A stretch of DNA of 64,000 nucleotides from Gammaproteobacteria bacterium (GCA_963662545.2 CAXXLL010000002.1:2112001-2176000); one strand, 5' to 3'. Numbered from the stretch's first letter, positions 1-64,000 are shown. The notes: generated from the sequence alone by a model not told the origin. Program-made: numbers and translations.

Positions 1-29
1 CACACTGGTTTTCCTTTGGTGATTCAGGG

Positions 30-127
30 ACCTAACGCTAAGTTCAGCCGCACTTGACGGCGGGCGACCTGAGCGACAGCGCAGGGAGTTCACGGTCAAG
101 TGTCGGCCTCAGGGCGTGTTGTTAGAT
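30..127 (-). other. attC site (integron cassette recombination site), family 1, somewhat degenerate
   Basis: ACCTAAC (30-36) ... GTTAGAT (121-127) enclose an imperfect inverted repeat; similar to 445-542; lies just downstream of ORF 135-440. Confidence 0.8.
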
Positions 128-134
128 TGGGCTC

Positions 135-440
135 TCATTGTTTTAGAGACCACTTTGTGTGCGCTTCCGGATCATGCCCAAATCCCGCTGCCATAAATAA
201 GTCTCGCCAATCAATTTGTGCCAATTGAATTGCACTTACTAACTTATCCATTTCCCCTTCGCTTAATTTCAATACAGAGATACGAATACGCTCCATTTCG
301 TATTTATCATAATCCTCACAATTAGGAATGATCTCGGCGCACTCGATTTCGAGTAATTGCCTTACTTCACTCCGGTCTATCGGGCGGAAGATCTTATCGA
401 TGAGTTCGGTAGTTCTTTCGCTAAGCTCGATCATCGTCAT
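135..440 (-). CDS. gene-cassette hypothetical protein (101 aa)
   Basis: AT-rich ORF bracketed by the complementary core sites ATCTAAC (445-451) and GTTAGAT (121-127). Confidence 0.75.
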   Translation of the reverse strand: MTMIELSERTTELIDKIFRPIDRSEVRQLLEIECAEIIPNCEDYDKYEMERIRISVLKLSEGEMDKLVSAIQLAQIDWRDLFMAAGFGHDPEAHTKWSLKQ

Positions 441-444
441 CAGA

Positions 445-542
445 ATCTAACGTTGAGTTGAGCGGCGCTTGATAGTGGCCGACCGGAGCGGTAGCGCAGG
501 GAAAGCCACTGTCAAGCGCCCGTCCCGAACGACTGGTTAGGC
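445..542 (-). other. attC site, family 1
   Basis: ATCTAAC...GTTAGGC with internal palindrome gcgcttgatagtggc / gccactgtcaagcgc. Confidence 0.88.
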
Positions 543-546
543 GTCA

Positions 547-1047
547 TCATATTCCTATTTCGGCGCGTCCAGCTGTTAGCTTTCCGGCAACTCCAACCCA
601 GTGAATGCCGATAAGCCAAACAGCGAAACCGGCTACCTCCAATCGAGGCACTCGTTCAAACGTAGCGCCGACCTCTGACCACCAAAATCTAATGTTCGGT
701 GCAATTCGACCAATTTTGAGTTTCTCCTCCCATATGTCATGGGCTAGTACCAGCTTCTTCCGATTAGGTTTGAAGCGCCAGACCCGATCATCAAAGTCAA
801 TCGAAAACTCCAGCCGAGGCCCCGACGCTTGCCTTTTACAGCGCGCAACGTGGATCCCGTTTTGCTCCAGCATCCACGTGGCCTTACCATCGGAACGAAT
901 AACATAGCGGTTCCCCTCGATCCAAAACTCGACATGTTTCCAGTCATCAAAACTAAGAACGCAGCACACCGCCCCGTTGTGCAAAAGCTCATAATCCTTC
1001 TCAAATAGTGCGAATGGACCGCCTGATTTTCTTAGCAGAAAATCCAT
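547..1047 (-). CDS. gene-cassette hypothetical protein (166 aa)
   Basis: ORF between attC sites; flanks GACGCCTAAC (1064-1073) and GTTAGGCGTC (536-545) are perfect 10-nt complements, as expected of a circularisable cassette. Confidence 0.75.
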   Translation of the reverse strand: MDFLLRKSGGPFALFEKDYELLHNGAVCCVLSFDDWKHVEFWIEGNRYVIRSDGKATWMLEQNGIHVARCKRQASGPRLEFSIDFDDRVWRFKPNRKKLVLAHDIWEEKLKIGRIAPNIRFWWSEVGATFERVPRLEVAGFAVWLIGIHWVGVAGKLTAGRAEIGI

Positions 1048-1066
1048 TTCAATGCTCTTTAATGAC

Positions 1067-1176
1067 GCCTAACGCTAGGATAACCTGCGTGTTACAGCGC
1101 GCTTATTTGGAGCGAAAATGCGAAGCCGGTTCAAAGAAGCGCGCTGTAACACGTCCGGTTGATCCATTGGTTAGGT
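1067..1176 (-). other. attC site, family 2
   Basis: GCCTAAC...GTTAGGT with cgtgttacagcgcgctt / aagcgcgctgtaacacg arms. Confidence 0.88.
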
Positions 1177-1635
1177 GGCTGTTTTCTCAAGGTGTTGGTC
1201 AACAAATTGCGTAAAGGCATCGCTGAATCTCCATTTCTGTGCCGACCACCACTTCCGTGCGCCAATGCCTTCGTACGTCTTTAGCGCGCTTTCACGGTAG
1301 CCCTCCCATTCTTGACGGGGAAACTTGCCGCTCGAAGCGGTATAAAACATATATTGAACGGATCGCGACCATGCCCACATGGCGATGTTGAATCTCGCGC
1401 GCTCTGCTTCGCTCAATTCCTCATCCGCGATACCCCTTTCCCACAGTAGCGGAAGATCTGGCTCCGCCATTAAAGAGCAGAGAAAATCTCTCGAAAGCTG
1501 TATAGAAAACGAGAAGTTCGCGTCGTTCTGCGCGGCCGTGTTTCGCCTTAGTTCTACGACGAGATATAGGAGGGAAATAACGACGCAGATTACGCCAGCC
1601 CCTTCTACCAATACGCCGATGGCTTCCCAATTCAT
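1171..1635 (-). CDS. gene-cassette hypothetical membrane-anchored protein (154 aa, MNWEAIG... N-terminal TM helix)
   Basis: Start re-called at ATG 1635 because the ORF-track extension runs into attC; TAA stop overlaps the attC inverse core; flanks GCCACCTAAC / GTTAGGTGGC are complementary. Confidence 0.75.
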   Translation of the reverse strand: MNWEAIGVLVEGAGVICVVISLLYLVVELRRNTAAQNDANFSFSIQLSRDFLCSLMAEPDLPLLWERGIADEELSEAERARFNIAMWAWSRSVQYMFYTASSGKFPRQEWEGYRESALKTYEGIGARKWWSAQKWRFSDAFTQFVDQHLEKTAT

Positions 1636-1650
1636 CGATTTACTCTGGCC

Positions 1651-1790
1651 ACCTAACGCCAGGATAACCTGCGTGTTACAGCGCGCTTCTTTCGGGCGAG
1701 AATGGCAGCGACCTAAAGAAGCGCGCTGTAACACGTCAGCCGACCTAAAGAAGCGCGCTGTAACACGTCAGGTTGATCCGTTTGTTAGGT
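1651..1790 (-). other. attC site, family 2, with an internal 31-bp tandem duplication
   Basis: ACCTAAC...GTTAGGT; near copy of 1067-1176; cgacctaaagaagcgcgctgtaacacgtcag occurs at 1709-1739 and 1741-1771. Confidence 0.85.
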
Positions 1791-1798
1791 GAATGGTG

Positions 1799-3120
1799 GG
1801 TACGGACCGGGTAGATAGGTAACATTATAGTCAAGGTACATGGGTGACAGATCAATGGTATTAGGTTCCTCAAAGGAGGAGTCCGATGCCCTGGAGAGAA
1901 ACGTCACCAATGAACGAAAAAACGCAATTCATCGCAGACTATCTGCGCGACCTGTTGACAGTTACCGAGCTGTGCGAACATTACGGCATCAGTCGCAAGA
2001 CTGGCTACAAATGGATTGATCGGTATCTAAGCGAAGGTCCGGCGGGTTTAGAGGAACGCACACGGCGGCCTAGAACTTGCCCGCATAAAACGCCGGCGCG
2101 GCTCGAGCGCCTGATCATCGATGCGCGACAACGTCATCCGACTTGGGGCGCTCGTAAATTGCGGACGTTTCTATCGCGGAAGCACCCGCGAGAGCCGTGG
2201 CCAACACGGACAACCATTCATGACATCCTAATCCGTGAAGGATTCATCCGGACACCGCGGCGCTCACGCAAACTCGGGCATCCGGGAAAACCTGAAACCC
2301 GAATGAATGCACCCAACCAAACCTGGGGCGCCGACTTCAAAGGGCATTTCAAGACCGAAGACGGGCGGTATTGTTACCCGTTGACCGTCACCGATGGCTT
2401 TAGTCGATACCTCATCGGATGCCAGTCATTACTCACGACCGCCGTTGAACCATCGAAGGCGGTGTTCACCCGCTTATTCAAAGAATACGGACTGCCAGAA
2501 CGCATCCGTACCGACAACGGCGTCCCCTTCGCGACGAACACGCTCGGTCGATTATCAACGCTGTCTGCCTGGTGGATCAGGCTTGGTATTTATCCCGAGC
2601 TCATCGAACCCGGAAAGCCTCAACAAAATGGCCGACACGAACGGATGCACCGAACCTTAAAGGCGGAGACGACTCGACCTCCGGCCGGGGACTATCGCGC
2701 GCAACAGAAACGATTTAATCGGTTCCAGATTGAATTCAATGAAGAACGCCCTCATGAAGCGCTCGACATGTTCACACCTGCCGACTTCTACGAATTTTCT
2801 GCCAAAGAAATGCCTAGCAAAATCCCGCCGCTCGAATATCCTGACCGTTTCATCAAGCGCTTCGTCAGTGCCAACGGTGGCATCCGATGGCATTCCACCC
2901 ATGTGCCTGTCTCAATCGCGTGTGCCGGTGAGTACATAGGATTAGAGGAAATCGACTGTGGTGTTTGGAACGTCTATTTCGGAACGCTTAAGCTCGGCCG
3001 AATGATTGAAAAATACAATCGGATCGAAGATGCTTACGGCCGACTAAAACGACATTATCGATAACAAAAGTGTTACCCATCTACCTTGGCACTTTTGTTA
3101 CCTTTCTCCCGGTCCGCTCA
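1799..3120 (+). mobile_element. IS481-family insertion sequence
   Basis: About 50-bp imperfect terminal IRs (cggaccggg..ggtaaca..caaggta.atgggt.aca) with iterated GGTAACA motifs around a transposase; no target duplication visible. Confidence 0.85.
1886..3064 (+). CDS. IS481-family DDE transposase
   Basis: MPWRET start, HTH, WGADFKG / RIRTDNG / PQQNGRHERMHRTLK integrase core motifs. Confidence 0.93.
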   Translation: MPWRETSPMNEKTQFIADYLRDLLTVTELCEHYGISRKTGYKWIDRYLSEGPAGLEERTRRPRTCPHKTPARLERLIIDARQRHPTWGARKLRTFLSRKHPREPWPTRTTIHDILIREGFIRTPRRSRKLGHPGKPETRMNAPNQTWGADFKGHFKTEDGRYCYPLTVTDGFSRYLIGCQSLLTTAVEPSKAVFTRLFKEYGLPERIRTDNGVPFATNTLGRLSTLSAWWIRLGIYPELIEPGKPQQNGRHERMHRTLKAETTRPPAGDYRAQQKRFNRFQIEFNEERPHEALDMFTPADFYEFSAKEMPSKIPPLEYPDRFIKRFVSANGGIRWHSTHVPVSIACAGEYIGLEEIDCGVWNVYFGTLKLGRMIEKYNRIEDAYGRLKRHYR

Positions 3121-3206
3121 TTGCATTTCAATTATTAGCTGAGATACTGTCGCCAAAGGTGGCCGTATTTTCGTCATAGCGGATACTTCCATTGCGCAGC
3201 CAACTA

Positions 3207-4399
3207 AATATGTTCCAAAAACTCGATCAAATAAAAAGAACTCAGGTGACACTTCTTCGGCGGTGTTCCAAAAACTCGATCAAATAAAAAGAACTCAGGT
3301 GACATTCAGAGATAGGTTGTATCGAGCAATCTACGTTCCCGAAAGAGGTCACCTGAGTATGGATAGTTTAGTGTCATTGACGCGCTCACAGAAACGTCGC
3401 TTTAAGCGGTTGATTCAACGCAGCGATAACGGGCGGGTGGTTCGCCGCGCTCAAGTCCTGTTGCAGTTAGCTTCAGGCGTCTCACCGACGACCGTGTCAC
3501 GCAGTTTGTCGGTCGCGCGTTCAACGGTTTATCGATGGGTCACGCAATTCCAGACCGCGGGTGAAGCCTTTCTCGAGGCGTGCGGCTCGGGCCGGCGGGC
3601 GTATACGGTGGATGACACCCTGTTGGAGACGCTCGCCGAGTTAGTTGAGCAGCCGCCCAGTGATTATGGCTACCTGCGCAGTACGTGGACGAGCGAGATG
3701 CTGGCCGAGACGCTGAATTCGTTGCTGTCACGGCCCATTCACGCCTCTACGGTACGTCGCTGGCTAGTTAATTTGGGATTCGGCTGGCGTCGTGCTCGTC
3801 CGACCTTACATCTGCGCGACCCACGGGCAGCCACGCGCCTGAAAGCCATTCATCGTGCGTTGTCTCGAGCCCCATCGGGGCATGAAGTGTTTTACGCCGA
3901 TGAGGTCGATATCGACCTCAATCCCAAAATCGGTTTCCTTTGGTCTACTCAAGGTTGTCAACGTGCCATCCCCACGCCTGGGCAAAACCGGAAACGCTAT
4001 CTGGCGGGCGCGCTGCACGCACGAACCGGTCGCGTTGCGTATGTCGAGGGCACACGGAAAAACAGCGACCTATTCCTTTGCCTGCTCGACCACCTGCGGC
4101 AAACTTACCGCGCCGCGCGTCGAATTATCTTGATCGTGGATAACTACATCATCCACAAATGTCGCTTGGCACACGTCTGGCTAAAGCACAATCCGAAATT
4201 CCGATTGCTGTTCCAGCCGGCCTATCAGCCCTGGGTCAATGACATTGAGAAACTCTGGAAACAGTTGCACGACAATGTCACCCGGAATCATCGTTACTCG
4301 ACCATCGACCGTCTGATGGACGCAGTACGTGCCTTCATGCGTGCGGCAAGTCCATTCCCGGGAAACTGCCCGAGTGTCGCAAGATTTGGATCACCTATT
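3207..4399 (+). mobile_element. IS630-family insertion sequence
   Basis: TA duplication (3205-3206, 4400-4401) in a reconstructed CTAG target; ends aata..tgttccaaaa / tttggatcacctatt. Confidence 0.85.
3211..3304. repeat. 41-bp direct repeat at the IS630 left end
   Basis: tgttccaaaaactcgatcaaataaaaagaactcaggtgaca at 3211-3251 and 3264-3304, separated by 12 bp. Confidence 0.9.
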
Positions 4400-4402
4400 T
4401 AG
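3359..4402 (+). CDS. IS630-family transposase
   Basis: HTH, FYADEVDI, IVDNYIIHK, PAYQPWVNDIEKLW DDE motifs; start re-called at ATG 3359 after AGAGG. Confidence 0.92.
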   Translation: MDSLVSLTRSQKRRFKRLIQRSDNGRVVRRAQVLLQLASGVSPTTVSRSLSVARSTVYRWVTQFQTAGEAFLEACGSGRRAYTVDDTLLETLAELVEQPPSDYGYLRSTWTSEMLAETLNSLLSRPIHASTVRRWLVNLGFGWRRARPTLHLRDPRAATRLKAIHRALSRAPSGHEVFYADEVDIDLNPKIGFLWSTQGCQRAIPTPGQNRKRYLAGALHARTGRVAYVEGTRKNSDLFLCLLDHLRQTYRAARRIILIVDNYIIHKCRLAHVWLKHNPKFRLLFQPAYQPWVNDIEKLWKQLHDNVTRNHRYSTIDRLMDAVRAFMRAASPFPGNCPSVARFGSPI

Positions 4403-4739
4403 ATATTGCGCCAATCAAATTATCAATCGTCGCCAACACACTGAATCCGGCGAGACAGAAAAGTACAAACATAATTGTGAGTCTAATTGAACTTGCGGAA
4501 TCAATCAGCCGTTCGATTGTTGCGAGTAATCCTAGAAGAACAATAGTAAGTAGTAGATGAAACAGGGCGCAGCGCGTTCGGTAACGTGATTTAGTTTCGC
4601 CGTGCTTCGGGCGTGGACCATAGGATTTATTCATCGTCTACCGTTGCCAGGCAAAGCCACCCGCAATTAGATACATTTAAATGGGCCCGATAGATCAAAC
4701 GCAAAAAGTCGGCCCTACGATAATCGAAAAAATCATTCC

Positions 4740-4770
4740 CCGATGCACCTAACAGTTATATGGAAAGAAC
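4740..4770 (-). other. putative attI (array-proximal recombination site)
   Basis: Minus strand reads ccatataact-GTTAGGTgcat, matching the inverse core of attC 1651-1790 at 10/11 nt; the upstream sequence is AT-rich and is not an attC palindrome. Confidence 0.55.
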
Positions 4771-5062
4771 GAGTAATTAGTGTAATAGACAGAATCCATT
4801 TTGTTGACTAATTAGGGATTCTGTAATGCTCCCGGCATTCCATTGAATCTTAGCGCATCATCCGCGACGATTTACGCGCCGAGGCAAACAATGCGATTCC
4901 GATCCATCGGTCTGGCTGACTGAAATAGGCAGAATATTTCAGCACTCGAAATCAGAGCTCGAACTTATTGTCGATGCTATACAGATCTAATTCGTAAATC
5001 AGAACAATGAAGAATTAGCCTAGCATGTTGCCATGGACCAAACCAAACCCGCCTCACCCGGT

Positions 5063-6763
5063 TCAGGCCGTCTTGGCTTCCTCCAAACCCAGCTCTTCCG
5101 CCATCTCGTCGCGCATCACGAATTTTTGAATCTTCCCCGTAACCGTCATCGGAAATTCGTCAACGAAACGGATATACGCAGGCACTTTGTAATGCGCGAT
5201 CTGCCCCTTGCAGAATTCCCGAATCTCGTCTTCGCTCGACGATTCCCCATCGCGTAATTTGATCCACGCGGCGACCGCCTCGCCTAAGCGATCGTCGGGC
5301 ACGCCAAACACTGCGACGTCCTGCACTTTGGGATGACGGTAAAGGTATTCCTCGATCTCGCGGGGGGATACGTTTTCTCCGCCGCGGATGATCATGTCTT
5401 TTACCCGGCCGACGATGTTGCAATAACCCTCGGCGTCGATCACCGCGAGATCGCCCGTGTGCATCCAGCCGGCGGGATCGATCGTGTCGGCGGTTTTCTC
5501 CGGTTCGTTCCAATAGCTGCGCATGACGCTGTAGCCGCGCGTGCACAGTTCACCGCGCTCGCCGCGCGGCACCACGCCGGCGTTCTCATCGATGATCTTG
5601 ACCTACACGTGGGGATGGATGCGCCCGACCGTGGAGACGCGTTTCTCCAGCGGGTCGTCGGTGCTGCTCTGGAAGCTGACCGGGCTCGTTTCCGTCATCC
5701 CGTAGGCAATCGTCACTTGTTCCATGTGCATTTCCAATTGCACCCGCTTCATCACTTCCACGGGGCAGGGCGCGCCCGCCATGATGCCGGTGCGCAGGGT
5801 CGAGAAATCGGTATTCTCGAACGCGGGGTGATCGAACTCGGCAATGAACATGGTCGGCACACCGTGGAGCGCCGTGCAGCGCTCGGCCTCGACCGCCGCC
5901 AGCACGTCGCCCGGCTCGAATCCTTCACCCGGAAACACCATTGCGGCGCCGTGCGTAGCGCAGGTCAGCACACCCATCACCATGCCGAAGCAGTGGTATA
6001 GGGGGACCGGGATGCACAGGCGGTCCTGCTCACTGAACTGCATGGCCTGGCCGACGAAGTAGGCATTGTTGACGATGTTCAAGTGCGTCAGGGTCGCGCC
6101 CTTGGGCGTGCCCGTCGTGCCGCTGGTGAATTGGATGTTGATGCAGTCGTCGGGATCGAGCGTCGGCTCGATATCATGGAGCTTGGTGCGATCACCGTCG
6201 TTCGCGCCAGCCGCCACGTCCTCGAAGCGCACTATGCCGGGAATGGTTTCGGACGCGGTGCAGATGACGCTACGCAGATGCGGGAAGCGTTGGGCTTTGA
6301 GCGCACCGGGTTTCGCCTGGTCGAGTTCGGGCGCGAGATCGCGCAGCATGCGGACGTAGTCGCTGGTCTTGAATTGATCAGCGATTACGATGGCCTTGCA
6401 TTCGACCTGGTTTAGCGCGAATTCGAGCTCCGCGACGCGGTAGGCGGGATTGATGTTGACCAGTATCAAGCCCGCCTTAGCCGTGGCAAATTGGGTCAAT
6501 ACCCATTCGATTCGGTTGGGCGACCAGATCCCGATCCGATCGCCCGGTTCGAGTCCGAGGGCCAGCAATCCCGCCGCGAGTTGGTCGGCGGCATCCCTGA
6601 GTTCGCGGTAGCTCATGCGCAGGTTCTGGTGGCGCACGATGACGGCGTCGCGATCGCCCCAGCGCGCGGCCGCCTGGTCCAGGACCTGTCCGACGGTCGA
6701 AAAGAGCAGGGGCTTGGTACTCGTACCGCAGACGTAGCTCAAGGGTTCACCACTCATTGGCAT
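5063..6763 (-). pseudogene. acyl-CoA synthetase (AMP-binding, ACSF2-like) with an in-frame TAG at 5603-5605
   Basis: [30 protein letters not shown] motifs; both ORF halves are in frame: IHPHV*VKIIDEN. Confidence 0.85.
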
Positions 6764-6788
6764 GCCTCATTTGAATGCGTTGTTGTCG

Positions 6789-7091
6789 CTACCCTTCGAG
6801 CTTGCGGCGAACGCTGTCGACCTTGTCCGCCATGGTCTGCTCGCGATCGGTGCGCGTGCCGACCTTCAAAGTGGTGAACACGCGCGGCACGCCCATTTCG
6901 TGGACGCGTTCGTGGCATTGCTTGACGACGCGAAATACCGCATCCCAGTCCCCTTGAATCACGGTCCCGTAAGGGTGCAGTTCCGATTCCAATCCCGCCG
7001 CCTCGATCAGGCGTTCGCATTCGGCGATGTACTCGGATACCGACACGCCGACTCCCATCGGCACCACGCACAAATCCACCATGACATTCAT
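6789..7091 (-). CDS. MTH1187/YkoF-family thiamine-binding protein
   Basis: VVPMGVGVSVSEYIA, LHPYGTVIQGDWD, RTDR..TMADKVDSV signature. Confidence 0.88.
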   Translation of the reverse strand: MNVMVDLCVVPMGVGVSVSEYIAECERLIEAAGLESELHPYGTVIQGDWDAVFRVVKQCHERVHEMGVPRVFTTLKVGTRTDREQTMADKVDSVRRKLEG

Positions 7092-7109
7092 CGCAACACC
7101 TTGAGTTGA

Positions 7110-8509
7110 TCAGAAATCAAGATTCTTGGGGGTGCGCGGGAAGGGGATGACGTCGCGGATGTTCGACACCCCGGTCGCAAACATCAGAAACCGCTCGAAG
7201 CCGAGCCCGAAACCCACGTGCGGCGCGCTGCCGAAGCGCCGTGTGTCCAGGTACCACCAGTAATCGCGCTCCTCGAAGCCGAGTTCGCCGATGCGGGTTC
7301 TGAGTTTGCCCAGCCGCTCTTCACGTGCGCTGCCGCCGACCAGCTCGCCGATGTGGGGCACCAGGAGATCCATCGCCGCGACGGTCTCGTCGTCGTCGTT
7401 TTGCCGCATGTAAAACGCCTTGATGTCCTTCGGCCAATCATAGACGAAGACCGGGCCCTGGAAATGTTCTTCGGTCAGGAACCGCTCGTGCTCGGACTGC
7501 AGGTCCGCGCCCCAGTCGGGTTTGAATTCGAAGTCCTTACCCGATCCCTTGAGAATGTCGATGGCGTCAGCGTAGGGGAGGCGGGTGAATTCGCTCGAGA
7601 ACACTTGATCCAGACGCGCCTCCAAGGTCTTGTCGACGAAACGGCTGAACAGGCCGAGATCGTCGCGACAATCCTCGCGCACGAACCGGATCAACTCGCG
7701 CACCAAGTCCTCGGCGAGCTGCATGTCGTCGAAGATATCGGCGAAAGCGATCTCAGGCTCGATCATCCAGAACTCGGCCATGTGACGGCTGGTGTTGGAA
7801 TTCTCAGAGCGGAAAGTCGGTCCGAAAGTGTAGACCTTGGTCAGCGCGAGACAATAAGTCTCGACCGAGAGCTGCCCGGAAACCGTGAGGTGGGCTGCCT
7901 TGCCGAAGAAATCGTCTTCGACCTTAAGCCCGGCATTCGGGGGTGGCGCGCCGTAGGGGTCGAGCGCCGTTACCCGGAACATCTCGCCCGCGCCCTCGCA
8001 GTCCGAACCCGTGATGATCGGGGTATGCACATGGTGAAAGCCGCGATCCTGGAAGAACTGGTGAATCGCAAACGACAGCCGCGAGCGGATCCGCGCCATC
8101 GCGCCGTACTTGTTGGTGCGGGCGCGCAGGTGCGCGACGCCACGCAGGAACTCGTCACTGTGGCGTTTCTTCTGGAGCGGGAAATCCTCGCCGCAGTCGC
8201 CGACGATAGCTAAGCGCTTCGCCTTGAGCTCCCAGCGCTGTCCCTTGCCGGGCGATTCGACCAACTCCCCCTCGATGGCCAGGGCCGTCCCTGTAGCGAC
8301 GCGCTCGAGTTCGGCAAAGCCTTCGGTTTTCGGTTCTACGATGACCTGCAGGTTCGCGAGACAGCTGCCGTCGTTCAATTCGACGAAGGCGAAATCCTTG
8401 GACTCGCGCTTGGTCCGCACCCAGCCCGAGATCCGTGCTTGTGGGATCGGGTCTGTTGCGTCGATCAGATCCGCACACGGAGTACGTTGGTCGAACGGCA
8501 CGTGCTCCA

Positions 8510-8510
<1 letters not shown>
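7110..8510 (-). CDS. asnS: asparagine--tRNA ligase
   Basis: OB fold, SDCEGAGEMF, TFRSENSNTSRHMAEFWMIEPE, GFGLGFER, IRDVIPFPR; start ATG 8510 overlaps the metH stop (TGATG). Confidence 0.95.
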
Positions 8511-12208
<3,698 letters not shown>

Positions 12209-12234
12209 CGGTATTCCGGGTAAATCAAGACTGG

Positions 12235-12390
12235 GAGCCTGTATGGCAAAGCGAATCGTAGCGAGGCGAATGGGAAATCGAGGCCAGTTTTTCGATCATC
12301 TGAGACGAGCAATAGTGACTATTAAATGAAGATGATTGGGGTGAACCGATTTCCCGCCACCGCACTAGATTCCCTATGCCATAGCGGCTC
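12235..12390. mobile_element. degenerate MITE related to family B, without internal inserts (family D)
   Basis: TIRs GAGCCTGTATGGCA / TGCCATAGCGGCTC; shares gaatcgtagcgaggcg and the aatag..ctatt hairpin with 33921-34193. Confidence 0.6.
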
Positions 12391-12433
12391 CAAGCCGATT
12401 ATTTTAAACCGAGACGACCGCCTCGGCACTTAG

Positions 12434-12595
12434 GGAACCTCTAAATAAGTCATGGCACATCTGCCTTGTCCATGAAATCGCGCAGCTCAGCGTTACGAAC
12501 CTTGCCCATAGTCCCCGCTATGGCCTGCGATTCGTGCCTTGATCTGCACAATTTCGTGAACAATTCAGACGCACCATGACTTATCCAGAGGTTCC
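12434..12595. mobile_element. 162-bp MITE family A, copy 1
   Basis: TIRs GGAACCTCTaAATAAGTCATGG / CCATGACTTATcCAGAGGTTCC; TTAG duplicated on both sides. Confidence 0.9.
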
Positions 12596-13696
12596 TTAGG
12601 CGGGGAGAAGCTCTTGGCGCGGCATCGGCTTGAGACGGATCTTGCGTCGATGCCACATCAAAAGGCCGAGCAGGATCAAGACGAAAACCAGGTGTATGGG
12701 CCATAAGCCGATGGTGGCGGACAGGATCTCCTTCTTCATGAGGGCGCGCCCGACGCCGAGCAGGTTGGTATAGGCGAAATAGCCGGACAAAGCTGTGATC
12801 AGTCCCAAATACCATCGCCCGCCGCGCATTGCTAGGCCCACCAGAAGCGCGAGCCCTGGACCCAGAAAAGTGCTGATCGGCAGGGCGAGGCGCCACTGGA
12901 GCTCGGTGGCGTACGGCGCGCCCTTGAGCCGCCACAATTCACTCGTCAAGAGAAAGCCAATGTGTGCACCAAACTGTGTCGGCTCGCGATTCTCGACGCG
13001 CAGCGCGTAGCGCGAAAAATCGGTGATCACGAAATTGAGCTGCCCCGGCGTACCCGCATAGCTGCGACCGTCTTCAAATACCGCGAAGCGATCGCCGGAT
13101 TTATCACGTAGTTCGATGAAAGCTCGTTTGGAACGCAACGATCCGCTGTCGTCACCGCTCTGGCTCCGCACGAAGGCGTTCTCGAGGTATTTTTCGTCTG
13201 CGGAAATGGATTCTGCGTAGAACACGCGCTTGCCGCCCGAAAGTTCCTTGAAACGGCCTGCCTTGACTCCGGCGATGGTGGCTTCGCTCTCGGACTGTTC
13301 CCTGAGTTCCTGCAGGGTCAACTCGGCGCGCGGACCGATAACAAACGTGATGGACGCGACCAGCAGAGAAGCCGCGCCTGCCAGCGCGAGGGCCGGGAAC
13401 AATAATTGCTGATGGGTCACGCCCGCGGCGCGCATCGCGACCCATTCGGACCCCTGTTGCAAGCGCGTGATTGCGGCGTAGGTGCCGAGGAAAAGTCCAA
13501 TGGGCACGATGTCCTTGAGCGATACCAGCATCTTCAGCATGATGATGCGGGTAATGTGCTGCGGTGCGACCTTGCCTTGGGCAGCTTCCCCGAGATGGGT
13601 GGCGAAGCGCGTACTGATATAGAGCACGAACAACCCGGCCACGATCATGGCGCTGATCTTCAGCGCTTCGAGAACGAAGTAGCGAGGCAGGATCAT
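12596..13696 (-). CDS. LptF/LptG-family LPS export permease (LptF-like)
   Basis: MILPRY start, SEWVAMRAAG motif, beta-jellyroll region, ELQWRLALP; no lptG adjacent. Confidence 0.85.
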   Translation of the reverse strand: MILPRYFVLEALKISAMIVAGLFVLYISTRFATHLGEAAQGKVAPQHITRIIMLKMLVSLKDIVPIGLFLGTYAAITRLQQGSEWVAMRAAGVTHQQLLFPALALAGAASLLVASITFVIGPRAELTLQELREQSESEATIAGVKAGRFKELSGGKRVFYAESISADEKYLENAFVRSQSGDDSGSLRSKRAFIELRDKSGDRFAVFEDGRSYAGTPGQLNFVITDFSRYALRVENREPTQFGAHIGFLLTSELWRLKGAPYATELQWRLALPISTFLGPGLALLVGLAMRGGRWYLGLITALSGYFAYTNLLGVGRALMKKEILSATIGLWPIHLVFVLILLGLLMWHRRKIRLKPMPRQELLPA

Positions 13697-13774
13697 CGCT
13701 CTGCGACCGGCCTCCAACCTACGCGGGCGGGGGCCCGGCGTTCGGCGACTCGCCGTCTCGTGGCTGATTGCCGA

Positions 13775-14050
13775 TCATGCTGACTCGGCGCGGCTCTCTT
13801 TCATGAGCAGATGCAGGTTCCTCAAATAAATGACGCTGTTCATGAGATGTCCCACGATGAAAACCGGATCCGTCCGGTACAGAGCGTAGGCCAAGAGCGT
13901 CAGGGAGCCGGCGATGCTGAAATACCAGAAGGTAATGGGAATGACGCTGCGCTGCATGCGTTCGCTAGTGATCCATTGGATCAGCCACCGGCACGAAAAC
14001 AGAAATTGACCGAATAGACCGATCCCTATCCATACCTGTTCCACTGTCAT
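13775..14050 (-). CDS. lipid-A-disaccharide synthase N-terminal domain (LAB_N) small membrane protein
   Basis: GQFLFSCRWLIQW..SE...SVIP..FWYFS..G...L.YA...DPVFI.G signature. Confidence 0.88.
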   Translation of the reverse strand: MTVEQVWIGIGLFGQFLFSCRWLIQWITSERMQRSVIPITFWYFSIAGSLTLLAYALYRTDPVFIVGHLMNSVIYLRNLHLLMKESRAESA

Positions 14051-14814
14051 GAACTCGATTCCTCGGAATTAGAAGGTCCAAAAGCACGCCGGTTCAGCCA
14101 CATAACGCCCATCAAGTCGACGATACCGACGCCGAGCCGATTCCAGACGCCGTATTTAGAGTGCCCGCCAAGGCGCGGCCGGTGAGACACCGGCACTGAA
14201 ATGCTACGCCCCCCGCCGCGGCGGATCAGGGCCGGCAGAAACCGGTGCATATGATCGAAACGGGGCAGGCGCATGAAGGCGGTGCGACGGATGATCTTGA
14301 GTCCACATCCGGTATCGGGCGTACCATCGGCAAGCAGTCGTGAACGAACGCCATTCGCGACCCGCGAGGACACGCGGCGCAGTAGATTGTCTTGCCGGGC
14401 ACGTCGGTCCCCGCAGATGAGATCAGGCGCGCCGTCGGCAGGCGCTTCTTCCACGAGTCGGAGCAGGGTGGAAATATCCGCCGGATCATTCTGGCCGTCG
14501 CCGTCCAAGGTGATGATCCACTCACCGTGCGCGGCGTCGACGCCGCTGCAGATCGCCGCGCTCTGACCGCGGTTATGCCGGTGCACGACGACCACGATCC
14601 TGCCGTCGCTGCTTGCCTCGGCCGTTCGCAGCAGCTCGAGGGTACCGTCGTTACTACCGTCGTCTATCGCAACGATTTCGTAAGGCCCCGCGACCTCCAT
14701 CACTACGTTTATTTCCTCTAAAAGCGATGCAACGTTGTCTTTTTCGTCGTAAAACGTGACAACTACGGAGTAGACCGTTGCTGCATAATTCGAGGGGCTC
14801 GTCGTCTGGTTCAT
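14047..14814 (-). CDS. GT2 polyprenyl-phosphate glycosyltransferase (DPM1/ArnC/RgtE-like)
   Basis: DDGSNDGT, NRGQSAA, TLDGDGQNDPAD, DTGCGLK, HRFLPAL, HRPRLGGHSKYG. Confidence 0.9.
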   Translation of the reverse strand: MNQTTSPSNYAATVYSVVVTFYDEKDNVASLLEEINVVMEVAGPYEIVAIDDGSNDGTLELLRTAEASSDGRIVVVVHRHNRGQSAAICSGVDAAHGEWIITLDGDGQNDPADISTLLRLVEEAPADGAPDLICGDRRARQDNLLRRVSSRVANGVRSRLLADGTPDTGCGLKIIRRTAFMRLPRFDHMHRFLPALIRRGGGRSISVPVSHRPRLGGHSKYGVWNRLGVGIVDLMGVMWLNRRAFGPSNSEESSS

Positions 14815-15075
14815 GGACAACTTCTCGCCGGCTACGAAGGCGCCGGGTAACGGGCGGGGCGGGGCGTACCACAGCACGCATTTAATCGCCGCGCATTCTA
14901 TCAGGCATCGATCACTGCCACACGGCATGAATATTATGAGGGTAGGAGCGCGCCTGCGTGCGAACCGGTTGAGGAATCGCGTGCAAGCGCACTCCTACGG
15001 TGCCGTGGTACAGGATGTCGCAGCCAGCTTGCGCGAGCATCGAATCCTGTTTCACAATGGCAGTGAGGAAAGCCA

Positions 15076-15624
15076 ATGGGCCATCGTCTATCAAAAATCT
15101 ACACGCGCACGGGCGATGACGGCACGACCGGGCTCGGTGACGGTACCCGTATCCCCAAAACCGGCGCCCGGTTGCGGGCGATCGGCGACATCGACGAACT
15201 GAATTGCTGCATCGGGCTTTTGATCGCCGACGGGGTTCGCGAGGACCTGGGTGCCACGCTGCTCGACATTCAACACGACCTGTTTGACCTCGGCGGCGAG
15301 TTGTCGATACCTGGAAGCGAATTCACTGGAGAGGCGGCAGTGGCCAAGATCGAGGCCGCGATCGATCACTACAACGAGGACCTGCCGCCCTTGAAGGAAT
15401 TCATTCTGCCGGGCGGCAGTCGGCAGGCCGCAAACTGCCATCTCGCGCGTGCCGTGTGCCGACGCGCGGAGCGCCACATCCTGAGCCTGGACGAAAACGA
15501 AAAGCTGAACCGCCAATCGCTCATGTACATCAATCGACTGTCAGATCTCCTGTTCGTGGCCGCGCGCGTCATCGCCCGTGAGTCCGGCGCGGGCGAGATT
15601 CTGTGGCAGCGCGATCGCGCCTGA
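15076..15624 (+). CDS. pduO: PduO-type cob(I)alamin adenosyltransferase
   Basis: KIYTRTGDDGTT, GDIDELN, FILPGG, RAVCRRAER, NRLSDLLF. Confidence 0.93.
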   Translation: MGHRLSKIYTRTGDDGTTGLGDGTRIPKTGARLRAIGDIDELNCCIGLLIADGVREDLGATLLDIQHDLFDLGGELSIPGSEFTGEAAVAKIEAAIDHYNEDLPPLKEFILPGGSRQAANCHLARAVCRRAERHILSLDENEKLNRQSLMYINRLSDLLFVAARVIARESGAGEILWQRDRA

Positions 15625-15639
15625 ACACACGCTCGCTAG

Positions 15640-15865
15640 CAGTCTGTCGGACTTAGGCAATCGTCGCGAGCAGAGTAGGAGAGCGAGGCCAAATGTTCAC
15701 GATTTTGAGGCGCATAGTGGTTCTATGTAACGAAAGATTCGTCTGGAACGAATCTTCGCGTCAGCCCCGAAGGGGTGAAGCTCAGGGACGCGCTGAACAA
15801 AAATCGTGGATATTTGGGCCGCTCTCCCATCTGCGTAGCAGATTGTTCCTAAGTCCGACAGGCTG
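15640..15865. mobile_element. 226-bp MITE family B, copy 1, carrying one ~70-bp insert
   Basis: TIRs CAGtCTGTCGGACTTAGG / CCTAAGTCCGACAGGCTG; CTAG duplicated on both sides. Confidence 0.88.
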
Positions 15866-15882
15866 CTAGGCCATGAATCTTA

Positions 15883-15948
15883 ATTCGCCCGCAAGCGGGC
15901 TTCTACGAGAGTAGTAACAGCACCGTAGGAGCCCGCTTACCGGCGAAT
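15883..15948. repeat. inverted pair of GTAG-type REP sequences
   Basis: attcgcccgcaagcgggcttctac (15883-15906) and gtaggagcccgcttaccggcgaat (15925-15948), between convergent genes. Confidence 0.75.
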
Positions 15949-15971
15949 AGAGGGCGGCATTCACCCGCCTG

Positions 15972-16604
15972 CTAACGTTCGCGCAATTCCATTACCGCGC
16001 CCTCGCGGTGAATGTCGAGCCGGTTGAGAAAAGACTGGCCGAGCAGGGGAACGCTGGGGAAATCGCCATCGATGACGGTTCCCCTGACGCGTTTGATGCG
16101 CAGTGAACGTATCTTGACCTCGTCGAGGATGACGCCGTAGCCGACGGCGAATCCCGATGCGGTTCGTACCGTATGTTTTTCGCCCTCTACGGCATAAGGT
16201 ATCCCGATCCGGCGGGCGGTATGCTTATTCATGGCCACCGAAGTCGCACCGGTATCGACTAAAAAGCGTACGGGGTTGCCGTTGATCTGGCCGTCGACGA
16301 AATAATGTCCACCATCACCGGGCACCAGACGTACGACTTTCGGTGCGGGCCCGGCGGGAATGGATCCGCTGATCTTGCCGTCGAGAGCCAATTCGAACAC
16401 GCGTCCTTCGATCTCAACTAGCGCCCGATTCGCATCGGCGTCGATGAGCCGCACACCTTCGGGTGAGGACTCGCCTTTCTTCAACACCCGTTGCATGCCA
16501 TCGATGCTGAGTAGGGCCTTACCCTTGAAAAGGCCGAGCGCAGTGACTTTTGGTTCACCGAGAGCGTCGGCAAAAAGCCCGATCAAGACGGCGACCACAA
16601 GCAC
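15972..16604 (-). CDS. clan AA (retropepsin-like) aspartic protease, TIGR02281-like
   Basis: GHYFVDGQING, FLVDTGAT, LLGQSFL motifs; start position uncertain. Confidence 0.85.
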   Translation of the reverse strand: MLVVAVLIGLFADALGEPKVTALGLFKGKALLSIDGMQRVLKKGESSPEGVRLIDADANRALVEIEGRVFELALDGKISGSIPAGPAPKVVRLVPGDGGHYFVDGQINGNPVRFLVDTGATSVAMNKHTARRIGIPYAVEGEKHTVRTASGFAVGYGVILDEVKIRSLRIKRVRGTVIDGDFPSVPLLGQSFLNRLDIHREGAVMELRER

Positions 16605-16746
16605 ACGAATTCCGCACCTCGTCTCCTCGTACGTCGGGCCTTTTTGGGGCAGCAAGGCGCAAAACGCCCGCGACACATTTCTCACCATCCTGCTAGACTC
16701 GCGCGCTTCATTCGCTCCGGCGATTCGATTTAGAGGATTCCCTGTC

Positions 16747-17349
16747 ATGAAAGTTGCCTGCATCGATTTCGAAGGCGTGCTCGTGCCGGAAATCTGGATA
16801 AATCTCGCCGATCGCACGGGCATCAAAGCACTCGAACTCACCACCCGTGACATTCCGGACTACGACGAATTGATGACGTACCGGCTAAACATCATGTCCG
16901 AGCACCGCCTTGGTTTCAACGAAATCGAGGCGGCGGCCGCCGCGCTCGACCCCCTGCCGGGCGCCGCCGAGTTTCTGAGCTGGCTGAGAATTCATTTCCA
17001 GGTCGCAATTATTTCCGACACTTTCCACGAACTCGCCAAACCGCTGACGGCCAAACTCGGCCACCCGGTGATCCTATGCCACCGCCTGGAAATCAAATCC
17101 GACGGCAAGATCACCGGTTACATCATGCGGCAGGACGACCCCAAGCGGCGGGCAGTCGCAGCCTTCCAATCGCTGAATTACAAAGTCGTCGCAACCGGCG
17201 ATTCCTACAACGACATCAGCATGCTCGAGCAAGCGGATACCAGCATGCTCTTCAAGCCGTCGCACAAGGTGGTTGCCGACTACCCGGACATCGCTGTCGC
17301 GGATAATTACACTGAACTGCAGGAGATGTTCTCAGACGCGATCGATTGA
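16747..17349 (+). CDS. thrH: phosphoserine phosphatase / homoserine phosphotransferase
   Basis: ACIDFEGVLVPEIW, TTRDIPDYDELM, GDSYNDISML. Confidence 0.93.
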   Translation: MKVACIDFEGVLVPEIWINLADRTGIKALELTTRDIPDYDELMTYRLNIMSEHRLGFNEIEAAAAALDPLPGAAEFLSWLRIHFQVAIISDTFHELAKPLTAKLGHPVILCHRLEIKSDGKITGYIMRQDDPKRRAVAAFQSLNYKVVATGDSYNDISMLEQADTSMLFKPSHKVVADYPDIAVADNYTELQEMFSDAID

Positions 17350-17385
17350 CCGCACGCACCGACGTGCGTCGGAGCGACAAAATTG

Positions 17386-17464
17386 AACCACAGAGAACAC
17401 AGAGATTAGTGAACAAAAGATATTGTATTTCTCTGTGTTCTCTGCAGTTCATTGCGAGGTTAAA
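17386..17464. repeat. AACCACAGAG-type 9-mer periodic palindromic repeat
   Basis: aaccacagagaacacagag ... ctctgtgttctctg; related copy at 23303-23392; between convergent thrH and gluQ. Confidence 0.7.
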
Positions 17465-17494
17465 AGGCTCGCCCGGTGAGATATCCGGGCCATG

Positions 17495-18379
17495 TCAATC
17501 TGCAGGCGGTGGATAGACCGAGGTGCTCGCCTCGCGGCTTACTTGGGAGAGATCCCAACGCGCCCGAGCCCAGGCCAGTAGTTCAAGCGGCGGACCGTGA
17601 ATGGCATCGGCCGGTGGATCGAATCCGAGAAATCTCACCGCGTGAAAGAGCGCCGGCCGCGCGTCTTCGGGCAGCACAGGCACGGCCCGGCTCTGCTTGC
17701 TCAATTTCCTACCCTGCCGGTCCACCACGACTGGAACGTGCGCGTAGCGTGGTTCGGGCAGTCCGAGTAGATGCTGAAGATGTATCTGTCGCAGCGTGGA
17801 ATCGATCAGGTCAGCGCCACGCACGACTTCGTTGACGCCCTGCCAGGCATCGTCTACGGCACAGGCCAGATGATAGGCAACGAAGCCGTCGGCACGGCGC
17901 ACGACGAAATCGCCGCAGTCGCTTTCGAGGTGCTGGACGATGCGCCCCTGAACCGCGTCGTGAAAGACGAGGGCGCGATCGTCGACGCGCACCCTCAGCG
18001 TGCGCCCGGCAGTGCCCGGCGGCAGTCCTTGCCGGCAGGTGCCGGGATACCGGCTGCCGTCGAGATCGCGTCGCGTGCACGCGCAAGGGAAAACGGCGCC
18101 GTCCCCCTCAAGCGTCTCGAGCGCGGCTTTGTAGGCGTCGCCGCGCGTACTTTGGTACACAACCTCACCGTCCCAATGCAGTTCGAGCGCTTCAAGTGTA
18201 CGCAGGATCGCGGCGGCTGCGCCGGGCTCTTCGCGCGGCGGATCGAGGTCATCGATCCGCACCAGCCAACGACCTGCATGCGCCCGTGCCTCGAGAAAGC
18301 TCGCCAGCGCCGCCACTACGGATCCGAAATGTAGCGGCCCGGTGGGTGACGGCGCGAAACGCCCGGTGATGACGGACAC
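17495..18379 (-). CDS. gluQ: glutamyl-Q tRNA(Asp) synthetase
   Basis: GRFAPSPTGPLHFGS, CACTR, YPGTCR, VVRGADL, KLSKQ; no anticodon-binding domain. Confidence 0.93.
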   Translation of the reverse strand: MSVITGRFAPSPTGPLHFGSVVAALASFLEARAHAGRWLVRIDDLDPPREEPGAAAAILRTLEALELHWDGEVVYQSTRGDAYKAALETLEGDGAVFPCACTRRDLDGSRYPGTCRQGLPPGTAGRTLRVRVDDRALVFHDAVQGRIVQHLESDCGDFVVRRADGFVAYHLACAVDDAWQGVNEVVRGADLIDSTLRQIHLQHLLGLPEPRYAHVPVVVDRQGRKLSKQSRAVPVLPEDARPALFHAVRFLGFDPPADAIHGPPLELLAWARARWDLSQVSREASTSVYPPPAD

Positions 18380-18401
18380 GGCGATGGAGTCCCTTCGAAT
18401 G

Positions 18402-19142
18402 TCAGGGTGAAACGTTGCCCGAGAAATGTTCGCAGTACATGCTCGTCGCACCCGCTACCCCGACTGGGATTGCGAGGAAGTTGACGATCGGAATGATGGT
18501 CAGAAACGTAATGGAGCCGCCGAAGCCGAGCGCCAGGCGCCGTTGCGCGCGCATTTCCTCGATCACCGTCGGAAACAGGCGTCCGTGATTTCCCAATGGA
18601 CAGTCAAGATATTCCATACTCAGCATCCATGCGCCGAATAAAAACCACAGCATTGGGGCGACCACGTTGACTCCGGGTATCAAGCTGATCACCACTAGCG
18701 GCAGGGCGCGCAACACGATATAGATCAGCTTGCGCAATTCCGCGCGGATGGAGCGTGCCGCCTCATTCAGCAAACGCGACCACGAGAATGCCGGTGTTTC
18801 CATCTGTGGATTGAGATGATGCTCAACGGCTTCCGCCAGCATACTGTTGAATGGACCGGCGATAAGATTTGCGAGCAGAGAGAATGTGAAAAAGACGCTG
18901 ATCGCCGCGAGGAGTCCCAAGATCAACCACAAGATCCAGCGGATCCATTCGGGCCAGTCGGCCAGGTAGCGGTCGAGTCCATAATCGACCGCCATCCCTA
19001 CGGCGCTCAGCGCCAGCACGAAAACCACGATATTGATCAAAAGCGGAATCGCGACGAAAATCCGCACGCCGGGTTGCGTGATGAGCCTGAATCCGCGCAA
19101 GGCATGGCGCATGCCCTGCATGAGCCCCGTGCCGGCGCTCAT
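18402..19142 (-). CDS. cysZ: sulfate transporter CysZ (EI24 domain)
   Basis: ANLIAGPFNSMLAEAVE, EYLDCPLGNH, IPIVNFLAIPVGVAGAT; near smc as in other gammaproteobacteria. Confidence 0.88.
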   Translation of the reverse strand: MSAGTGLMQGMRHALRGFRLITQPGVRIFVAIPLLINIVVFVLALSAVGMAVDYGLDRYLADWPEWIRWILWLILGLLAAISVFFTFSLLANLIAGPFNSMLAEAVEHHLNPQMETPAFSWSRLLNEAARSIRAELRKLIYIVLRALPLVVISLIPGVNVVAPMLWFLFGAWMLSMEYLDCPLGNHGRLFPTVIEEMRAQRRLALGFGGSITFLTIIPIVNFLAIPVGVAGATSMYCEHFSGNVSP

Positions 19143-19534
19143 GGAACCGGCAGCACGCTGTCAGCCGCCGGCGTCCAGCCGGTTTGCCGGTATTCCGTGA
19201 TGATCGTCGGGTAGGTCCCCCCGCGCACGTTGAACGCCGCGGTCATGCGCGCGTAGCGGGGCGCGCAGGCGGCCACTACGTCGTCGAGTATCGCGTTCGT
19301 CACCGCTTCGTGGAACGCGGCTTCGTCGCGGTACGACCAGATGTAAAGCTTGAGCGCCTTGAGTTCCAGACAAGTCTGGTCCGGAATGTACTCGATCTTC
19401 ATGTCGGCGAAATCCGGCTGCCCGGTGAGTGGGCACAAACAGGTGAACTCCGGCAGACGGATGCTGATCAGGAAGTCGCGCTCGGGCTTCGGGTTCGCGA
19501 ATGTGTCGAGTTCCCGTACGGGTTTCAGGGCCAT
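19139..19534 (-). CDS. queF: preQ0 reductase (type I QueF)
   Basis: PEFTCLCPLTGQPDFA, ELKALKLY, FHE, FNVRGG. Confidence 0.95.
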   Translation of the reverse strand: MALKPVRELDTFANPKPERDFLISIRLPEFTCLCPLTGQPDFADMKIEYIPDQTCLELKALKLYIWSYRDEAAFHEAVTNAILDDVVAACAPRYARMTAAFNVRGGTYPTIITEYRQTGWTPAADSVLPVP

Positions 19535-19728
19535 GGCCGCGTTCGATGAAGGCTGAAAATTGGCGCTAACCTTACCACACGGCGCGTTTGCCAACGGCCA
19601 CCACTCGAGACGCAGAACGGGTTCGAGCAAGCCTTCTTTTCTTCACCGAAAACAGTTCGTTAGTCGTCGTCAATTCGACGCCCGGCGGCGTTGTGCCGGC
19701 GGATCACGATGGGGTATGCTGTGCCTCC

Positions 19729-22700
19729 ATGCGCATCACACGAATTAAGCTCTCAGGCTTCAAATCGTTCGTCGATCCCACCACTCTAACCCTCCCCGGA
19801 AACCTCACTGGCGTCGTCGGCCCCAACGGCTGCGGCAAGTCCAATATTATCGATGCGCTCATCTGGGTCATGGGGGAAAGTTCCGCCAAGCATCTGCGGG
19901 GCGATTCGATGTCGGACGTTATTTTCAACGGATCCAACACTCGAAAGCCGGTCGGTCAGGCGACCGTTGAGATCATCTTCGACAATACCGACGGCACGAT
20001 CGGCGGACAGTACGCCGGATTCGGCGAAATTTCGATCAAACGCACCGTAGGGCGCGATGGCATTTCGTCCTATTTCCTGAACGGCGGACGCTGCCGCCGC
20101 AAGGACGTCACCAACATCTTTCTGGGAACCGGTATCGGCGCGCGCGGCTATTCGGTGATCGAACAAGGCATGATCTCGCGAGTGATCGAGGCGAAGCCGG
20201 AGGAGTTACGTTCGTTCCTGGAGGAAGCCGCCGGCATTTCCAAATATAAGGAGCGGCGCCGTGAGACCGAGACCCGCATGCGCCACACCCGTGAGAATAT
20301 CGAGCGCCTCGACGATATCCGTGAAGAATTGGACAAGCAGTTGGCACATCTGCAGCGTCAGGCACGAGGCGCCGAGCGCTATCAGAAACTGAAAGCGGAA
20401 GAAAGGCACGCCCAAGGGCGCCTGTTGGCCGTACGCTGGCGCGCGCTGGACGCCGAGCGTATCGAATGCAAGCAACGTGTCGAGGAGCGCGCTAACGAAG
20501 TTGAAGCCAAGGCCGCAGGACTTCGCGATATCGAGGCGCGCCAGACAGGCTACCGTGAAGCACAAACCGAAGCGACGGAAAAATTCAATCAGGTACAGAC
20601 GGAGTTCTACGCCAAAAGCGCCGACATCTCGCGACTGGAGCAGGCGCTTAAACACGCCGACGAACTAGAGCAATCCCTCAGGGGTGATCTCGAGGAAACG
20701 AATGCCTCGCAAGAAGACCTGTCCCGCCTGGTGAAAACCGACCGTGTACAACGAGACGCAATCGACGAAAAACTGCAGATGCTCGAGCCACGTTTCAACC
20801 AGCACAGAGATGCCGGGACCGAAGTCTACGAAGCCGTCCGAGCGGTCGAAGCACGCATGACGCAATGGCAAAACGACTGGGATTTATTCAACGCCGCGCA
20901 TACCGAGCTGGCACAGCGTGAACATGCGGCCCAGATCCGGCTGGAACACCTGTTGGAGGACGTCGCCGATGCACACACCCGCAGCTCCTTCCTGAACGAC
21001 GAAGCCTCGCGCAACGACACTTCTGATCTGTCGTCACAACGTGATCAACTCCGTTCGGAGTTGGGCCAGGCCGAGGAACTGCGCGCTCAGACCAAGGTCG
21101 AGCGCGATGCGCTGCGCGCCAAGTTGTCGCAGAACTGGAGCGCCGCGCAAACTCTGGGAGCTTCTTTACACAATCACCAAGCGCACCTGCAAGAGCAGCG
21201 CGGACGTCTCGCGTCGCTCAAGGCGTTGCAGGAAGCCGCCTACGGCGGTGACCAGGAACGGGTTCAAGCCTGGTTCGAAGAAAAAGGGATCTCCGATCTC
21301 GCGCGACTCGTAGAATTCGTCGACGTCGAGACCGGCTGGGAGCGGGCGCTCGAAGCCGCCCTGCGCATTCCCCTCGGCGCCGTCTGCGGTGAGAACCTCG
21401 TCGGGCGACTGTTGGACACCGACCGCGGTCGGCCGCACACCTCGGCGATCACGGTAGTGGAAACGAATTCGAATTTGAACGCGACATCCGGCGCCCCCCC
21501 GGAGTCGCTCGCCAGCAAAGTGACGGGCCCGATCGATCTCGAACCCCTGCTGCACGGAGTATTCGCGGCTGCCAGCGTGGACGAGGCGAAATCGATTCGT
21601 GAGCGAATGGCCGCGCACGAGTTGGTCGTGCTGCCCGACGGCACGATGTTCGGTCGCAACTGGATACAGCTACCGGCCGCGGGCGATGAATCAGAAGGAA
21701 TCCTGTCGCGCGATCGCTTGATCGCTCACCTCGAGGCGAAGATCGAAAAGAACGACGCCGAGACCGCCGAGCTCCGCGCCCAGATCGATCTTTCACAGGC
21801 CCGTCTCAAAGAACTCGAGCAGCAGGAGCACGAAGTAAGCGAACGGCTGGAAATCGAGGATCGTGAAATTACCGCGCAGCGTACTGAGTTCGGACGGCTG
21901 GAAGCAGAATACCAGCGCAGGCAGGCGCGCACCTCGGACGTCGCCCGTGAACTGGAGAGACTGTCGGCGGAATCGGACGAGAATCGGGAGGCGATCGAAG
22001 CGCTCGAGCAGGACCTTAGTCTGGCATCGGCCCAGCTCGCCGAACACGCCGAACGGCGGGAGCAACTCAGCGGCACGCGGGGGGAAATTCAGCAGGAACT
22101 CGACGCTTCCAGGGAGCGTTGGCGCGATGCGCGCGAGTCGACGCACAGCCTGGAACTGGAGCTGGAACATGCAAAATCCCAGCTCGCGACCTTGGCTAGC
22201 AATATCGAGCGCAATATCACGGCCAAGAATCAACTGGAGCAACGATGTACGGAGATCGAACAGGCCATTGCTGCAATGAAAGCGCCGCGCGCAGAAATGA
22301 AAGCACAACTCGAACAGGCCTTGAAAGCCCGGCTCGATGCTGAGCGCCGCTTGAACGAGGCTCGCGAGGCACTCGGTGGCCTCGATGACGATCTCCATAA
22401 ATCGGCTGCAGCACGGGCCGAAATCGAACAGGCCATTGCCGAGCGTCGACGGCGCCTGGAGCAGGTACGCCTCGATCAGCGCGCGCTCGAAGTGCGGTTA
22501 CAAGAATTGATGGGCCGGTTCGACACCACCGGCGAAAATTTTGACGCGATCGCGGCGACCTTGAGCGACGAGGATAGTGAACAGAGCGTTCAGAGCGAAC
22601 TCGAACGGGTCGCGAACCGCATCGCGCGGCTCGGTCCGATCAATCTCGCCGCGATCGATGAATACTCACAATTGTCGGAGCGTAAGGCCTATCTCGACAA

Positions 22701-23247
22701 ACAACACGAAGACCTGGCCACAGCACTCGATACGCTAACGGAAGCGATACGCAAAATCGACCGCGAAACACGCACGCGCTTCAAAGAAACCTATGACAAG
22801 GTCAATAACGGTCTGCAGGCAATGTTCCCGATCCTGTTCGGCGGCGGCCACGCTTATTTGGAGATGACCGGCGAGGATTTACTGGAAACCGGCGTAACCG
22901 TCATGGCGCGCCCGCCCGGCAAGCGTAACAGCAACATTCATCTGCTTTCAGGTGGCGAAAAGGCGCTGACTGCGCTGGCTTTCATATTCGCGATCTTCGA
23001 AATGAGCCCGGCGCCGTTCTGCCTGCTCGACGAAGTCGATGCGCCGCTGGACGACGCCAATGTCGTGCGCCTGTGTGAAATGCTGATATCGATGTCGAAA
23101 TCGGTTCAGTTTTTGTTCGTCACGCACAATAAGATCACGATGGAAATCGCTGCACAAATTATCGGCGTGACGATGCAGGAAGCCGGTGTTTCCCGGCTCG
23201 TTTCGGTCAACATGGAGGAGGCCGTGGAATTGGCGGCGACCGCGTGA
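19729..23247 (+). CDS. smc: chromosome segregation protein SMC
   Basis: GFKSF, GPNGCGKSN Walker A, coiled coils, LSGGEK, LDEVDAPLD. Confidence 0.97.
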   Translation: MRITRIKLSGFKSFVDPTTLTLPGNLTGVVGPNGCGKSNIIDALIWVMGESSAKHLRGDSMSDVIFNGSNTRKPVGQATVEIIFDNTDGTIGGQYAGFGEISIKRTVGRDGISSYFLNGGRCRRKDVTNIFLGTGIGARGYSVIEQGMISRVIEAKPEELRSFLEEAAGISKYKERRRETETRMRHTRENIERLDDIREELDKQLAHLQRQARGAERYQKLKAEERHAQGRLLAVRWRALDAERIECKQRVEERANEVEAKAAGLRDIEARQTGYREAQTEATEKFNQVQTEFYAKSADISRLEQALKHADELEQSLRGDLEETNASQEDLSRLVKTDRVQRDAIDEKLQMLEPRFNQHRDAGTEVYEAVRAVEARMTQWQNDWDLFNAAHTELAQREHAAQIRLEHLLEDVADAHTRSSFLNDEASRNDTSDLSSQRDQLRSELGQAEELRAQTKVERDALRAKLSQNWSAAQTLGASLHNHQAHLQEQRGRLASLKALQEAAYGGDQERVQAWFEEKGISDLARLVEFVDVETGWERALEAALRIPLGAVCGENLVGRLLDTDRGRPHTSAITVVETNSNLNATSGAPPESLASKVTGPIDLEPLLHGVFAAASVDEAKSIRERMAAHELVVLPDGTMFGRNWIQLPAAGDESEGILSRDRLIAHLEAKIEKNDAETAELRAQIDLSQARLKELEQQEHEVSERLEIEDREITAQRTEFGRLEAEYQRRQARTSDVARELERLSAESDENREAIEALEQDLSLASAQLAEHAERREQLSGTRGEIQQELDASRERWRDARESTHSLELELEHAKSQLATLASNIERNITAKNQLEQRCTEIEQAIAAMKAPRAEMKAQLEQALKARLDAERRLNEAREALGGLDDDLHKSAAARAEIEQAIAERRRRLEQVRLDQRALEVRLQELMGRFDTTGENFDAIAATLSDEDSEQSVQSELERVANRIARLGPINLAAIDEYSQLSERKAYLDKQHEDLATALDTLTEAIRKIDRETRTRFKETYDKVNNGLQAMFPILFGGGHAYLEMTGEDLLETGVTVMARPPGKRNSNIHLLSGGEKALTALAFIFAIFEMSPAPFCLLDEVDAPLDDANVVRLCEMLISMSKSVQFLFVTHNKITMEIAAQIIGVTMQEAGVSRLVSVNMEEAVELAATA

Positions 23248-23302
23248 CGCGGTCTTGATGTTAGGACGCTTTGTTGTTTGAATCGCTAATACGGTCGCAA
23301 TG

Positions 23303-23392
23303 AACCACAGAGATCACAGAGGACACAAAGAAAGTAGAAAAGACCGTTTACAGATCACAAATATAATGCATTTCTCTGTGATCTCTGTGGTT
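23303..23392. repeat. AACCACAGAG-type palindromic repeat
   Basis: aaccacagagatcacagag ... ctctgtgatctctgtggtt. Confidence 0.75.
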
Positions 23393-23472
23393 TTATTTTA
23401 TTGTACCGCTCCGTTATACGGCTGCGTACCAGTGCACCGTCTAAGATCCTACCTATGAAGCGCCGTTAACGC

Positions 23473-27218
<3,746 letters not shown>

Positions 27219-27260
27219 GCTGTTCGATCGTGTCGGCTAACCGTCAACGGCAGCGATCGA

Positions 27261-27277
27261 TGCGAGTTTCGTGCCAA
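27261..27277 (-). promoter_or_regulatory. sigma54 -24/-12 promoter for the GGDEF gene
   Basis: Minus strand TTGGCACGAAACTCGCA versus consensus TGGCACG-N4-TTGCW, ~43 bp before the ATG. Confidence 0.65.
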
Positions 27278-27400
27278 GCGAATACCGGGAACTCGCCGCA
27301 AAAAGCAAGATATTTATCGTAACAGGTTGTTTATTATTGACTATTTGTCTATTTAGGGGGGGCTAAATACGAACGGTAACCATTTTTTTACTGGATAAAA

Positions 27401-27414
27401 GTCAATTTTTTGAC
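27401..27414. promoter_or_regulatory. FleQ-like enhancer box
   Basis: GTCAATTTTTTGAC palindrome ~125 bp upstream of the sigma54 site, across an AT-rich spacer. Confidence 0.55.
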
Positions 27415-27476
27415 GCCCGAGCGGAACCCGCGGGACCTGTCCAAACGCCGGCGCGGCAAAAAATGCCGGGCTCAGA

Positions 27477-28220
27477 TCAATCGCGCCGCGGTGTTTTTAT
27501 AACAACGCCATGCCTTCCGCGGCCCCGCGCACCGAGCAATTCGACGTACGTGCCGGCGGCCGTTTCTGGAGGTGCAAAAGCCGCGGGATCCTGCGCTGGA
27601 AACGCCGTCATTCTCAGGCGCGTTCGAAGGGGGCTGGGGATCACCCCGTGCACGCGCAGTCCCGGGTTTGTTTCATGTTCGTCGGCAAGGATTTCCATCA
27701 GGGATTTGAGGGCGCTTTTCGTCGCAGCATACGCACCCCAGTGCGCGCGACCGCGGTCGCCTTCCTCGGCGAGCGAGAATACGATCGAAGCATCATCAGC
27801 CTCTGCGAGCAATGGCAGGCACGATTGCAGAAGAAGAAACACACTGTGAACATTAACCTGGAAAACGCGCGCCCAGATCATCGGATCGTATGTTTCGAGC
27901 GGCGCGAGTTCGCCGACGACGGCGGCATTGACCACCAGACCGTCGAGACACCCGAATTGTTCCTTGATATGTGCAGTGATGGATAAAAAATCGTCGACCG
28001 ACGCCGCCTCGAGGTTGATTGGCACGATGACAGGTAAGGGATCGCCGCGTGATTCAAGCTCGTCCGTCAGGGCTTCCAGCGCCGCTACGTCGCGCCCACA
28101 CACCAAGGTCGTCGCGCCCGCGGCGGCGCAGGCTACCGCTACAGCACGGCCGAGACCGCGGCTCGCACCGGTGATCATAATCACACGTCCAGCAAGCTCC
28201 GCGCGGTCGATGTCACTCAT
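27477..28220 (-). CDS. yciK: YciK-family short-chain dehydrogenase
   Basis: TGASRGLG, WGAYAATK, RTRLRMTAFPAQDP. Confidence 0.82.
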   Translation of the reverse strand: MSDIDRAELAGRVIMITGASRGLGRAVAVACAAAGATTLVCGRDVAALEALTDELESRGDPLPVIVPINLEAASVDDFLSITAHIKEQFGCLDGLVVNAAVVGELAPLETYDPMIWARVFQVNVHSVFLLLQSCLPLLAEADDASIVFSLAEEGDRGRAHWGAYAATKSALKSLMEILADEHETNPGLRVHGVIPSPLRTRLRMTAFPAQDPAAFAPPETAAGTYVELLGARGRGRHGVVIKTPRRD

Positions 28221-28322
28221 GAGGCGGCGTCGAAGGTGCTCAAGATCCTATGTCGAGACCGCTGGGGCGTTGTACTGCAATAGATCTTCTTCCAGCTAGC
28301 CCGCCTGCGCGCGATAGGCGGG

Positions 28323-29933
28323 CTAGCTGAAGTCTCCGGCGCGCAGGACGGTGTCGCGTAGGTAGTTCGCGTCGTCGCTTTCGGGATGGTCCAAGGTATA
28401 GTGCAATCCGCGGCTTTCGCGCCTCTTGAGAGCGCAGCGAATGATCAGCTCGGCGACCTGCACGAGGTTGCGTAACTCGATGAGGTCGCCGGTGACGCGG
28501 AAATTGCCGTAATACTCGCTGATTTCCGAGTGCAGAAGATCCACCCGACGCCGGGCTCGCTGCAGTCGCTTGCCCGTGCGCACGATGCCGACGTAATCCC
28601 ACATGAGCCTGCGGAGTTCATCCCAGTTATGAGCGACGACGACCTCTTCGTCGGCGTCGGTTACCTGGCTTTCATCCCAGGCGGGGATCTGATCAATGAG
28701 TTCGTGCTCGCCGATGCTCGAAATGATCGCCTTCGCGGCCGACTCGGCGATGACCAGGCACTCGAGCAGGGAGTTGCTGGCCATACGATTGGCACCGTGA
28801 AGGCCCGTACACGCGACCTCGCCGATCGCGTAGAGCCCAGGCAGCGAGGTTCGGCCCTTGAGGTCCGTGACCACGCCACCGCACAGGTAGTGCGCGGCCG
28901 GTACCACAGGAATTGGTTCACGCGTGATGTCAATGCCGTAGCCGTTACACTGTTCGTACACGTTGGGAAAGTATTCGATGATGAAATCACGGGGCTTATG
29001 CGAGATGTCCAGATACACGTTGTCCAGGCCCAGGCGCTTCATTTCATGGTCGATCGCACGGGCGACAATATCGCGTGGCGCCAGTTCGGCGCGTTCGTCG
29101 AACTTCGGCATGAAGCGCTCGCCGGTGTTGAGGATCAAGCGGCCGCCTTCACCGCGCAGCGCTTCGGTCAATAGAAAGGTTTTCGCCTGCGGGTGATATA
29201 GACAGGTTGGATGGAACTGGACGAACTCCATGTTCGCGATTACGCATCCCGCCCGCCAGGCCATGCCGATGCCGTCGCCGGTAGCGACGTCCGGGTTGCT
29301 CGTATAAAGGTAGACTTTTCCAGCTCCGCCTGAGGCGAGCACCGAGCACCGTGCGGCGATCGTTCGGATCTGTTGACGATCGAGATCGAGCACATAGGCC
29401 CCGGCGCAGCGATCGGGGATGCGGCCAAGTTTGCCCGAGCTGATCAGATCGATCGCCATGTGGCGCTCGAGCAAGGTGATATTCGGGTTTTCCGCGACCC
29501 GCTCGAGGAGCGTCTTCTCGATCACGCGTCCGGTAGCATCAGCAGCATGGACGACACGGCGATGACTATGGCCGCCTTCGCGCATGAGGTGGAATTCCTC
29601 CGCCCCGGAGCGCGACACCCGCGTCGAAAAGGGCACACCCTGAGCAATCAGCCATTCTATGCGCTCCCGACCGTGCCGGACGATGAATTCAACGGTGTCT
29701 TTCCGGCACAGCCCCGCACCGGCGGCGAGCGTGTCTTCGATGTGTAAATCGACGGAATCCGCGTGATCCATGACCGCCGAGATCCCGCCCTGCGCGTAAT
29801 AGGTAGCGCTTTCGCTGGCGCTTCCCTTGCTCAGCACGACCACCCGTAAGCGCTCGGCTAAAGCGAGCGCGAGGCTCAGCCCCGCCGCTCCGCTGCCGAT
29901 GATCAGGGCGTCATAGGCGTCCGATTCACTCAT
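28323..29933 (-). CDS. nadB: L-aspartate oxidase
   Basis: [34 protein letters not shown]; divergent from rpoE. Confidence 0.97.
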
Positions 29934-29983
29934 GTCCGGAGTTGCTATAATCTGCAGAAAGAATCGAACGCCCCGCCGGTCCC

Positions 29984-30009
29984 GAACTTAATCGCCGTCC
30001 TATGGTCTA
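29984..30009 (+). promoter_or_regulatory. sigmaE autoregulatory promoter
   Basis: GAACTT-N16-TCTA upstream of rpoE; an extended -10 TGcTATAAT also occurs at 29943-29951. Confidence 0.8.
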
Positions 30010-30062
30010 CGCCTTTAAGAAATTGCCACGCGCCGTTGCCATGATACAGGGATAGAGCCTCG

Positions 30063-30641
30063 ATGGGCGACAGCAATACTGACAATGAGCTCGTTCAGCG
30101 AGTACAGAAAGGTGACAAATCTGCGTTTGACCTGCTGGTTCTCAAATATCAACATCGCATAGTGAAACTCGTATCCCAGTACGTTCGAGAACCGGCCGAC
30201 GCGCTGGACGTGACACAGGAAGCTTTTTTTAAGGCTTATCGTGCGCTGCCAAAATTCAGAGGCGACAGCGCGTTTTATACCTGGCTCTACCGTATTGCCA
30301 TCAACACCGCGAAGAACCAGCTGGTATACATGTCGCGGCGTCCGCTGGAAGTTGGCCTCGAAAACGACAATGGCGAGCAAATCGAACTGCAGGAAATGCA
30401 AAAAACGATGGAGACGCCGGAACGTCTTCTGCTGACAAACGAGATCAGGGAAACGATCATCGACTCGATCGATAAGCTGCCCGATGATCTTAGGACGGCG
30501 ATTACGCTGCGCGAAGTCGAGGGCATGAGCTACGTGGAGATCGCCGCGGCGATGGACTGTCCCATCGGGACGGTCCGCTCACGAATATTCAGGGCGCGCG
30601 AAGCGATAGAGCTGCGCCTCAAACCACTGCTTGAGCATTGA
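30063..30641 (+). CDS. rpoE: ECF sigma factor RpoE/AlgU
   Basis: AFDLLVLKYQH, SAFYTWLYRIAINTAKN, CPIGTVRSRIFRARE. Confidence 0.97.
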   Translation: MGDSNTDNELVQRVQKGDKSAFDLLVLKYQHRIVKLVSQYVREPADALDVTQEAFFKAYRALPKFRGDSAFYTWLYRIAINTAKNQLVYMSRRPLEVGLENDNGEQIELQEMQKTMETPERLLLTNEIRETIIDSIDKLPDDLRTAITLREVEGMSYVEIAAAMDCPIGTVRSRIFRAREAIELRLKPLLEH

Positions 30642-30648
30642 ATTAGGT

Positions 30649-31194
30649 ATGACCATCGTGAATCAGGAAAAAATCTCGATATTAGTGGACGGCGAGTTTG
30701 CGGACGACGAAATCGGCGAGGTCATCGACACGCTGATGCGCGACTCCGAACTCCAGCGTGCCTGGAGCCGTTACCATTTGATAGGAGAAGCACTACGCGC
30801 CGACAGCTTACCGGGCAGGGCGCCGGCAGCGTCCCCCATCGATCAAGGCCGCGACAGCGTCGTGTCACTTGCGGACCGGCGCCGCTCTTATACTCCCCTC
30901 GTCGGACTCGCAATCGCGGCCTCTGTTGCCGCTCTGGCGGTCACACTGGCCTTGAGGCCGTATCAGCAACCGACCGAGCCCGGATTCCAGGTTGCCACAT
31001 CGGTGACGACACAGTCCCTGGCCCCTGAACCGATTGACTCGATACGTTCGCAAAGCGGACAGGCCGTCGTAGCCGTCGGTGCGTTCGACCAGCGTCTAAA
31101 TGGATATCTCGTCAACTTCAACGAGCAACGGGCACGACTCGGTGTTCCAGCCGTTCACCCCTATGTTCGTATCGTCGGATTCGAAGCCGAATAG
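30649..31194 (+). CDS. rseA: anti-sigmaE factor RseA/MucA
   Basis: EKISILVDGE, WSRYHLIGEALR, TM segment AIAASVA. Confidence 0.9.
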   Translation: MTIVNQEKISILVDGEFADDEIGEVIDTLMRDSELQRAWSRYHLIGEALRADSLPGRAPAASPIDQGRDSVVSLADRRRSYTPLVGLAIAASVAALAVTLALRPYQQPTEPGFQVATSVTTQSLAPEPIDSIRSQSGQAVVAVGAFDQRLNGYLVNFNEQRARLGVPAVHPYVRIVGFEAE

Positions 31195-32173
31195 CGCGGC
31201 AATTATTGCGGCGGGCGCGCTGATCGCCTTGCTGGCCTTTGCCGCGCCGTCGCCGTCGGCCGCCGATGACCCAGCACGCATCCTGCTGCAATCCATGCAT
31301 GACGCAACCCGGCAGCTCAATTACGAAGGCGTATTCATTTATCAGCGCGGGGCCCAGATCGATAGCATGCGTCTCGTACACAAGTATGACGACGGTGGCG
31401 AAAAGGAACGCTTGATATCTCTCTCCGGGCCGGCACGCGAAGTCATACGCGACGGCACGCTCGTCACCTGCTTGTTTGCCGACGACCAGCAGGCGATGGT
31501 CGAAAAGAACCCGCCACGGGATCTCATCGGTATCGGATTTTCAGCGCCCGTGGAGAGCCTGGTCGCGAGCTATCGCTTCAGCATTGACGGCGAAGATCGA
31601 ATTGCAGGACGCAAGACGACGGTCGTGGGCATAAGCCCGTCCGCGGGCGACCGTTACGGCTACCGCCTGTGGATCGACCACGACACCAAGTTGCTGTTGA
31701 AATCGGTCATTCTCGGACGCGGCGGGCGTACACTGGAACAAGTCCAGTTCACGCAGATCAGCATCCTCGACGAGATATCCGCGGAGCGGCTGCGCCCGGA
31801 GATCGGTGGCGACGGATTCACCTGGCGAACGGACACCGAAAGTGCTGCGATCGGTGCGGCTGCAAACGGCGATTCATCCTGGCAGGTACGCTGGCTGCCC
31901 TCGGGATTCGAGTTGAAGGAAAGCAAGATACAAAGCATGGCGACGAGTTACATGCCGGTGAGTCATCTGGTTTATTCGGACGGCCTCGCTATGGTTTCCG
32001 TGTTCGTCGAAAAACTTATGGAAGGCGAACAGGCGCTGCAGGGGTATTCTTCTCGCGGGGCGGTCAATGCTTTCAGCCGCGTCGTTGACGATCACCAGAT
32101 TACCGTGGTCGGCGAAGTTCCCCTGCCTACGGTCCGACAGATTGCGGCGTCGGTCGCTAAAGTCGACAATTGA
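31163..32173 (+). CDS. rseB: RseB/MucB periplasmic regulator
   Basis: LNYEGVFIY, DRYGYRLWID, WLPSGF, YSDGLAMVSVFVE; start uncertain. Confidence 0.9.
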   Translation: MFVSSDSKPNSAAIIAAGALIALLAFAAPSPSAADDPARILLQSMHDATRQLNYEGVFIYQRGAQIDSMRLVHKYDDGGEKERLISLSGPAREVIRDGTLVTCLFADDQQAMVEKNPPRDLIGIGFSAPVESLVASYRFSIDGEDRIAGRKTTVVGISPSAGDRYGYRLWIDHDTKLLLKSVILGRGGRTLEQVQFTQISILDEISAERLRPEIGGDGFTWRTDTESAAIGAAANGDSSWQVRWLPSGFELKESKIQSMATSYMPVSHLVYSDGLAMVSVFVEKLMEGEQALQGYSSRGAVNAFSRVVDDHQITVVGEVPLPTVRQIAASVAKVDN

Positions 32174-32180
32174 CGGAGAT

Positions 32181-33641
32181 ATGATGAAACATTGTAAAGA
32201 TCTCGCGATTCTATTGGTGTTGGTCATCTGGGGTGCGACGGCGGGCGCGATTACCAATGGCGGGCAACTGCCCGATTTCACCGATCTCGCGAGGCAAAAC
32301 AGCCCCGCCGTGGTCAATATAAGCACCACGATCAACGTGCCCAAGCTCGGCGCCCGCGGGGATCGCCTGCCGCCCGGTCTGGCCCCGCACATTCCCGACG
32401 AAGGCCCGCTGTCAGATTTCTTCAACCGCTTCTTCGGCGATGAAGGTCCCGGTCGTGGCCCCAGCCGCCGCGATCCGCGCTCGTCGCTGGGGTCCGGTTT
32501 CATCATCTCCAAGGACGGCTATATCATCACCAACTACCACGTTGTACGCGAAGCGGACGAGGTCATCGTGCGTATGTCCGATCGCAGCGAGCACGCGGCG
32601 CGCATTATCGGCTCCGATCCACGCAGCGATATCGCAGTATTGAAGATAGACGCGGAGAATGAATTACCGAGCGTAACACTCAGCAACTCCGACGACCTCA
32701 AGGTCGGTGAATGGGTGTTGGCGATAGGATCACCGTTCGGATTCGATTATTCGGTCACCGCGGGCATCGTCAGCGCCAAGGGACGCAGTCTCCCGAACGA
32801 GAATTACGTGCCGTTCATCCAAACGGACGTTGCGATAAATCCGGGCAATTCGGGCGGTCCGCTGTTCAATCTCGATGGCGAAGTCGTCGGCGTCAATTCA
32901 CAGATCTACAGTAGAACCGGTGGGTTCATGGGCGTGTCGTTCGCTATTCCGATCCACGTCGTTCTCAATGTCTATGAGCAAATTCGGGAGAAGGGCAGCG
33001 TCACTCGCGGATGGCTCGGCGTTTTGATCCAGGACGTCACACAGGAACTGGCGGAATCCTTCGGCATGGAGAAGCCCCAGGGCGCCCTGGTGTCGAAGGT
33101 CCTAGAGGACAGCCCGGCGCAGAAAGCAGGCCTCGAGACCGGCGATGTGATCGTCAGCTTCAACAAACACCAGATCGAGCGCTCGTCGGATCTGCCCCCT
33201 ATGGTCGGTACGATCAACGTCGGGGACAAAATTCCGCTCGGCGTCATACGCAGCGGCAAAAAGCGCCAACTGACCGTGGAAATCGGAGCGCTGCCCGAAG
33301 ACGATCCGGTGATCGCGCAGGGTGGTCCGTCGCGCCGGGAATCGAAGGTCGATGAGAAGCTCAAGATTAGCGTGTCCGATTTGACCAAAAGCCAGCGCGA
33401 GCAATATCAGGTCGATGAAGGCGGCGTGCTGGTCGACGATATCGACAAAGGTCCGGCTTACGAAGCGGGCTTGCGCGTCGGCGACGTCATTCTTCAGATC
33501 AATAACGAGAAAGTCACAGGACAGAAGAATTTCGGGGAACTTGCCGAAGCGCTCGGCGCGGGTAAAACGGTCCCGATGCTGATTCAGCGTCAGGGCGGTC
33601 CTTTGTTTCTGGCAATGAAGGTTCCTGCCAAGGATGGATGA
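32181..33641 (+). CDS. mucD: DegP/MucD-family periplasmic serine protease with 2 PDZ domains
   Basis: GSGFIIS, TNYHV, INPGNSGGPL; position in the rpoE operon. Confidence 0.92.
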   Translation: MMKHCKDLAILLVLVIWGATAGAITNGGQLPDFTDLARQNSPAVVNISTTINVPKLGARGDRLPPGLAPHIPDEGPLSDFFNRFFGDEGPGRGPSRRDPRSSLGSGFIISKDGYIITNYHVVREADEVIVRMSDRSEHAARIIGSDPRSDIAVLKIDAENELPSVTLSNSDDLKVGEWVLAIGSPFGFDYSVTAGIVSAKGRSLPNENYVPFIQTDVAINPGNSGGPLFNLDGEVVGVNSQIYSRTGGFMGVSFAIPIHVVLNVYEQIREKGSVTRGWLGVLIQDVTQELAESFGMEKPQGALVSKVLEDSPAQKAGLETGDVIVSFNKHQIERSSDLPPMVGTINVGDKIPLGVIRSGKKRQLTVEIGALPEDDPVIAQGGPSRRESKVDEKLKISVSDLTKSQREQYQVDEGGVLVDDIDKGPAYEAGLRVGDVILQINNEKVTGQKNFGELAEALGAGKTVPMLIQRQGGPLFLAMKVPAKDG

Positions 33642-33909
33642 CGACGCTTCCGCACCGACCCACAATGCGATAGTGTTCACGCTTCTGACCCGGCGCGAAT
33701 GTCCGCTGTGTGACGAATTTCGCGCAGAACTCGAACGCTGGGACGATGGGCGCAACTGCTATGTCTTGAACGTCGTCGATATCGACACCGATCCCGATCT
33801 CAGGGCGCGCTTTGGTCTGCGCGTACCCGTCTTGTTGCATGGTGAAGCCGAGCTTTGCGCGGGCCGATTCAACCCCGTACCGCTGAGCGCCTTGTTACCC
33901 ACGAAGTGA
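33634..33909 (+). CDS. glutaredoxin-like protein (DUF836)
   Basis: CPLC motif, VDIDTDPDL..RFGLRVPVL. Confidence 0.8.
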   Translation: MDDDASAPTHNAIVFTLLTRRECPLCDEFRAELERWDDGRNCYVLNVVDIDTDPDLRARFGLRVPVLLHGEAELCAGRFNPVPLSALLPTK

Positions 33910-33920
33910 CAACACACTAG

Positions 33921-34193
33921 CAGCCTGTCGGACTTAGGGAATCGTAGCGAGGCGGTTGGGAGAGCGGTCTGAGAGGTGTCATGGTTTGAGGCGAATAGTG
34001 GGGCTATTTAACGAAAAATTCGTCAGGAACGAATTTTCGCGTAGCCCCGTAGGGGTGAAGCGCAGGGACGCGCTGAACAAAACCATGGCGCCTCTCAGAC
34101 CGCTATCCCAACGCCGCACGACTGCATGGATGCAGGAGGTAGAGCAATGCAGGAGCAATTGCCGAGTAGATTTTTCCTAAGTCCGACAGGCTG
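33921..34193. mobile_element. 273-bp MITE family B, copy 2, carrying two inserts
   Basis: Perfect TIRs CAGCCTGTCGGACTTAGG / CCTAAGTCCGACAGGCTG; CTAG duplication. Confidence 0.9.
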
Positions 34194-34230
34194 CTAGGCC
34201 TTAGTAGGCTAGAATCTCGCTTTTTACGCG

Positions 34231-34245
34231 CCCCCCCCCCCCCCC
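34231..34245. repeat. C15 homopolymer upstream of lepA
   Basis: 15 consecutive C between a TAGAAT -10-like hexamer (34210-34215) and the lepA ATG. Confidence 0.85.
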
Positions 34246-34272
34246 GCGGCGCCCGTCCTGAAATTCACTCTT

Positions 34273-36084
34273 ATGCAGCAGCTGCCGGCCGAAAATATAC
34301 GAAACTTTTCGATCATTGCGCATATCGATCATGGAAAGTCGACTTTAGCCGATCGATTCATCCAGATCTGCGGCGGGCTAGCCGATCGAGAAATGGAAGC
34401 GCAGGTGCTCGATTCGATGGACATCGAGCGTGAACGCGGAATTACCATCAAAGCGCAAAGTGTTTCGCTCGAGTATGTGTCCGATAGCGGGGAGGCCTAC
34501 TTACTGAATTTTATCGACACCCCGGGGCACGTCGATTTCAGTTACGAAGTCTCTCGTTCGCTGGCTGCCTGTGAGGGGGCCTTATTGGTGATCGACGCGG
34601 CCCAGGGCGTGGAGGCGCAGTCGGTCGCGAATTGCAATACCGCGGTCGACCACGGCCTCGAAGTAATACCGGTATTGAACAAGATCGATCTGCCCGCCGC
34701 GGAGCCGGATCGCGTGATCGGGGAAATCGAGGACATCATCGGAATCGACGCTCACGACGCAATTCGCGTGAGCGCCAAGACCGGTGCAGGCGTTCGACAA
34801 CTCCTGGAGCAACTCATAATGCGTGTTCCTCCGCCAACCGGTTCTCGCGATGCGCCGCTCAAGGCCTTGATCATCGATTCGTGGTTCGACAATTACCTGG
34901 GCGTTGTTTCGCTGGTGCGGATTATCGACGGCGAAATCCGTACCCGTAATCGGATTCGGATGATGTCAACGGGCCGCGACTGGGGCGTTGACGAAATTGG
35001 AATCTTCACACCCAAGCGGGTCAAAAAAAGCTTGATACGAAGCGGTGAGGTCTGTTATCTCGTGGCTGGCATCAAGGACATCGACGGTGCACCAGTCGGT
35101 GATACGATAACCGATGCCGCAATGCCCGCACTCAAGCCGCTGCCGGGATTCAAACAGTCCAAGCCAAATGTCTTCGCCGGTCTTTACCCGGTTGACTCCG
35201 GCGACTACGGAGCTTTTCGTGAGGCCCTCGCCAAGCTACGTCTGAACGACGCCGCCCTACATTACGAGCCGGAAACCAGTGAAGCACTCGGCTTCGGGTT
35301 TCGCTGCGGCTTTCTCGGCATGCTGCATATGGAAATCATTCAGGAACGCATTGAACGGGAATACGGCCTGAATCTTATTACCACAGCGCCGAGCGTGGTC
35401 TATGAAGTCGTCCTGAACGATGGGGAGATTCTGCATATCGATAATCCCGCCCGTCTCCCGGAGCCGTCCCTGATCAAAGTGATCAGAGAACCTGTGCTGC
35501 AGATCGATATCCTCGTTCCGCAACAACATCTCGGAAACGTCATCAATCTCTGCGTCGACAAGCGGGGGGCGCAAACCCGGCTCGATTTTCTCGGCGGCCA
35601 GGTCGCCGTGAGCTACCATCTACCGATGGCCGAGATGGTCACGGATTTATTCGACCGTTTAAAATCCGTAACGCGTGGCTACGCGTCAATGGACTACAAT
35701 TTCGCACATTATCAGGACGCGGACATGATCAAGGTCGACCTGATGATAAATGGCGAAAAGGTGGACGCACTTTCGAGCATCATTCACCGCGAGCAGGCGC
35801 AGCGACGCGGCCGCGAACTGGCCCGAACGATGAAAGAATTAATTCCTCGCCAGATGTTCGATATCGCGATTCAGGCCTCCCAAGGCTCGAAGATCATCGC
35901 GCGCGAGACGGTCAAGGCTTTGCGCAAGAACGTGACAGCGAAATGTTACGGTGGGGATGTGACACGCAAGCGTAAACTGCTAGAAAAGCAGAAGGCGGGC
36001 AAAAAACGCATGAAACAATTCGGATCCGTCGAAATTCCACAGGAAGCGTTCATGGCCGTCCTCAAGCTTGGTAAGACACCGTGA
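34273..36084 (+). CDS. lepA: elongation factor 4
   Basis: [42 protein letters not shown]. Confidence 0.98.
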
Positions 36085-36890
36085 TTTGGGACTTCGCTGC
36101 CGTGTTGAGCCTGCTGGTTCTGATCAGTGGGTTGATTTGGGTGATAGACACCCTGTTCTTCGCGCGGCGCCGCCGCGGACGCAGGGGCGAACTGCCCGAA
36201 AATCCGACTGAAGAACAATTGGCAGAGCACTACCGCCTGCCAGTGGTCGTCGACTATGCGCGGTCCTTTTTCCCGATATTTCTGATCGTGTTGCTACTGC
36301 GTTCATTCCTGGTCGAACCGTTTCGGATCCCGTCTGGCTCAATGGTTCCAACCCTGCTCGTCGGAGACTTTATCCTGGTCAATAAGTTTGTCTACGGGAT
36401 CCGTATACCGGTCCTCAATGTCAAGCTCATCGAGATGAATACGCCCCAACGCGGCGACGTGGTGGTATTCCGCTTTCCTCTGGATCCCTCGACTCCATTC
36501 ATTAAACGGGTCGTCGGTCTTCCAGGTGACAAGGTCCGTTATCACGAAAAGGCCTTGTTTATCAATGGAAAGGAGATCCCTCATATTCCAGAAGGTACTT
36601 ACGTTGGTGTACGATCGGCGGTGAAACACACCGGATCACGGCTATTCAGGGAAGCGCTCGGAGATACCAAACACCAGATCATCGAGCGGCCCCGCGCGCA
36701 CTCGATGAACGGAGAGTATAAGGTGCCACCCGGGCACTACTTCGTTCTAGGCGATAATAGGGACAATAGCCGCGACTCACGGTTCTGGGGCTACGTCCCT
36801 GACGAAAACCTGGTTGGACGCGCCTTTTACATTTGGATGAATTGGGATAAGGGTCCGATTCTGAAACGCATCGGCACCATTATCCGGTGA
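36081..36890 (+). CDS. lepB: signal peptidase I
   Basis: [33 protein letters not shown]. Confidence 0.97.
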
Positions 36891-36908
36891 CAGAGGAAGG
36901 GGAAAGCG

Positions 36909-37310
36909 ATGAACCTGAAGAGCAATCAGCAAGGAATCAGCCTGAGCGGATTAATCATGGCGTGCGTAGTGCTTGGCATAGGCGCCCTCCTATTCATGAA
37001 ATTGTTTCCCATCTATAACGAAAAGATGAAGGTCGACCAAGCCATGGACAGGCTGGCGAACAATCCGGACGGTGCAAGAATGACCAAGCGCGCGATGGTC
37101 AAGGCGATCATGAGACAGTTTGACGTCAATGACGTCGAGAGCTTTGACACACCGACGCTGAAAAAGAGACTGCAAGTAGGCAGGAAAAAAGGTTCGAAAG
37201 GCAAGTTTATTACGCTTGCCTATGAAATTCGCGGTCCGCTATTTTCCAATCTCGATATCGTGATGAATTACAACAAGGTCATCGAATTCGGGCCCGTGAA
37301 AACGGATTAG
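36909..37310 (+). CDS. DUF4845-family pilin-like protein
   Basis: QQGISL prepilin-like N terminus; conserved position between lepB and rnc. Confidence 0.82.
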   Translation: MNLKSNQQGISLSGLIMACVVLGIGALLFMKLFPIYNEKMKVDQAMDRLANNPDGARMTKRAMVKAIMRQFDVNDVESFDTPTLKKRLQVGRKKGSKGKFITLAYEIRGPLFSNLDIVMNYNKVIEFGPVKTD

Positions 37311-37472
37311 GGAGCCTCTGAATAAGTCATGGTGCGTCTGAATTGTTCATGAAATTGTGCAGATCAAGGCACGAATTGCAGGCAATAGCGGGGACTATTG
37401 GCAAAGTTCGTAACACAGAGCTGCGCGATTTCATGGGCAAGGCAGATGTGCCATGACTTATTCAGAGGTTCC
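37311..37472. mobile_element. 162-bp MITE family A, copy 2
   Basis: Same TIRs; flanks TTAG / TTAA; inverted relative to copy 1. Confidence 0.9.
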
Positions 37473-37488
37473 TTAACGTCGAAGATTC

Positions 37489-38142
37489 TTGCAGATCCCT
37501 TTGGATTACGAATTCAACGACGACAGTTTACGCGTCAGGGCACTGACCCACCGTAGCGCCGGATCGGATAACAACGAACGGCTCGAATTTCTCGGTGACG
37601 CGTTGCTTGGCCTGATTACTGCTCAATATTTGTTCGAACATTTTCCCGCGGCTGACGAAGGCGAACTCACGAGAACACGCGCGTCTCTCGTCAACCGCGA
37701 TACGCTTGCGGAGATCGCGCGCACGCTCGACTTAGGTAACCTCTTGGTACTCGGTGAAGGCGAACAGAAAAGTGGTGGCTGGCGCCGCGATTCGATATTG
37801 GCGAACTCGCTCGAAGCATTGCTCGGAGCAATTTATCTCGACGGTGGAATGGACGTGTGTCGACAGGCAGTGGAAACCTGGTTTGCCGACAAACTCGCGG
37901 ACGTCGATCCCAAGAGCGCGGCCAAAGACGCCAAGACCGCATTGCAGGAACTGCTGCAAAGCCGGCGCCTCGAACTTCCGCGTTACGAGACAACAGATAT
38001 TTTCGGCCCTTCTCACGATCAAACATTCACGGTCGCCTGCCACACCGACGCGTTGCCCGAACCCGTCGTCGCCATCGGAAGAAGCCGCAGAAAGGCTGAA
38101 CAGGCAGCCGCGTGCGCGACGCTGCGCAAACTCGATCACTGA
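37489..38142 (+). CDS. rnc: ribonuclease III
   Basis: ALTHRS, NERLEFLGD, KDAKTALQE dsRBD; TTG start. Confidence 0.96.
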   Translation: MQIPLDYEFNDDSLRVRALTHRSAGSDNNERLEFLGDALLGLITAQYLFEHFPAADEGELTRTRASLVNRDTLAEIARTLDLGNLLVLGEGEQKSGGWRRDSILANSLEALLGAIYLDGGMDVCRQAVETWFADKLADVDPKSAAKDAKTALQELLQSRRLELPRYETTDIFGPSHDQTFTVACHTDALPEPVVAIGRSRRKAEQAAACATLRKLDH

Positions 38143-38169
38143 GATAGGTTCTCGTGGTGGAGCACTAGC

Positions 38170-39057
38170 ATGGCTCAGCGTTGCGGATTCGTTGCGATCG
38201 TCGGCCGACCCAACGTCGGGAAATCAACCCTGCTGAATCGCATTCTCGGCCAGAAGATCAGCATTACCTCGCGCAAACCGCAAACTACCCGTTATCAGAT
38301 ACTCGGCATTGACACCGTCGATGAAACCCAGCTCATATTCGTCGACACACCGGGTTGGCAGCGGCAACCCAGGTTCGAGATCAACCGTCTGATGAACCGC
38401 CAGGTCCGCCAGGCACTGTTCAACGTGGACTGTACCGTTCAGGTCATCGACGCACGCGGATGGCACGCCGACGACGATTTGGTTTACGCCATGCTGAAGC
38501 AAGCCCAAGTGCCGGCGCTGCTCGCCATGAATAAGCATGATCTGGTTACATCGAAATCGGACCTCTTGCCCCAGATAGCGGCTTTGTCGAACAGCAAGGC
38601 GTTCGGAGCGTTTGTCCCGGTGTGCGCCAAGAATGGGAAAGGTCTGGAGGACCTGCGCCGCACCATCGTGGAAATTACGCCGATTCGCGAACATATCTTT
38701 CCCGCCGGCCAGCTTACCGACCGCTCCGAACGGTTCATGGCAGGTGAAATTGTCCGCGAAAAAAGCATGCGCTACCTTGGTGACGAATTACCCTACCGCA
38801 CAACGGTCATCATCGATGAATTTCGCGAGGCCGATGAGATCACGCACATATACGCGACCGTGTGGGTTGATCGGGACAGCCAGAAATCCATCGTCATAGG
38901 AAAAAACGGCGCATTGTTGAAGCGTATTTCGACCGATGCGCGGCACGATCTAGAGCGACTGCTGGGAAAAAAGGTCTACCTCAAAATTTGGGTAAAAACC
39001 AAGCGCGGCTGGATCGACAATCCGGAAGCGCTGCAATTGATCGGTTTGACGGATTGA
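38170..39057 (+). CDS. era: GTPase Era
   Basis: GRPNVGKSTL, KPQTTR, DTPG, VIGKNG KH domain. Confidence 0.97.
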   Translation: MAQRCGFVAIVGRPNVGKSTLLNRILGQKISITSRKPQTTRYQILGIDTVDETQLIFVDTPGWQRQPRFEINRLMNRQVRQALFNVDCTVQVIDARGWHADDDLVYAMLKQAQVPALLAMNKHDLVTSKSDLLPQIAALSNSKAFGAFVPVCAKNGKGLEDLRRTIVEITPIREHIFPAGQLTDRSERFMAGEIVREKSMRYLGDELPYRTTVIIDEFREADEITHIYATVWVDRDSQKSIVIGKNGALLKRISTDARHDLERLLGKKVYLKIWVKTKRGWIDNPEALQLIGLTD

Positions 39058-39129
39058 CGCCACGAGAACAGCGGGCAATCCACTTATTTCCTGCCCCCTA
39101 ATTTCGGATTTATGAGATAGTTTCCAATC

Positions 39130-39831
39130 TTGGACATCGCTTATGTATTACACCGGCGTCGGTATCGCGAATCGAGCCTGATCGTCGAATTGCTCACCTT
39201 CGAACGTGGTCGCGTCAGTGCCGTTGCGCGCGGCGCCTTGCGCAAGAAGTCCCGCCTCGGCGCAAGCTTGCAGCCACTGGTCCCCGTCAGGGTCGCATTC
39301 AGTGGACGCTCGGAATTGCTGACGCTCAAAACGGCAGAGGCGGGTGCCGCAGCTCCGTTGCTGGATGGCCCGAGTTCATATTCGCTGTTCTACATCAACG
39401 AATTAATCCTGCGCTTGACCGCGCCGCACGACACCAACGTGGCGTTATTCGAAGTCTATCGATCGGCCGCGGAGAGCCTGGCCAGGAGCGATGCGCTGGA
39501 ACCGCTGCTGCGGCGTTTCGAGAAGCGACTGCTCGATGCGGTCGGTCTCGGTCTCACGTTGGAAACAGAGGCCGATTCGGAAACGCCCGTCGAGAAGGAC
39601 CTCGAATACCGATACGTGCCGGAGCAGGGGCCGATGCGCACCACCGGCGAGCGCACCGCGCCGCGCGTTCACGGTGCAACGCTGCGGGCCCTGGCACAGG
39701 ACGTCGAGCTCTCTGGCCGCGGTCTTCGTGAAGCGAAACAACTGATGAGGTACGTGCTCAATCATCATCTAGAAGGCCGGGAGCTGTCGTCGAGAAAACT
39801 TTTCGAAGCGCACGCGAGCGGAAACTCGTAG
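39130..39831 (+). CDS. recO: DNA repair protein RecO
   Basis: [29 protein letters not shown]; synteny. Confidence 0.93.
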
Positions 39832-39887
39832 AATTCACCGTTTTTGCAGATCCGGCCAGCGCGCGAAGCGGTCGCCGAACTCGAGCC

Positions 39888-40625
39888 ATGGCACACGACA
39901 ACATCAGACTCGGCGTCAACATCGACCACGCCGCAACCATCAGGCAGGCCAGGGGCACGGCCTACCCGGACATTCTCGAGGCAGCCCGTGAAGCGGAGGC
40001 CGGGGGTGCTGACGGCATTACCATTCATCTGCGCGAAGACCGGCGGCATATTCAGGATGCGGACGTTCGCATGCTCAAGCCGGCGCTCTCCACGCGCATG
40101 AACCTGGAATTGGCGGCGACGGCTGAAATGGTCGATATTGCCTGCGAGTTCGCACCGGAGGCCTGCTGCATCGTCCCGGAAAAGCGCAATGAACTCACGA
40201 CAGAAGGAGGGCTGGATGCCACCGCGAACTACGATCGGCTGGCACCCGTGTGCGAAAAGCTCACGGACGCCGGCATCGAGGTGTCGCTTTTCATCGACCC
40301 CGAGTCGGCTCAGATCGAAAGCGCAATGCGTCTCAAGGTGCCGGTTATCGAAATACACACCGGGCGTTATGCCGAGGCTTCGACAAACGACGCCAGGAGA
40401 CGGGAATTGGACATCATCATCGAAGCGGTCGCGCAGGCGCGCACGGGTGGTTTGCGCGTAAACGCCGGGCACGGACTACATTACGAGAACGTCGGGGCAA
40501 TCGCCGCGATTGGCGAACTAAATGAGCTCAACATCGGACATTCCATCGTCTCTCGGGCCTTGTTCATCGGGCTGCGCCAGGCGGTGGCGGAGATGAAGCA
40601 GCTCATGCGGCAAGCGCGTTCATGA
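39888..40625 (+). CDS. pdxJ: pyridoxine 5'-phosphate synthase
   Basis: [30 protein letters not shown]. Confidence 0.97.
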
Positions 40626-41002
40626 TCTTCGGGATCGGCATCGACATGGCCGATATCCAGCGATTTATCTCGGCCTACACCCGCTTCGGCGATCGATTTC
40701 CGGATCGGATCCTGAGCACCGCAGAAATGCTCGAATTCCCGCACGCACGCAATCCCGGGCGTTACCTCGCAATGCGGTTTGCAGCGAAAGAAGCCACGTC
40801 CAAAGCGCTGGGAACAGGATTCAAACAGGGGGTGGCGCCGCGGCAAATCAGCGTCGTACACGCGCCCAGTGGGAAACCGAGTCTCGAAGTTACCGGACAC
40901 ACGGCGGTGCTTTTCGCTGACCACGGCATTTGCTCGAGCCATCTGAGCCTGTCCGACGAAGGTGGGTTCGCCGTCGCCTTCGTCGTATTGGAGAAGCGGT
41001 GA
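40622..41002 (+). CDS. acpS: holo-ACP synthase
   Basis: [27 protein letters not shown]. Confidence 0.95.
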
Positions 41003-42588
41003 TGCTCGAAGAGCACCAAGAAATACATCGGCGCCGGACATTCGCCATCATTTCCCATCCGGATGCCGGCAAAACGACCGTGACGGAAAAGCTTCTGTTT
41101 TTGAGCGGCGCCATCAACGTCGCCGGAACAATCAAGGCACGCAAGAGTTCGAAGCACGCGACCTCAGACTGGATGGAGATCGAAAAGCAGCGAGGCATTT
41201 CGGTGACATCCTCGGTCATGCAATTCGACTACCACGATTGCGTCGTAAATCTCCTCGATACACCGGGTCACGATGATTTTTCCGAAGACACTTACCGCAC
41301 TCTGACCGCGGTGGATTCGGCCTTGATGGTGATTGATGGGGCGCGAGGCGTGGAAGAGCGCACGATAAAGTTGCTCGAAGTCTGCCGTTCTCGCAATACA
41401 CCCATAATTACTTTCATCAACAAGCTTGACCGGCACACCCGCGATCCGCTCGATCTGATCGACGAAATCGAAAACGTATTAAACATCCAATGCGCGCCGC
41501 TAACCTGGCCGCTTGGTTCGGGGCAACACTTCGAAGGAATTTATGACTTTCGAACGGAAAAGATAACGCCCTATTCGCGCAGTGGAGACGAAGTGGACCC
41601 TGATGCTACGGAACACATTCATATCGACGACGAAACAGTACCCGCCCGTTTCGGCACGGCGTACGACACGCTGATGGGGGAAATAGAACTCATTAAGGGC
41701 GCCGGCACGAGATTCGAGCAGGCTGATTACCTAAGCGGCAAATCAACCCCCGTCCTCTTCGGATCCGCGCTTCGTAATTTCGGCGTTCGCACACTTCTCG
41801 ATACATTTACCGAGATCGCGCCGCTGCCGTTGCCGCGCGCCACCAACGCCGCCGAGGTTCTGCCCACCGACGAGCAATTTTCGGGATTCGTCTTCAAGAT
41901 CCAGGCGAACATGGATCCGAAGCACCATGACCGTATTGCATTCCTGCGGGTGTGTTCCGGTAAGTACGAAGAAGGGAAACGGCTTTATAACGTACGACTC
42001 CAGCGGCACGTACAGATAGCCAACGCGATTCGATTCATGGCACAGGGACGCGCCATAACAGACAGCGCCTGGGCGGGCGACATCATCGGCTTTCACAACC
42101 ATGGCACGATTCAGATTGGAGATACATTTACTGAAGGGGACAATTTTTCCTTCACTGGGATTCCGAGTTTCGCACCCGAATTGTTCCGGCGGGTGCGTAC
42201 CGCTGATCCGCTCAAGAGTAAGGCCTTGATCAAAGGCCTCACGCAACTATGCGAAGAGGGCGCAGCGCAGGTGTTCAATTATGTGGCGCGTAACGACATC
42301 GTGCTCGGCGCGGTCGGCGTATTGCAATTTGACGTCGTCTCGTGGCGGTTAAAGCACGAATACGGTGTCGAATGCATTTTCGAGCCGGTACAAATTCAAA
42401 CGGCGCGGTGGTTTTCGTCCGACCAGGGTGCAGAGATCGAGAAATTCAAGGCGCACGCGCAACAGAACATCGCGCGTGACGGCGCCGGCCAGATGGCCTA
42501 CCTGGCGCCGAGCCTGATCAACCTCCAGCTGACCGAAGAACGTTGGTCTGCCATCGAATTTCGCGCCACTCGCGAAATGATCGGCTGA
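41002..42588 (+). CDS. prfC: peptide chain release factor 3
   Basis: [39 protein letters not shown]. Confidence 0.97.
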
Positions 42589-42607
42589 GTTTCAGAGCTC
42601 CAACTAC

Positions 42608-42643
42608 CTAGAACCCATCGCAAAATTTTGAGATGGGTTCTAA
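42608..42643. terminator. palindrome made of two family-E TIRs; probable bidirectional terminator between prfC and rne
   Basis: CTAG AACCCATCGCAAAA TTTTGAGATGGGTT CTAA. Confidence 0.55.
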
Positions 42644-42666
42644 TATTGTTGAAACACGAGGCCCGG

Positions 42667-45246
42667 TCAGGAGGCCCGTTCGGAATCGCTCTCGGTGTCG
42701 GTTGCTTTGGATCCTACCGTGTCCGGCGGAAGTTCCGCCTCATGCTCGACACTGTTAGCTGTGGCCGGTCTTCCAGCACCGTCCACCGCCGCGCTATCGG
42801 TGTCTTGGACAACGAGCTTCTGCAGTTCTTCGCGGAATTTCTCTGGATCTGGATGCAGCGGCGGCTTGACCACAGCAACGTCGTCAGAAATTGCCTTGGG
42901 ATTGCGCAAGGTTGGATCGTCGTCGGAGGATTGGCCATCCACCTTCGTCAGCGGCTTTGGATCTGCGGCGGCGGGGCTCAGTTCCGTCGCCTCTGACCGT
43001 TGCTCCAATTTCTCTTCCGCCGCTTCGCGTTCGGCAGTGACCGGTATCGGTTCGACTAGCGGGTTCTCCGCGACCGCCCGATTCACAGGCTGTGGATCTG
43101 CAGCCGAGGAACTCGGATCGACCGCCTCGGACGCCCGCTGCCCCAATTGATCATCCGCCCCTTCGCGTTTGGCGGCAACCGGCATCGGTTCAGCTACCGG
43201 GTTCTCTGCGACCGCCTGGCTGTCTGCTCGCATTGGCGCCTCGCTCACTGTTTGACTGTTCTGACCCCGTTTGTCGTTCGCTTGCTCCGCTTTAGCGCCG
43301 GTCGAACTGGAATCGCGCCGGTTATCGTCCGCGCCGCCGGACCGGCGTTGGTTGTTCTGGTCGCGTCCACGACGTGATCGCCCACCGCCTGAGCCGCGTT
43401 TGCGCTCCCCGCCGTCCCGGTTGGGCTGCGATCGGCGCTTATTTCCGTCACGGGAACGCCGGTTGCCCTCCGCGGGCCGACTTTCGGCTTCCGCACGGCG
43501 GCGCCTGCCACCGCGATCCTGGTTTGAACGTGCTCTCGATGTGGACTTTTCTTTACCGCGCACCGCATCTTTGCTGCCGAAGATCGCGCGCATGATTCGT
43601 GACAAAATACCGTTCGATTTCGAGCTCTTCTGCATCGGCTTAGGCGTACCGCGCACGATATCGCGTACCACCGCCTGTTCCGACTTTACGGTGTCATCGC
43701 GGGAGAAGTCGACCGATGGATTTTCAACCTCCGAGACCATTTCGTAGCTTTCACCGAGATCGAGCATCGGCAGATCCTGCGCGCGAATGCGCACGATTTC
43801 GAAGTGAGGAGTCTCTAGGTTCTGATTGGGGATCAGCAGGATCTCGACTTCGTGACGCTGCTCAATACCCGTGACGTCCTGCCGTTTTTCGTTGAGCAGA
43901 AAGGTCGCCACGTCGACAGGAACCTGGGCCGTGACCTTGGCCGTCGAATCCTTAATGGCTTCTTCTTCGATCATGCGGAGGACGCCGAGCGCGGTCGATT
44001 TTACACTGCGTATCGTGCCCAGCCCGTCGCAGCGCGGGCAGATATGGTGGCTGAAATCGGTCAGGGAGGGACGCAGACGCTGGCGCGACATCTCGAGCAG
44101 CCCGAAGCGGGAAATACGCCCGATCTGGACACGCGCCCGATCGATGCGAACCGCGTCACGCAGCTTGTTCTCGACGTCACGTTGGTTCTTGTTCGCCATC
44201 ATGTCGATGAAATCGATGACGATCAGACCGCCCAGGTCGCGCAGTCTGAGCTGGCGGCCGATTTCTTCCGCTGCTTCGAGATTGGTCTGGGTCGCCGTTT
44301 CCTCGATGTCGCCGCCCTTAGTCGCTTTCGACGAATTGATATCGATCGTAGTCAGCGCTTCGGTTGGCTCGATGACGATCGAGCCGCCGCCTGGCAAACG
44401 GATGGAACGGCTGAACGCCGATTCGATTTGCCCTTCGATCTGGTATCGATTGAACAGTGGCACGCTATCCTCGTAGAACTTGAGTTTGGGCAGGTTCTGA
44501 GGCATGACTTGCTGCATAAAGTCTTTCGCAAGATCGTACAGTTTGCGGTCGTCGACGAGGATTTCACTGATGTCGGTGCGCAGGTAATCCCGGATCGCGC
44601 GGATGATCAAGTTGCGATCCTGAAAGATTAAAAACGGCGCCTCACGTTCCTCGGCAGCCTCGGATATCGCCTTCCACAGCTGTAGCAAATAGTCGAGATC
44701 CCATTGCAATTCCTCGGTCGAATTGCCGACGCCGGCGGTCCGTAATATCAGCCCCATGTTGGAGGGAATTTCAAGGCCGGACATCGCTTCGCGTGCTTCG
44801 TCGCGATCACCACCCTCGATCTGGCGGGATACGCCACCGGCTCTCGGGTTGTTCGGCATCGCCACAAGATAGCGGCCGGCCAGGCTGACGAAGGTGGTCA
44901 AGGCCGCGCCTTTGTTGCCGCGCTCTTCTTTTTCGACCTGCACGATGAACTCCTGCCCCTCGTGCAGAACGTCCTTGATGTACGCGCGGCCGCCACCCTT
45001 ACCCTTGTCCTTGAACAGGGATCGGGAAACTTCCTTGAGTGGGAGAAAACCATGCCGATTCCCGCCGTAATCGACGAAAGCGGCTTCAAGACTGGGCTCG
45101 ATCCGAACGATTTTGCCCTTGTAGATGTTAGACTTTTTCTGTTCTCGCCCGGTTGCCTCTATGTCGAGGTCGTAGAGGAGTTGGCCATCGACTAAAGCAA
45201 CGCGTAGTTCTTCGGGCTGGGTCGCGTTGACCAGCATTCTTTTCAT
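42667..45246 (-). CDS. rne: ribonuclease E
   Basis: MKRMLVNATQPEELRVA, DINS, RLRDLGGLIVIDFIDM, CPRC, Arg-rich disordered C terminus. Confidence 0.97.
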   Translation of the reverse strand: MKRMLVNATQPEELRVALVDGQLLYDLDIEATGREQKKSNIYKGKIVRIEPSLEAAFVDYGGNRHGFLPLKEVSRSLFKDKGKGGGRAYIKDVLHEGQEFIVQVEKEERGNKGAALTTFVSLAGRYLVAMPNNPRAGGVSRQIEGGDRDEAREAMSGLEIPSNMGLILRTAGVGNSTEELQWDLDYLLQLWKAISEAAEEREAPFLIFQDRNLIIRAIRDYLRTDISEILVDDRKLYDLAKDFMQQVMPQNLPKLKFYEDSVPLFNRYQIEGQIESAFSRSIRLPGGGSIVIEPTEALTTIDINSSKATKGGDIEETATQTNLEAAEEIGRQLRLRDLGGLIVIDFIDMMANKNQRDVENKLRDAVRIDRARVQIGRISRFGLLEMSRQRLRPSLTDFSHHICPRCDGLGTIRSVKSTALGVLRMIEEEAIKDSTAKVTAQVPVDVATFLLNEKRQDVTGIEQRHEVEILLIPNQNLETPHFEIVRIRAQDLPMLDLGESYEMVSEVENPSVDFSRDDTVKSEQAVVRDIVRGTPKPMQKSSKSNGILSRIMRAIFGSKDAVRGKEKSTSRARSNQDRGGRRRRAEAESRPAEGNRRSRDGNKRRSQPNRDGGERKRGSGGGRSRRGRDQNNQRRSGGADDNRRDSSSTGAKAEQANDKRGQNSQTVSEAPMRADSQAVAENPVAEPMPVAAKREGADDQLGQRASEAVDPSSSAADPQPVNRAVAENPLVEPIPVTAEREAAEEKLEQRSEATELSPAAADPKPLTKVDGQSSDDDPTLRNPKAISDDVAVVKPPLHPDPEKFREELQKLVVQDTDSAAVDGAGRPATANSVEHEAELPPDTVGSKATDTESDSERAS

Positions 45247-45710
45247 CGTTTAAAACCTTATCTTCGGAATCCCTGGCAGGGCGATCGGCGAAATCATTCG
45301 AAGCGATGCCGGCACCGGGATGCACGGCTCTCGCCACTGCCTGGGGACCCCTTGCGTTTACCGCCTTAACGGCGGGAAACGGCGTATTTTCATAATGCGC
45401 GCGGCGCTTTTGCCACGGCTACCATTTATCGTGCTGCGCCGAGCCGGGAATCAACCCGCTCGATCCGTATTCCGCTCGCTCGAATCGCGGGCGGTACAGG
45501 CCGTCCCCATACCAGCGCCCTTGAGCACGCTCAGTGATCTACAGTTGGCGTTGGGCAGGTTTGCTAAACTACTTGCCGAATCAGCCGTAACCTCCCATCG
45601 GTCTGGGACATTTCCGCGCCCGTCCCCGCGGCAGATACCGCGTGAAACGCCACGTGTGATAGTAGCAACCTTGAGCCACTGCAGCAATCCGGACCGGCCC
45701 GCTGAATGAC

Positions 45711-46652
45711 ATGACCCCACGACGCACCAATGTTGAAATGGATACCGTGTCGCACGAACATGTCGGACGGCGCATCGACAATTACCTCGCATCCAGACTC
45801 CGGCACGCGCCCAAGAGTCTTATCTATAAGTTGCTCCGCAGCGGCCAGGTCCGAGTCAACGGTGGCCGCGTAAAGCCCCACTACCGCCTTGCTGCGAGCG
45901 ACGAAATCCGCATCCCCCCGGTCAACGCCGCACACCCGCGCGAGACCTCGCCGCCACGCTCCCGCCTCGACGAAATGGAACGCGCAATCCTCTACGAAGA
46001 CGAGCATTTTCTGATCGTGGACAAGCCCGCCGGACTGGCCTCCCACGCCGGCACCGGCTTGAGTTACGGTGTGATCGATCTCGCCCGGGAGTTGCGGCCC
46101 AACGCCCCGAGGATCGATCTGGCCCACCGACTTGATCGCGACACATCGGGTTGCCTCGTATTGAGCAAGCACCTGGAAGCCTTACGCGAATTCCACGATG
46201 CCCTGCGCACACGCACTACGGTAAAGCAGTACCGTGCGCTGCTTCAGGGGCGGCTGCCCGGCGACTTGCACGTCATCGACGCGGCTCTGGCTCGCACGCG
46301 GGGAGAGGGCGGTGAGCAGCACGCGGAAGTGTCAGACAAGGGCAAAGCCGCCTGCACCCTTATCGAAGCATGTTCCCCGGTCGGACCGCACTCACTGGTC
46401 GAATTGCGGCTGGTGACCGGGCGCATGCACCAGATCCGTTCGCATGCTGAATATATCGGTCACCCGGTCGCCGGGGATCGTCGTTACGGCACGGAGTATT
46501 TCAACGATGAAATGAGAAAACTCGGTTTGAATCGGCTTTTTCTTCACGCTGCCCATCTCGAATTCACGGCGTTCAATTCACGCTTTGCGATCGATGCACC
46601 GATGCCCGAAGCGTTGACTTCAGTACTGCGAACGCTGGGTGGAAAAACGTGA
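45711..46652 (+). CDS. rluC: 23S rRNA pseudouridine synthase C
   Basis: S4 domain, HRLDRDTSG, TGRMHQIRSH, LFLHA; divergent from rne. Confidence 0.93.
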   Translation: MTPRRTNVEMDTVSHEHVGRRIDNYLASRLRHAPKSLIYKLLRSGQVRVNGGRVKPHYRLAASDEIRIPPVNAAHPRETSPPRSRLDEMERAILYEDEHFLIVDKPAGLASHAGTGLSYGVIDLARELRPNAPRIDLAHRLDRDTSGCLVLSKHLEALREFHDALRTRTTVKQYRALLQGRLPGDLHVIDAALARTRGEGGEQHAEVSDKGKAACTLIEACSPVGPHSLVELRLVTGRMHQIRSHAEYIGHPVAGDRRYGTEYFNDEMRKLGLNRLFLHAAHLEFTAFNSRFAIDAPMPEALTSVLRTLGGKT

Positions 46653-46894
46653 TTGAACTCGTCGTGATTGACCGGGACGGTACGCTGGTGGATTCCGAAG
46701 GGCGCATCGTCCGACCGATGACCGCGCCGTTTGCGGAGCAGGCGAACGAAACCGGCGTCATTCCATCGCCCGCCATCATAGTTGGCGACACCGAATTCGA
46801 CCTTGAAATGGCTGCGGCCGCCTCGATCCTAGGGGCCGCGGTAACCTACGGCGCACACTCAAAATCGCGTTTGCTAGACTTAGGGAGCCTCTGA
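46649..46894 (+). pseudogene. HAD-family (Gph-like) phosphatase remnant with an internal deletion and a MITE-derived stop
   Basis: Motif I (D.DGTLVDS) joined almost directly to motif IV (VGDTEFDLEMA); only 81 aa; stop lies inside the MITE A TIR. Confidence 0.78.
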
Positions 46895-47045
46895 ATGAGT
46901 TATGGTGCGAATGAATTGTGTATGAAATCATGCAGATCAAGGCACGAATTGCAGGCCATAGCGGGGACTATTGGCAAGTTTCGTAACGTAAGGCTCCGCG
47001 ATTTCAGGCGCACGGTAGGTGTGCCATAACTTATTCAGAAGTTGC
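46884..47045. mobile_element. 162-bp MITE family A, copy 3
   Basis: Degenerate TIRs; flanks TTAG / TTAA. Confidence 0.88.
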
Positions 47046-47142
47046 TTAAACCCGGCGGTCGTCGTCGTTACACTGCGCGAACTGCCAGGCGAGATAAAAC
47101 GTCTCGGTCCCACAGCGAAGCATTAGCAGGGAGATCATCAGT

Positions 47143-48132
47143 ATGGGTTGGGAGAATTCCGATTCAGAAGACCTCATGCGGGAACAATCACCTCAATCGT
47201 CCGGCAATCAGCCCGACTTCGAACGGCAACTGGTCGAACGGATGTCGTACGAATTTCTGCGGGAACAGCGCAGGAACCGCCGCTGGGGAATATTCTTCAA
47301 GTTTCTTGCGTTCGGCTACGTCTCAGTGCTGCTGATCCTGTCATTTCCTTCCGTTTGGAAACAGGGGCCGTTCAGCGCCGAGAAGGTGACGGCGCTGGTC
47401 GATATTCAGGGCATCATCGCCCACGGCAGTGACGCCAACGCAGACGCTATCGTCACGGGGCTGCGCGCCGCGTTCAAGCATGAAGCGACAGCCGGTGTCA
47501 TCCTGAGAATCAACAGTCCAGGCGGCAGTCCCGTACAAGCCGGCTATATCAACGACGAGATATTCAGACTGCGCGAAAAATATCCCGACATACCGATTTA
47601 TGCTGTTATCGAGGACATTTGCGCTTCCGGCGGCTACTACGTAGCAGCGGCAGCGGATAGGATTTACGCCGACAAGGCCAGTATCGTCGGCTCCATCGGC
47701 GTGCGCATGGATGGATTTGGTTTCGTCGATACGATAAACAAACTAGGGATCGAACGGCGCCTGATGACCGCAGGGGAGAACAAGGCGTTTCTTGATCCTT
47801 TCTCTCCGCTGCAGGAGAAACATCTTGAGCACGTGGAGAAACTGCTGGGGGAAGTCCACGAACAATTCATCAATACGGTACTTAAACGCCGCCGTGACAA
47901 GCTCGGGGACAATCCGGAGATCTTTTCCGGCTTGTTTTGGACCGGAGAACGGGGGCTCGAACTCGGCCTTGTGGATGAATTCGGATCCAGCGGTTACGTT
48001 GCCAGGGAAGTGATCGGAGCCGAGAAAATCGTGGACTTCACGCCTAAGGATTATTCGCTCGAACGGATCTTGAAGCGCGTTGGCGCAAGCATGGTAGCGG
48101 GCATCATCGGAACCAACGGTTTTTCCTGGTAA
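47143..48132 (+). CDS. S49-family peptidase (SppA-like)
   Basis: RINSPGGSPVQ, CASGGYY, SIVGSIGV. Confidence 0.93.
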   Translation: MGWENSDSEDLMREQSPQSSGNQPDFERQLVERMSYEFLREQRRNRRWGIFFKFLAFGYVSVLLILSFPSVWKQGPFSAEKVTALVDIQGIIAHGSDANADAIVTGLRAAFKHEATAGVILRINSPGGSPVQAGYINDEIFRLREKYPDIPIYAVIEDICASGGYYVAAAADRIYADKASIVGSIGVRMDGFGFVDTINKLGIERRLMTAGENKAFLDPFSPLQEKHLEHVEKLLGEVHEQFINTVLKRRRDKLGDNPEIFSGLFWTGERGLELGLVDEFGSSGYVAREVIGAEKIVDFTPKDYSLERILKRVGASMVAGIIGTNGFSW

Positions 48133-48179
48133 TAGAGGCGAGCGGCATTCAGGTAACCCCGCCCCACCGCCCGCGTTGG

Positions 48180-48250
48180 AATACGGCGCGCGGGATCGCC
48201 AGGACAGTGAGGAGGACGCCAGCACGAGGCGCGGTTCAGCGTTCGCATCC
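48180..48250 (-). pseudogene. possible maf/yceF N-terminal remnant
   Basis: Minus-strand frame reads EPRLVLASSS, like the Maf LILASxS start motif, at the syntenic position divergent from yceD; similarity stops right after. Confidence 0.45.
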
Positions 48251-48295
48251 GACCGACCGGATCGAAGGGAATGGGCACCTGAGACGATATTCCAG

Positions 48296-48559
48296 AGCTT
48301 ATCTCATCATTATCTGCGACCGGCTTGTGCCCTGAAAGCGTGGATGCGGGGCTAATTCCGCGGGGCTGGGTAAGACACTATTCAAGCGCTGTACGATAGC
48401 GAGCGCGTTTTCAGGGCCGAGCCCTTTGAGCCAGGTCGCTATTTTCGTGCATTCCAGGGTCGTCAGTCGCTCGTGTTGCACCAATAAACTACACTCCTCG
48501 CGCCTTTAATTGAGCAGCAATTGCCCCCGGCACACCTGCGGATAATTTTAAGATAGGTT
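48296..48559. mobile_element. 264-bp degenerate MITE family E
   Basis: TIRs AGCTTATCTCATCATTATCTGC / GCGGATAATTTTAAGATAGGTT; flanks CCAG / CTAG. Confidence 0.65.
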
Positions 48560-48597
48560 CTAGGCGCCTGATGTTTAGCCTATAATACCGCGCCCCA

Positions 48598-49095
48598 ATG
48601 GCAACCGAACTTCCCGACGAGGTCGACTGTCGTCAACTCGCAGATGAGGTCGGTTCGATTTCCGGCTCCATAGCGCCTGCTCGACTGACAAATGTCAGCG
48701 GGGTGTTTCGCCTCGCCGGGAGTGCGCGGGTGAGGCTCGATTTCCGCCGTAATGATGACCAGCAGGTCGCCATCGACGGAGAGATCGAGGCGCCGGTCGA
48801 AGCACAGTGTCAGCGGTGTCTGGAATGGATGTCGCTTGAACTGTGTATTACGGTCTGTGCGCTCGCGATGCCGTCGGCGGACGATGACTTTGCTTACGAG
48901 CAAAACCTTGTCGCCGCGCCGGAAGGCCGGCTCAAATTGGCGGACTTGGTCGAAGGTGAGATATTGCTTGCGTGTCCGATGATACCCGCTCACGGCGAGC
49001 GTTCCTGCGGTTCGCCGGCAGATTCGGGGCCGCGTCCCGATGAGCGGTACAAACCGTTCGCCGGGCTGGCCGATTTGATCAAAAAACAAGGTTGA
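48598..49095 (+). CDS. yceD: YceD/DUF177 protein
   Basis: CQRCLE, LVEGEILLACPM, PFAGLA; precedes rpmF. Confidence 0.88.
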   Translation: MATELPDEVDCRQLADEVGSISGSIAPARLTNVSGVFRLAGSARVRLDFRRNDDQQVAIDGEIEAPVEAQCQRCLEWMSLELCITVCALAMPSADDDFAYEQNLVAAPEGRLKLADLVEGEILLACPMIPAHGERSCGSPADSGPRPDERYKPFAGLADLIKKQG

Positions 49096-49140
49096 CGCGA
49101 TCGTCAACCGTAGAGGGGTATTTACCCCGGGATTGGAAAA

Positions 49141-49317
49141 ATGGCAGTACAAAAGAATAAGGTCACGCCGGCGAGACGCGGCATGCGGCGCTCTCACGAT
49201 GCGCTCAGCAAAACGGCGCTATCGGAGGATCCGACCACCGGCGAAATACATCAACGTCATCATGTAAGCGCGGACGGTTACTACCGCGGCAAAAAAGTTC
49301 TTCCCGACGCAGAATAA
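49141..49317 (+). CDS. rpmF: 50S ribosomal protein L32 (58 aa; absent from the ORF track)
   Basis: [22 protein letters not shown]...[22 protein letters not shown]. Confidence 0.96.
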
Positions 49318-49368
49318 ATTCCCTCTTTCGACGCTCTCTGAACGGCGTCTCGCCGGACGACGACCCGC

Positions 49369-50391
49369 TTGACCATACGCATTGCATTAGACGCCATGGG
49401 TGGTGATTTTGGTCCGCCGGTGACGGTGCCCGCAGCCGCGAGTGCATTAAAGCGCCATCCGTCACTCGAACTGGTGATGGTCGGTAACGAAGAGCAGCTC
49501 ACAGCCCAACTGCGTGAAGCCGGTCTCGATGGTCATGCTCGAATAGAGGTCCATCACGCCCCGCAGACCGTCGAGATGCACGAGAAACCATCCAAGGCTT
49601 TGCGCAGCAAACGACAATCGTCGATGCGCCGCGCCATCGATCTGGTCAAACAAGAGCAGGCGGCCGCCTGCGTCAGCGCGGGTAACACGGGGGCGTTAAT
49701 GGCAATCGCCCGCTACGTATTGAAAACACTGCCCGGTATCGATCGTCCCGCGATTTGCGGAGCAATGCCGGGCATCAACCGTCCAACGCGTGTTCTTGAC
49801 CTCGGCGCGAACGTAGATTCGACCTCCGAGGAACTGTTTCGTTTCGCCGTCATGGGTGCCGTTCTCGCTGAGGCCGTTGACGACCGCGAAAATCCCTCTG
49901 TTGCTTTGCTAAACATCGGCGAAGAAGAGATCAAGGGCAACGACCGAGTCAAGCAAACGGCGATACTGCTCGAACAAAGTCCATTGAACTATTACGGGTT
50001 TGTCGAGGGCGACGATATGTTTGGCGGCAAGGTGGATGTCATCGTCTGTGACGGCTTCGTCGGTAACGTGGCCCTGAAAGCCAGCGAAGGGGTCGCCGTC
50101 ATGCTTAGCGACATCGCGCGGGAGGAATTCGGTAAAGGTCTGCTGTCCAGACTCGGCGCGGTCTTAGCAAGCCGTTCCTTGAACTCCCTGCGTCGCCGCG
50201 CCGACCCCAGGCGCTACAACGGTGCGAGCCTGGTCGGCCTGAAGGGCATCGTCGTCAAGAGTCACGGCGGCGCGGATGCATTGTCGTTATCACACGCCAT
50301 TGATGTCGCGCTGATCGAGATTGAGAAAGCCGTTCCCGATCGGATCAGCCGTCTGCTCGAAGAACTGTTAGCCAACGACGGGTCTCAATGA
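49369..50391 (+). CDS. plsX: phosphate acyltransferase PlsX
   Basis: IALDAMGGD, SAGNTGAL, LDLGAN, VKSHG. Confidence 0.96.
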   Translation: MTIRIALDAMGGDFGPPVTVPAAASALKRHPSLELVMVGNEEQLTAQLREAGLDGHARIEVHHAPQTVEMHEKPSKALRSKRQSSMRRAIDLVKQEQAAACVSAGNTGALMAIARYVLKTLPGIDRPAICGAMPGINRPTRVLDLGANVDSTSEELFRFAVMGAVLAEAVDDRENPSVALLNIGEEEIKGNDRVKQTAILLEQSPLNYYGFVEGDDMFGGKVDVIVCDGFVGNVALKASEGVAVMLSDIAREEFGKGLLSRLGAVLASRSLNSLRRRADPRRYNGASLVGLKGIVVKSHGGADALSLSHAIDVALIEIEKAVPDRISRLLEELLANDGSQ

Positions 50392-51374
50392 ACGGTACCG
50401 AGTCTGTCTTACCTTTTGCCGTCGTGTTCCCGGGCCAGGGATCACAGCGTGTCGGCATGATGTCGACACTGGCCGCCGCGCACGAAGAGGTTGTCGAACG
50501 ATTCGCAACGGCCTCCAGCGTACTGGGTTTCGACCTGTGGGAATTGGTCAGCAACGGCCCGGCAGATTCCTTGAACCGAACGGAAAATACGCAGCCGGCG
50601 ATGTTGGCGGCGGGCGTCGCCACCTGGGACGTATGGCTCAAATCCGGAGGGCCGATGCCGGCGCGGGTAGCGGGGCATAGTTTTGGAGAATATACCGCGC
50701 TGGTCTGCGCCGGCGCGCTTAAATTCGACACCGCAGTTGCGCTGGCTGCGGATCGCGCACGTTACATGCAGGAAGCGGTACCCGAACACGAAGGCGCGAT
50801 GGCGGCGATTCTGGGGCTAGGGCTGGGCGTTCTGGAGGCCATTTGTAAACAGGCAGCCGGCAACCAGGGGATCTGCGCATGCGCAAACCTCAATGCGCCC
50901 GGTCAGATTGTCATCGCTGGCGATACCCGCACTGTCGAGGCGGCTTGCGACCTCGCGCGCGAAGCGGGGGCCAAGCGCGCGATTCGCCTGCCCATGAGCG
51001 TGCCCGTCCATTGCAGCCTGATGCGCCCCGCTGCGGAACGTCTCGCCGAACGCTTACGCAGCGTCGATTTCACCTCGCCGCGGATCGAGGTGACCCACAA
51101 CGTTGACGTCGCCGCTCATTACGAACCGGACGAAATCAAAGATGCCCTGGTCCGGCAGCTCTATTCGCCGGTGCGCTGGATAGAAACCATCGAGGACTTT
51201 GCGCGCAGCGGCATTTCCCATGTGTTCGAATGCGGCCCAGGCAAGATTTTGACTTCGCTGATCAAGCGCATCGATCGTTCGCTCGACAGCGCCGCGCTGT
51301 CGGGTTCGGAGTCGTTCAGAGAACAAATTGAAACCATTAGCGGGCTGTCAAGAGGACGAGCTGATGAGCGATGA
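50388..51374 (+). CDS. fabD: malonyl-CoA:ACP transacylase
   Basis: FPGQGSQ, TQPA, GHSFGEY, SVPVHC. Confidence 0.96.
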   Translation: MNGTESVLPFAVVFPGQGSQRVGMMSTLAAAHEEVVERFATASSVLGFDLWELVSNGPADSLNRTENTQPAMLAAGVATWDVWLKSGGPMPARVAGHSFGEYTALVCAGALKFDTAVALAADRARYMQEAVPEHEGAMAAILGLGLGVLEAICKQAAGNQGICACANLNAPGQIVIAGDTRTVEAACDLAREAGAKRAIRLPMSVPVHCSLMRPAAERLAERLRSVDFTSPRIEVTHNVDVAAHYEPDEIKDALVRQLYSPVRWIETIEDFARSGISHVFECGPGKILTSLIKRIDRSLDSAALSGSESFREQIETISGLSRGRADER

Positions 51375-52104
51375 GAAGATTGCAATCGTCACCGGTGCCA
51401 GCCGCGGCATCGGCATGGCAATAGCCACGGCGCTCAAGGACACCGGGTTCAGCGTGCTTGGGACAGCGACCGGCGCGGCGGGCCTCGAACGGATCGAAGA
51501 AATGCTCGGTCGAGACAACGCACTGACAGCCGCCCTGCCTCTTGATCTTTGCCACGCTGAATCGCTGAAATCATTCTTGGCCGAACTCGATGAGCGCGAA
51601 CTGAAACCGGCTGTGGTGGTGAATAACGCCGGGATAACGCGCGACAACTTACTATTACGTATGAAGGACGACGAATGGAACGATGTCATCACGGCTAACC
51701 TCGGATCCGTGTTCAGACTCTGCAGGCATCTGCTCAAACCGATGCTAAAGGCTCGCTACGGCCGCATCATCAACATCACCTCGGTAGTCGGCGTCACGGG
51801 TAATCCGGGTCAAGCGAATTATGCGGCTGCCAAGGCCGGAATCATCGGATTCACCAAGTCGCTTGCACACGAAGTCGCGAAACGGGGTATCACCGTCAAC
51901 GCCGTGGCGCCTGGCTTCATCGATACGGATATGACGAGCACACTCACGGACGAACAAAAGTCTCTCGTGCTCGCTCAAATTCCCATAGGGAGAATAGGTC
52001 GACCGGAAGAAGTGGCTGCGGTCGTCGCCTTCCTCGCGTCGCAAGCGGCGTCTTACATCACCGGTGAAACAATTCATATCAACGGCGGAATGCATATGGT
52101 CTGA
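51364..52104 (+). CDS. fabG: 3-oxoacyl-ACP reductase
   Basis: TGASRGIG, NNAGITRD, YAAAK. Confidence 0.96.
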   Translation: MSDEKIAIVTGASRGIGMAIATALKDTGFSVLGTATGAAGLERIEEMLGRDNALTAALPLDLCHAESLKSFLAELDERELKPAVVVNNAGITRDNLLLRMKDDEWNDVITANLGSVFRLCRHLLKPMLKARYGRIINITSVVGVTGNPGQANYAAAKAGIIGFTKSLAHEVAKRGITVNAVAPGFIDTDMTSTLTDEQKSLVLAQIPIGRIGRPEEVAAVVAFLASQAASYITGETIHINGGMHMV

Positions 52105-52349
52105 TCAATGCTGCACACATCGTTCATCGGAAAGGGTACATGCCGCTTTCAAAGTAATTCAAACGTACCGGAGAGATGCTGCGTTTAGCGAAAATAAGGC
52201 AGAAAATAGTTGCGCAATCAGTGTAATTTGATGTTTTTAAAGTTGATTTTTCAGTGCGATCAGCACCTTGCTTGCAGTTTATTCGGTTTTCACTAAACTA
52301 GCACTCGCCGCTGCCCTGGCGGTACTCGAATTGGGAGGAATTTCTAACG

Positions 52350-52589
52350 ATGAGTAGCGTTGAAGAACGTGTCAAGAAGATCGTCGTCGAACAGTTGGGA
52401 GTTAAAGAAGAAGAGGTTACAAATGAAGCTTCATTTGTCGATGATCTGGGCGCTGATTCGCTCGACACGGTTGAACTCGTAATGGCACTGGAAGAGGAAT
52501 TCAAAACCGAAATTCCAGATGAAGACGCAGAAAAAATCACGACGGTGCAGCAAGCAATCGATTACATCAACGATCACTCGGACGCTTAA
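52350..52589 (+). CDS. acpP: acyl carrier protein
   Basis: [20 protein letters not shown]. Confidence 0.98.
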
Positions 52590-52820
52590 TAAGGTCTACT
52601 GTCAGCTTAGAATCTAGGCTGCGATTCGCCGATCGAACGCGGCCTTTTTCTGACGGTGATCTCCACAATCGCGAATACGGGCACGGCGAAAATGGATTCG
52701 ACAGATTCGTCGAATACCGGACCGCATGCCAAAATAGAGCCGGCACAGTCGAGTGCGCTGTGTGATTTGAGGCCGGCCTGCCGGCAGCCGCTGCGGGATT
52801 CCGCCTGGGTTTAGCTATAT

Positions 52821-52983
52821 GGAACCTCGGAATAAGTCATGGCACATCGGCCTTGCCCATGAAATCGTGCAGCCTTATGTTACGAACCTTGCCCATAGGC
52901 CCCGCTATGGCCTGCGATTCGTGCCTTGCTCTGCACCATTGGATGAACCATTCAGACGCACCATGACTTATTCAGAGGATTCC
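52821..52983. mobile_element. MITE family A, copy 4
   Basis: Same sequence and orientation as copy 1; target duplication eroded. Confidence 0.87.
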
Positions 52984-53006
52984 ATGAATCAATGAAGTAT
53001 TCAGGA

Positions 53007-54242
53007 ATGGCGCATCGAGTAGTGGTGACGGGCCTGGGACTGGTTGCTCCGAACGGCAATACGGTGGCCGCATCGTGGAAAAACACGGTTAACGGCGTCA
53101 GCGGCATCGCCCCGATCGTCGCGTTCGATGCGTCCAGATTCGTGACTCGGATCGCCGGCGAAATCAAGGATTTCGACATCACTCAGTTCATCTCGCGCAA
53201 GCAAGCACGCAGAATGGACCCGTTCATCCATTACGGACTCGCGGCGGCGATAGAGGCGATCAATGACGCCGGAATCGAAGTAACAGATGCCAATGCGAAG
53301 CGCATCGGTGCGATCATCGGCTCCGGAATCGGCGGACTACCGGGCATCGAGAAGGGCTACCAGTCTTTTCTCGACGGCGGACCGAAAAGGATTTCACCAT
53401 TCTTCGTACCCAGCAATATCATCAACATGGTCGCCGGTAATCTTTCGATCATGTATGGGTTCAAAGGGCCCAACTACGGCATAGTGTCCGCATGCTCGAC
53501 GGGAGCGCACTGCATCGGTCTCGCCGCGAGAGCGATCGAGCGCGGTGAACAAGACGTCATCGTTGCCGGCGGTTCGGAATTTTCTACCTGTCCGACTGGT
53601 ATAGGCGGGTTCGCATCCGCAAAAGCCCTGTCAAGGCGCAATGACGATCCGACCGCTGCAAGCAGACCTTGGGATGCGGAACGCGACGGGTTCGTATTAA
53701 GCGACGGCGCCGGGATCGTGATCCTCGAATCACTGGAACACGCGCAGGCGAGGAGCGCAAATATTTACGCGGAACTCATCGGCTTCGCGATGAACAGTGA
53801 TGCCTACCATATAACGGCGCCGTCTCCGAACGGCGAGGGCGCGGCCGATTGCATGGCCCTCGCCCTGGCGGATGCCAATCTGAACGCCGAGGACATCGAT
53901 TACATCAACGCCCATGGAACTTCCACGCCGGCGGGCGATAAAGCAGAAACGGATGCTGTAAAGATCGCGTTCGGCGAGCACGCGTACAAGTTGGCGATGA
54001 GTTCGACGAAATCGATGGTTGGCCACATGCTCGGCGCAGCGGGCGGGGCGGAAGCCGTGTACACCATTCTCGCCATACGTGATCAGGTAGCCCCACCCAC
54101 GATCAATCTTACGAATCTTGACCCGGAGTGTGACCTCGATTACGTGCCAAACGCCGCACGAGATATGAAAATCAAGGTCGCGCTATCGAATTCATTCGGT
54201 TTTGGCGGCACCAACGGTTCGCTGGTGTTCAGCCACATCTGA
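53007..54242 (+). CDS. fabF: 3-oxoacyl-ACP synthase II
   Basis: SACSTG, NAHGTST, KSMVGHMLGA, SNSFGFGG. Confidence 0.96.
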   Translation: MAHRVVVTGLGLVAPNGNTVAASWKNTVNGVSGIAPIVAFDASRFVTRIAGEIKDFDITQFISRKQARRMDPFIHYGLAAAIEAINDAGIEVTDANAKRIGAIIGSGIGGLPGIEKGYQSFLDGGPKRISPFFVPSNIINMVAGNLSIMYGFKGPNYGIVSACSTGAHCIGLAARAIERGEQDVIVAGGSEFSTCPTGIGGFASAKALSRRNDDPTAASRPWDAERDGFVLSDGAGIVILESLEHAQARSANIYAELIGFAMNSDAYHITAPSPNGEGAADCMALALADANLNAEDIDYINAHGTSTPAGDKAETDAVKIAFGEHAYKLAMSSTKSMVGHMLGAAGGAEAVYTILAIRDQVAPPTINLTNLDPECDLDYVPNAARDMKIKVALSNSFGFGGTNGSLVFSHI

Positions 54243-54282
54243 TATCGCCCAAGGCAGCAAAAACGGGCGCACGGAGCGTCTT

Positions 54283-55101
54283 GTGCCTCTCGTCGATGGC
54301 AAAGCCACACACGACGAATTAGCGGGCGATCGCGGACTCGCATTCGGCGATGGCGTTTTCGAAACGATCGCCTGGCACGATGGCCGCCTGCTAGCCTGGT
54401 CCAGTCACATGGATAGGTTGCGACGCGGTTGCAATATGTTCGGCATTCCGCCACCGAGCGATCGCGTCCTTCACGACGAATGCCTCGTTGTTGCACGAGA
54501 TCTGCCTCGAGCCGTGGTGAAGATCATCATTACGCGCGGCAGCGGAGGACGGGGATACCGGCCGCCGTCAAAACCTGCACCACGCCGGATCGTGGCCGCC
54601 CATCCGTGGCCCGTTCACATCGACTCCGCGGAAACCAAAACCTGGATATGCCAGCAGCCCGTCAGCATCAATCCATCGACGGCAGGCATCAAACACCTCA
54701 ATCGACTCGACCAGGTTCTTGCGAGCCGTGAGTAGCCGGGCGACAGCTACTTCGAAGGCTTGATGTTGGATCCTTCCGGTTTCCTAATCGAAGGTACCCG
54801 CAGTAACGTGTTTCTCGTACATGAGCGCACTGTCGTGACCCCGGATCTCAGGCAATGCGGCGTCAAGGGCATCGTACGCGACGCGGTGATGGCGTCCTGC
54901 CGCCGCGACGGCGTTGACCTGCTCGAGGCCCCGGTACGGATCGAAACATTGATTACGGCGGCCGAGGTCTTTATTTGCAATTCGATCATAGGCATCCGGC
55001 CGGTTACTTCGATCCATTGTCCAGAGGAGACCCGCTTGCAGCCCGGGCCCGTGGCAGAACGTCTTAGCGCATCGTTGCGCACCGAAGGCATAATCGTATG
55101 A
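54283..55101 (+). pseudogene. pabC: aminodeoxychorismate lyase with an in-frame TAG at 54733-54735
   Basis: DRGLAFGDGVFET, KIIITRG, GIKHLNRLDQVLASRE*PG..EGLML, IEGTRSNVF; halves are in frame. Confidence 0.85.
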
Positions 55102-56111
55102 ATTCCGTAGCACGCGTTATGTCAGTAATGGCAGTGACGGTCCTCGTGACGTTCGCGCTGGGCGGCGGGCTTGCATGGCATGAGATGGAACGCGTTATGC
55201 AGTCTACTGTCGTGATGAGCGGACCCGTGTTGTTCCGCATCGAGCCGGGTTCAAATCTGTCCCGTATCGCACAGGATCTAGAAGCGCACGGCTGGATTTC
55301 ACACCATCGATTGTTTGTACTGCGTGCCTGGCTCGACGGATTCGCAAATTCAATTCAGGCAGGCACGTATGAAATTTCTCCGGGCGACACGCCACAGAAA
55401 ATGCTCGAGGCGTTTCGCACCGGCGACACAAAAACCTTCGACGTAACATTTATCGAGGGAAGCCGGTTCGCCGACATGCGCCGGGTCCTTGCAGCGCAGC
55501 GCCACCTCTTGCATACCATCGAGGACAAATCTGATGAAGAGCTTATGCGCGAGCTTAGCGTGCCGGAGATATCTGCCGAAGGCATGTTTTTTCCGTCCAC
55601 TTATCAATACGAAGCCGGATCGCGGGATATTGATCTGCTGGCGCGCGCGCACGCTCAACTTCAGGAAATTCTCAATCGCGAATGGGACAAACGTGCCGAA
55701 GACCTGCCCTACGCATCGCCCTATGATGCGCTCATCATGGCCTCCATCATCGAAGAAGAAACGGGACGGGCGGAGGAGCGCCGAGAGATTGCGGGCGTCT
55801 TCGTGCGGCGGCTCAAACGGGGCATGAAGTTGCAAACCGATCCCACCGTTATCTACGGACTTGGCAAGGCATACGACGGCAATTTGCGTCGTGCCGATCT
55901 GGAAGGAGATACACCGTACAATACTTATACGCGGTTCGGACTGCCGCCGACGCCCATTGCGCTGCCCGGCGCTGACGCAATCGCCGCGGCGCTCGACCCG
56001 GCGCCAGGGAAGACGCTCTATTTTGTCGCCAAAGGCGACGGGACTCACCAGTTTTCAAAAACGCTTAATGAACACAACGCCGCGGTACGCCGTTATCAGC
56101 TGCGCCGGTAA
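55098..56111 (+). CDS. mltG: endolytic transglycosylase MltG
   Basis: EGMFFPSTY, ASIIEEET, LQTDPTVIYG, YNTY...GLPPTPI. Confidence 0.95.
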   Translation: MNSVARVMSVMAVTVLVTFALGGGLAWHEMERVMQSTVVMSGPVLFRIEPGSNLSRIAQDLEAHGWISHHRLFVLRAWLDGFANSIQAGTYEISPGDTPQKMLEAFRTGDTKTFDVTFIEGSRFADMRRVLAAQRHLLHTIEDKSDEELMRELSVPEISAEGMFFPSTYQYEAGSRDIDLLARAHAQLQEILNREWDKRAEDLPYASPYDALIMASIIEEETGRAEERREIAGVFVRRLKRGMKLQTDPTVIYGLGKAYDGNLRRADLEGDTPYNTYTRFGLPPTPIALPGADAIAAALDPAPGKTLYFVAKGDGTHQFSKTLNEHNAAVRRYQLRR

Positions 56112-56127
56112 CTGGGAAGCACATTAA

Positions 56128-56427
56128 TGTGCTGTCCCGTAATAAACTTCGATAAGTCGCGCAGGACTCGTGCTGCGATACAAGGCGCGAGGAGGCGACG
56201 TATCGGGACAAATTCGCCGGGAACACAATTCTGTCGGGAACAGAATTGGACGCGCGTAGCGCGCCCGCAGGGTGAGCGCCAGGGATGGCGCGAATCCAAT
56301 TTGGACCGCCGCAGGCGGGCCCGAAGGGCGGATGCCATGAATGGCATCCGCAATACGGCCAGAGCCGCTACGCCGTAGCGCGGCACGAGGACCAGCGAAT
56401 TATGAAGTCTTATTGCGGGACAGCACA
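56128..56427. mobile_element. 300-bp MITE family C with an insert inside an insert
   Basis: TIRs TGTGCTGTCCCGtAATAAACTTC / GAAGTCTTATTgCGGGACAGCACA; TTAA duplication. Confidence 0.85.
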
Positions 56428-56431
56428 TTAA

Positions 56432-57055
56432 ATGTCCAGAGGCGAATTCATAACCCTGGAAGGCATCGAGGGCGTGGGCAAAACCACTGCGGTCAAGTGC
56501 GTCGTTGAGGTGATGGAAAAACTTGGGCGCACCGTAGTGGCGACCCGCGAACCCGGCGGCACCGCACTCGGCGAGAAAATTCGCAACCTGGCACTCGATC
56601 AGCACGGCTCACCCATCACGCCGGAGACCGAGTTGTTGCTGATGTTCGCCGCCCGCGCGCAACATCTCGAGGAGGTGATCCGGCCTGCGCTTGCGCGCGG
56701 CGAATGCGTCGTGTGCGATCGCTTTACCGACGCGACCTACGCCTATCAGGGTGGCGGGCGCGGCGTTCCGGAGACATCCATAAAGCAGACCGAATCACTG
56801 GTGCACGGCGATCTGCAACCCGACACGACCCTGCTCCTGGACGTGCTGCCCGAAATCGGCCTGCAACGCGCGCGTAGCCGTAGCACGTCGGATCGCATCG
56901 AAGGGGAAGCTCTGTCCTTTTTTGAACGGGTACGCGCGGCCTACCGGGAACGAGCGGTCCGCTTTCCCGAACGAACCGTCATGATCGATGCCTCGGCCGA
57001 TCTAAAATCCGTTCATGCGGCGATAAGAAAGGCACTGAAAGAACGTTATTCATGA
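56432..57055 (+). CDS. tmk: thymidylate kinase
   Basis: EGIEGVGKTT, TREPGGT, CDRF. Confidence 0.96.
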   Translation: MSRGEFITLEGIEGVGKTTAVKCVVEVMEKLGRTVVATREPGGTALGEKIRNLALDQHGSPITPETELLLMFAARAQHLEEVIRPALARGECVVCDRFTDATYAYQGGGRGVPETSIKQTESLVHGDLQPDTTLLLDVLPEIGLQRARSRSTSDRIEGEALSFFERVRAAYRERAVRFPERTVMIDASADLKSVHAAIRKALKERYS

Positions 57056-58059
57056 ACGCGCCATACCCGTGGCTGGAATCGGAGTGGATGGATCTGCAAT
57101 CGCGGCTGCGTTCGGGCGCGATGGGCCATGCCTATCTATTGAGCGGCCGGGAAGGGCTGGGGAAACTGGCATTAGCGGAATCGTTCGTGGGCGCCATCTT
57201 GTGCGAAGATCGACGCGATGAGGGCGGCGCGTGCAGCCAATGTCGCAGCTGCGTGTTGTTCACCAGCGGTAATCACCCCGATTTCAAACGGCTCGCGCGA
57301 GAGCAAGATCACAAGGCGATCTTGGTCGATCAAGTCCGCGAGCTGATCAATTATTACACCTTGAAGTCGCATTATGGCGGCTTCAAGGTTGCCATCATAT
57401 GCCCGGCGGAGGCGATGAATAGAGCCGCCGCGAACGCCCTGCTGAAAGTTCTGGAAGAGCCGCCCGCCGGCGCCTTGATATTGCTGGTCGCCCACCGGCC
57501 CGGCCTGTTGCCGCTTACGGTTAGGAGCCGCTGCCAGCGAATTAACGTCGAGACGCCGACCTTTGACGTGGTGGAGGGCTGGCTGGCGGGGCAGGATCTT
57601 GGGGAAGCCGGCCGCACGGCCATCAATACTCTGATGCTCCACGGAGCGCCGCTCGACGTCGCCCGGCAGCTCAAATCGGGGGCGGCGACCCTGCTCAACG
57701 ACCTCATCGGCGCCCTGGAGGAGACCGCGGCGCGCCGGCGCCATGCCCTCGAAGCGGCGCGGGACTTCACGGAAATAGAGGTCGAAGCCTTCATAAATGC
57801 CCTCGAAACACTCCTACAGGCCCTGATATTGCTGCGGATCGGGCATCGCAGGCGCGGGCTTCGCATCCCCCGGAAGCAGCTTGAAAGTTTGCAGGAAATC
57901 TCAAATAAATTAAACTTTAAGCGCTTATTCCTCTATATGGACGAAGTTGCTCTCGCGCGGTCCATGGTGCTACGGTCGAGCGGCGTGCGAAGTGCGGACA
58001 TTATCGAGAATCTGTGGTTCGGCTGGACGCGGGCCATTTTGACGGAGAACACGGTATGA
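57052..58059 (+). CDS. holB: DNA polymerase III subunit delta'
   Basis: YPW, zinc-module cysteines, HPDF, AANALLKVLEEPP, SRCQ. Confidence 0.93.
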   Translation: MNAPYPWLESEWMDLQSRLRSGAMGHAYLLSGREGLGKLALAESFVGAILCEDRRDEGGACSQCRSCVLFTSGNHPDFKRLAREQDHKAILVDQVRELINYYTLKSHYGGFKVAIICPAEAMNRAAANALLKVLEEPPAGALILLVAHRPGLLPLTVRSRCQRINVETPTFDVVEGWLAGQDLGEAGRTAINTLMLHGAPLDVARQLKSGAATLLNDLIGALEETAARRRHALEAARDFTEIEVEAFINALETLLQALILLRIGHRRRGLRIPRKQLESLQEISNKLNFKRLFLYMDEVALARSMVLRSSGVRSADIIENLWFGWTRAILTENTV

Positions 58060-58412
58060 GCGCAGCCAGGAAGAACCCAAGACAAGGCATTTTGTCACTC
58101 ACGATTCGTGACAAGAGCTCCCTTTATGCCGCTTACATGCCGTTCATCAAGAATGGCGGGCTGTTCATCCCGACAAACAAGTCTTACAAGATCGGCGATG
58201 AAGTCTTCATGCTGCTGACACTGACCGACAGCAAGGAAAAGTTGCCGGTCGCGGGACGCGTTGTTTGGATCACGCCGAAAGGCGCTCAGGGAAACCGCAC
58301 CGCCGGTATCGGCGTGCAGTTCAGCGAATTAGATAACGGCGCGACACGCAATAAAATCGAGACCCAGCTGGCCGGCGCTCTCAAGTCGGATCGACAAACC
58401 CATACCATGTGA
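58056..58412 (+). CDS. pilZ: type IV pilus assembly protein PilZ
   Basis: LYAAYMPFIKNGGLFIPT, WITP, GIGVQF, THTM. Confidence 0.95.
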   Translation: MSAARKNPRQGILSLTIRDKSSLYAAYMPFIKNGGLFIPTNKSYKIGDEVFMLLTLTDSKEKLPVAGRVVWITPKGAQGNRTAGIGVQFSELDNGATRNKIETQLAGALKSDRQTHTM

Positions 58413-58468
58413 TCATAGGCGTCCTGCCCCGCGGCGTCGCACACGCCGCTGCGCATCTTATTCTCTAG

Positions 58469-58815
58469 TGTGTTGTCCTGAAATAATCCTAAGAAACCTC
58501 TGAATAAGTCATGGTGCGTCTGAATTGTTCATGCAATGGTGCAGATCAAGGCACGAATCGCAGCCCATAGCGGGGACTAGGGCTAAGGTTCGTAACGTAA
58601 GGCTCCGTGATTTCATGGGCAAGGCAGATGGGCCATGACTAATTCAGAGGTTCCCTAAATATCGCGGGTCTTTACACCTTGTACTGCGGGCCTCTTGCGT
58701 GCGACCCATGCGATGGTGAGTTCGCGTTTCTCCGCTGTTCAAATTGGATTAGAAGCACGAGTCCTTCGCGATCAAATTGAAAATAGTTCTGGGAAATACA
58801 TTACAGGACTGCATA
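58469..58815. mobile_element. degenerate family-C-like MITE (inverted) interrupted by a family A copy
   Basis: Ends TGTGTTGTCCTGAAAT / ATTACAGGACTGCATA; internal gcacgagtccttcgcga matches the reverse complement of family C tcgcgcaggactcgtgc. Confidence 0.6.
58493..58654. mobile_element. 162-bp MITE family A, copy 5
   Basis: TIRs intact; CTAA duplicated on both sides. Confidence 0.9.
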
Positions 58816-58823
58816 CTCGAAAC

Positions 58824-59645
58824 GTGCGATTAGTCGACTCCCACTGCCACTTGCCACTGATAGACGGCGGTGCCGATGGCACCGCAGGCGTCATCCAGCG
58901 CGCGAAGGACGCGGGCGTAACACATATGTTGTGTGTATCGGTCGATCTCGAAACCTTCGACGGCGTTGCCGGGATCGCAGCGAACTGCGACGACGTCTCA
59001 GCCTCCGTCGGCGTGCACCCGAATACCGACGAAGGGGGCGTTGAGCCTTCCGTGAAAGGCCTCGTGGAACTCGCTGGGCGCGAATCGATCGTCGCCATTG
59101 GCGAAACCGGACTCGATTACTATCGCAGCCAAGGCGATCTGGATTGGCAACGAGCGCGCTTTCGAACCCACATTCGCGCTGCGCGTGAGGCTGCTCTGCC
59201 CCTTATCATTCATTGTCGCGAAGCGCCCGCTGACGTGTTACGCATTCTTCGCGAAGAAAAGGCCACGGAGGCCGGCGGTGTCATGCACTGTTTCGTGGAC
59301 GACTGGGACACGGCACTCGCCGCGATGGATCTCGGTTTCTATATTTCGATCTCGGGGATCGTGACCTTCAAGAACGCAGCGGGACTTCAGGAAGTGGCCC
59401 GGCGCCTGCCCGCCGAACGGATCCTGGTAGAAACCGACTCGCCCTGGCTTGCCCCTGTACCGCGTCGGGGCAAACAGAACGAACCTGCCTATGTGACGCA
59501 TACCGCCACCTTCCTCGCCGAGCTTCGCGGGCAGACGCCCGATGAATTCGCGGAGTTCACGACACGCAATTTTTTCAATTTGTTCAAGCTCGCCGGCAAT
59601 ATGCCTACCGACGATGCGTCGCCGCAGGAGATGGCGAATAGATGA
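58824..59645 (+). CDS. TatD-family hydrolase (YcfH)
   Basis: DSHCH, GVHP, GETGLDY, HCRE, VETDSPWLAP; GTG start. Confidence 0.93.
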   Translation: MRLVDSHCHLPLIDGGADGTAGVIQRAKDAGVTHMLCVSVDLETFDGVAGIAANCDDVSASVGVHPNTDEGGVEPSVKGLVELAGRESIVAIGETGLDYYRSQGDLDWQRARFRTHIRAAREAALPLIIHCREAPADVLRILREEKATEAGGVMHCFVDDWDTALAAMDLGFYISISGIVTFKNAAGLQEVARRLPAERILVETDSPWLAPVPRRGKQNEPAYVTHTATFLAELRGQTPDEFAEFTTRNFFNLFKLAGNMPTDDASPQEMANR

Positions 59646-59813
59646 ACAAAGCCGGGAAGAAATTGCTCGAGAACCTGTGCCCGGACTTGCCCGGCTGGCG
59701 GTGCGAATAGACGATGGAAACAAGGCTTGAGCCGGATCGGCTTGAGGCGTGCGGTGCACAATCTCGTGGGCCTTTTCACGACTAATTGAGTAAGCTGTGC
59801 GGCGCACGACCGA

Positions 59814-61197
59814 GAGTTATAACTGAATCTGGTGTTTGAGCGAATTGAATAAAGGCGGCGTATCTGGTTGAAATGTTGTTACCAAGCAGCAAGCCAACCA
59901 AAGAGGATACGCCACCATGAGAGAGTAACGTTGTTGAATTATCAGGTCGAGAAGGAATACCAGATCCGTTGACGGAGGTCTTGAGAAACGGTGCTCGTGC
60001 TCTGATTGAACGAGCGGTTGAAATCGAGCTGGCAGAATATATGGCGCAGTATTCAGGACATCGCACGGTGGACGACAAAGCAGGTGTGGTTCGCAACGGC
60101 TATTTGCCGGAACGCCAGTTGCAGACGGGCTTGGGGCCGGTGACGGTGAGGATCCCGAAGGTTCGTTCGAAGCTCGGCGAGCCGGTGACCTTCCGTTCAG
60201 CGCTGGTGCCGCCGTATGTGCGCAAGACAAGAACCTTGGAGGCGGCCGTGCCGTGGCTGTATTTGAAGGGCGTTTCCAGTGGCGAAATGGGCGCTGCGCT
60301 GGAAGTTTTGTTGGGGCCGCAGGCGAAGGGCCTGTCGGCGAGCACAGTGTCGCGCTTGAAGCAGGTGTGGGCGCAAGAATACCGCGACTGGTGCGAGGGG
60401 CGATTGGACCAAGACCGCTGGGTGTAGGTGTGGGCGGACGGTGTCTACAGTGGCCTGCGGGCGGAGCACACGAAGCTGTGTGCGTTGGTGGTGATCGGCG
60501 TCAATGAGCGAGGCGAGAAGCGTTTTTTGGCGATGGAGGATGGTGTGCGGGAGTCCACGCAGAGCTGGCGCGAGGTGTTGCTGAAATTGAAGTCACGCGG
60601 GATGAATATTCCCAAGCTGGCGATCGGGGACGGTGCCATGGGCTTCTGGGCCGCACTGGAGGAAGTCTACGGTGAGACCCGCCAGCAACGCTGCTGGATG
60701 CACAAGACGATGAACGTGCTGAACTGCCTACCGAAGTCAGCACAGGCCAAAGCCAAGCAAGCCCTGCACGCGATCTGGCAGGCCGCGACAAAGGCCGACG
60801 CCGAGAAGGCGTTCGAGCTGTTCCTCAAGACCTATGAACCGAAGTATCCCAAGGCGACCCTGTGCCTACAGAAAGACCGTGAGGAGTTGCTGGCGTTCTA
60901 TGATTTTCCGGCACCACATTGGCAAAGCATTCGCACGAGCAATCCGATTGAATCCACCTTCGCTACGATCCGGCACCGGACCCGGCGCTCCAAGGGCGGT
61001 CTCTCTCGGGACGGCATGCTCCATATGATGTTCAAGCTGGGGCGGTGTGCGCAGAAGAATTGGCGACGCCTACGTGGATTCGACTACCTGGCCAAGGTGA
61101 TTACTGGAGTTAAATTTGAAGATGGTATCGAGGTGACAAGGGTCAATCAGGTCGCCGCTTGATTCAACCGCCTGAACACCACTTTTGACAATAACTC
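59814..61197 (+). mobile_element. IS256-family insertion sequence
   Basis: TIRs GAGTTATAACTGAATCTGGTGTT / AACACCACTTTTGACAATAACTC; 9-bp target duplication CACGACCGA. Confidence 0.93.
59917..61162 (+). pseudogene. IS256 transposase, inactivated by a frameshift after the ATG and an in-frame TAG at 60425-60427
   Basis: RNGYLPER, WADGVY, IGDGAMGF, QRCWMHK, SNPIESTF; ATG 59917 is out of frame with ESNVVELSG. Confidence 0.88.
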
Positions 61198-61247
61198 CAC
61201 GACCGATCTGAACAGCCCGAGACACGAACGGTGAAGGGGAGGGACAC

Positions 61248-62198
61248 ATGGGCCTGCTGGTTAACGGTGAATGGCACGACCACTGGTACGACACCAAGGA
61301 GAACGACGGCCGCTTCGTCCGCGCTGACGCTCAATTTCGCAACTGGATAACCCCCGACGGCTCGCCCGGGCCCACCGGGCGGGGCGATTTTCCTGCCGAG
61401 GCCGGCCGCTACCATCTGTATATTGGACACGCCTGCCCGTGGGCACATCGAACGCTGATCTTCCGCCGCCTCAAGGAACTGGAAGACAAGATCTCACTGT
61501 CCGTCGTGCACTGGTATATGGGTGCAAACGGCTGGACCTTCGACCCCGGCGACGGCGTCATGCCAGACCCGGTCAACGACGCCCGTTACCTGTACGAAGT
61601 TTACGCGGCGGCCGCGCCGGATTTTTCGGGCCGGGTCACGATTCCTGTTTTGTGGGACAAGCGATCGGCCACTATCGTTAACAACGAATCGTCCGAAATC
61701 ATCAGAATGCTCAATTCCGCTTTTGACGGAATTGGCGCCGCGGAGGGCGACTTTTATCCCGATGACTTGCGCGATGACATCGACGCGATCAACGAACGCG
61801 TCTACCACACGGTAAATAACGGGGTATACCGCTGCGGATTCGCGACCTCTCAGGACGCCTATGACGAGGCGGTGATCGAGTTGTTTGGCACCCTCGACTG
61901 GCTCGAAGATTTGTTCGCTGATCGAACTTACTTATGTGGCGAGCGCCTGACCGAAGCGGACTGGCGCTTATTCACTACCTTGATTCGGTTCGACGCGGTC
62001 TACTACTCGCATTTCAAATGCAACCTGCGCCGAATCAAGGAATATCCTCGGTTGCACGCTTTAATGGTACGCCTTTACGAAATGCCGGGGATCGCCGAAA
62101 TCGTGCACATGGACCATATCAAGCGGCATTATTACGGCAGTCACACGAGCATTAATCCCACGGGAATCGTGCCGCGAGGTCCGCTCGAAATTCTTTGA
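61248..62198 (+). CDS. glutathionyl-hydroquinone reductase (omega/Xi-class GST, YqjG-like)
   Basis: ACPWAHR, VTIPVLWD, NNESSEII, NNGVYRCGFA, HIKRHYYGSH. Confidence 0.93.
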   Translation: MGLLVNGEWHDHWYDTKENDGRFVRADAQFRNWITPDGSPGPTGRGDFPAEAGRYHLYIGHACPWAHRTLIFRRLKELEDKISLSVVHWYMGANGWTFDPGDGVMPDPVNDARYLYEVYAAAAPDFSGRVTIPVLWDKRSATIVNNESSEIIRMLNSAFDGIGAAEGDFYPDDLRDDIDAINERVYHTVNNGVYRCGFATSQDAYDEAVIELFGTLDWLEDLFADRTYLCGERLTEADWRLFTTLIRFDAVYYSHFKCNLRRIKEYPRLHALMVRLYEMPGIAEIVHMDHIKRHYYGSHTSINPTGIVPRGPLEIL

Positions 62199-62214
62199 TC
62201 ACGGGGATATTTAA

Positions 62215-62245
62215 GCAACCTCTGAATAAATCATGGCACATCTGC
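62215..62245. repeat. 31-bp terminal fragment of MITE family A fused to a gene end
   Basis: TTAA followed by GCAACCTCTGAATAAATCATGGCACATCTGC. Confidence 0.75.
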
Positions 62246-62677
62246 GTGCAGACCCGGCCCCGCGGCATCGCTCGCCACGAGTAGATCTTTAGCCAAAAAT
62301 CCCACGAACATCGCCGCTACGAATATCACGACGTCCAGCGACCCGCTTGCCAGCGCGACCAGCGCCGGTCCAGGACAGAATCCCGCGAGGCCCCAGCCCA
62401 CGCCGAATAGGGAAGCGCCGGCAAGCAACTGAACGTCGATATTCCGGCGCGAGGGCATGTCGAAGCTTGCGCCGAGGAAAGGATGGGGCCGGGCCAGAAC
62501 GAACCGGTAACCGATAAATGTCACGGCGACGGCACCACCCATGACGAATGCCAGCGCCGGATCCCACGCGCCGAAAACATCCAGGAAACCGAGCACCTTG
62601 AGCGGCTGGGTCATGCCGGATATGCCGAGCCCGACCGCGAACAAGGCGCCGAGCGCAAGAAAACTCACTAAGCGCAT
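62231..62677 (-). CDS. YeeE/YedE-like sulfur transport membrane protein (PmpB-like half)
   Basis: GLGISGMTQP.KVLGFLD, WDPALAFVMGGA, GWGLAGFCPGPA. Confidence 0.9.
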   Translation of the reverse strand: MRLVSFLALGALFAVGLGISGMTQPLKVLGFLDVFGAWDPALAFVMGGAVAVTFIGYRFVLARPHPFLGASFDMPSRRNIDVQLLAGASLFGVGWGLAGFCPGPALVALASGSLDVVIFVAAMFVGFLAKDLLVASDAAGPGLHADVP

Positions 62678-63108
62678 TAGTTGCCCTCCAGCAGATGGCG
62701 CACAATGAAGACGGTCACCATCGCGACGAACATGAAAGTCATGGTAGCGGTGATAGAACGCCCGGACAGGCGCGACATGCCGCACACGCCATGTCCGCTG
62801 GTGCAGCCGCCGCCGAGACGCGTTCCGAAACCTACCGCAAGGCCGGCCGGGATCAGTAACAGCACATTGCCGCTCACCGCACCCGGCAAGGCCGATGGCA
62901 AAAACACCGCAATTGCGACGCCACCAGCGAGCATGCCGACGAGGAACAAAGCACGCGCCAGGCGATCGGTAGAAGTGGGGGCAATGAGGCCGGCCGCGAT
63001 GCCGCTGACGCCGAGAATGCGCCCGTTCAGGGCGAGCATTAATACCGCGGCGACCCCGATGAGCGCGCCGCCGAACAGCGCGGCGGGAATGGATCCAGGT
63101 TCGATCAT
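62677..63108 (-). CDS. YeeE/YedE-family sulfur transport membrane protein (PmpA-like half)
   Basis: [26 protein letters not shown]. Confidence 0.9.
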
Positions 63109-63138
63109 CGCTGTTTTCTCTCCCAATCTTCGATTTAG

Positions 63139-63300
63139 GAAACCTCTGAATAAGTTATGGTGCGGGTGTATTGTGGATGAATTCGTGCAGATCAAGGCAC
63201 CAATTGCAGGCCATAGCGGGGACTATTGGTAAGATTCGTAACGTAAGGCTCCGCAATTTCAGGCGCCAGGCAGGCGTGCCATAACTCATTCAGAGGTTCC
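63139..63300. mobile_element. 162-bp MITE family A, copy 6
   Basis: TIRs intact; TTAG duplicated on both sides. Confidence 0.9.
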
Positions 63301-64000
63301 TTAGGACACCTTGAGATGTGGCTCCGGCATCAGCCATGGCCAACGCCGCCCAGCGATCACGCCCTTCCAGTAGATCACAGGTAACACGTACTTCTTCAGC
63401 AGATACATGCTCAGGCGTTCCTTGGATTGATCGAACGGGAAGGTTTCCTTCGGATTTAGATCGTAGTCGAACTCCGCCAGGATCAGCCGTCCATATCCGG
63501 TGACCAACGGGCAAGAGGTGTAGCCGTCGTAAGCTGCCGTCAGTGGGCGGTCGTTCATGACAGATACCAGGTTTGGGATCAGCACTGGAAGCTGCGAACG
63601 GACCGCCGCGGCGGTTTTCGATGTCGGTAGACTGCTCGCGTCACCAAGGCTGAAAACATTGGGGTAACGGATATGCTGCAAGCTCGCTTTGTCGACGTCG
63701 ACGAAGCCGCCGTCGCTCGCAAGCGGGCTCGCGCCGATCACATCCGGCGCACTCATGGGCGGCGTGACGTGCAGCATGTCGTATTTTTCGGTACGACTTT
63801 CTCCGGACTTGGTGTTCTCGAACGTCGCCTCCTTGGCCCCCGCATCAACGGCTTTCAGATTCCAGGCAAACTGAACGTCGATATCGCGCTCGGCGCAGAT
63901 GGCGTTGAGCGCTGTGGCGTATTTCTTGACAGCAAAGATGCCGTCGGCCGCGCAACGATAGGCGACCTCGATCTGTTTGCGCACTCCGGTCCGGCGGAAA
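63301..64000 (-). CDS. sqr: sulfide:quinone oxidoreductase (type II-like), C-terminal part; runs off the window
   Basis: LHVTPPM, NVFSLGD, TSKTAAAV, YDGYTSCPLVTG, LAEFDY, ETFPFDQ. Confidence 0.9.
   Translation of the reverse strand, partial: FRRTGVRKQIEVAYRCAADGIFAVKKYATALNAICAERDIDVQFAWNLKAVDAGAKEATFENTKSGESRTEKYDMLHVTPPMSAPDVIGASPLASDGGFVDVDKASLQHIRYPNVFSLGDASSLPTSKTAAAVRSQLPVLIPNLVSVMNDRPLTAAYDGYTSCPLVTGYGRLILAEFDYDLNPKETFPFDQSKERLSMYLLKKYVLPVIYWKGVIAGRRWPWLMPEPHLKVS

Follow-up and report, generated by a model that had tools for sequence, protein, structure and literature searches.

Inserts of about 70 nt nested in the MITEs of a 64,000-nucleotide stretch of gammaproteobacterial DNA (hereafter the window) are members of a widespread and apparently unnamed family of mobile modules, 66-90 nt long and without genes. 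Each module is a unit of four hairpins in series, and this unit is very probably the mobile entity. A covariance model matched it 68 times in its own genome and in 25 of the 40 other genomes searched (17 of 24 same-family genomes). Most of the related genomes searched contain this structured element of about 70 nt, for which Rfam has only a sub-threshold look-alike, one Aggregatibacter sRNA. The best explanation overall, to which we give an even chance, is a gene-less micro-element that targets hairpin loops and whose own loops were not designed for the host operons.

Architecture of the four-hairpin unit

Read 5' to 3', the unit starts with CAAA(A/T)T and consists of hairpin 1 (loop C-N-GGA), TTG(G/A)AC, a variable and optional hairpin 2, CCC-GNA-GGG, (T/C)GA, and hairpin 4 (loop A-N-GGA-Y with a C-G closing pair), followed by a GA(A/G)T-type end. 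Of 612 pair cells in the unit alignment, 95.8% were paired; shuffling lowered this to 73.4%, and sliding the partners to 46.7% or less. Changes on both sides occurred at 15 of the 19 modelled pairs, and double-changed cells numbered 133 against 39.6 ± 5.5 after shuffling. The covariance model thus agrees with the original prediction of conserved loops on varying stems, the stems covarying strongly while the loops are kept. With strict Watson-Crick stems, GGA was present in the hairpin-1 loop of 53 and the hairpin-4 loop of 47 of the 68 own copies. Foreign copies kept GGA in 57 of 74 hairpin-1 loops and 60 of 74 hairpin-4 loops, with turnover of the stems. A sister subfamily at the same GGTTC-GA flanks carries GAAA-type or other non-GGA loops. 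Units also stack in tandem, forming arrays of 2-3, and three unrelated mini-insert families, including those of 51 and 47 nt, have two GGA-type loops apiece.

Window copies and their host elements

All the pieces first reported in the window were recovered: three intact copies, one split copy, an unrelated 47-nt insert and two MITE families, B and C. The six reported hairpins were also all found, that at 15783 with a T.C stem mismatch and that at 56336 without GGA, as originally noted. The claim that MITEs B and C host the same insert of about 70 bp stood as regards architecture, since one model covers both, but the inserts belong to different subfamilies without a blastn cross-match (E<=1e-3).

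MITE B copy 1 (15636..15870), with terminal inverted repeats CTAGCAG...CTGCTAG, hosts unit 1 at its apex (15732..15801, + strand; C2:2127732-2127801; model match 72.4 bits). This unit belongs to a short subfamily without hairpin 2. Its minimum free energy fold consists of small hairpins one after another; hairpin 1 forms, but the fold departs from the model around CCC-GNA-GGG and hairpin 4 (15779..15794, +; AGCTC-AGGGAC-GCGCT, one T.C mismatch). A run X1 contig links 15733 to 15801 at this site, skipping 67 nt.

MITE B copy 2 (33917..34197; ends 96% complementary) is wholly absent at the orthologous site upstream of lepA in the same-genus genome G152. Its apex is filled by unit 2 (34013..34081, +; C2:2146013-2146081; 77.5 bits; hairpin 4 AGCGC-AGGGAC-GCGCT at 34059..34074, +). 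The 47-nt mini-insert of a different family lies at 34117..34164 (+), with hairpins CTGC-ATGGAT-GCAG (34122-34135) and GCAATGC-AGGA-GCAATTGC (34144-34162). Sixteen copies of this mini-insert aligned over at least 35 nt; it is carried by 5 of 33 MITE B copies, recurs as a 47-nt insertion inside an IS91-like gene, and a run X1 contig links 34116 to 34165 at its site.

In MITE C (56124..56431; arms 56124-56160 and 56395-56431), one unit is nested in hairpin 1 of another. The inner unit (56224..56298, +; C2:2168224-2168298; 80.1 bits; fold z-score -3.9) has hairpin 4 GCGCC-AGGGAT-GGCGC (56276-56291, +) and cuts off the outer unit at the start of hairpin 1 (56208..56223, +). The 3' part of the outer unit (56299..56353, +; partial nhmmer match 56298-56347) contains hairpin 4 GGATGCC-ATGAAT-GGCATCC (56330-56349, +), in which GGA has decayed to GAA. 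The outer copy (56208-56353) is itself a unit, the fourth, which the inner one interrupts; uninterrupted relatives with the same flanks occur at C3:2354160 and C3:2237464. It is probable that a unit landed here in hairpin 1 of another unit, with the junction one base off. A mini-element layer nested in mobile elements, as originally proposed, was seen in an IS91-like gene, MITE B and MITE C, and adds a clean case of parasites nested in parasites.

Orientation at host operons and likeness to CsrA sites

The original prediction placed the inserts on the sense strand of host operons and had set genome-wide orientation as its refuting test. Units at co-directional intergenic loci were 10 sense and 11 antisense genome-wide, by crude gene calls that mis-classed one window locus. 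The insert said to lie on the sense strand of pduO is actually between convergent genes, where the aspartyl-protease gene at 15972-16853 (- strand) is real. In IS91-like genes, 20 units were antisense and 6 sense (n = 26). Orientation of MITE B was 3 sense and 2 antisense for filled copies, and 7 and 8 for empty ones. Strict CANGGAYG hairpins of all kinds leaned towards sense at co-directional intergenic loci without reaching significance (19 sense, 9 antisense, 1 mixed cluster), and those inside ORFs were 9 sense versus 9 antisense. Since units face either way relative to host genes, they were not put there to regulate those operons. Comparison of the orthologous sites dates the units at the lepA and mltG-tmk loci to after the split from the same-genus species, and the absence of such recent inserts at these sites argues against a conserved regulatory role. 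The idea that the inserts spread regulator sites into these operon mRNAs was supported only in part: orientation is random, both orthologous window loci compared in the sister species have no inserts, and the non-GGA sister subfamily occupies flanks of the same kinds.

The genome encodes csrA, as the prediction expected (PF02599, 94 bits; C3:2532806-2532964, - strand). The predicted match of the last hairpin to the CsrA consensus also held: CANGGAYG, present in 45 of the 68 units, equals the SELEX core, with the flanking RUA and GU unmatched. The high-affinity SELEX consensus is RUACARGGAUGU, with an ANGGAN hexaloop and a closing pair (PMC7652899). Judged from these motifs, CsrA binding by sense transcripts of units is plausible.

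A further step would be that the loops are selected for Csr/Rsm binding, each unit giving a CsrA dimer its two sites, while copies or arrays that are transcribed act as regulators or decoys. We regard this as rather unlikely. It would explain why hairpin 4 combines the SELEX core with the ANGGAN hexaloop (PMC7652899), why GGA persists in both foreign loops amid stem turnover, and why three unrelated mini-insert families each have two such loops. The non-GGA subfamily, which shows that targeting does not require GGA loops, also speaks for it, as does the presence of csrA in a genome where CsrB, RsmZ, RsmY and TwoAYGGAY gave no above-threshold match. In addition, a three-unit array gave a faint CsrC-like match (16.7 bits, cut-off 61), the related family RF02902 is entered in the Rfam table as an sRNA by both name and type, and preprint 10.64898/2026.09.22.753630 proposes the same idea for the multi-copy, mobile-like TwoAYGGAY RNAs with their AYGGAY loops. 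Against this stand the random orientation to host genes, the lack of conservation at orthologous loci within the genus, the many copies in dead transposase genes, mostly antisense, and stems of 5-7 G+C-rich pairs, longer than those favoured by SELEX (PMC7652899).

It is less likely still that the micro-elements are mobile Csr/Rsm decoys, whose transcribed copies and arrays would form a sponge pool by which a selfish family sets the free CsrA level. Units (hairpins 1 and 4) and the 51-nt and 47-nt families would each offer two GGA loops at a spacing that a CsrA dimer could bridge, and the pool would act in a genome with csrA and without recognisable CsrB, RsmY or RsmZ. Candidates for such sponge arrays are the three-unit stretch at C2:1819548-1819749 and, at C3:857700-858260, a set of four GGA-rich repeats of 159 nt. 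If this were true, TwoAYGGAY would be the counterpart in Pseudomonas.

Precise insertion into hairpin loops

Units insert precisely, directly behind GA and in most cases in front of A, without terminal inverted repeats or clear target duplication. The usual site is the loop of another DNA hairpin, namely the apexes of MITEs B and C and the T-, D- and anticodon loops of tRNA-gene fragments, and units are likely to target hairpin loops at GA-A. A unit was present in 10 of 33 MITE B copies and absent in 23, whose empty apex is TTTAACGAAAACCATGG; the boundary there can be placed exactly except for a 4-nt A run (AAAA microhomology). MITE C at the orthologous site of G152 has the apex CGTATCGGGA-ATACG without any unit. 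In IS91-like transposase genes, units occupy fixed insertion points, and one pseudogene differs from a clean paralogue by 8 inserts of 47-72 nt, including two 72-nt units. The tRNA-loop contexts GGTTCGA-unit-ATCC and GCTGA-unit-AGGC occur in foreign genomes and in the own genome. RF02902 led to 10 foreign loci of about 3 kb each, 9 of which contain an intact tRNA or tmRNA gene, beside the unit in those read. Removal of the unit in silico restored a full tRNA in 1 of 74 cases, which indicates that the hosts are tRNA fragments, not split genes. These results add a mobile element aimed at loops in folded DNA, among them those of tRNA genes and of other transposons, and for annotation, units explain puzzling 'frameshifts' in IS91-like genes as well as partial tRNA repeats. 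A classical MITE, with terminal inverted repeats and target duplication, was rejected as a description of the unit, whose ends are not inverted repeats and whose boundary ambiguity is the A run.

The tRNA contexts are also what would be expected of a miniature integrative element, with a tyrosine recombinase crossing over in tRNA-type stem-loops and the unit as an attachment-site arm. Where an intact tRNA/tmRNA gene is near, the unit sits within a tRNA 3' (or 5') fragment that is duplicated along with the downstream flank of the tRNA, often in tandem modules of about 175-190 nt, the pattern that integrases leave at T-loop and anticodon-loop sites, and the fragmentary hosts fit as well. We consider this origin improbable, because MITE apexes and IS91-like genes show clean insertion of the 66-72-nt unit alone, with the flank not duplicated. 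Spread without a transposon, by replication slippage, template switching or gene conversion at hairpins, would account for insertion at apexes, tandem arrays of 2-3 units and boundaries blurred by AAAA, but is highly improbable: hosts as unrelated as two MITE families, IS91-like genes and tRNA fragments carry the same unit, which recurs in at least 25 other genomes and keeps its ends and GA-A site constant.

Possible mode of mobilisation

A loop-targeting micro-element may be moved by a trans-acting enzyme working on folded single-stranded DNA. The kept GGA loops would most likely act as a signal of the element itself, given that their sequence repeats the word of the targets, NGA-A/T. That the loops serve mobility rather than CsrA is a tentative view, somewhat short of an even chance; it is weakened by the non-GGA subfamily at the same flanks, which shows GGA loops to be unneeded for targeting and makes an RNA-level role possible. 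Likeness to CsrA sites would then have no designed relation to host operons, and a sense-transcribed copy could still offer a near-consensus site as a by-product.

The search for the mobilising enzyme found no cognate transposase with matching ends. Y1 genes were present in 19 of 25 genomes with units versus 6 of 15 without, and IS91-type Y2 in 15 of 25 versus 0 of 15, a contrast due in part to the units that IS91 genes contain. The hairpins of the units did not flank Y1 transposase genes: each of the 7 such genes had 0-1 ANGGAN hairpin at a distance of up to 1.5 kb. Replication-strand bias was absent (unit strand leading at 25 of 55 loci, p = 0.59; GC skew weak), so an IS200/IS605-style lagging-strand mechanism is not favoured.

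Comparison with known systems

The closest known systems are TwoAYGGAY RNAs, RF02902 (below threshold) and REPINs. In REPINs (REP/RAYT, TnpA-REP), an inverted REP doublet forms one long hairpin, and the repeats flank a RAYT (Y1) gene. Units resemble REPs and REPINs in being short, gene-less, hairpin-forming, multi-copy and mostly intergenic, but unlike REPINs they form four separate hairpins in series and insert in other elements and tRNA-type loops. Miniature elements derived from IS200/IS605 (palindrome-associated transposable elements) have hairpins near their ends, no inverted ends or target duplication, and insertion at a fixed word. Units likewise have hairpins near both ends, lack inverted ends and target duplication and insert after the fixed word GA; they differ in lacking lagging-strand bias (25 of 55 loci) and in a word that is only GA. 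The small dispersed repeats (SDR) reportedly described by Elhai et al. in 2008 in heterocystous cyanobacteria are said to be very small and nested in MITEs and insertion sequences; compared with SDR, units are in a different phylum, of other sequence, larger, and built of four covarying hairpins. No description of the similar internal insert of about 70 bp in ERIC repeats, to which the original prediction pointed, was found in the literature searched, including the available part of PMC3184786.

Units share repeated GGA hairpin loops and tandem arrays with CsrB/RsmZ-type sponge RNAs, but unlike these they are scattered in both orientations and embedded in other mobile DNA; RF00018, RF00166 and RF00195 had no above-threshold match in the own genome. 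RF02902 (AaHKsRNA22, Aggregatibacter sRNA 22) scored 33.2, 31 and 27.3 bits, below its gathering score of 39.8, and exceeded the cut-off in 0 of 151 genomes of a class sample. By cmscan (model positions 1-101), it has the same order of parts, ACAAAA, hairpin, TTTTGAAC, hairpin, GCCCC-NNA-GGGGC, GA, hairpin, GAG, but the unit loops are not aligned to the model. AaHKsRNA22 is not named in the main text of the RF02902 source paper.

TwoAYGGAY RNAs (RF01731) are, according to preprint 10.64898/2026.09.22.753630, multi-copy, multi-hairpin RNAs of Pseudomonadota with A-Y-GGA-Y terminal loops, proposed to be Csr/Rsm sites or sponges, and their copy number varies in a mobile-element-like way. Units are alike in being multi-copy and multi-hairpin with GGA terminal loops. 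RF01731 had 0 matches in the own genome at E<=1, and also 0 in control genomes, so the sensitivity of this search is not demonstrated. Units differ in having four hairpins in a row instead of two on a common basal stem, in the C-N-GGA loop of hairpin 1, in precise insertion into hairpin loops and in nesting within mobile elements. They are a second family, independent of TwoAYGGAY, of mobile-like multi-copy DNA with consensus CsrA hairpins, and this recurrence makes it a directly testable question whether selfish repeats feed the Csr/Rsm network.

The nested inserts share one four-hairpin architecture

All three MITE sites named in the original prediction carried the hairpin-bearing inserts that it had placed there. 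Two are copies of the palindromic family MITE B (ends 96% complementary), at 15636-15870 (site 1) and 33917-34197 (site 2), and one is a copy of MITE C, at 56124-56431 (site 3). The window, G000:C2:2112001-2176000, belongs to a 5.58-Mb gammaproteobacterial genome of 58% G+C, and its LepA has at most 75% identity to any named record. Pfam searches confirmed the gene neighbours: site 1 lies downstream of a PduO-type adenosyltransferase, site 2 is surrounded by RseB, a DegP-type protease, a glutaredoxin-like gene and LepA, and site 3 by YceG/MltG and thymidylate kinase. The first site, previously described as lying on the sense strand of pduO, is really flanked by convergent genes; an aspartyl-protease-domain ORF (Pfam) occupies 15972-16853 on the - strand. 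At gathering thresholds, the window gave no Rfam match.

With blastn, the MITE-B insert had 19-20 copies and the MITE-C insert 12, and the two were not linked. Read side by side, they showed one common part order, from 5' to 3': CAAA(A/T)T, hairpin 1 (loop C-N-GGA), TTG(G/A)AC, an optional hairpin 2, CCC-GNA-GGG, (T/C)GA, hairpin 4 (loop A-N-GGA-Y) and a GA(A/G)T-type end. The window holds three intact units of this kind, at 15732-15801, 34013-34081 and 56224-56298 (units 1-3). In an alignment of 33 diverse copies from this and other genomes, 95.8% of 612 pair cells were paired, compared with 73.4% after shuffling and no more than 46.7% when partners were slid. Both sides had changed in 15 of the 19 modelled pairs and the closing C-G of hairpin 4 was retained in 33/33 copies. 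The covariance model from this alignment found 68 copies in the genome (E ≤ 0.1). Single-sequence folds of units 2 and 3 gave the same hairpins as the model; the minimum-energy fold of unit 1 kept hairpin 1 and differed elsewhere. Fold z-scores ranged from -1.5 to -4.6.

Other repeats were also present in the window. Seven copies, full or partial and in both orientations, belong to a third palindromic MITE family, which is abundant and 165-185 nt long (12421-12600, 37304-37476, 46877-47066, 52817-52983, 58486-58667, 62211-62245 and 63132-63303). The stretches 1068-1791 and 3211-3304 hold local repeats, both direct and inverted, around CGTGTTACAGCGCGCTT, with copies ~584-614 nt apart, together with an exact 41-nt repeat at a spacing of 53 nt. 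A run of ~17 C (34233-34249), located after MITE B and ahead of the lepA start, is absent from the orthologous place in the same-genus genome G152; it may be prone to slippage or stem from an assembly error.

Filled and empty sites indicate mobility

Units occupied the palindrome apex in 10 of 33 MITE B copies (one to three in tandem) and were missing from 23. The empty apex reads TTTAACGAAAACCATGG and the filled one TTTAACGAAAA, 66 nt, CCATGG; an A run leaves the exact boundary ambiguous. A contig from sequencing run X1 showed the unit-less form of site 1, with 15733 joined to 15801. In G152, whose orthologous flanks are ~91% identical to the window, MITE B is wholly absent upstream of lepA, and the mltG-tmk site holds MITE C with a bare apex, CGTATCGGGA|ATACG, where the window genome has two nested units. 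When an IS91-like pseudogene (C3:2046600-2048450, in locus L102, G000:C3:2046339-2048600) was set against a clean paralogue (C3:2498999-2500501, locus L117), it proved to contain eight additional segments of 47-72 nt. Two are 72-nt units, four come from a 51/52-nt family with two AGGGAT loops, one is a copy of the 47-nt insert of site 2 and one is another 47-nt element. At least four families are thus represented, inserts face either way, and most have an A-N-GGA-T hairpin loop. Across the filled/empty comparisons, GA precedes the unit and mostly A follows.

The 72-nt units were also considered as in-frame peptides of IS91-like genes; by eye, one copy was open and the other had an in-frame stop, and further inserts of 47 or 52 nt in these genes shift the frame, which counts against this reading. 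The idea that the units are miniature derivatives of the IS91-like element was dropped, as the clean copy's flanks are unique and allow no end comparison. In loci L138, L155 (genome G154) and L135 (genome G151), a 72-nt unit lies at the same point of the IS91-like gene, after AACACGCC(A/G)TGA, in other genera too; this is either an old insertion travelling with the IS lineage or a repeatedly hit site.

Units lie in tRNA-type loops here and in related genomes

The covariance model matched 25 of 40 other genomes, including 17/24 of the same family. In those genomes, and here at C3:142461, C3:5722, C3:21146, C2:313512 and C2:2548716, units lay inside tRNA-type sequence: GGTTCGA-unit-ATCC (T loop), GCTGA-unit-AGGC (D loop) and CTCGA-unit-AT (anticodon loop). 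Of ten foreign loci of ~3 kb located with the Rfam model RF02902, nine held an intact tRNA or tmRNA gene. An intron-like arrangement was rejected: in-silico removal of the unit restored a junction-spanning tRNA in only 1/74, so the hosts are duplicated tRNA fragments rather than split genes. The feature common to all targets is GA|A in a hairpin loop. Separately, G000:C3:2338100-2338620 (- strand) contains three 176-nt tandem repeats. Each corresponds to a tRNA-Ser-like sequence, of which the 5' two-thirds are present, and its anticodon loop holds a loop-variant unit free of GGA loops.

Flanks of Y1 transposase genes, co-occurrence with Y1 and Y2 genes, and replication strand identified no mobilising enzyme. 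Hairpins did not flank Y1 genes, and Y1 co-occurrence was modest (19/25 genomes with units, 6/15 without). IS91-type Y2 genes occurred in 15/25 genomes with units vs 0/15 without, a partly trivial difference, as IS91 genes themselves harbour units. Replication-strand bias was not seen (25/55 loci). With neither an enzyme nor a strand bias found, our proposal goes no further than a trans-acting enzyme, which would work on folded single-stranded DNA. The main rival for the mechanism is a recombinase specific for tRNA loops.

Orientation does not follow host genes

The proposed sense-strand rule failed. Between co-directional genes, non-IS91 loci were 10 sense vs 11 antisense, the ten including the truly convergent pduO site; among the remaining non-IS91 loci, 7 had divergent and 4 convergent neighbours, and 1 was antisense inside an ORF. 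Units in IS91-like genes were antisense in 20/26. MITE B itself was unbiased (empty copies 7 sense/8 antisense, filled copies 3 sense/2 antisense). Strict CANGGAYG hairpins (n = 143) formed 96 clusters; of those between co-directional genes, 19 were sense, 9 were antisense and 1 was mixed, a non-significant excess, and inside ORFs the counts were 9 vs 9. The separate 47-nt insert (~34117-34164 in the window) was sense in 6/6 co-directional and 6/8 IS91 contexts, from few and related copies. Metatranscriptome run X20 contained short contigs over MITE-B-like sequence, which carry no strand or level information and may reflect DNA carry-over.

GGA loops resemble CsrA sites

GGA occurred in the hairpin-1 loop of 53 and the hairpin-4 loop of 47 of the 68 own copies, and in 57 and 60, respectively, of 74 distinct foreign copies. 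The octamer C-A-N-GGA-Y-G was present in 45/68 own copies. The contrast of kept loops with differing stems in the original prediction is thus correct, and csrA is encoded in this genome. A subfamily with GAAA-type or other loops occupies the same GGTTC|GA flanks as the GGA-loop units; GGA is therefore unnecessary for targeting, and its retention elsewhere favours an RNA-level role. The original interpretation is partly supported: a hyperparasitic layer exists and its loops do resemble CsrA sites, but neither the strand rule nor any designed link to these operons holds up.

Three scans were set aside. The genome-wide count of ANGGAN hexaloop hairpins (295) fell inside the control-loop range (115-352), with only the octamers CAGGGATG (62) and CATGGATG (33) standing out; the GGA-loop density scan was too noisy, with coding windows ranked at the top; and the best intergenic match of a GacA-box scan for a classical Rsm sRNA (C3:1450543) was coding-like by eye. 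Elsewhere, four ~159-nt tandem repeats lie on the - strand at G000:C3:857700-858260, between two - strand genes and right after an ORF ending ...HIHVLGG.... Each bears the hairpins CCGACC-AGGGAT-GGTCGG and CCGCC-ATGGAT-GGCAG and further GGA words (20 GGA in 561 nt vs a mean of 4.3 per 300 nt). The array may be a Csr-type sponge or one more family in this genome's collection of repeats. A decayed unit with loops CTCGA and ATGGGT (L001:1288-1372, G000:C3:2532593-2532677) follows csrA at a distance of ~90 nt, on the same strand, and precedes tRNA-Ser, probably by coincidence.

Comparison with known RNAs

A permissive Rfam scan gave sub-threshold matches to the Aggregatibacter sRNA AaHKsRNA22 (RF02902; 33.2, 31 and 27.3 bits, gathering score 39.8), whose helix order is identical to that of the unit; such matches occurred in 8/150 other class-level genomes. 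Full-text searches of main articles turned up no account of the unit, and none of repeats inserted in T loops or of the insert of ERIC elements; AaHKsRNA22 may be defined in the supplements of PMC5909427. Models of CsrB, RsmZ, RsmY and TwoAYGGAY had no match at threshold in this genome. According to PMC7652899, the CsrA SELEX consensus is RUACARGGAUGU and an ANGGAN hexaloop is found in RsmE complexes; the unit octamer is the core of that consensus and its hexaloop is of the ANGGAN type. A 2026 preprint presents the TwoAYGGAY RNA as multi-copy and mobile-like, with AYGGAY loops that have been proposed as Csr/Rsm sites (10.64898/2026.09.22.753630), and beside it the CsrA idea is respectable and not new in kind.
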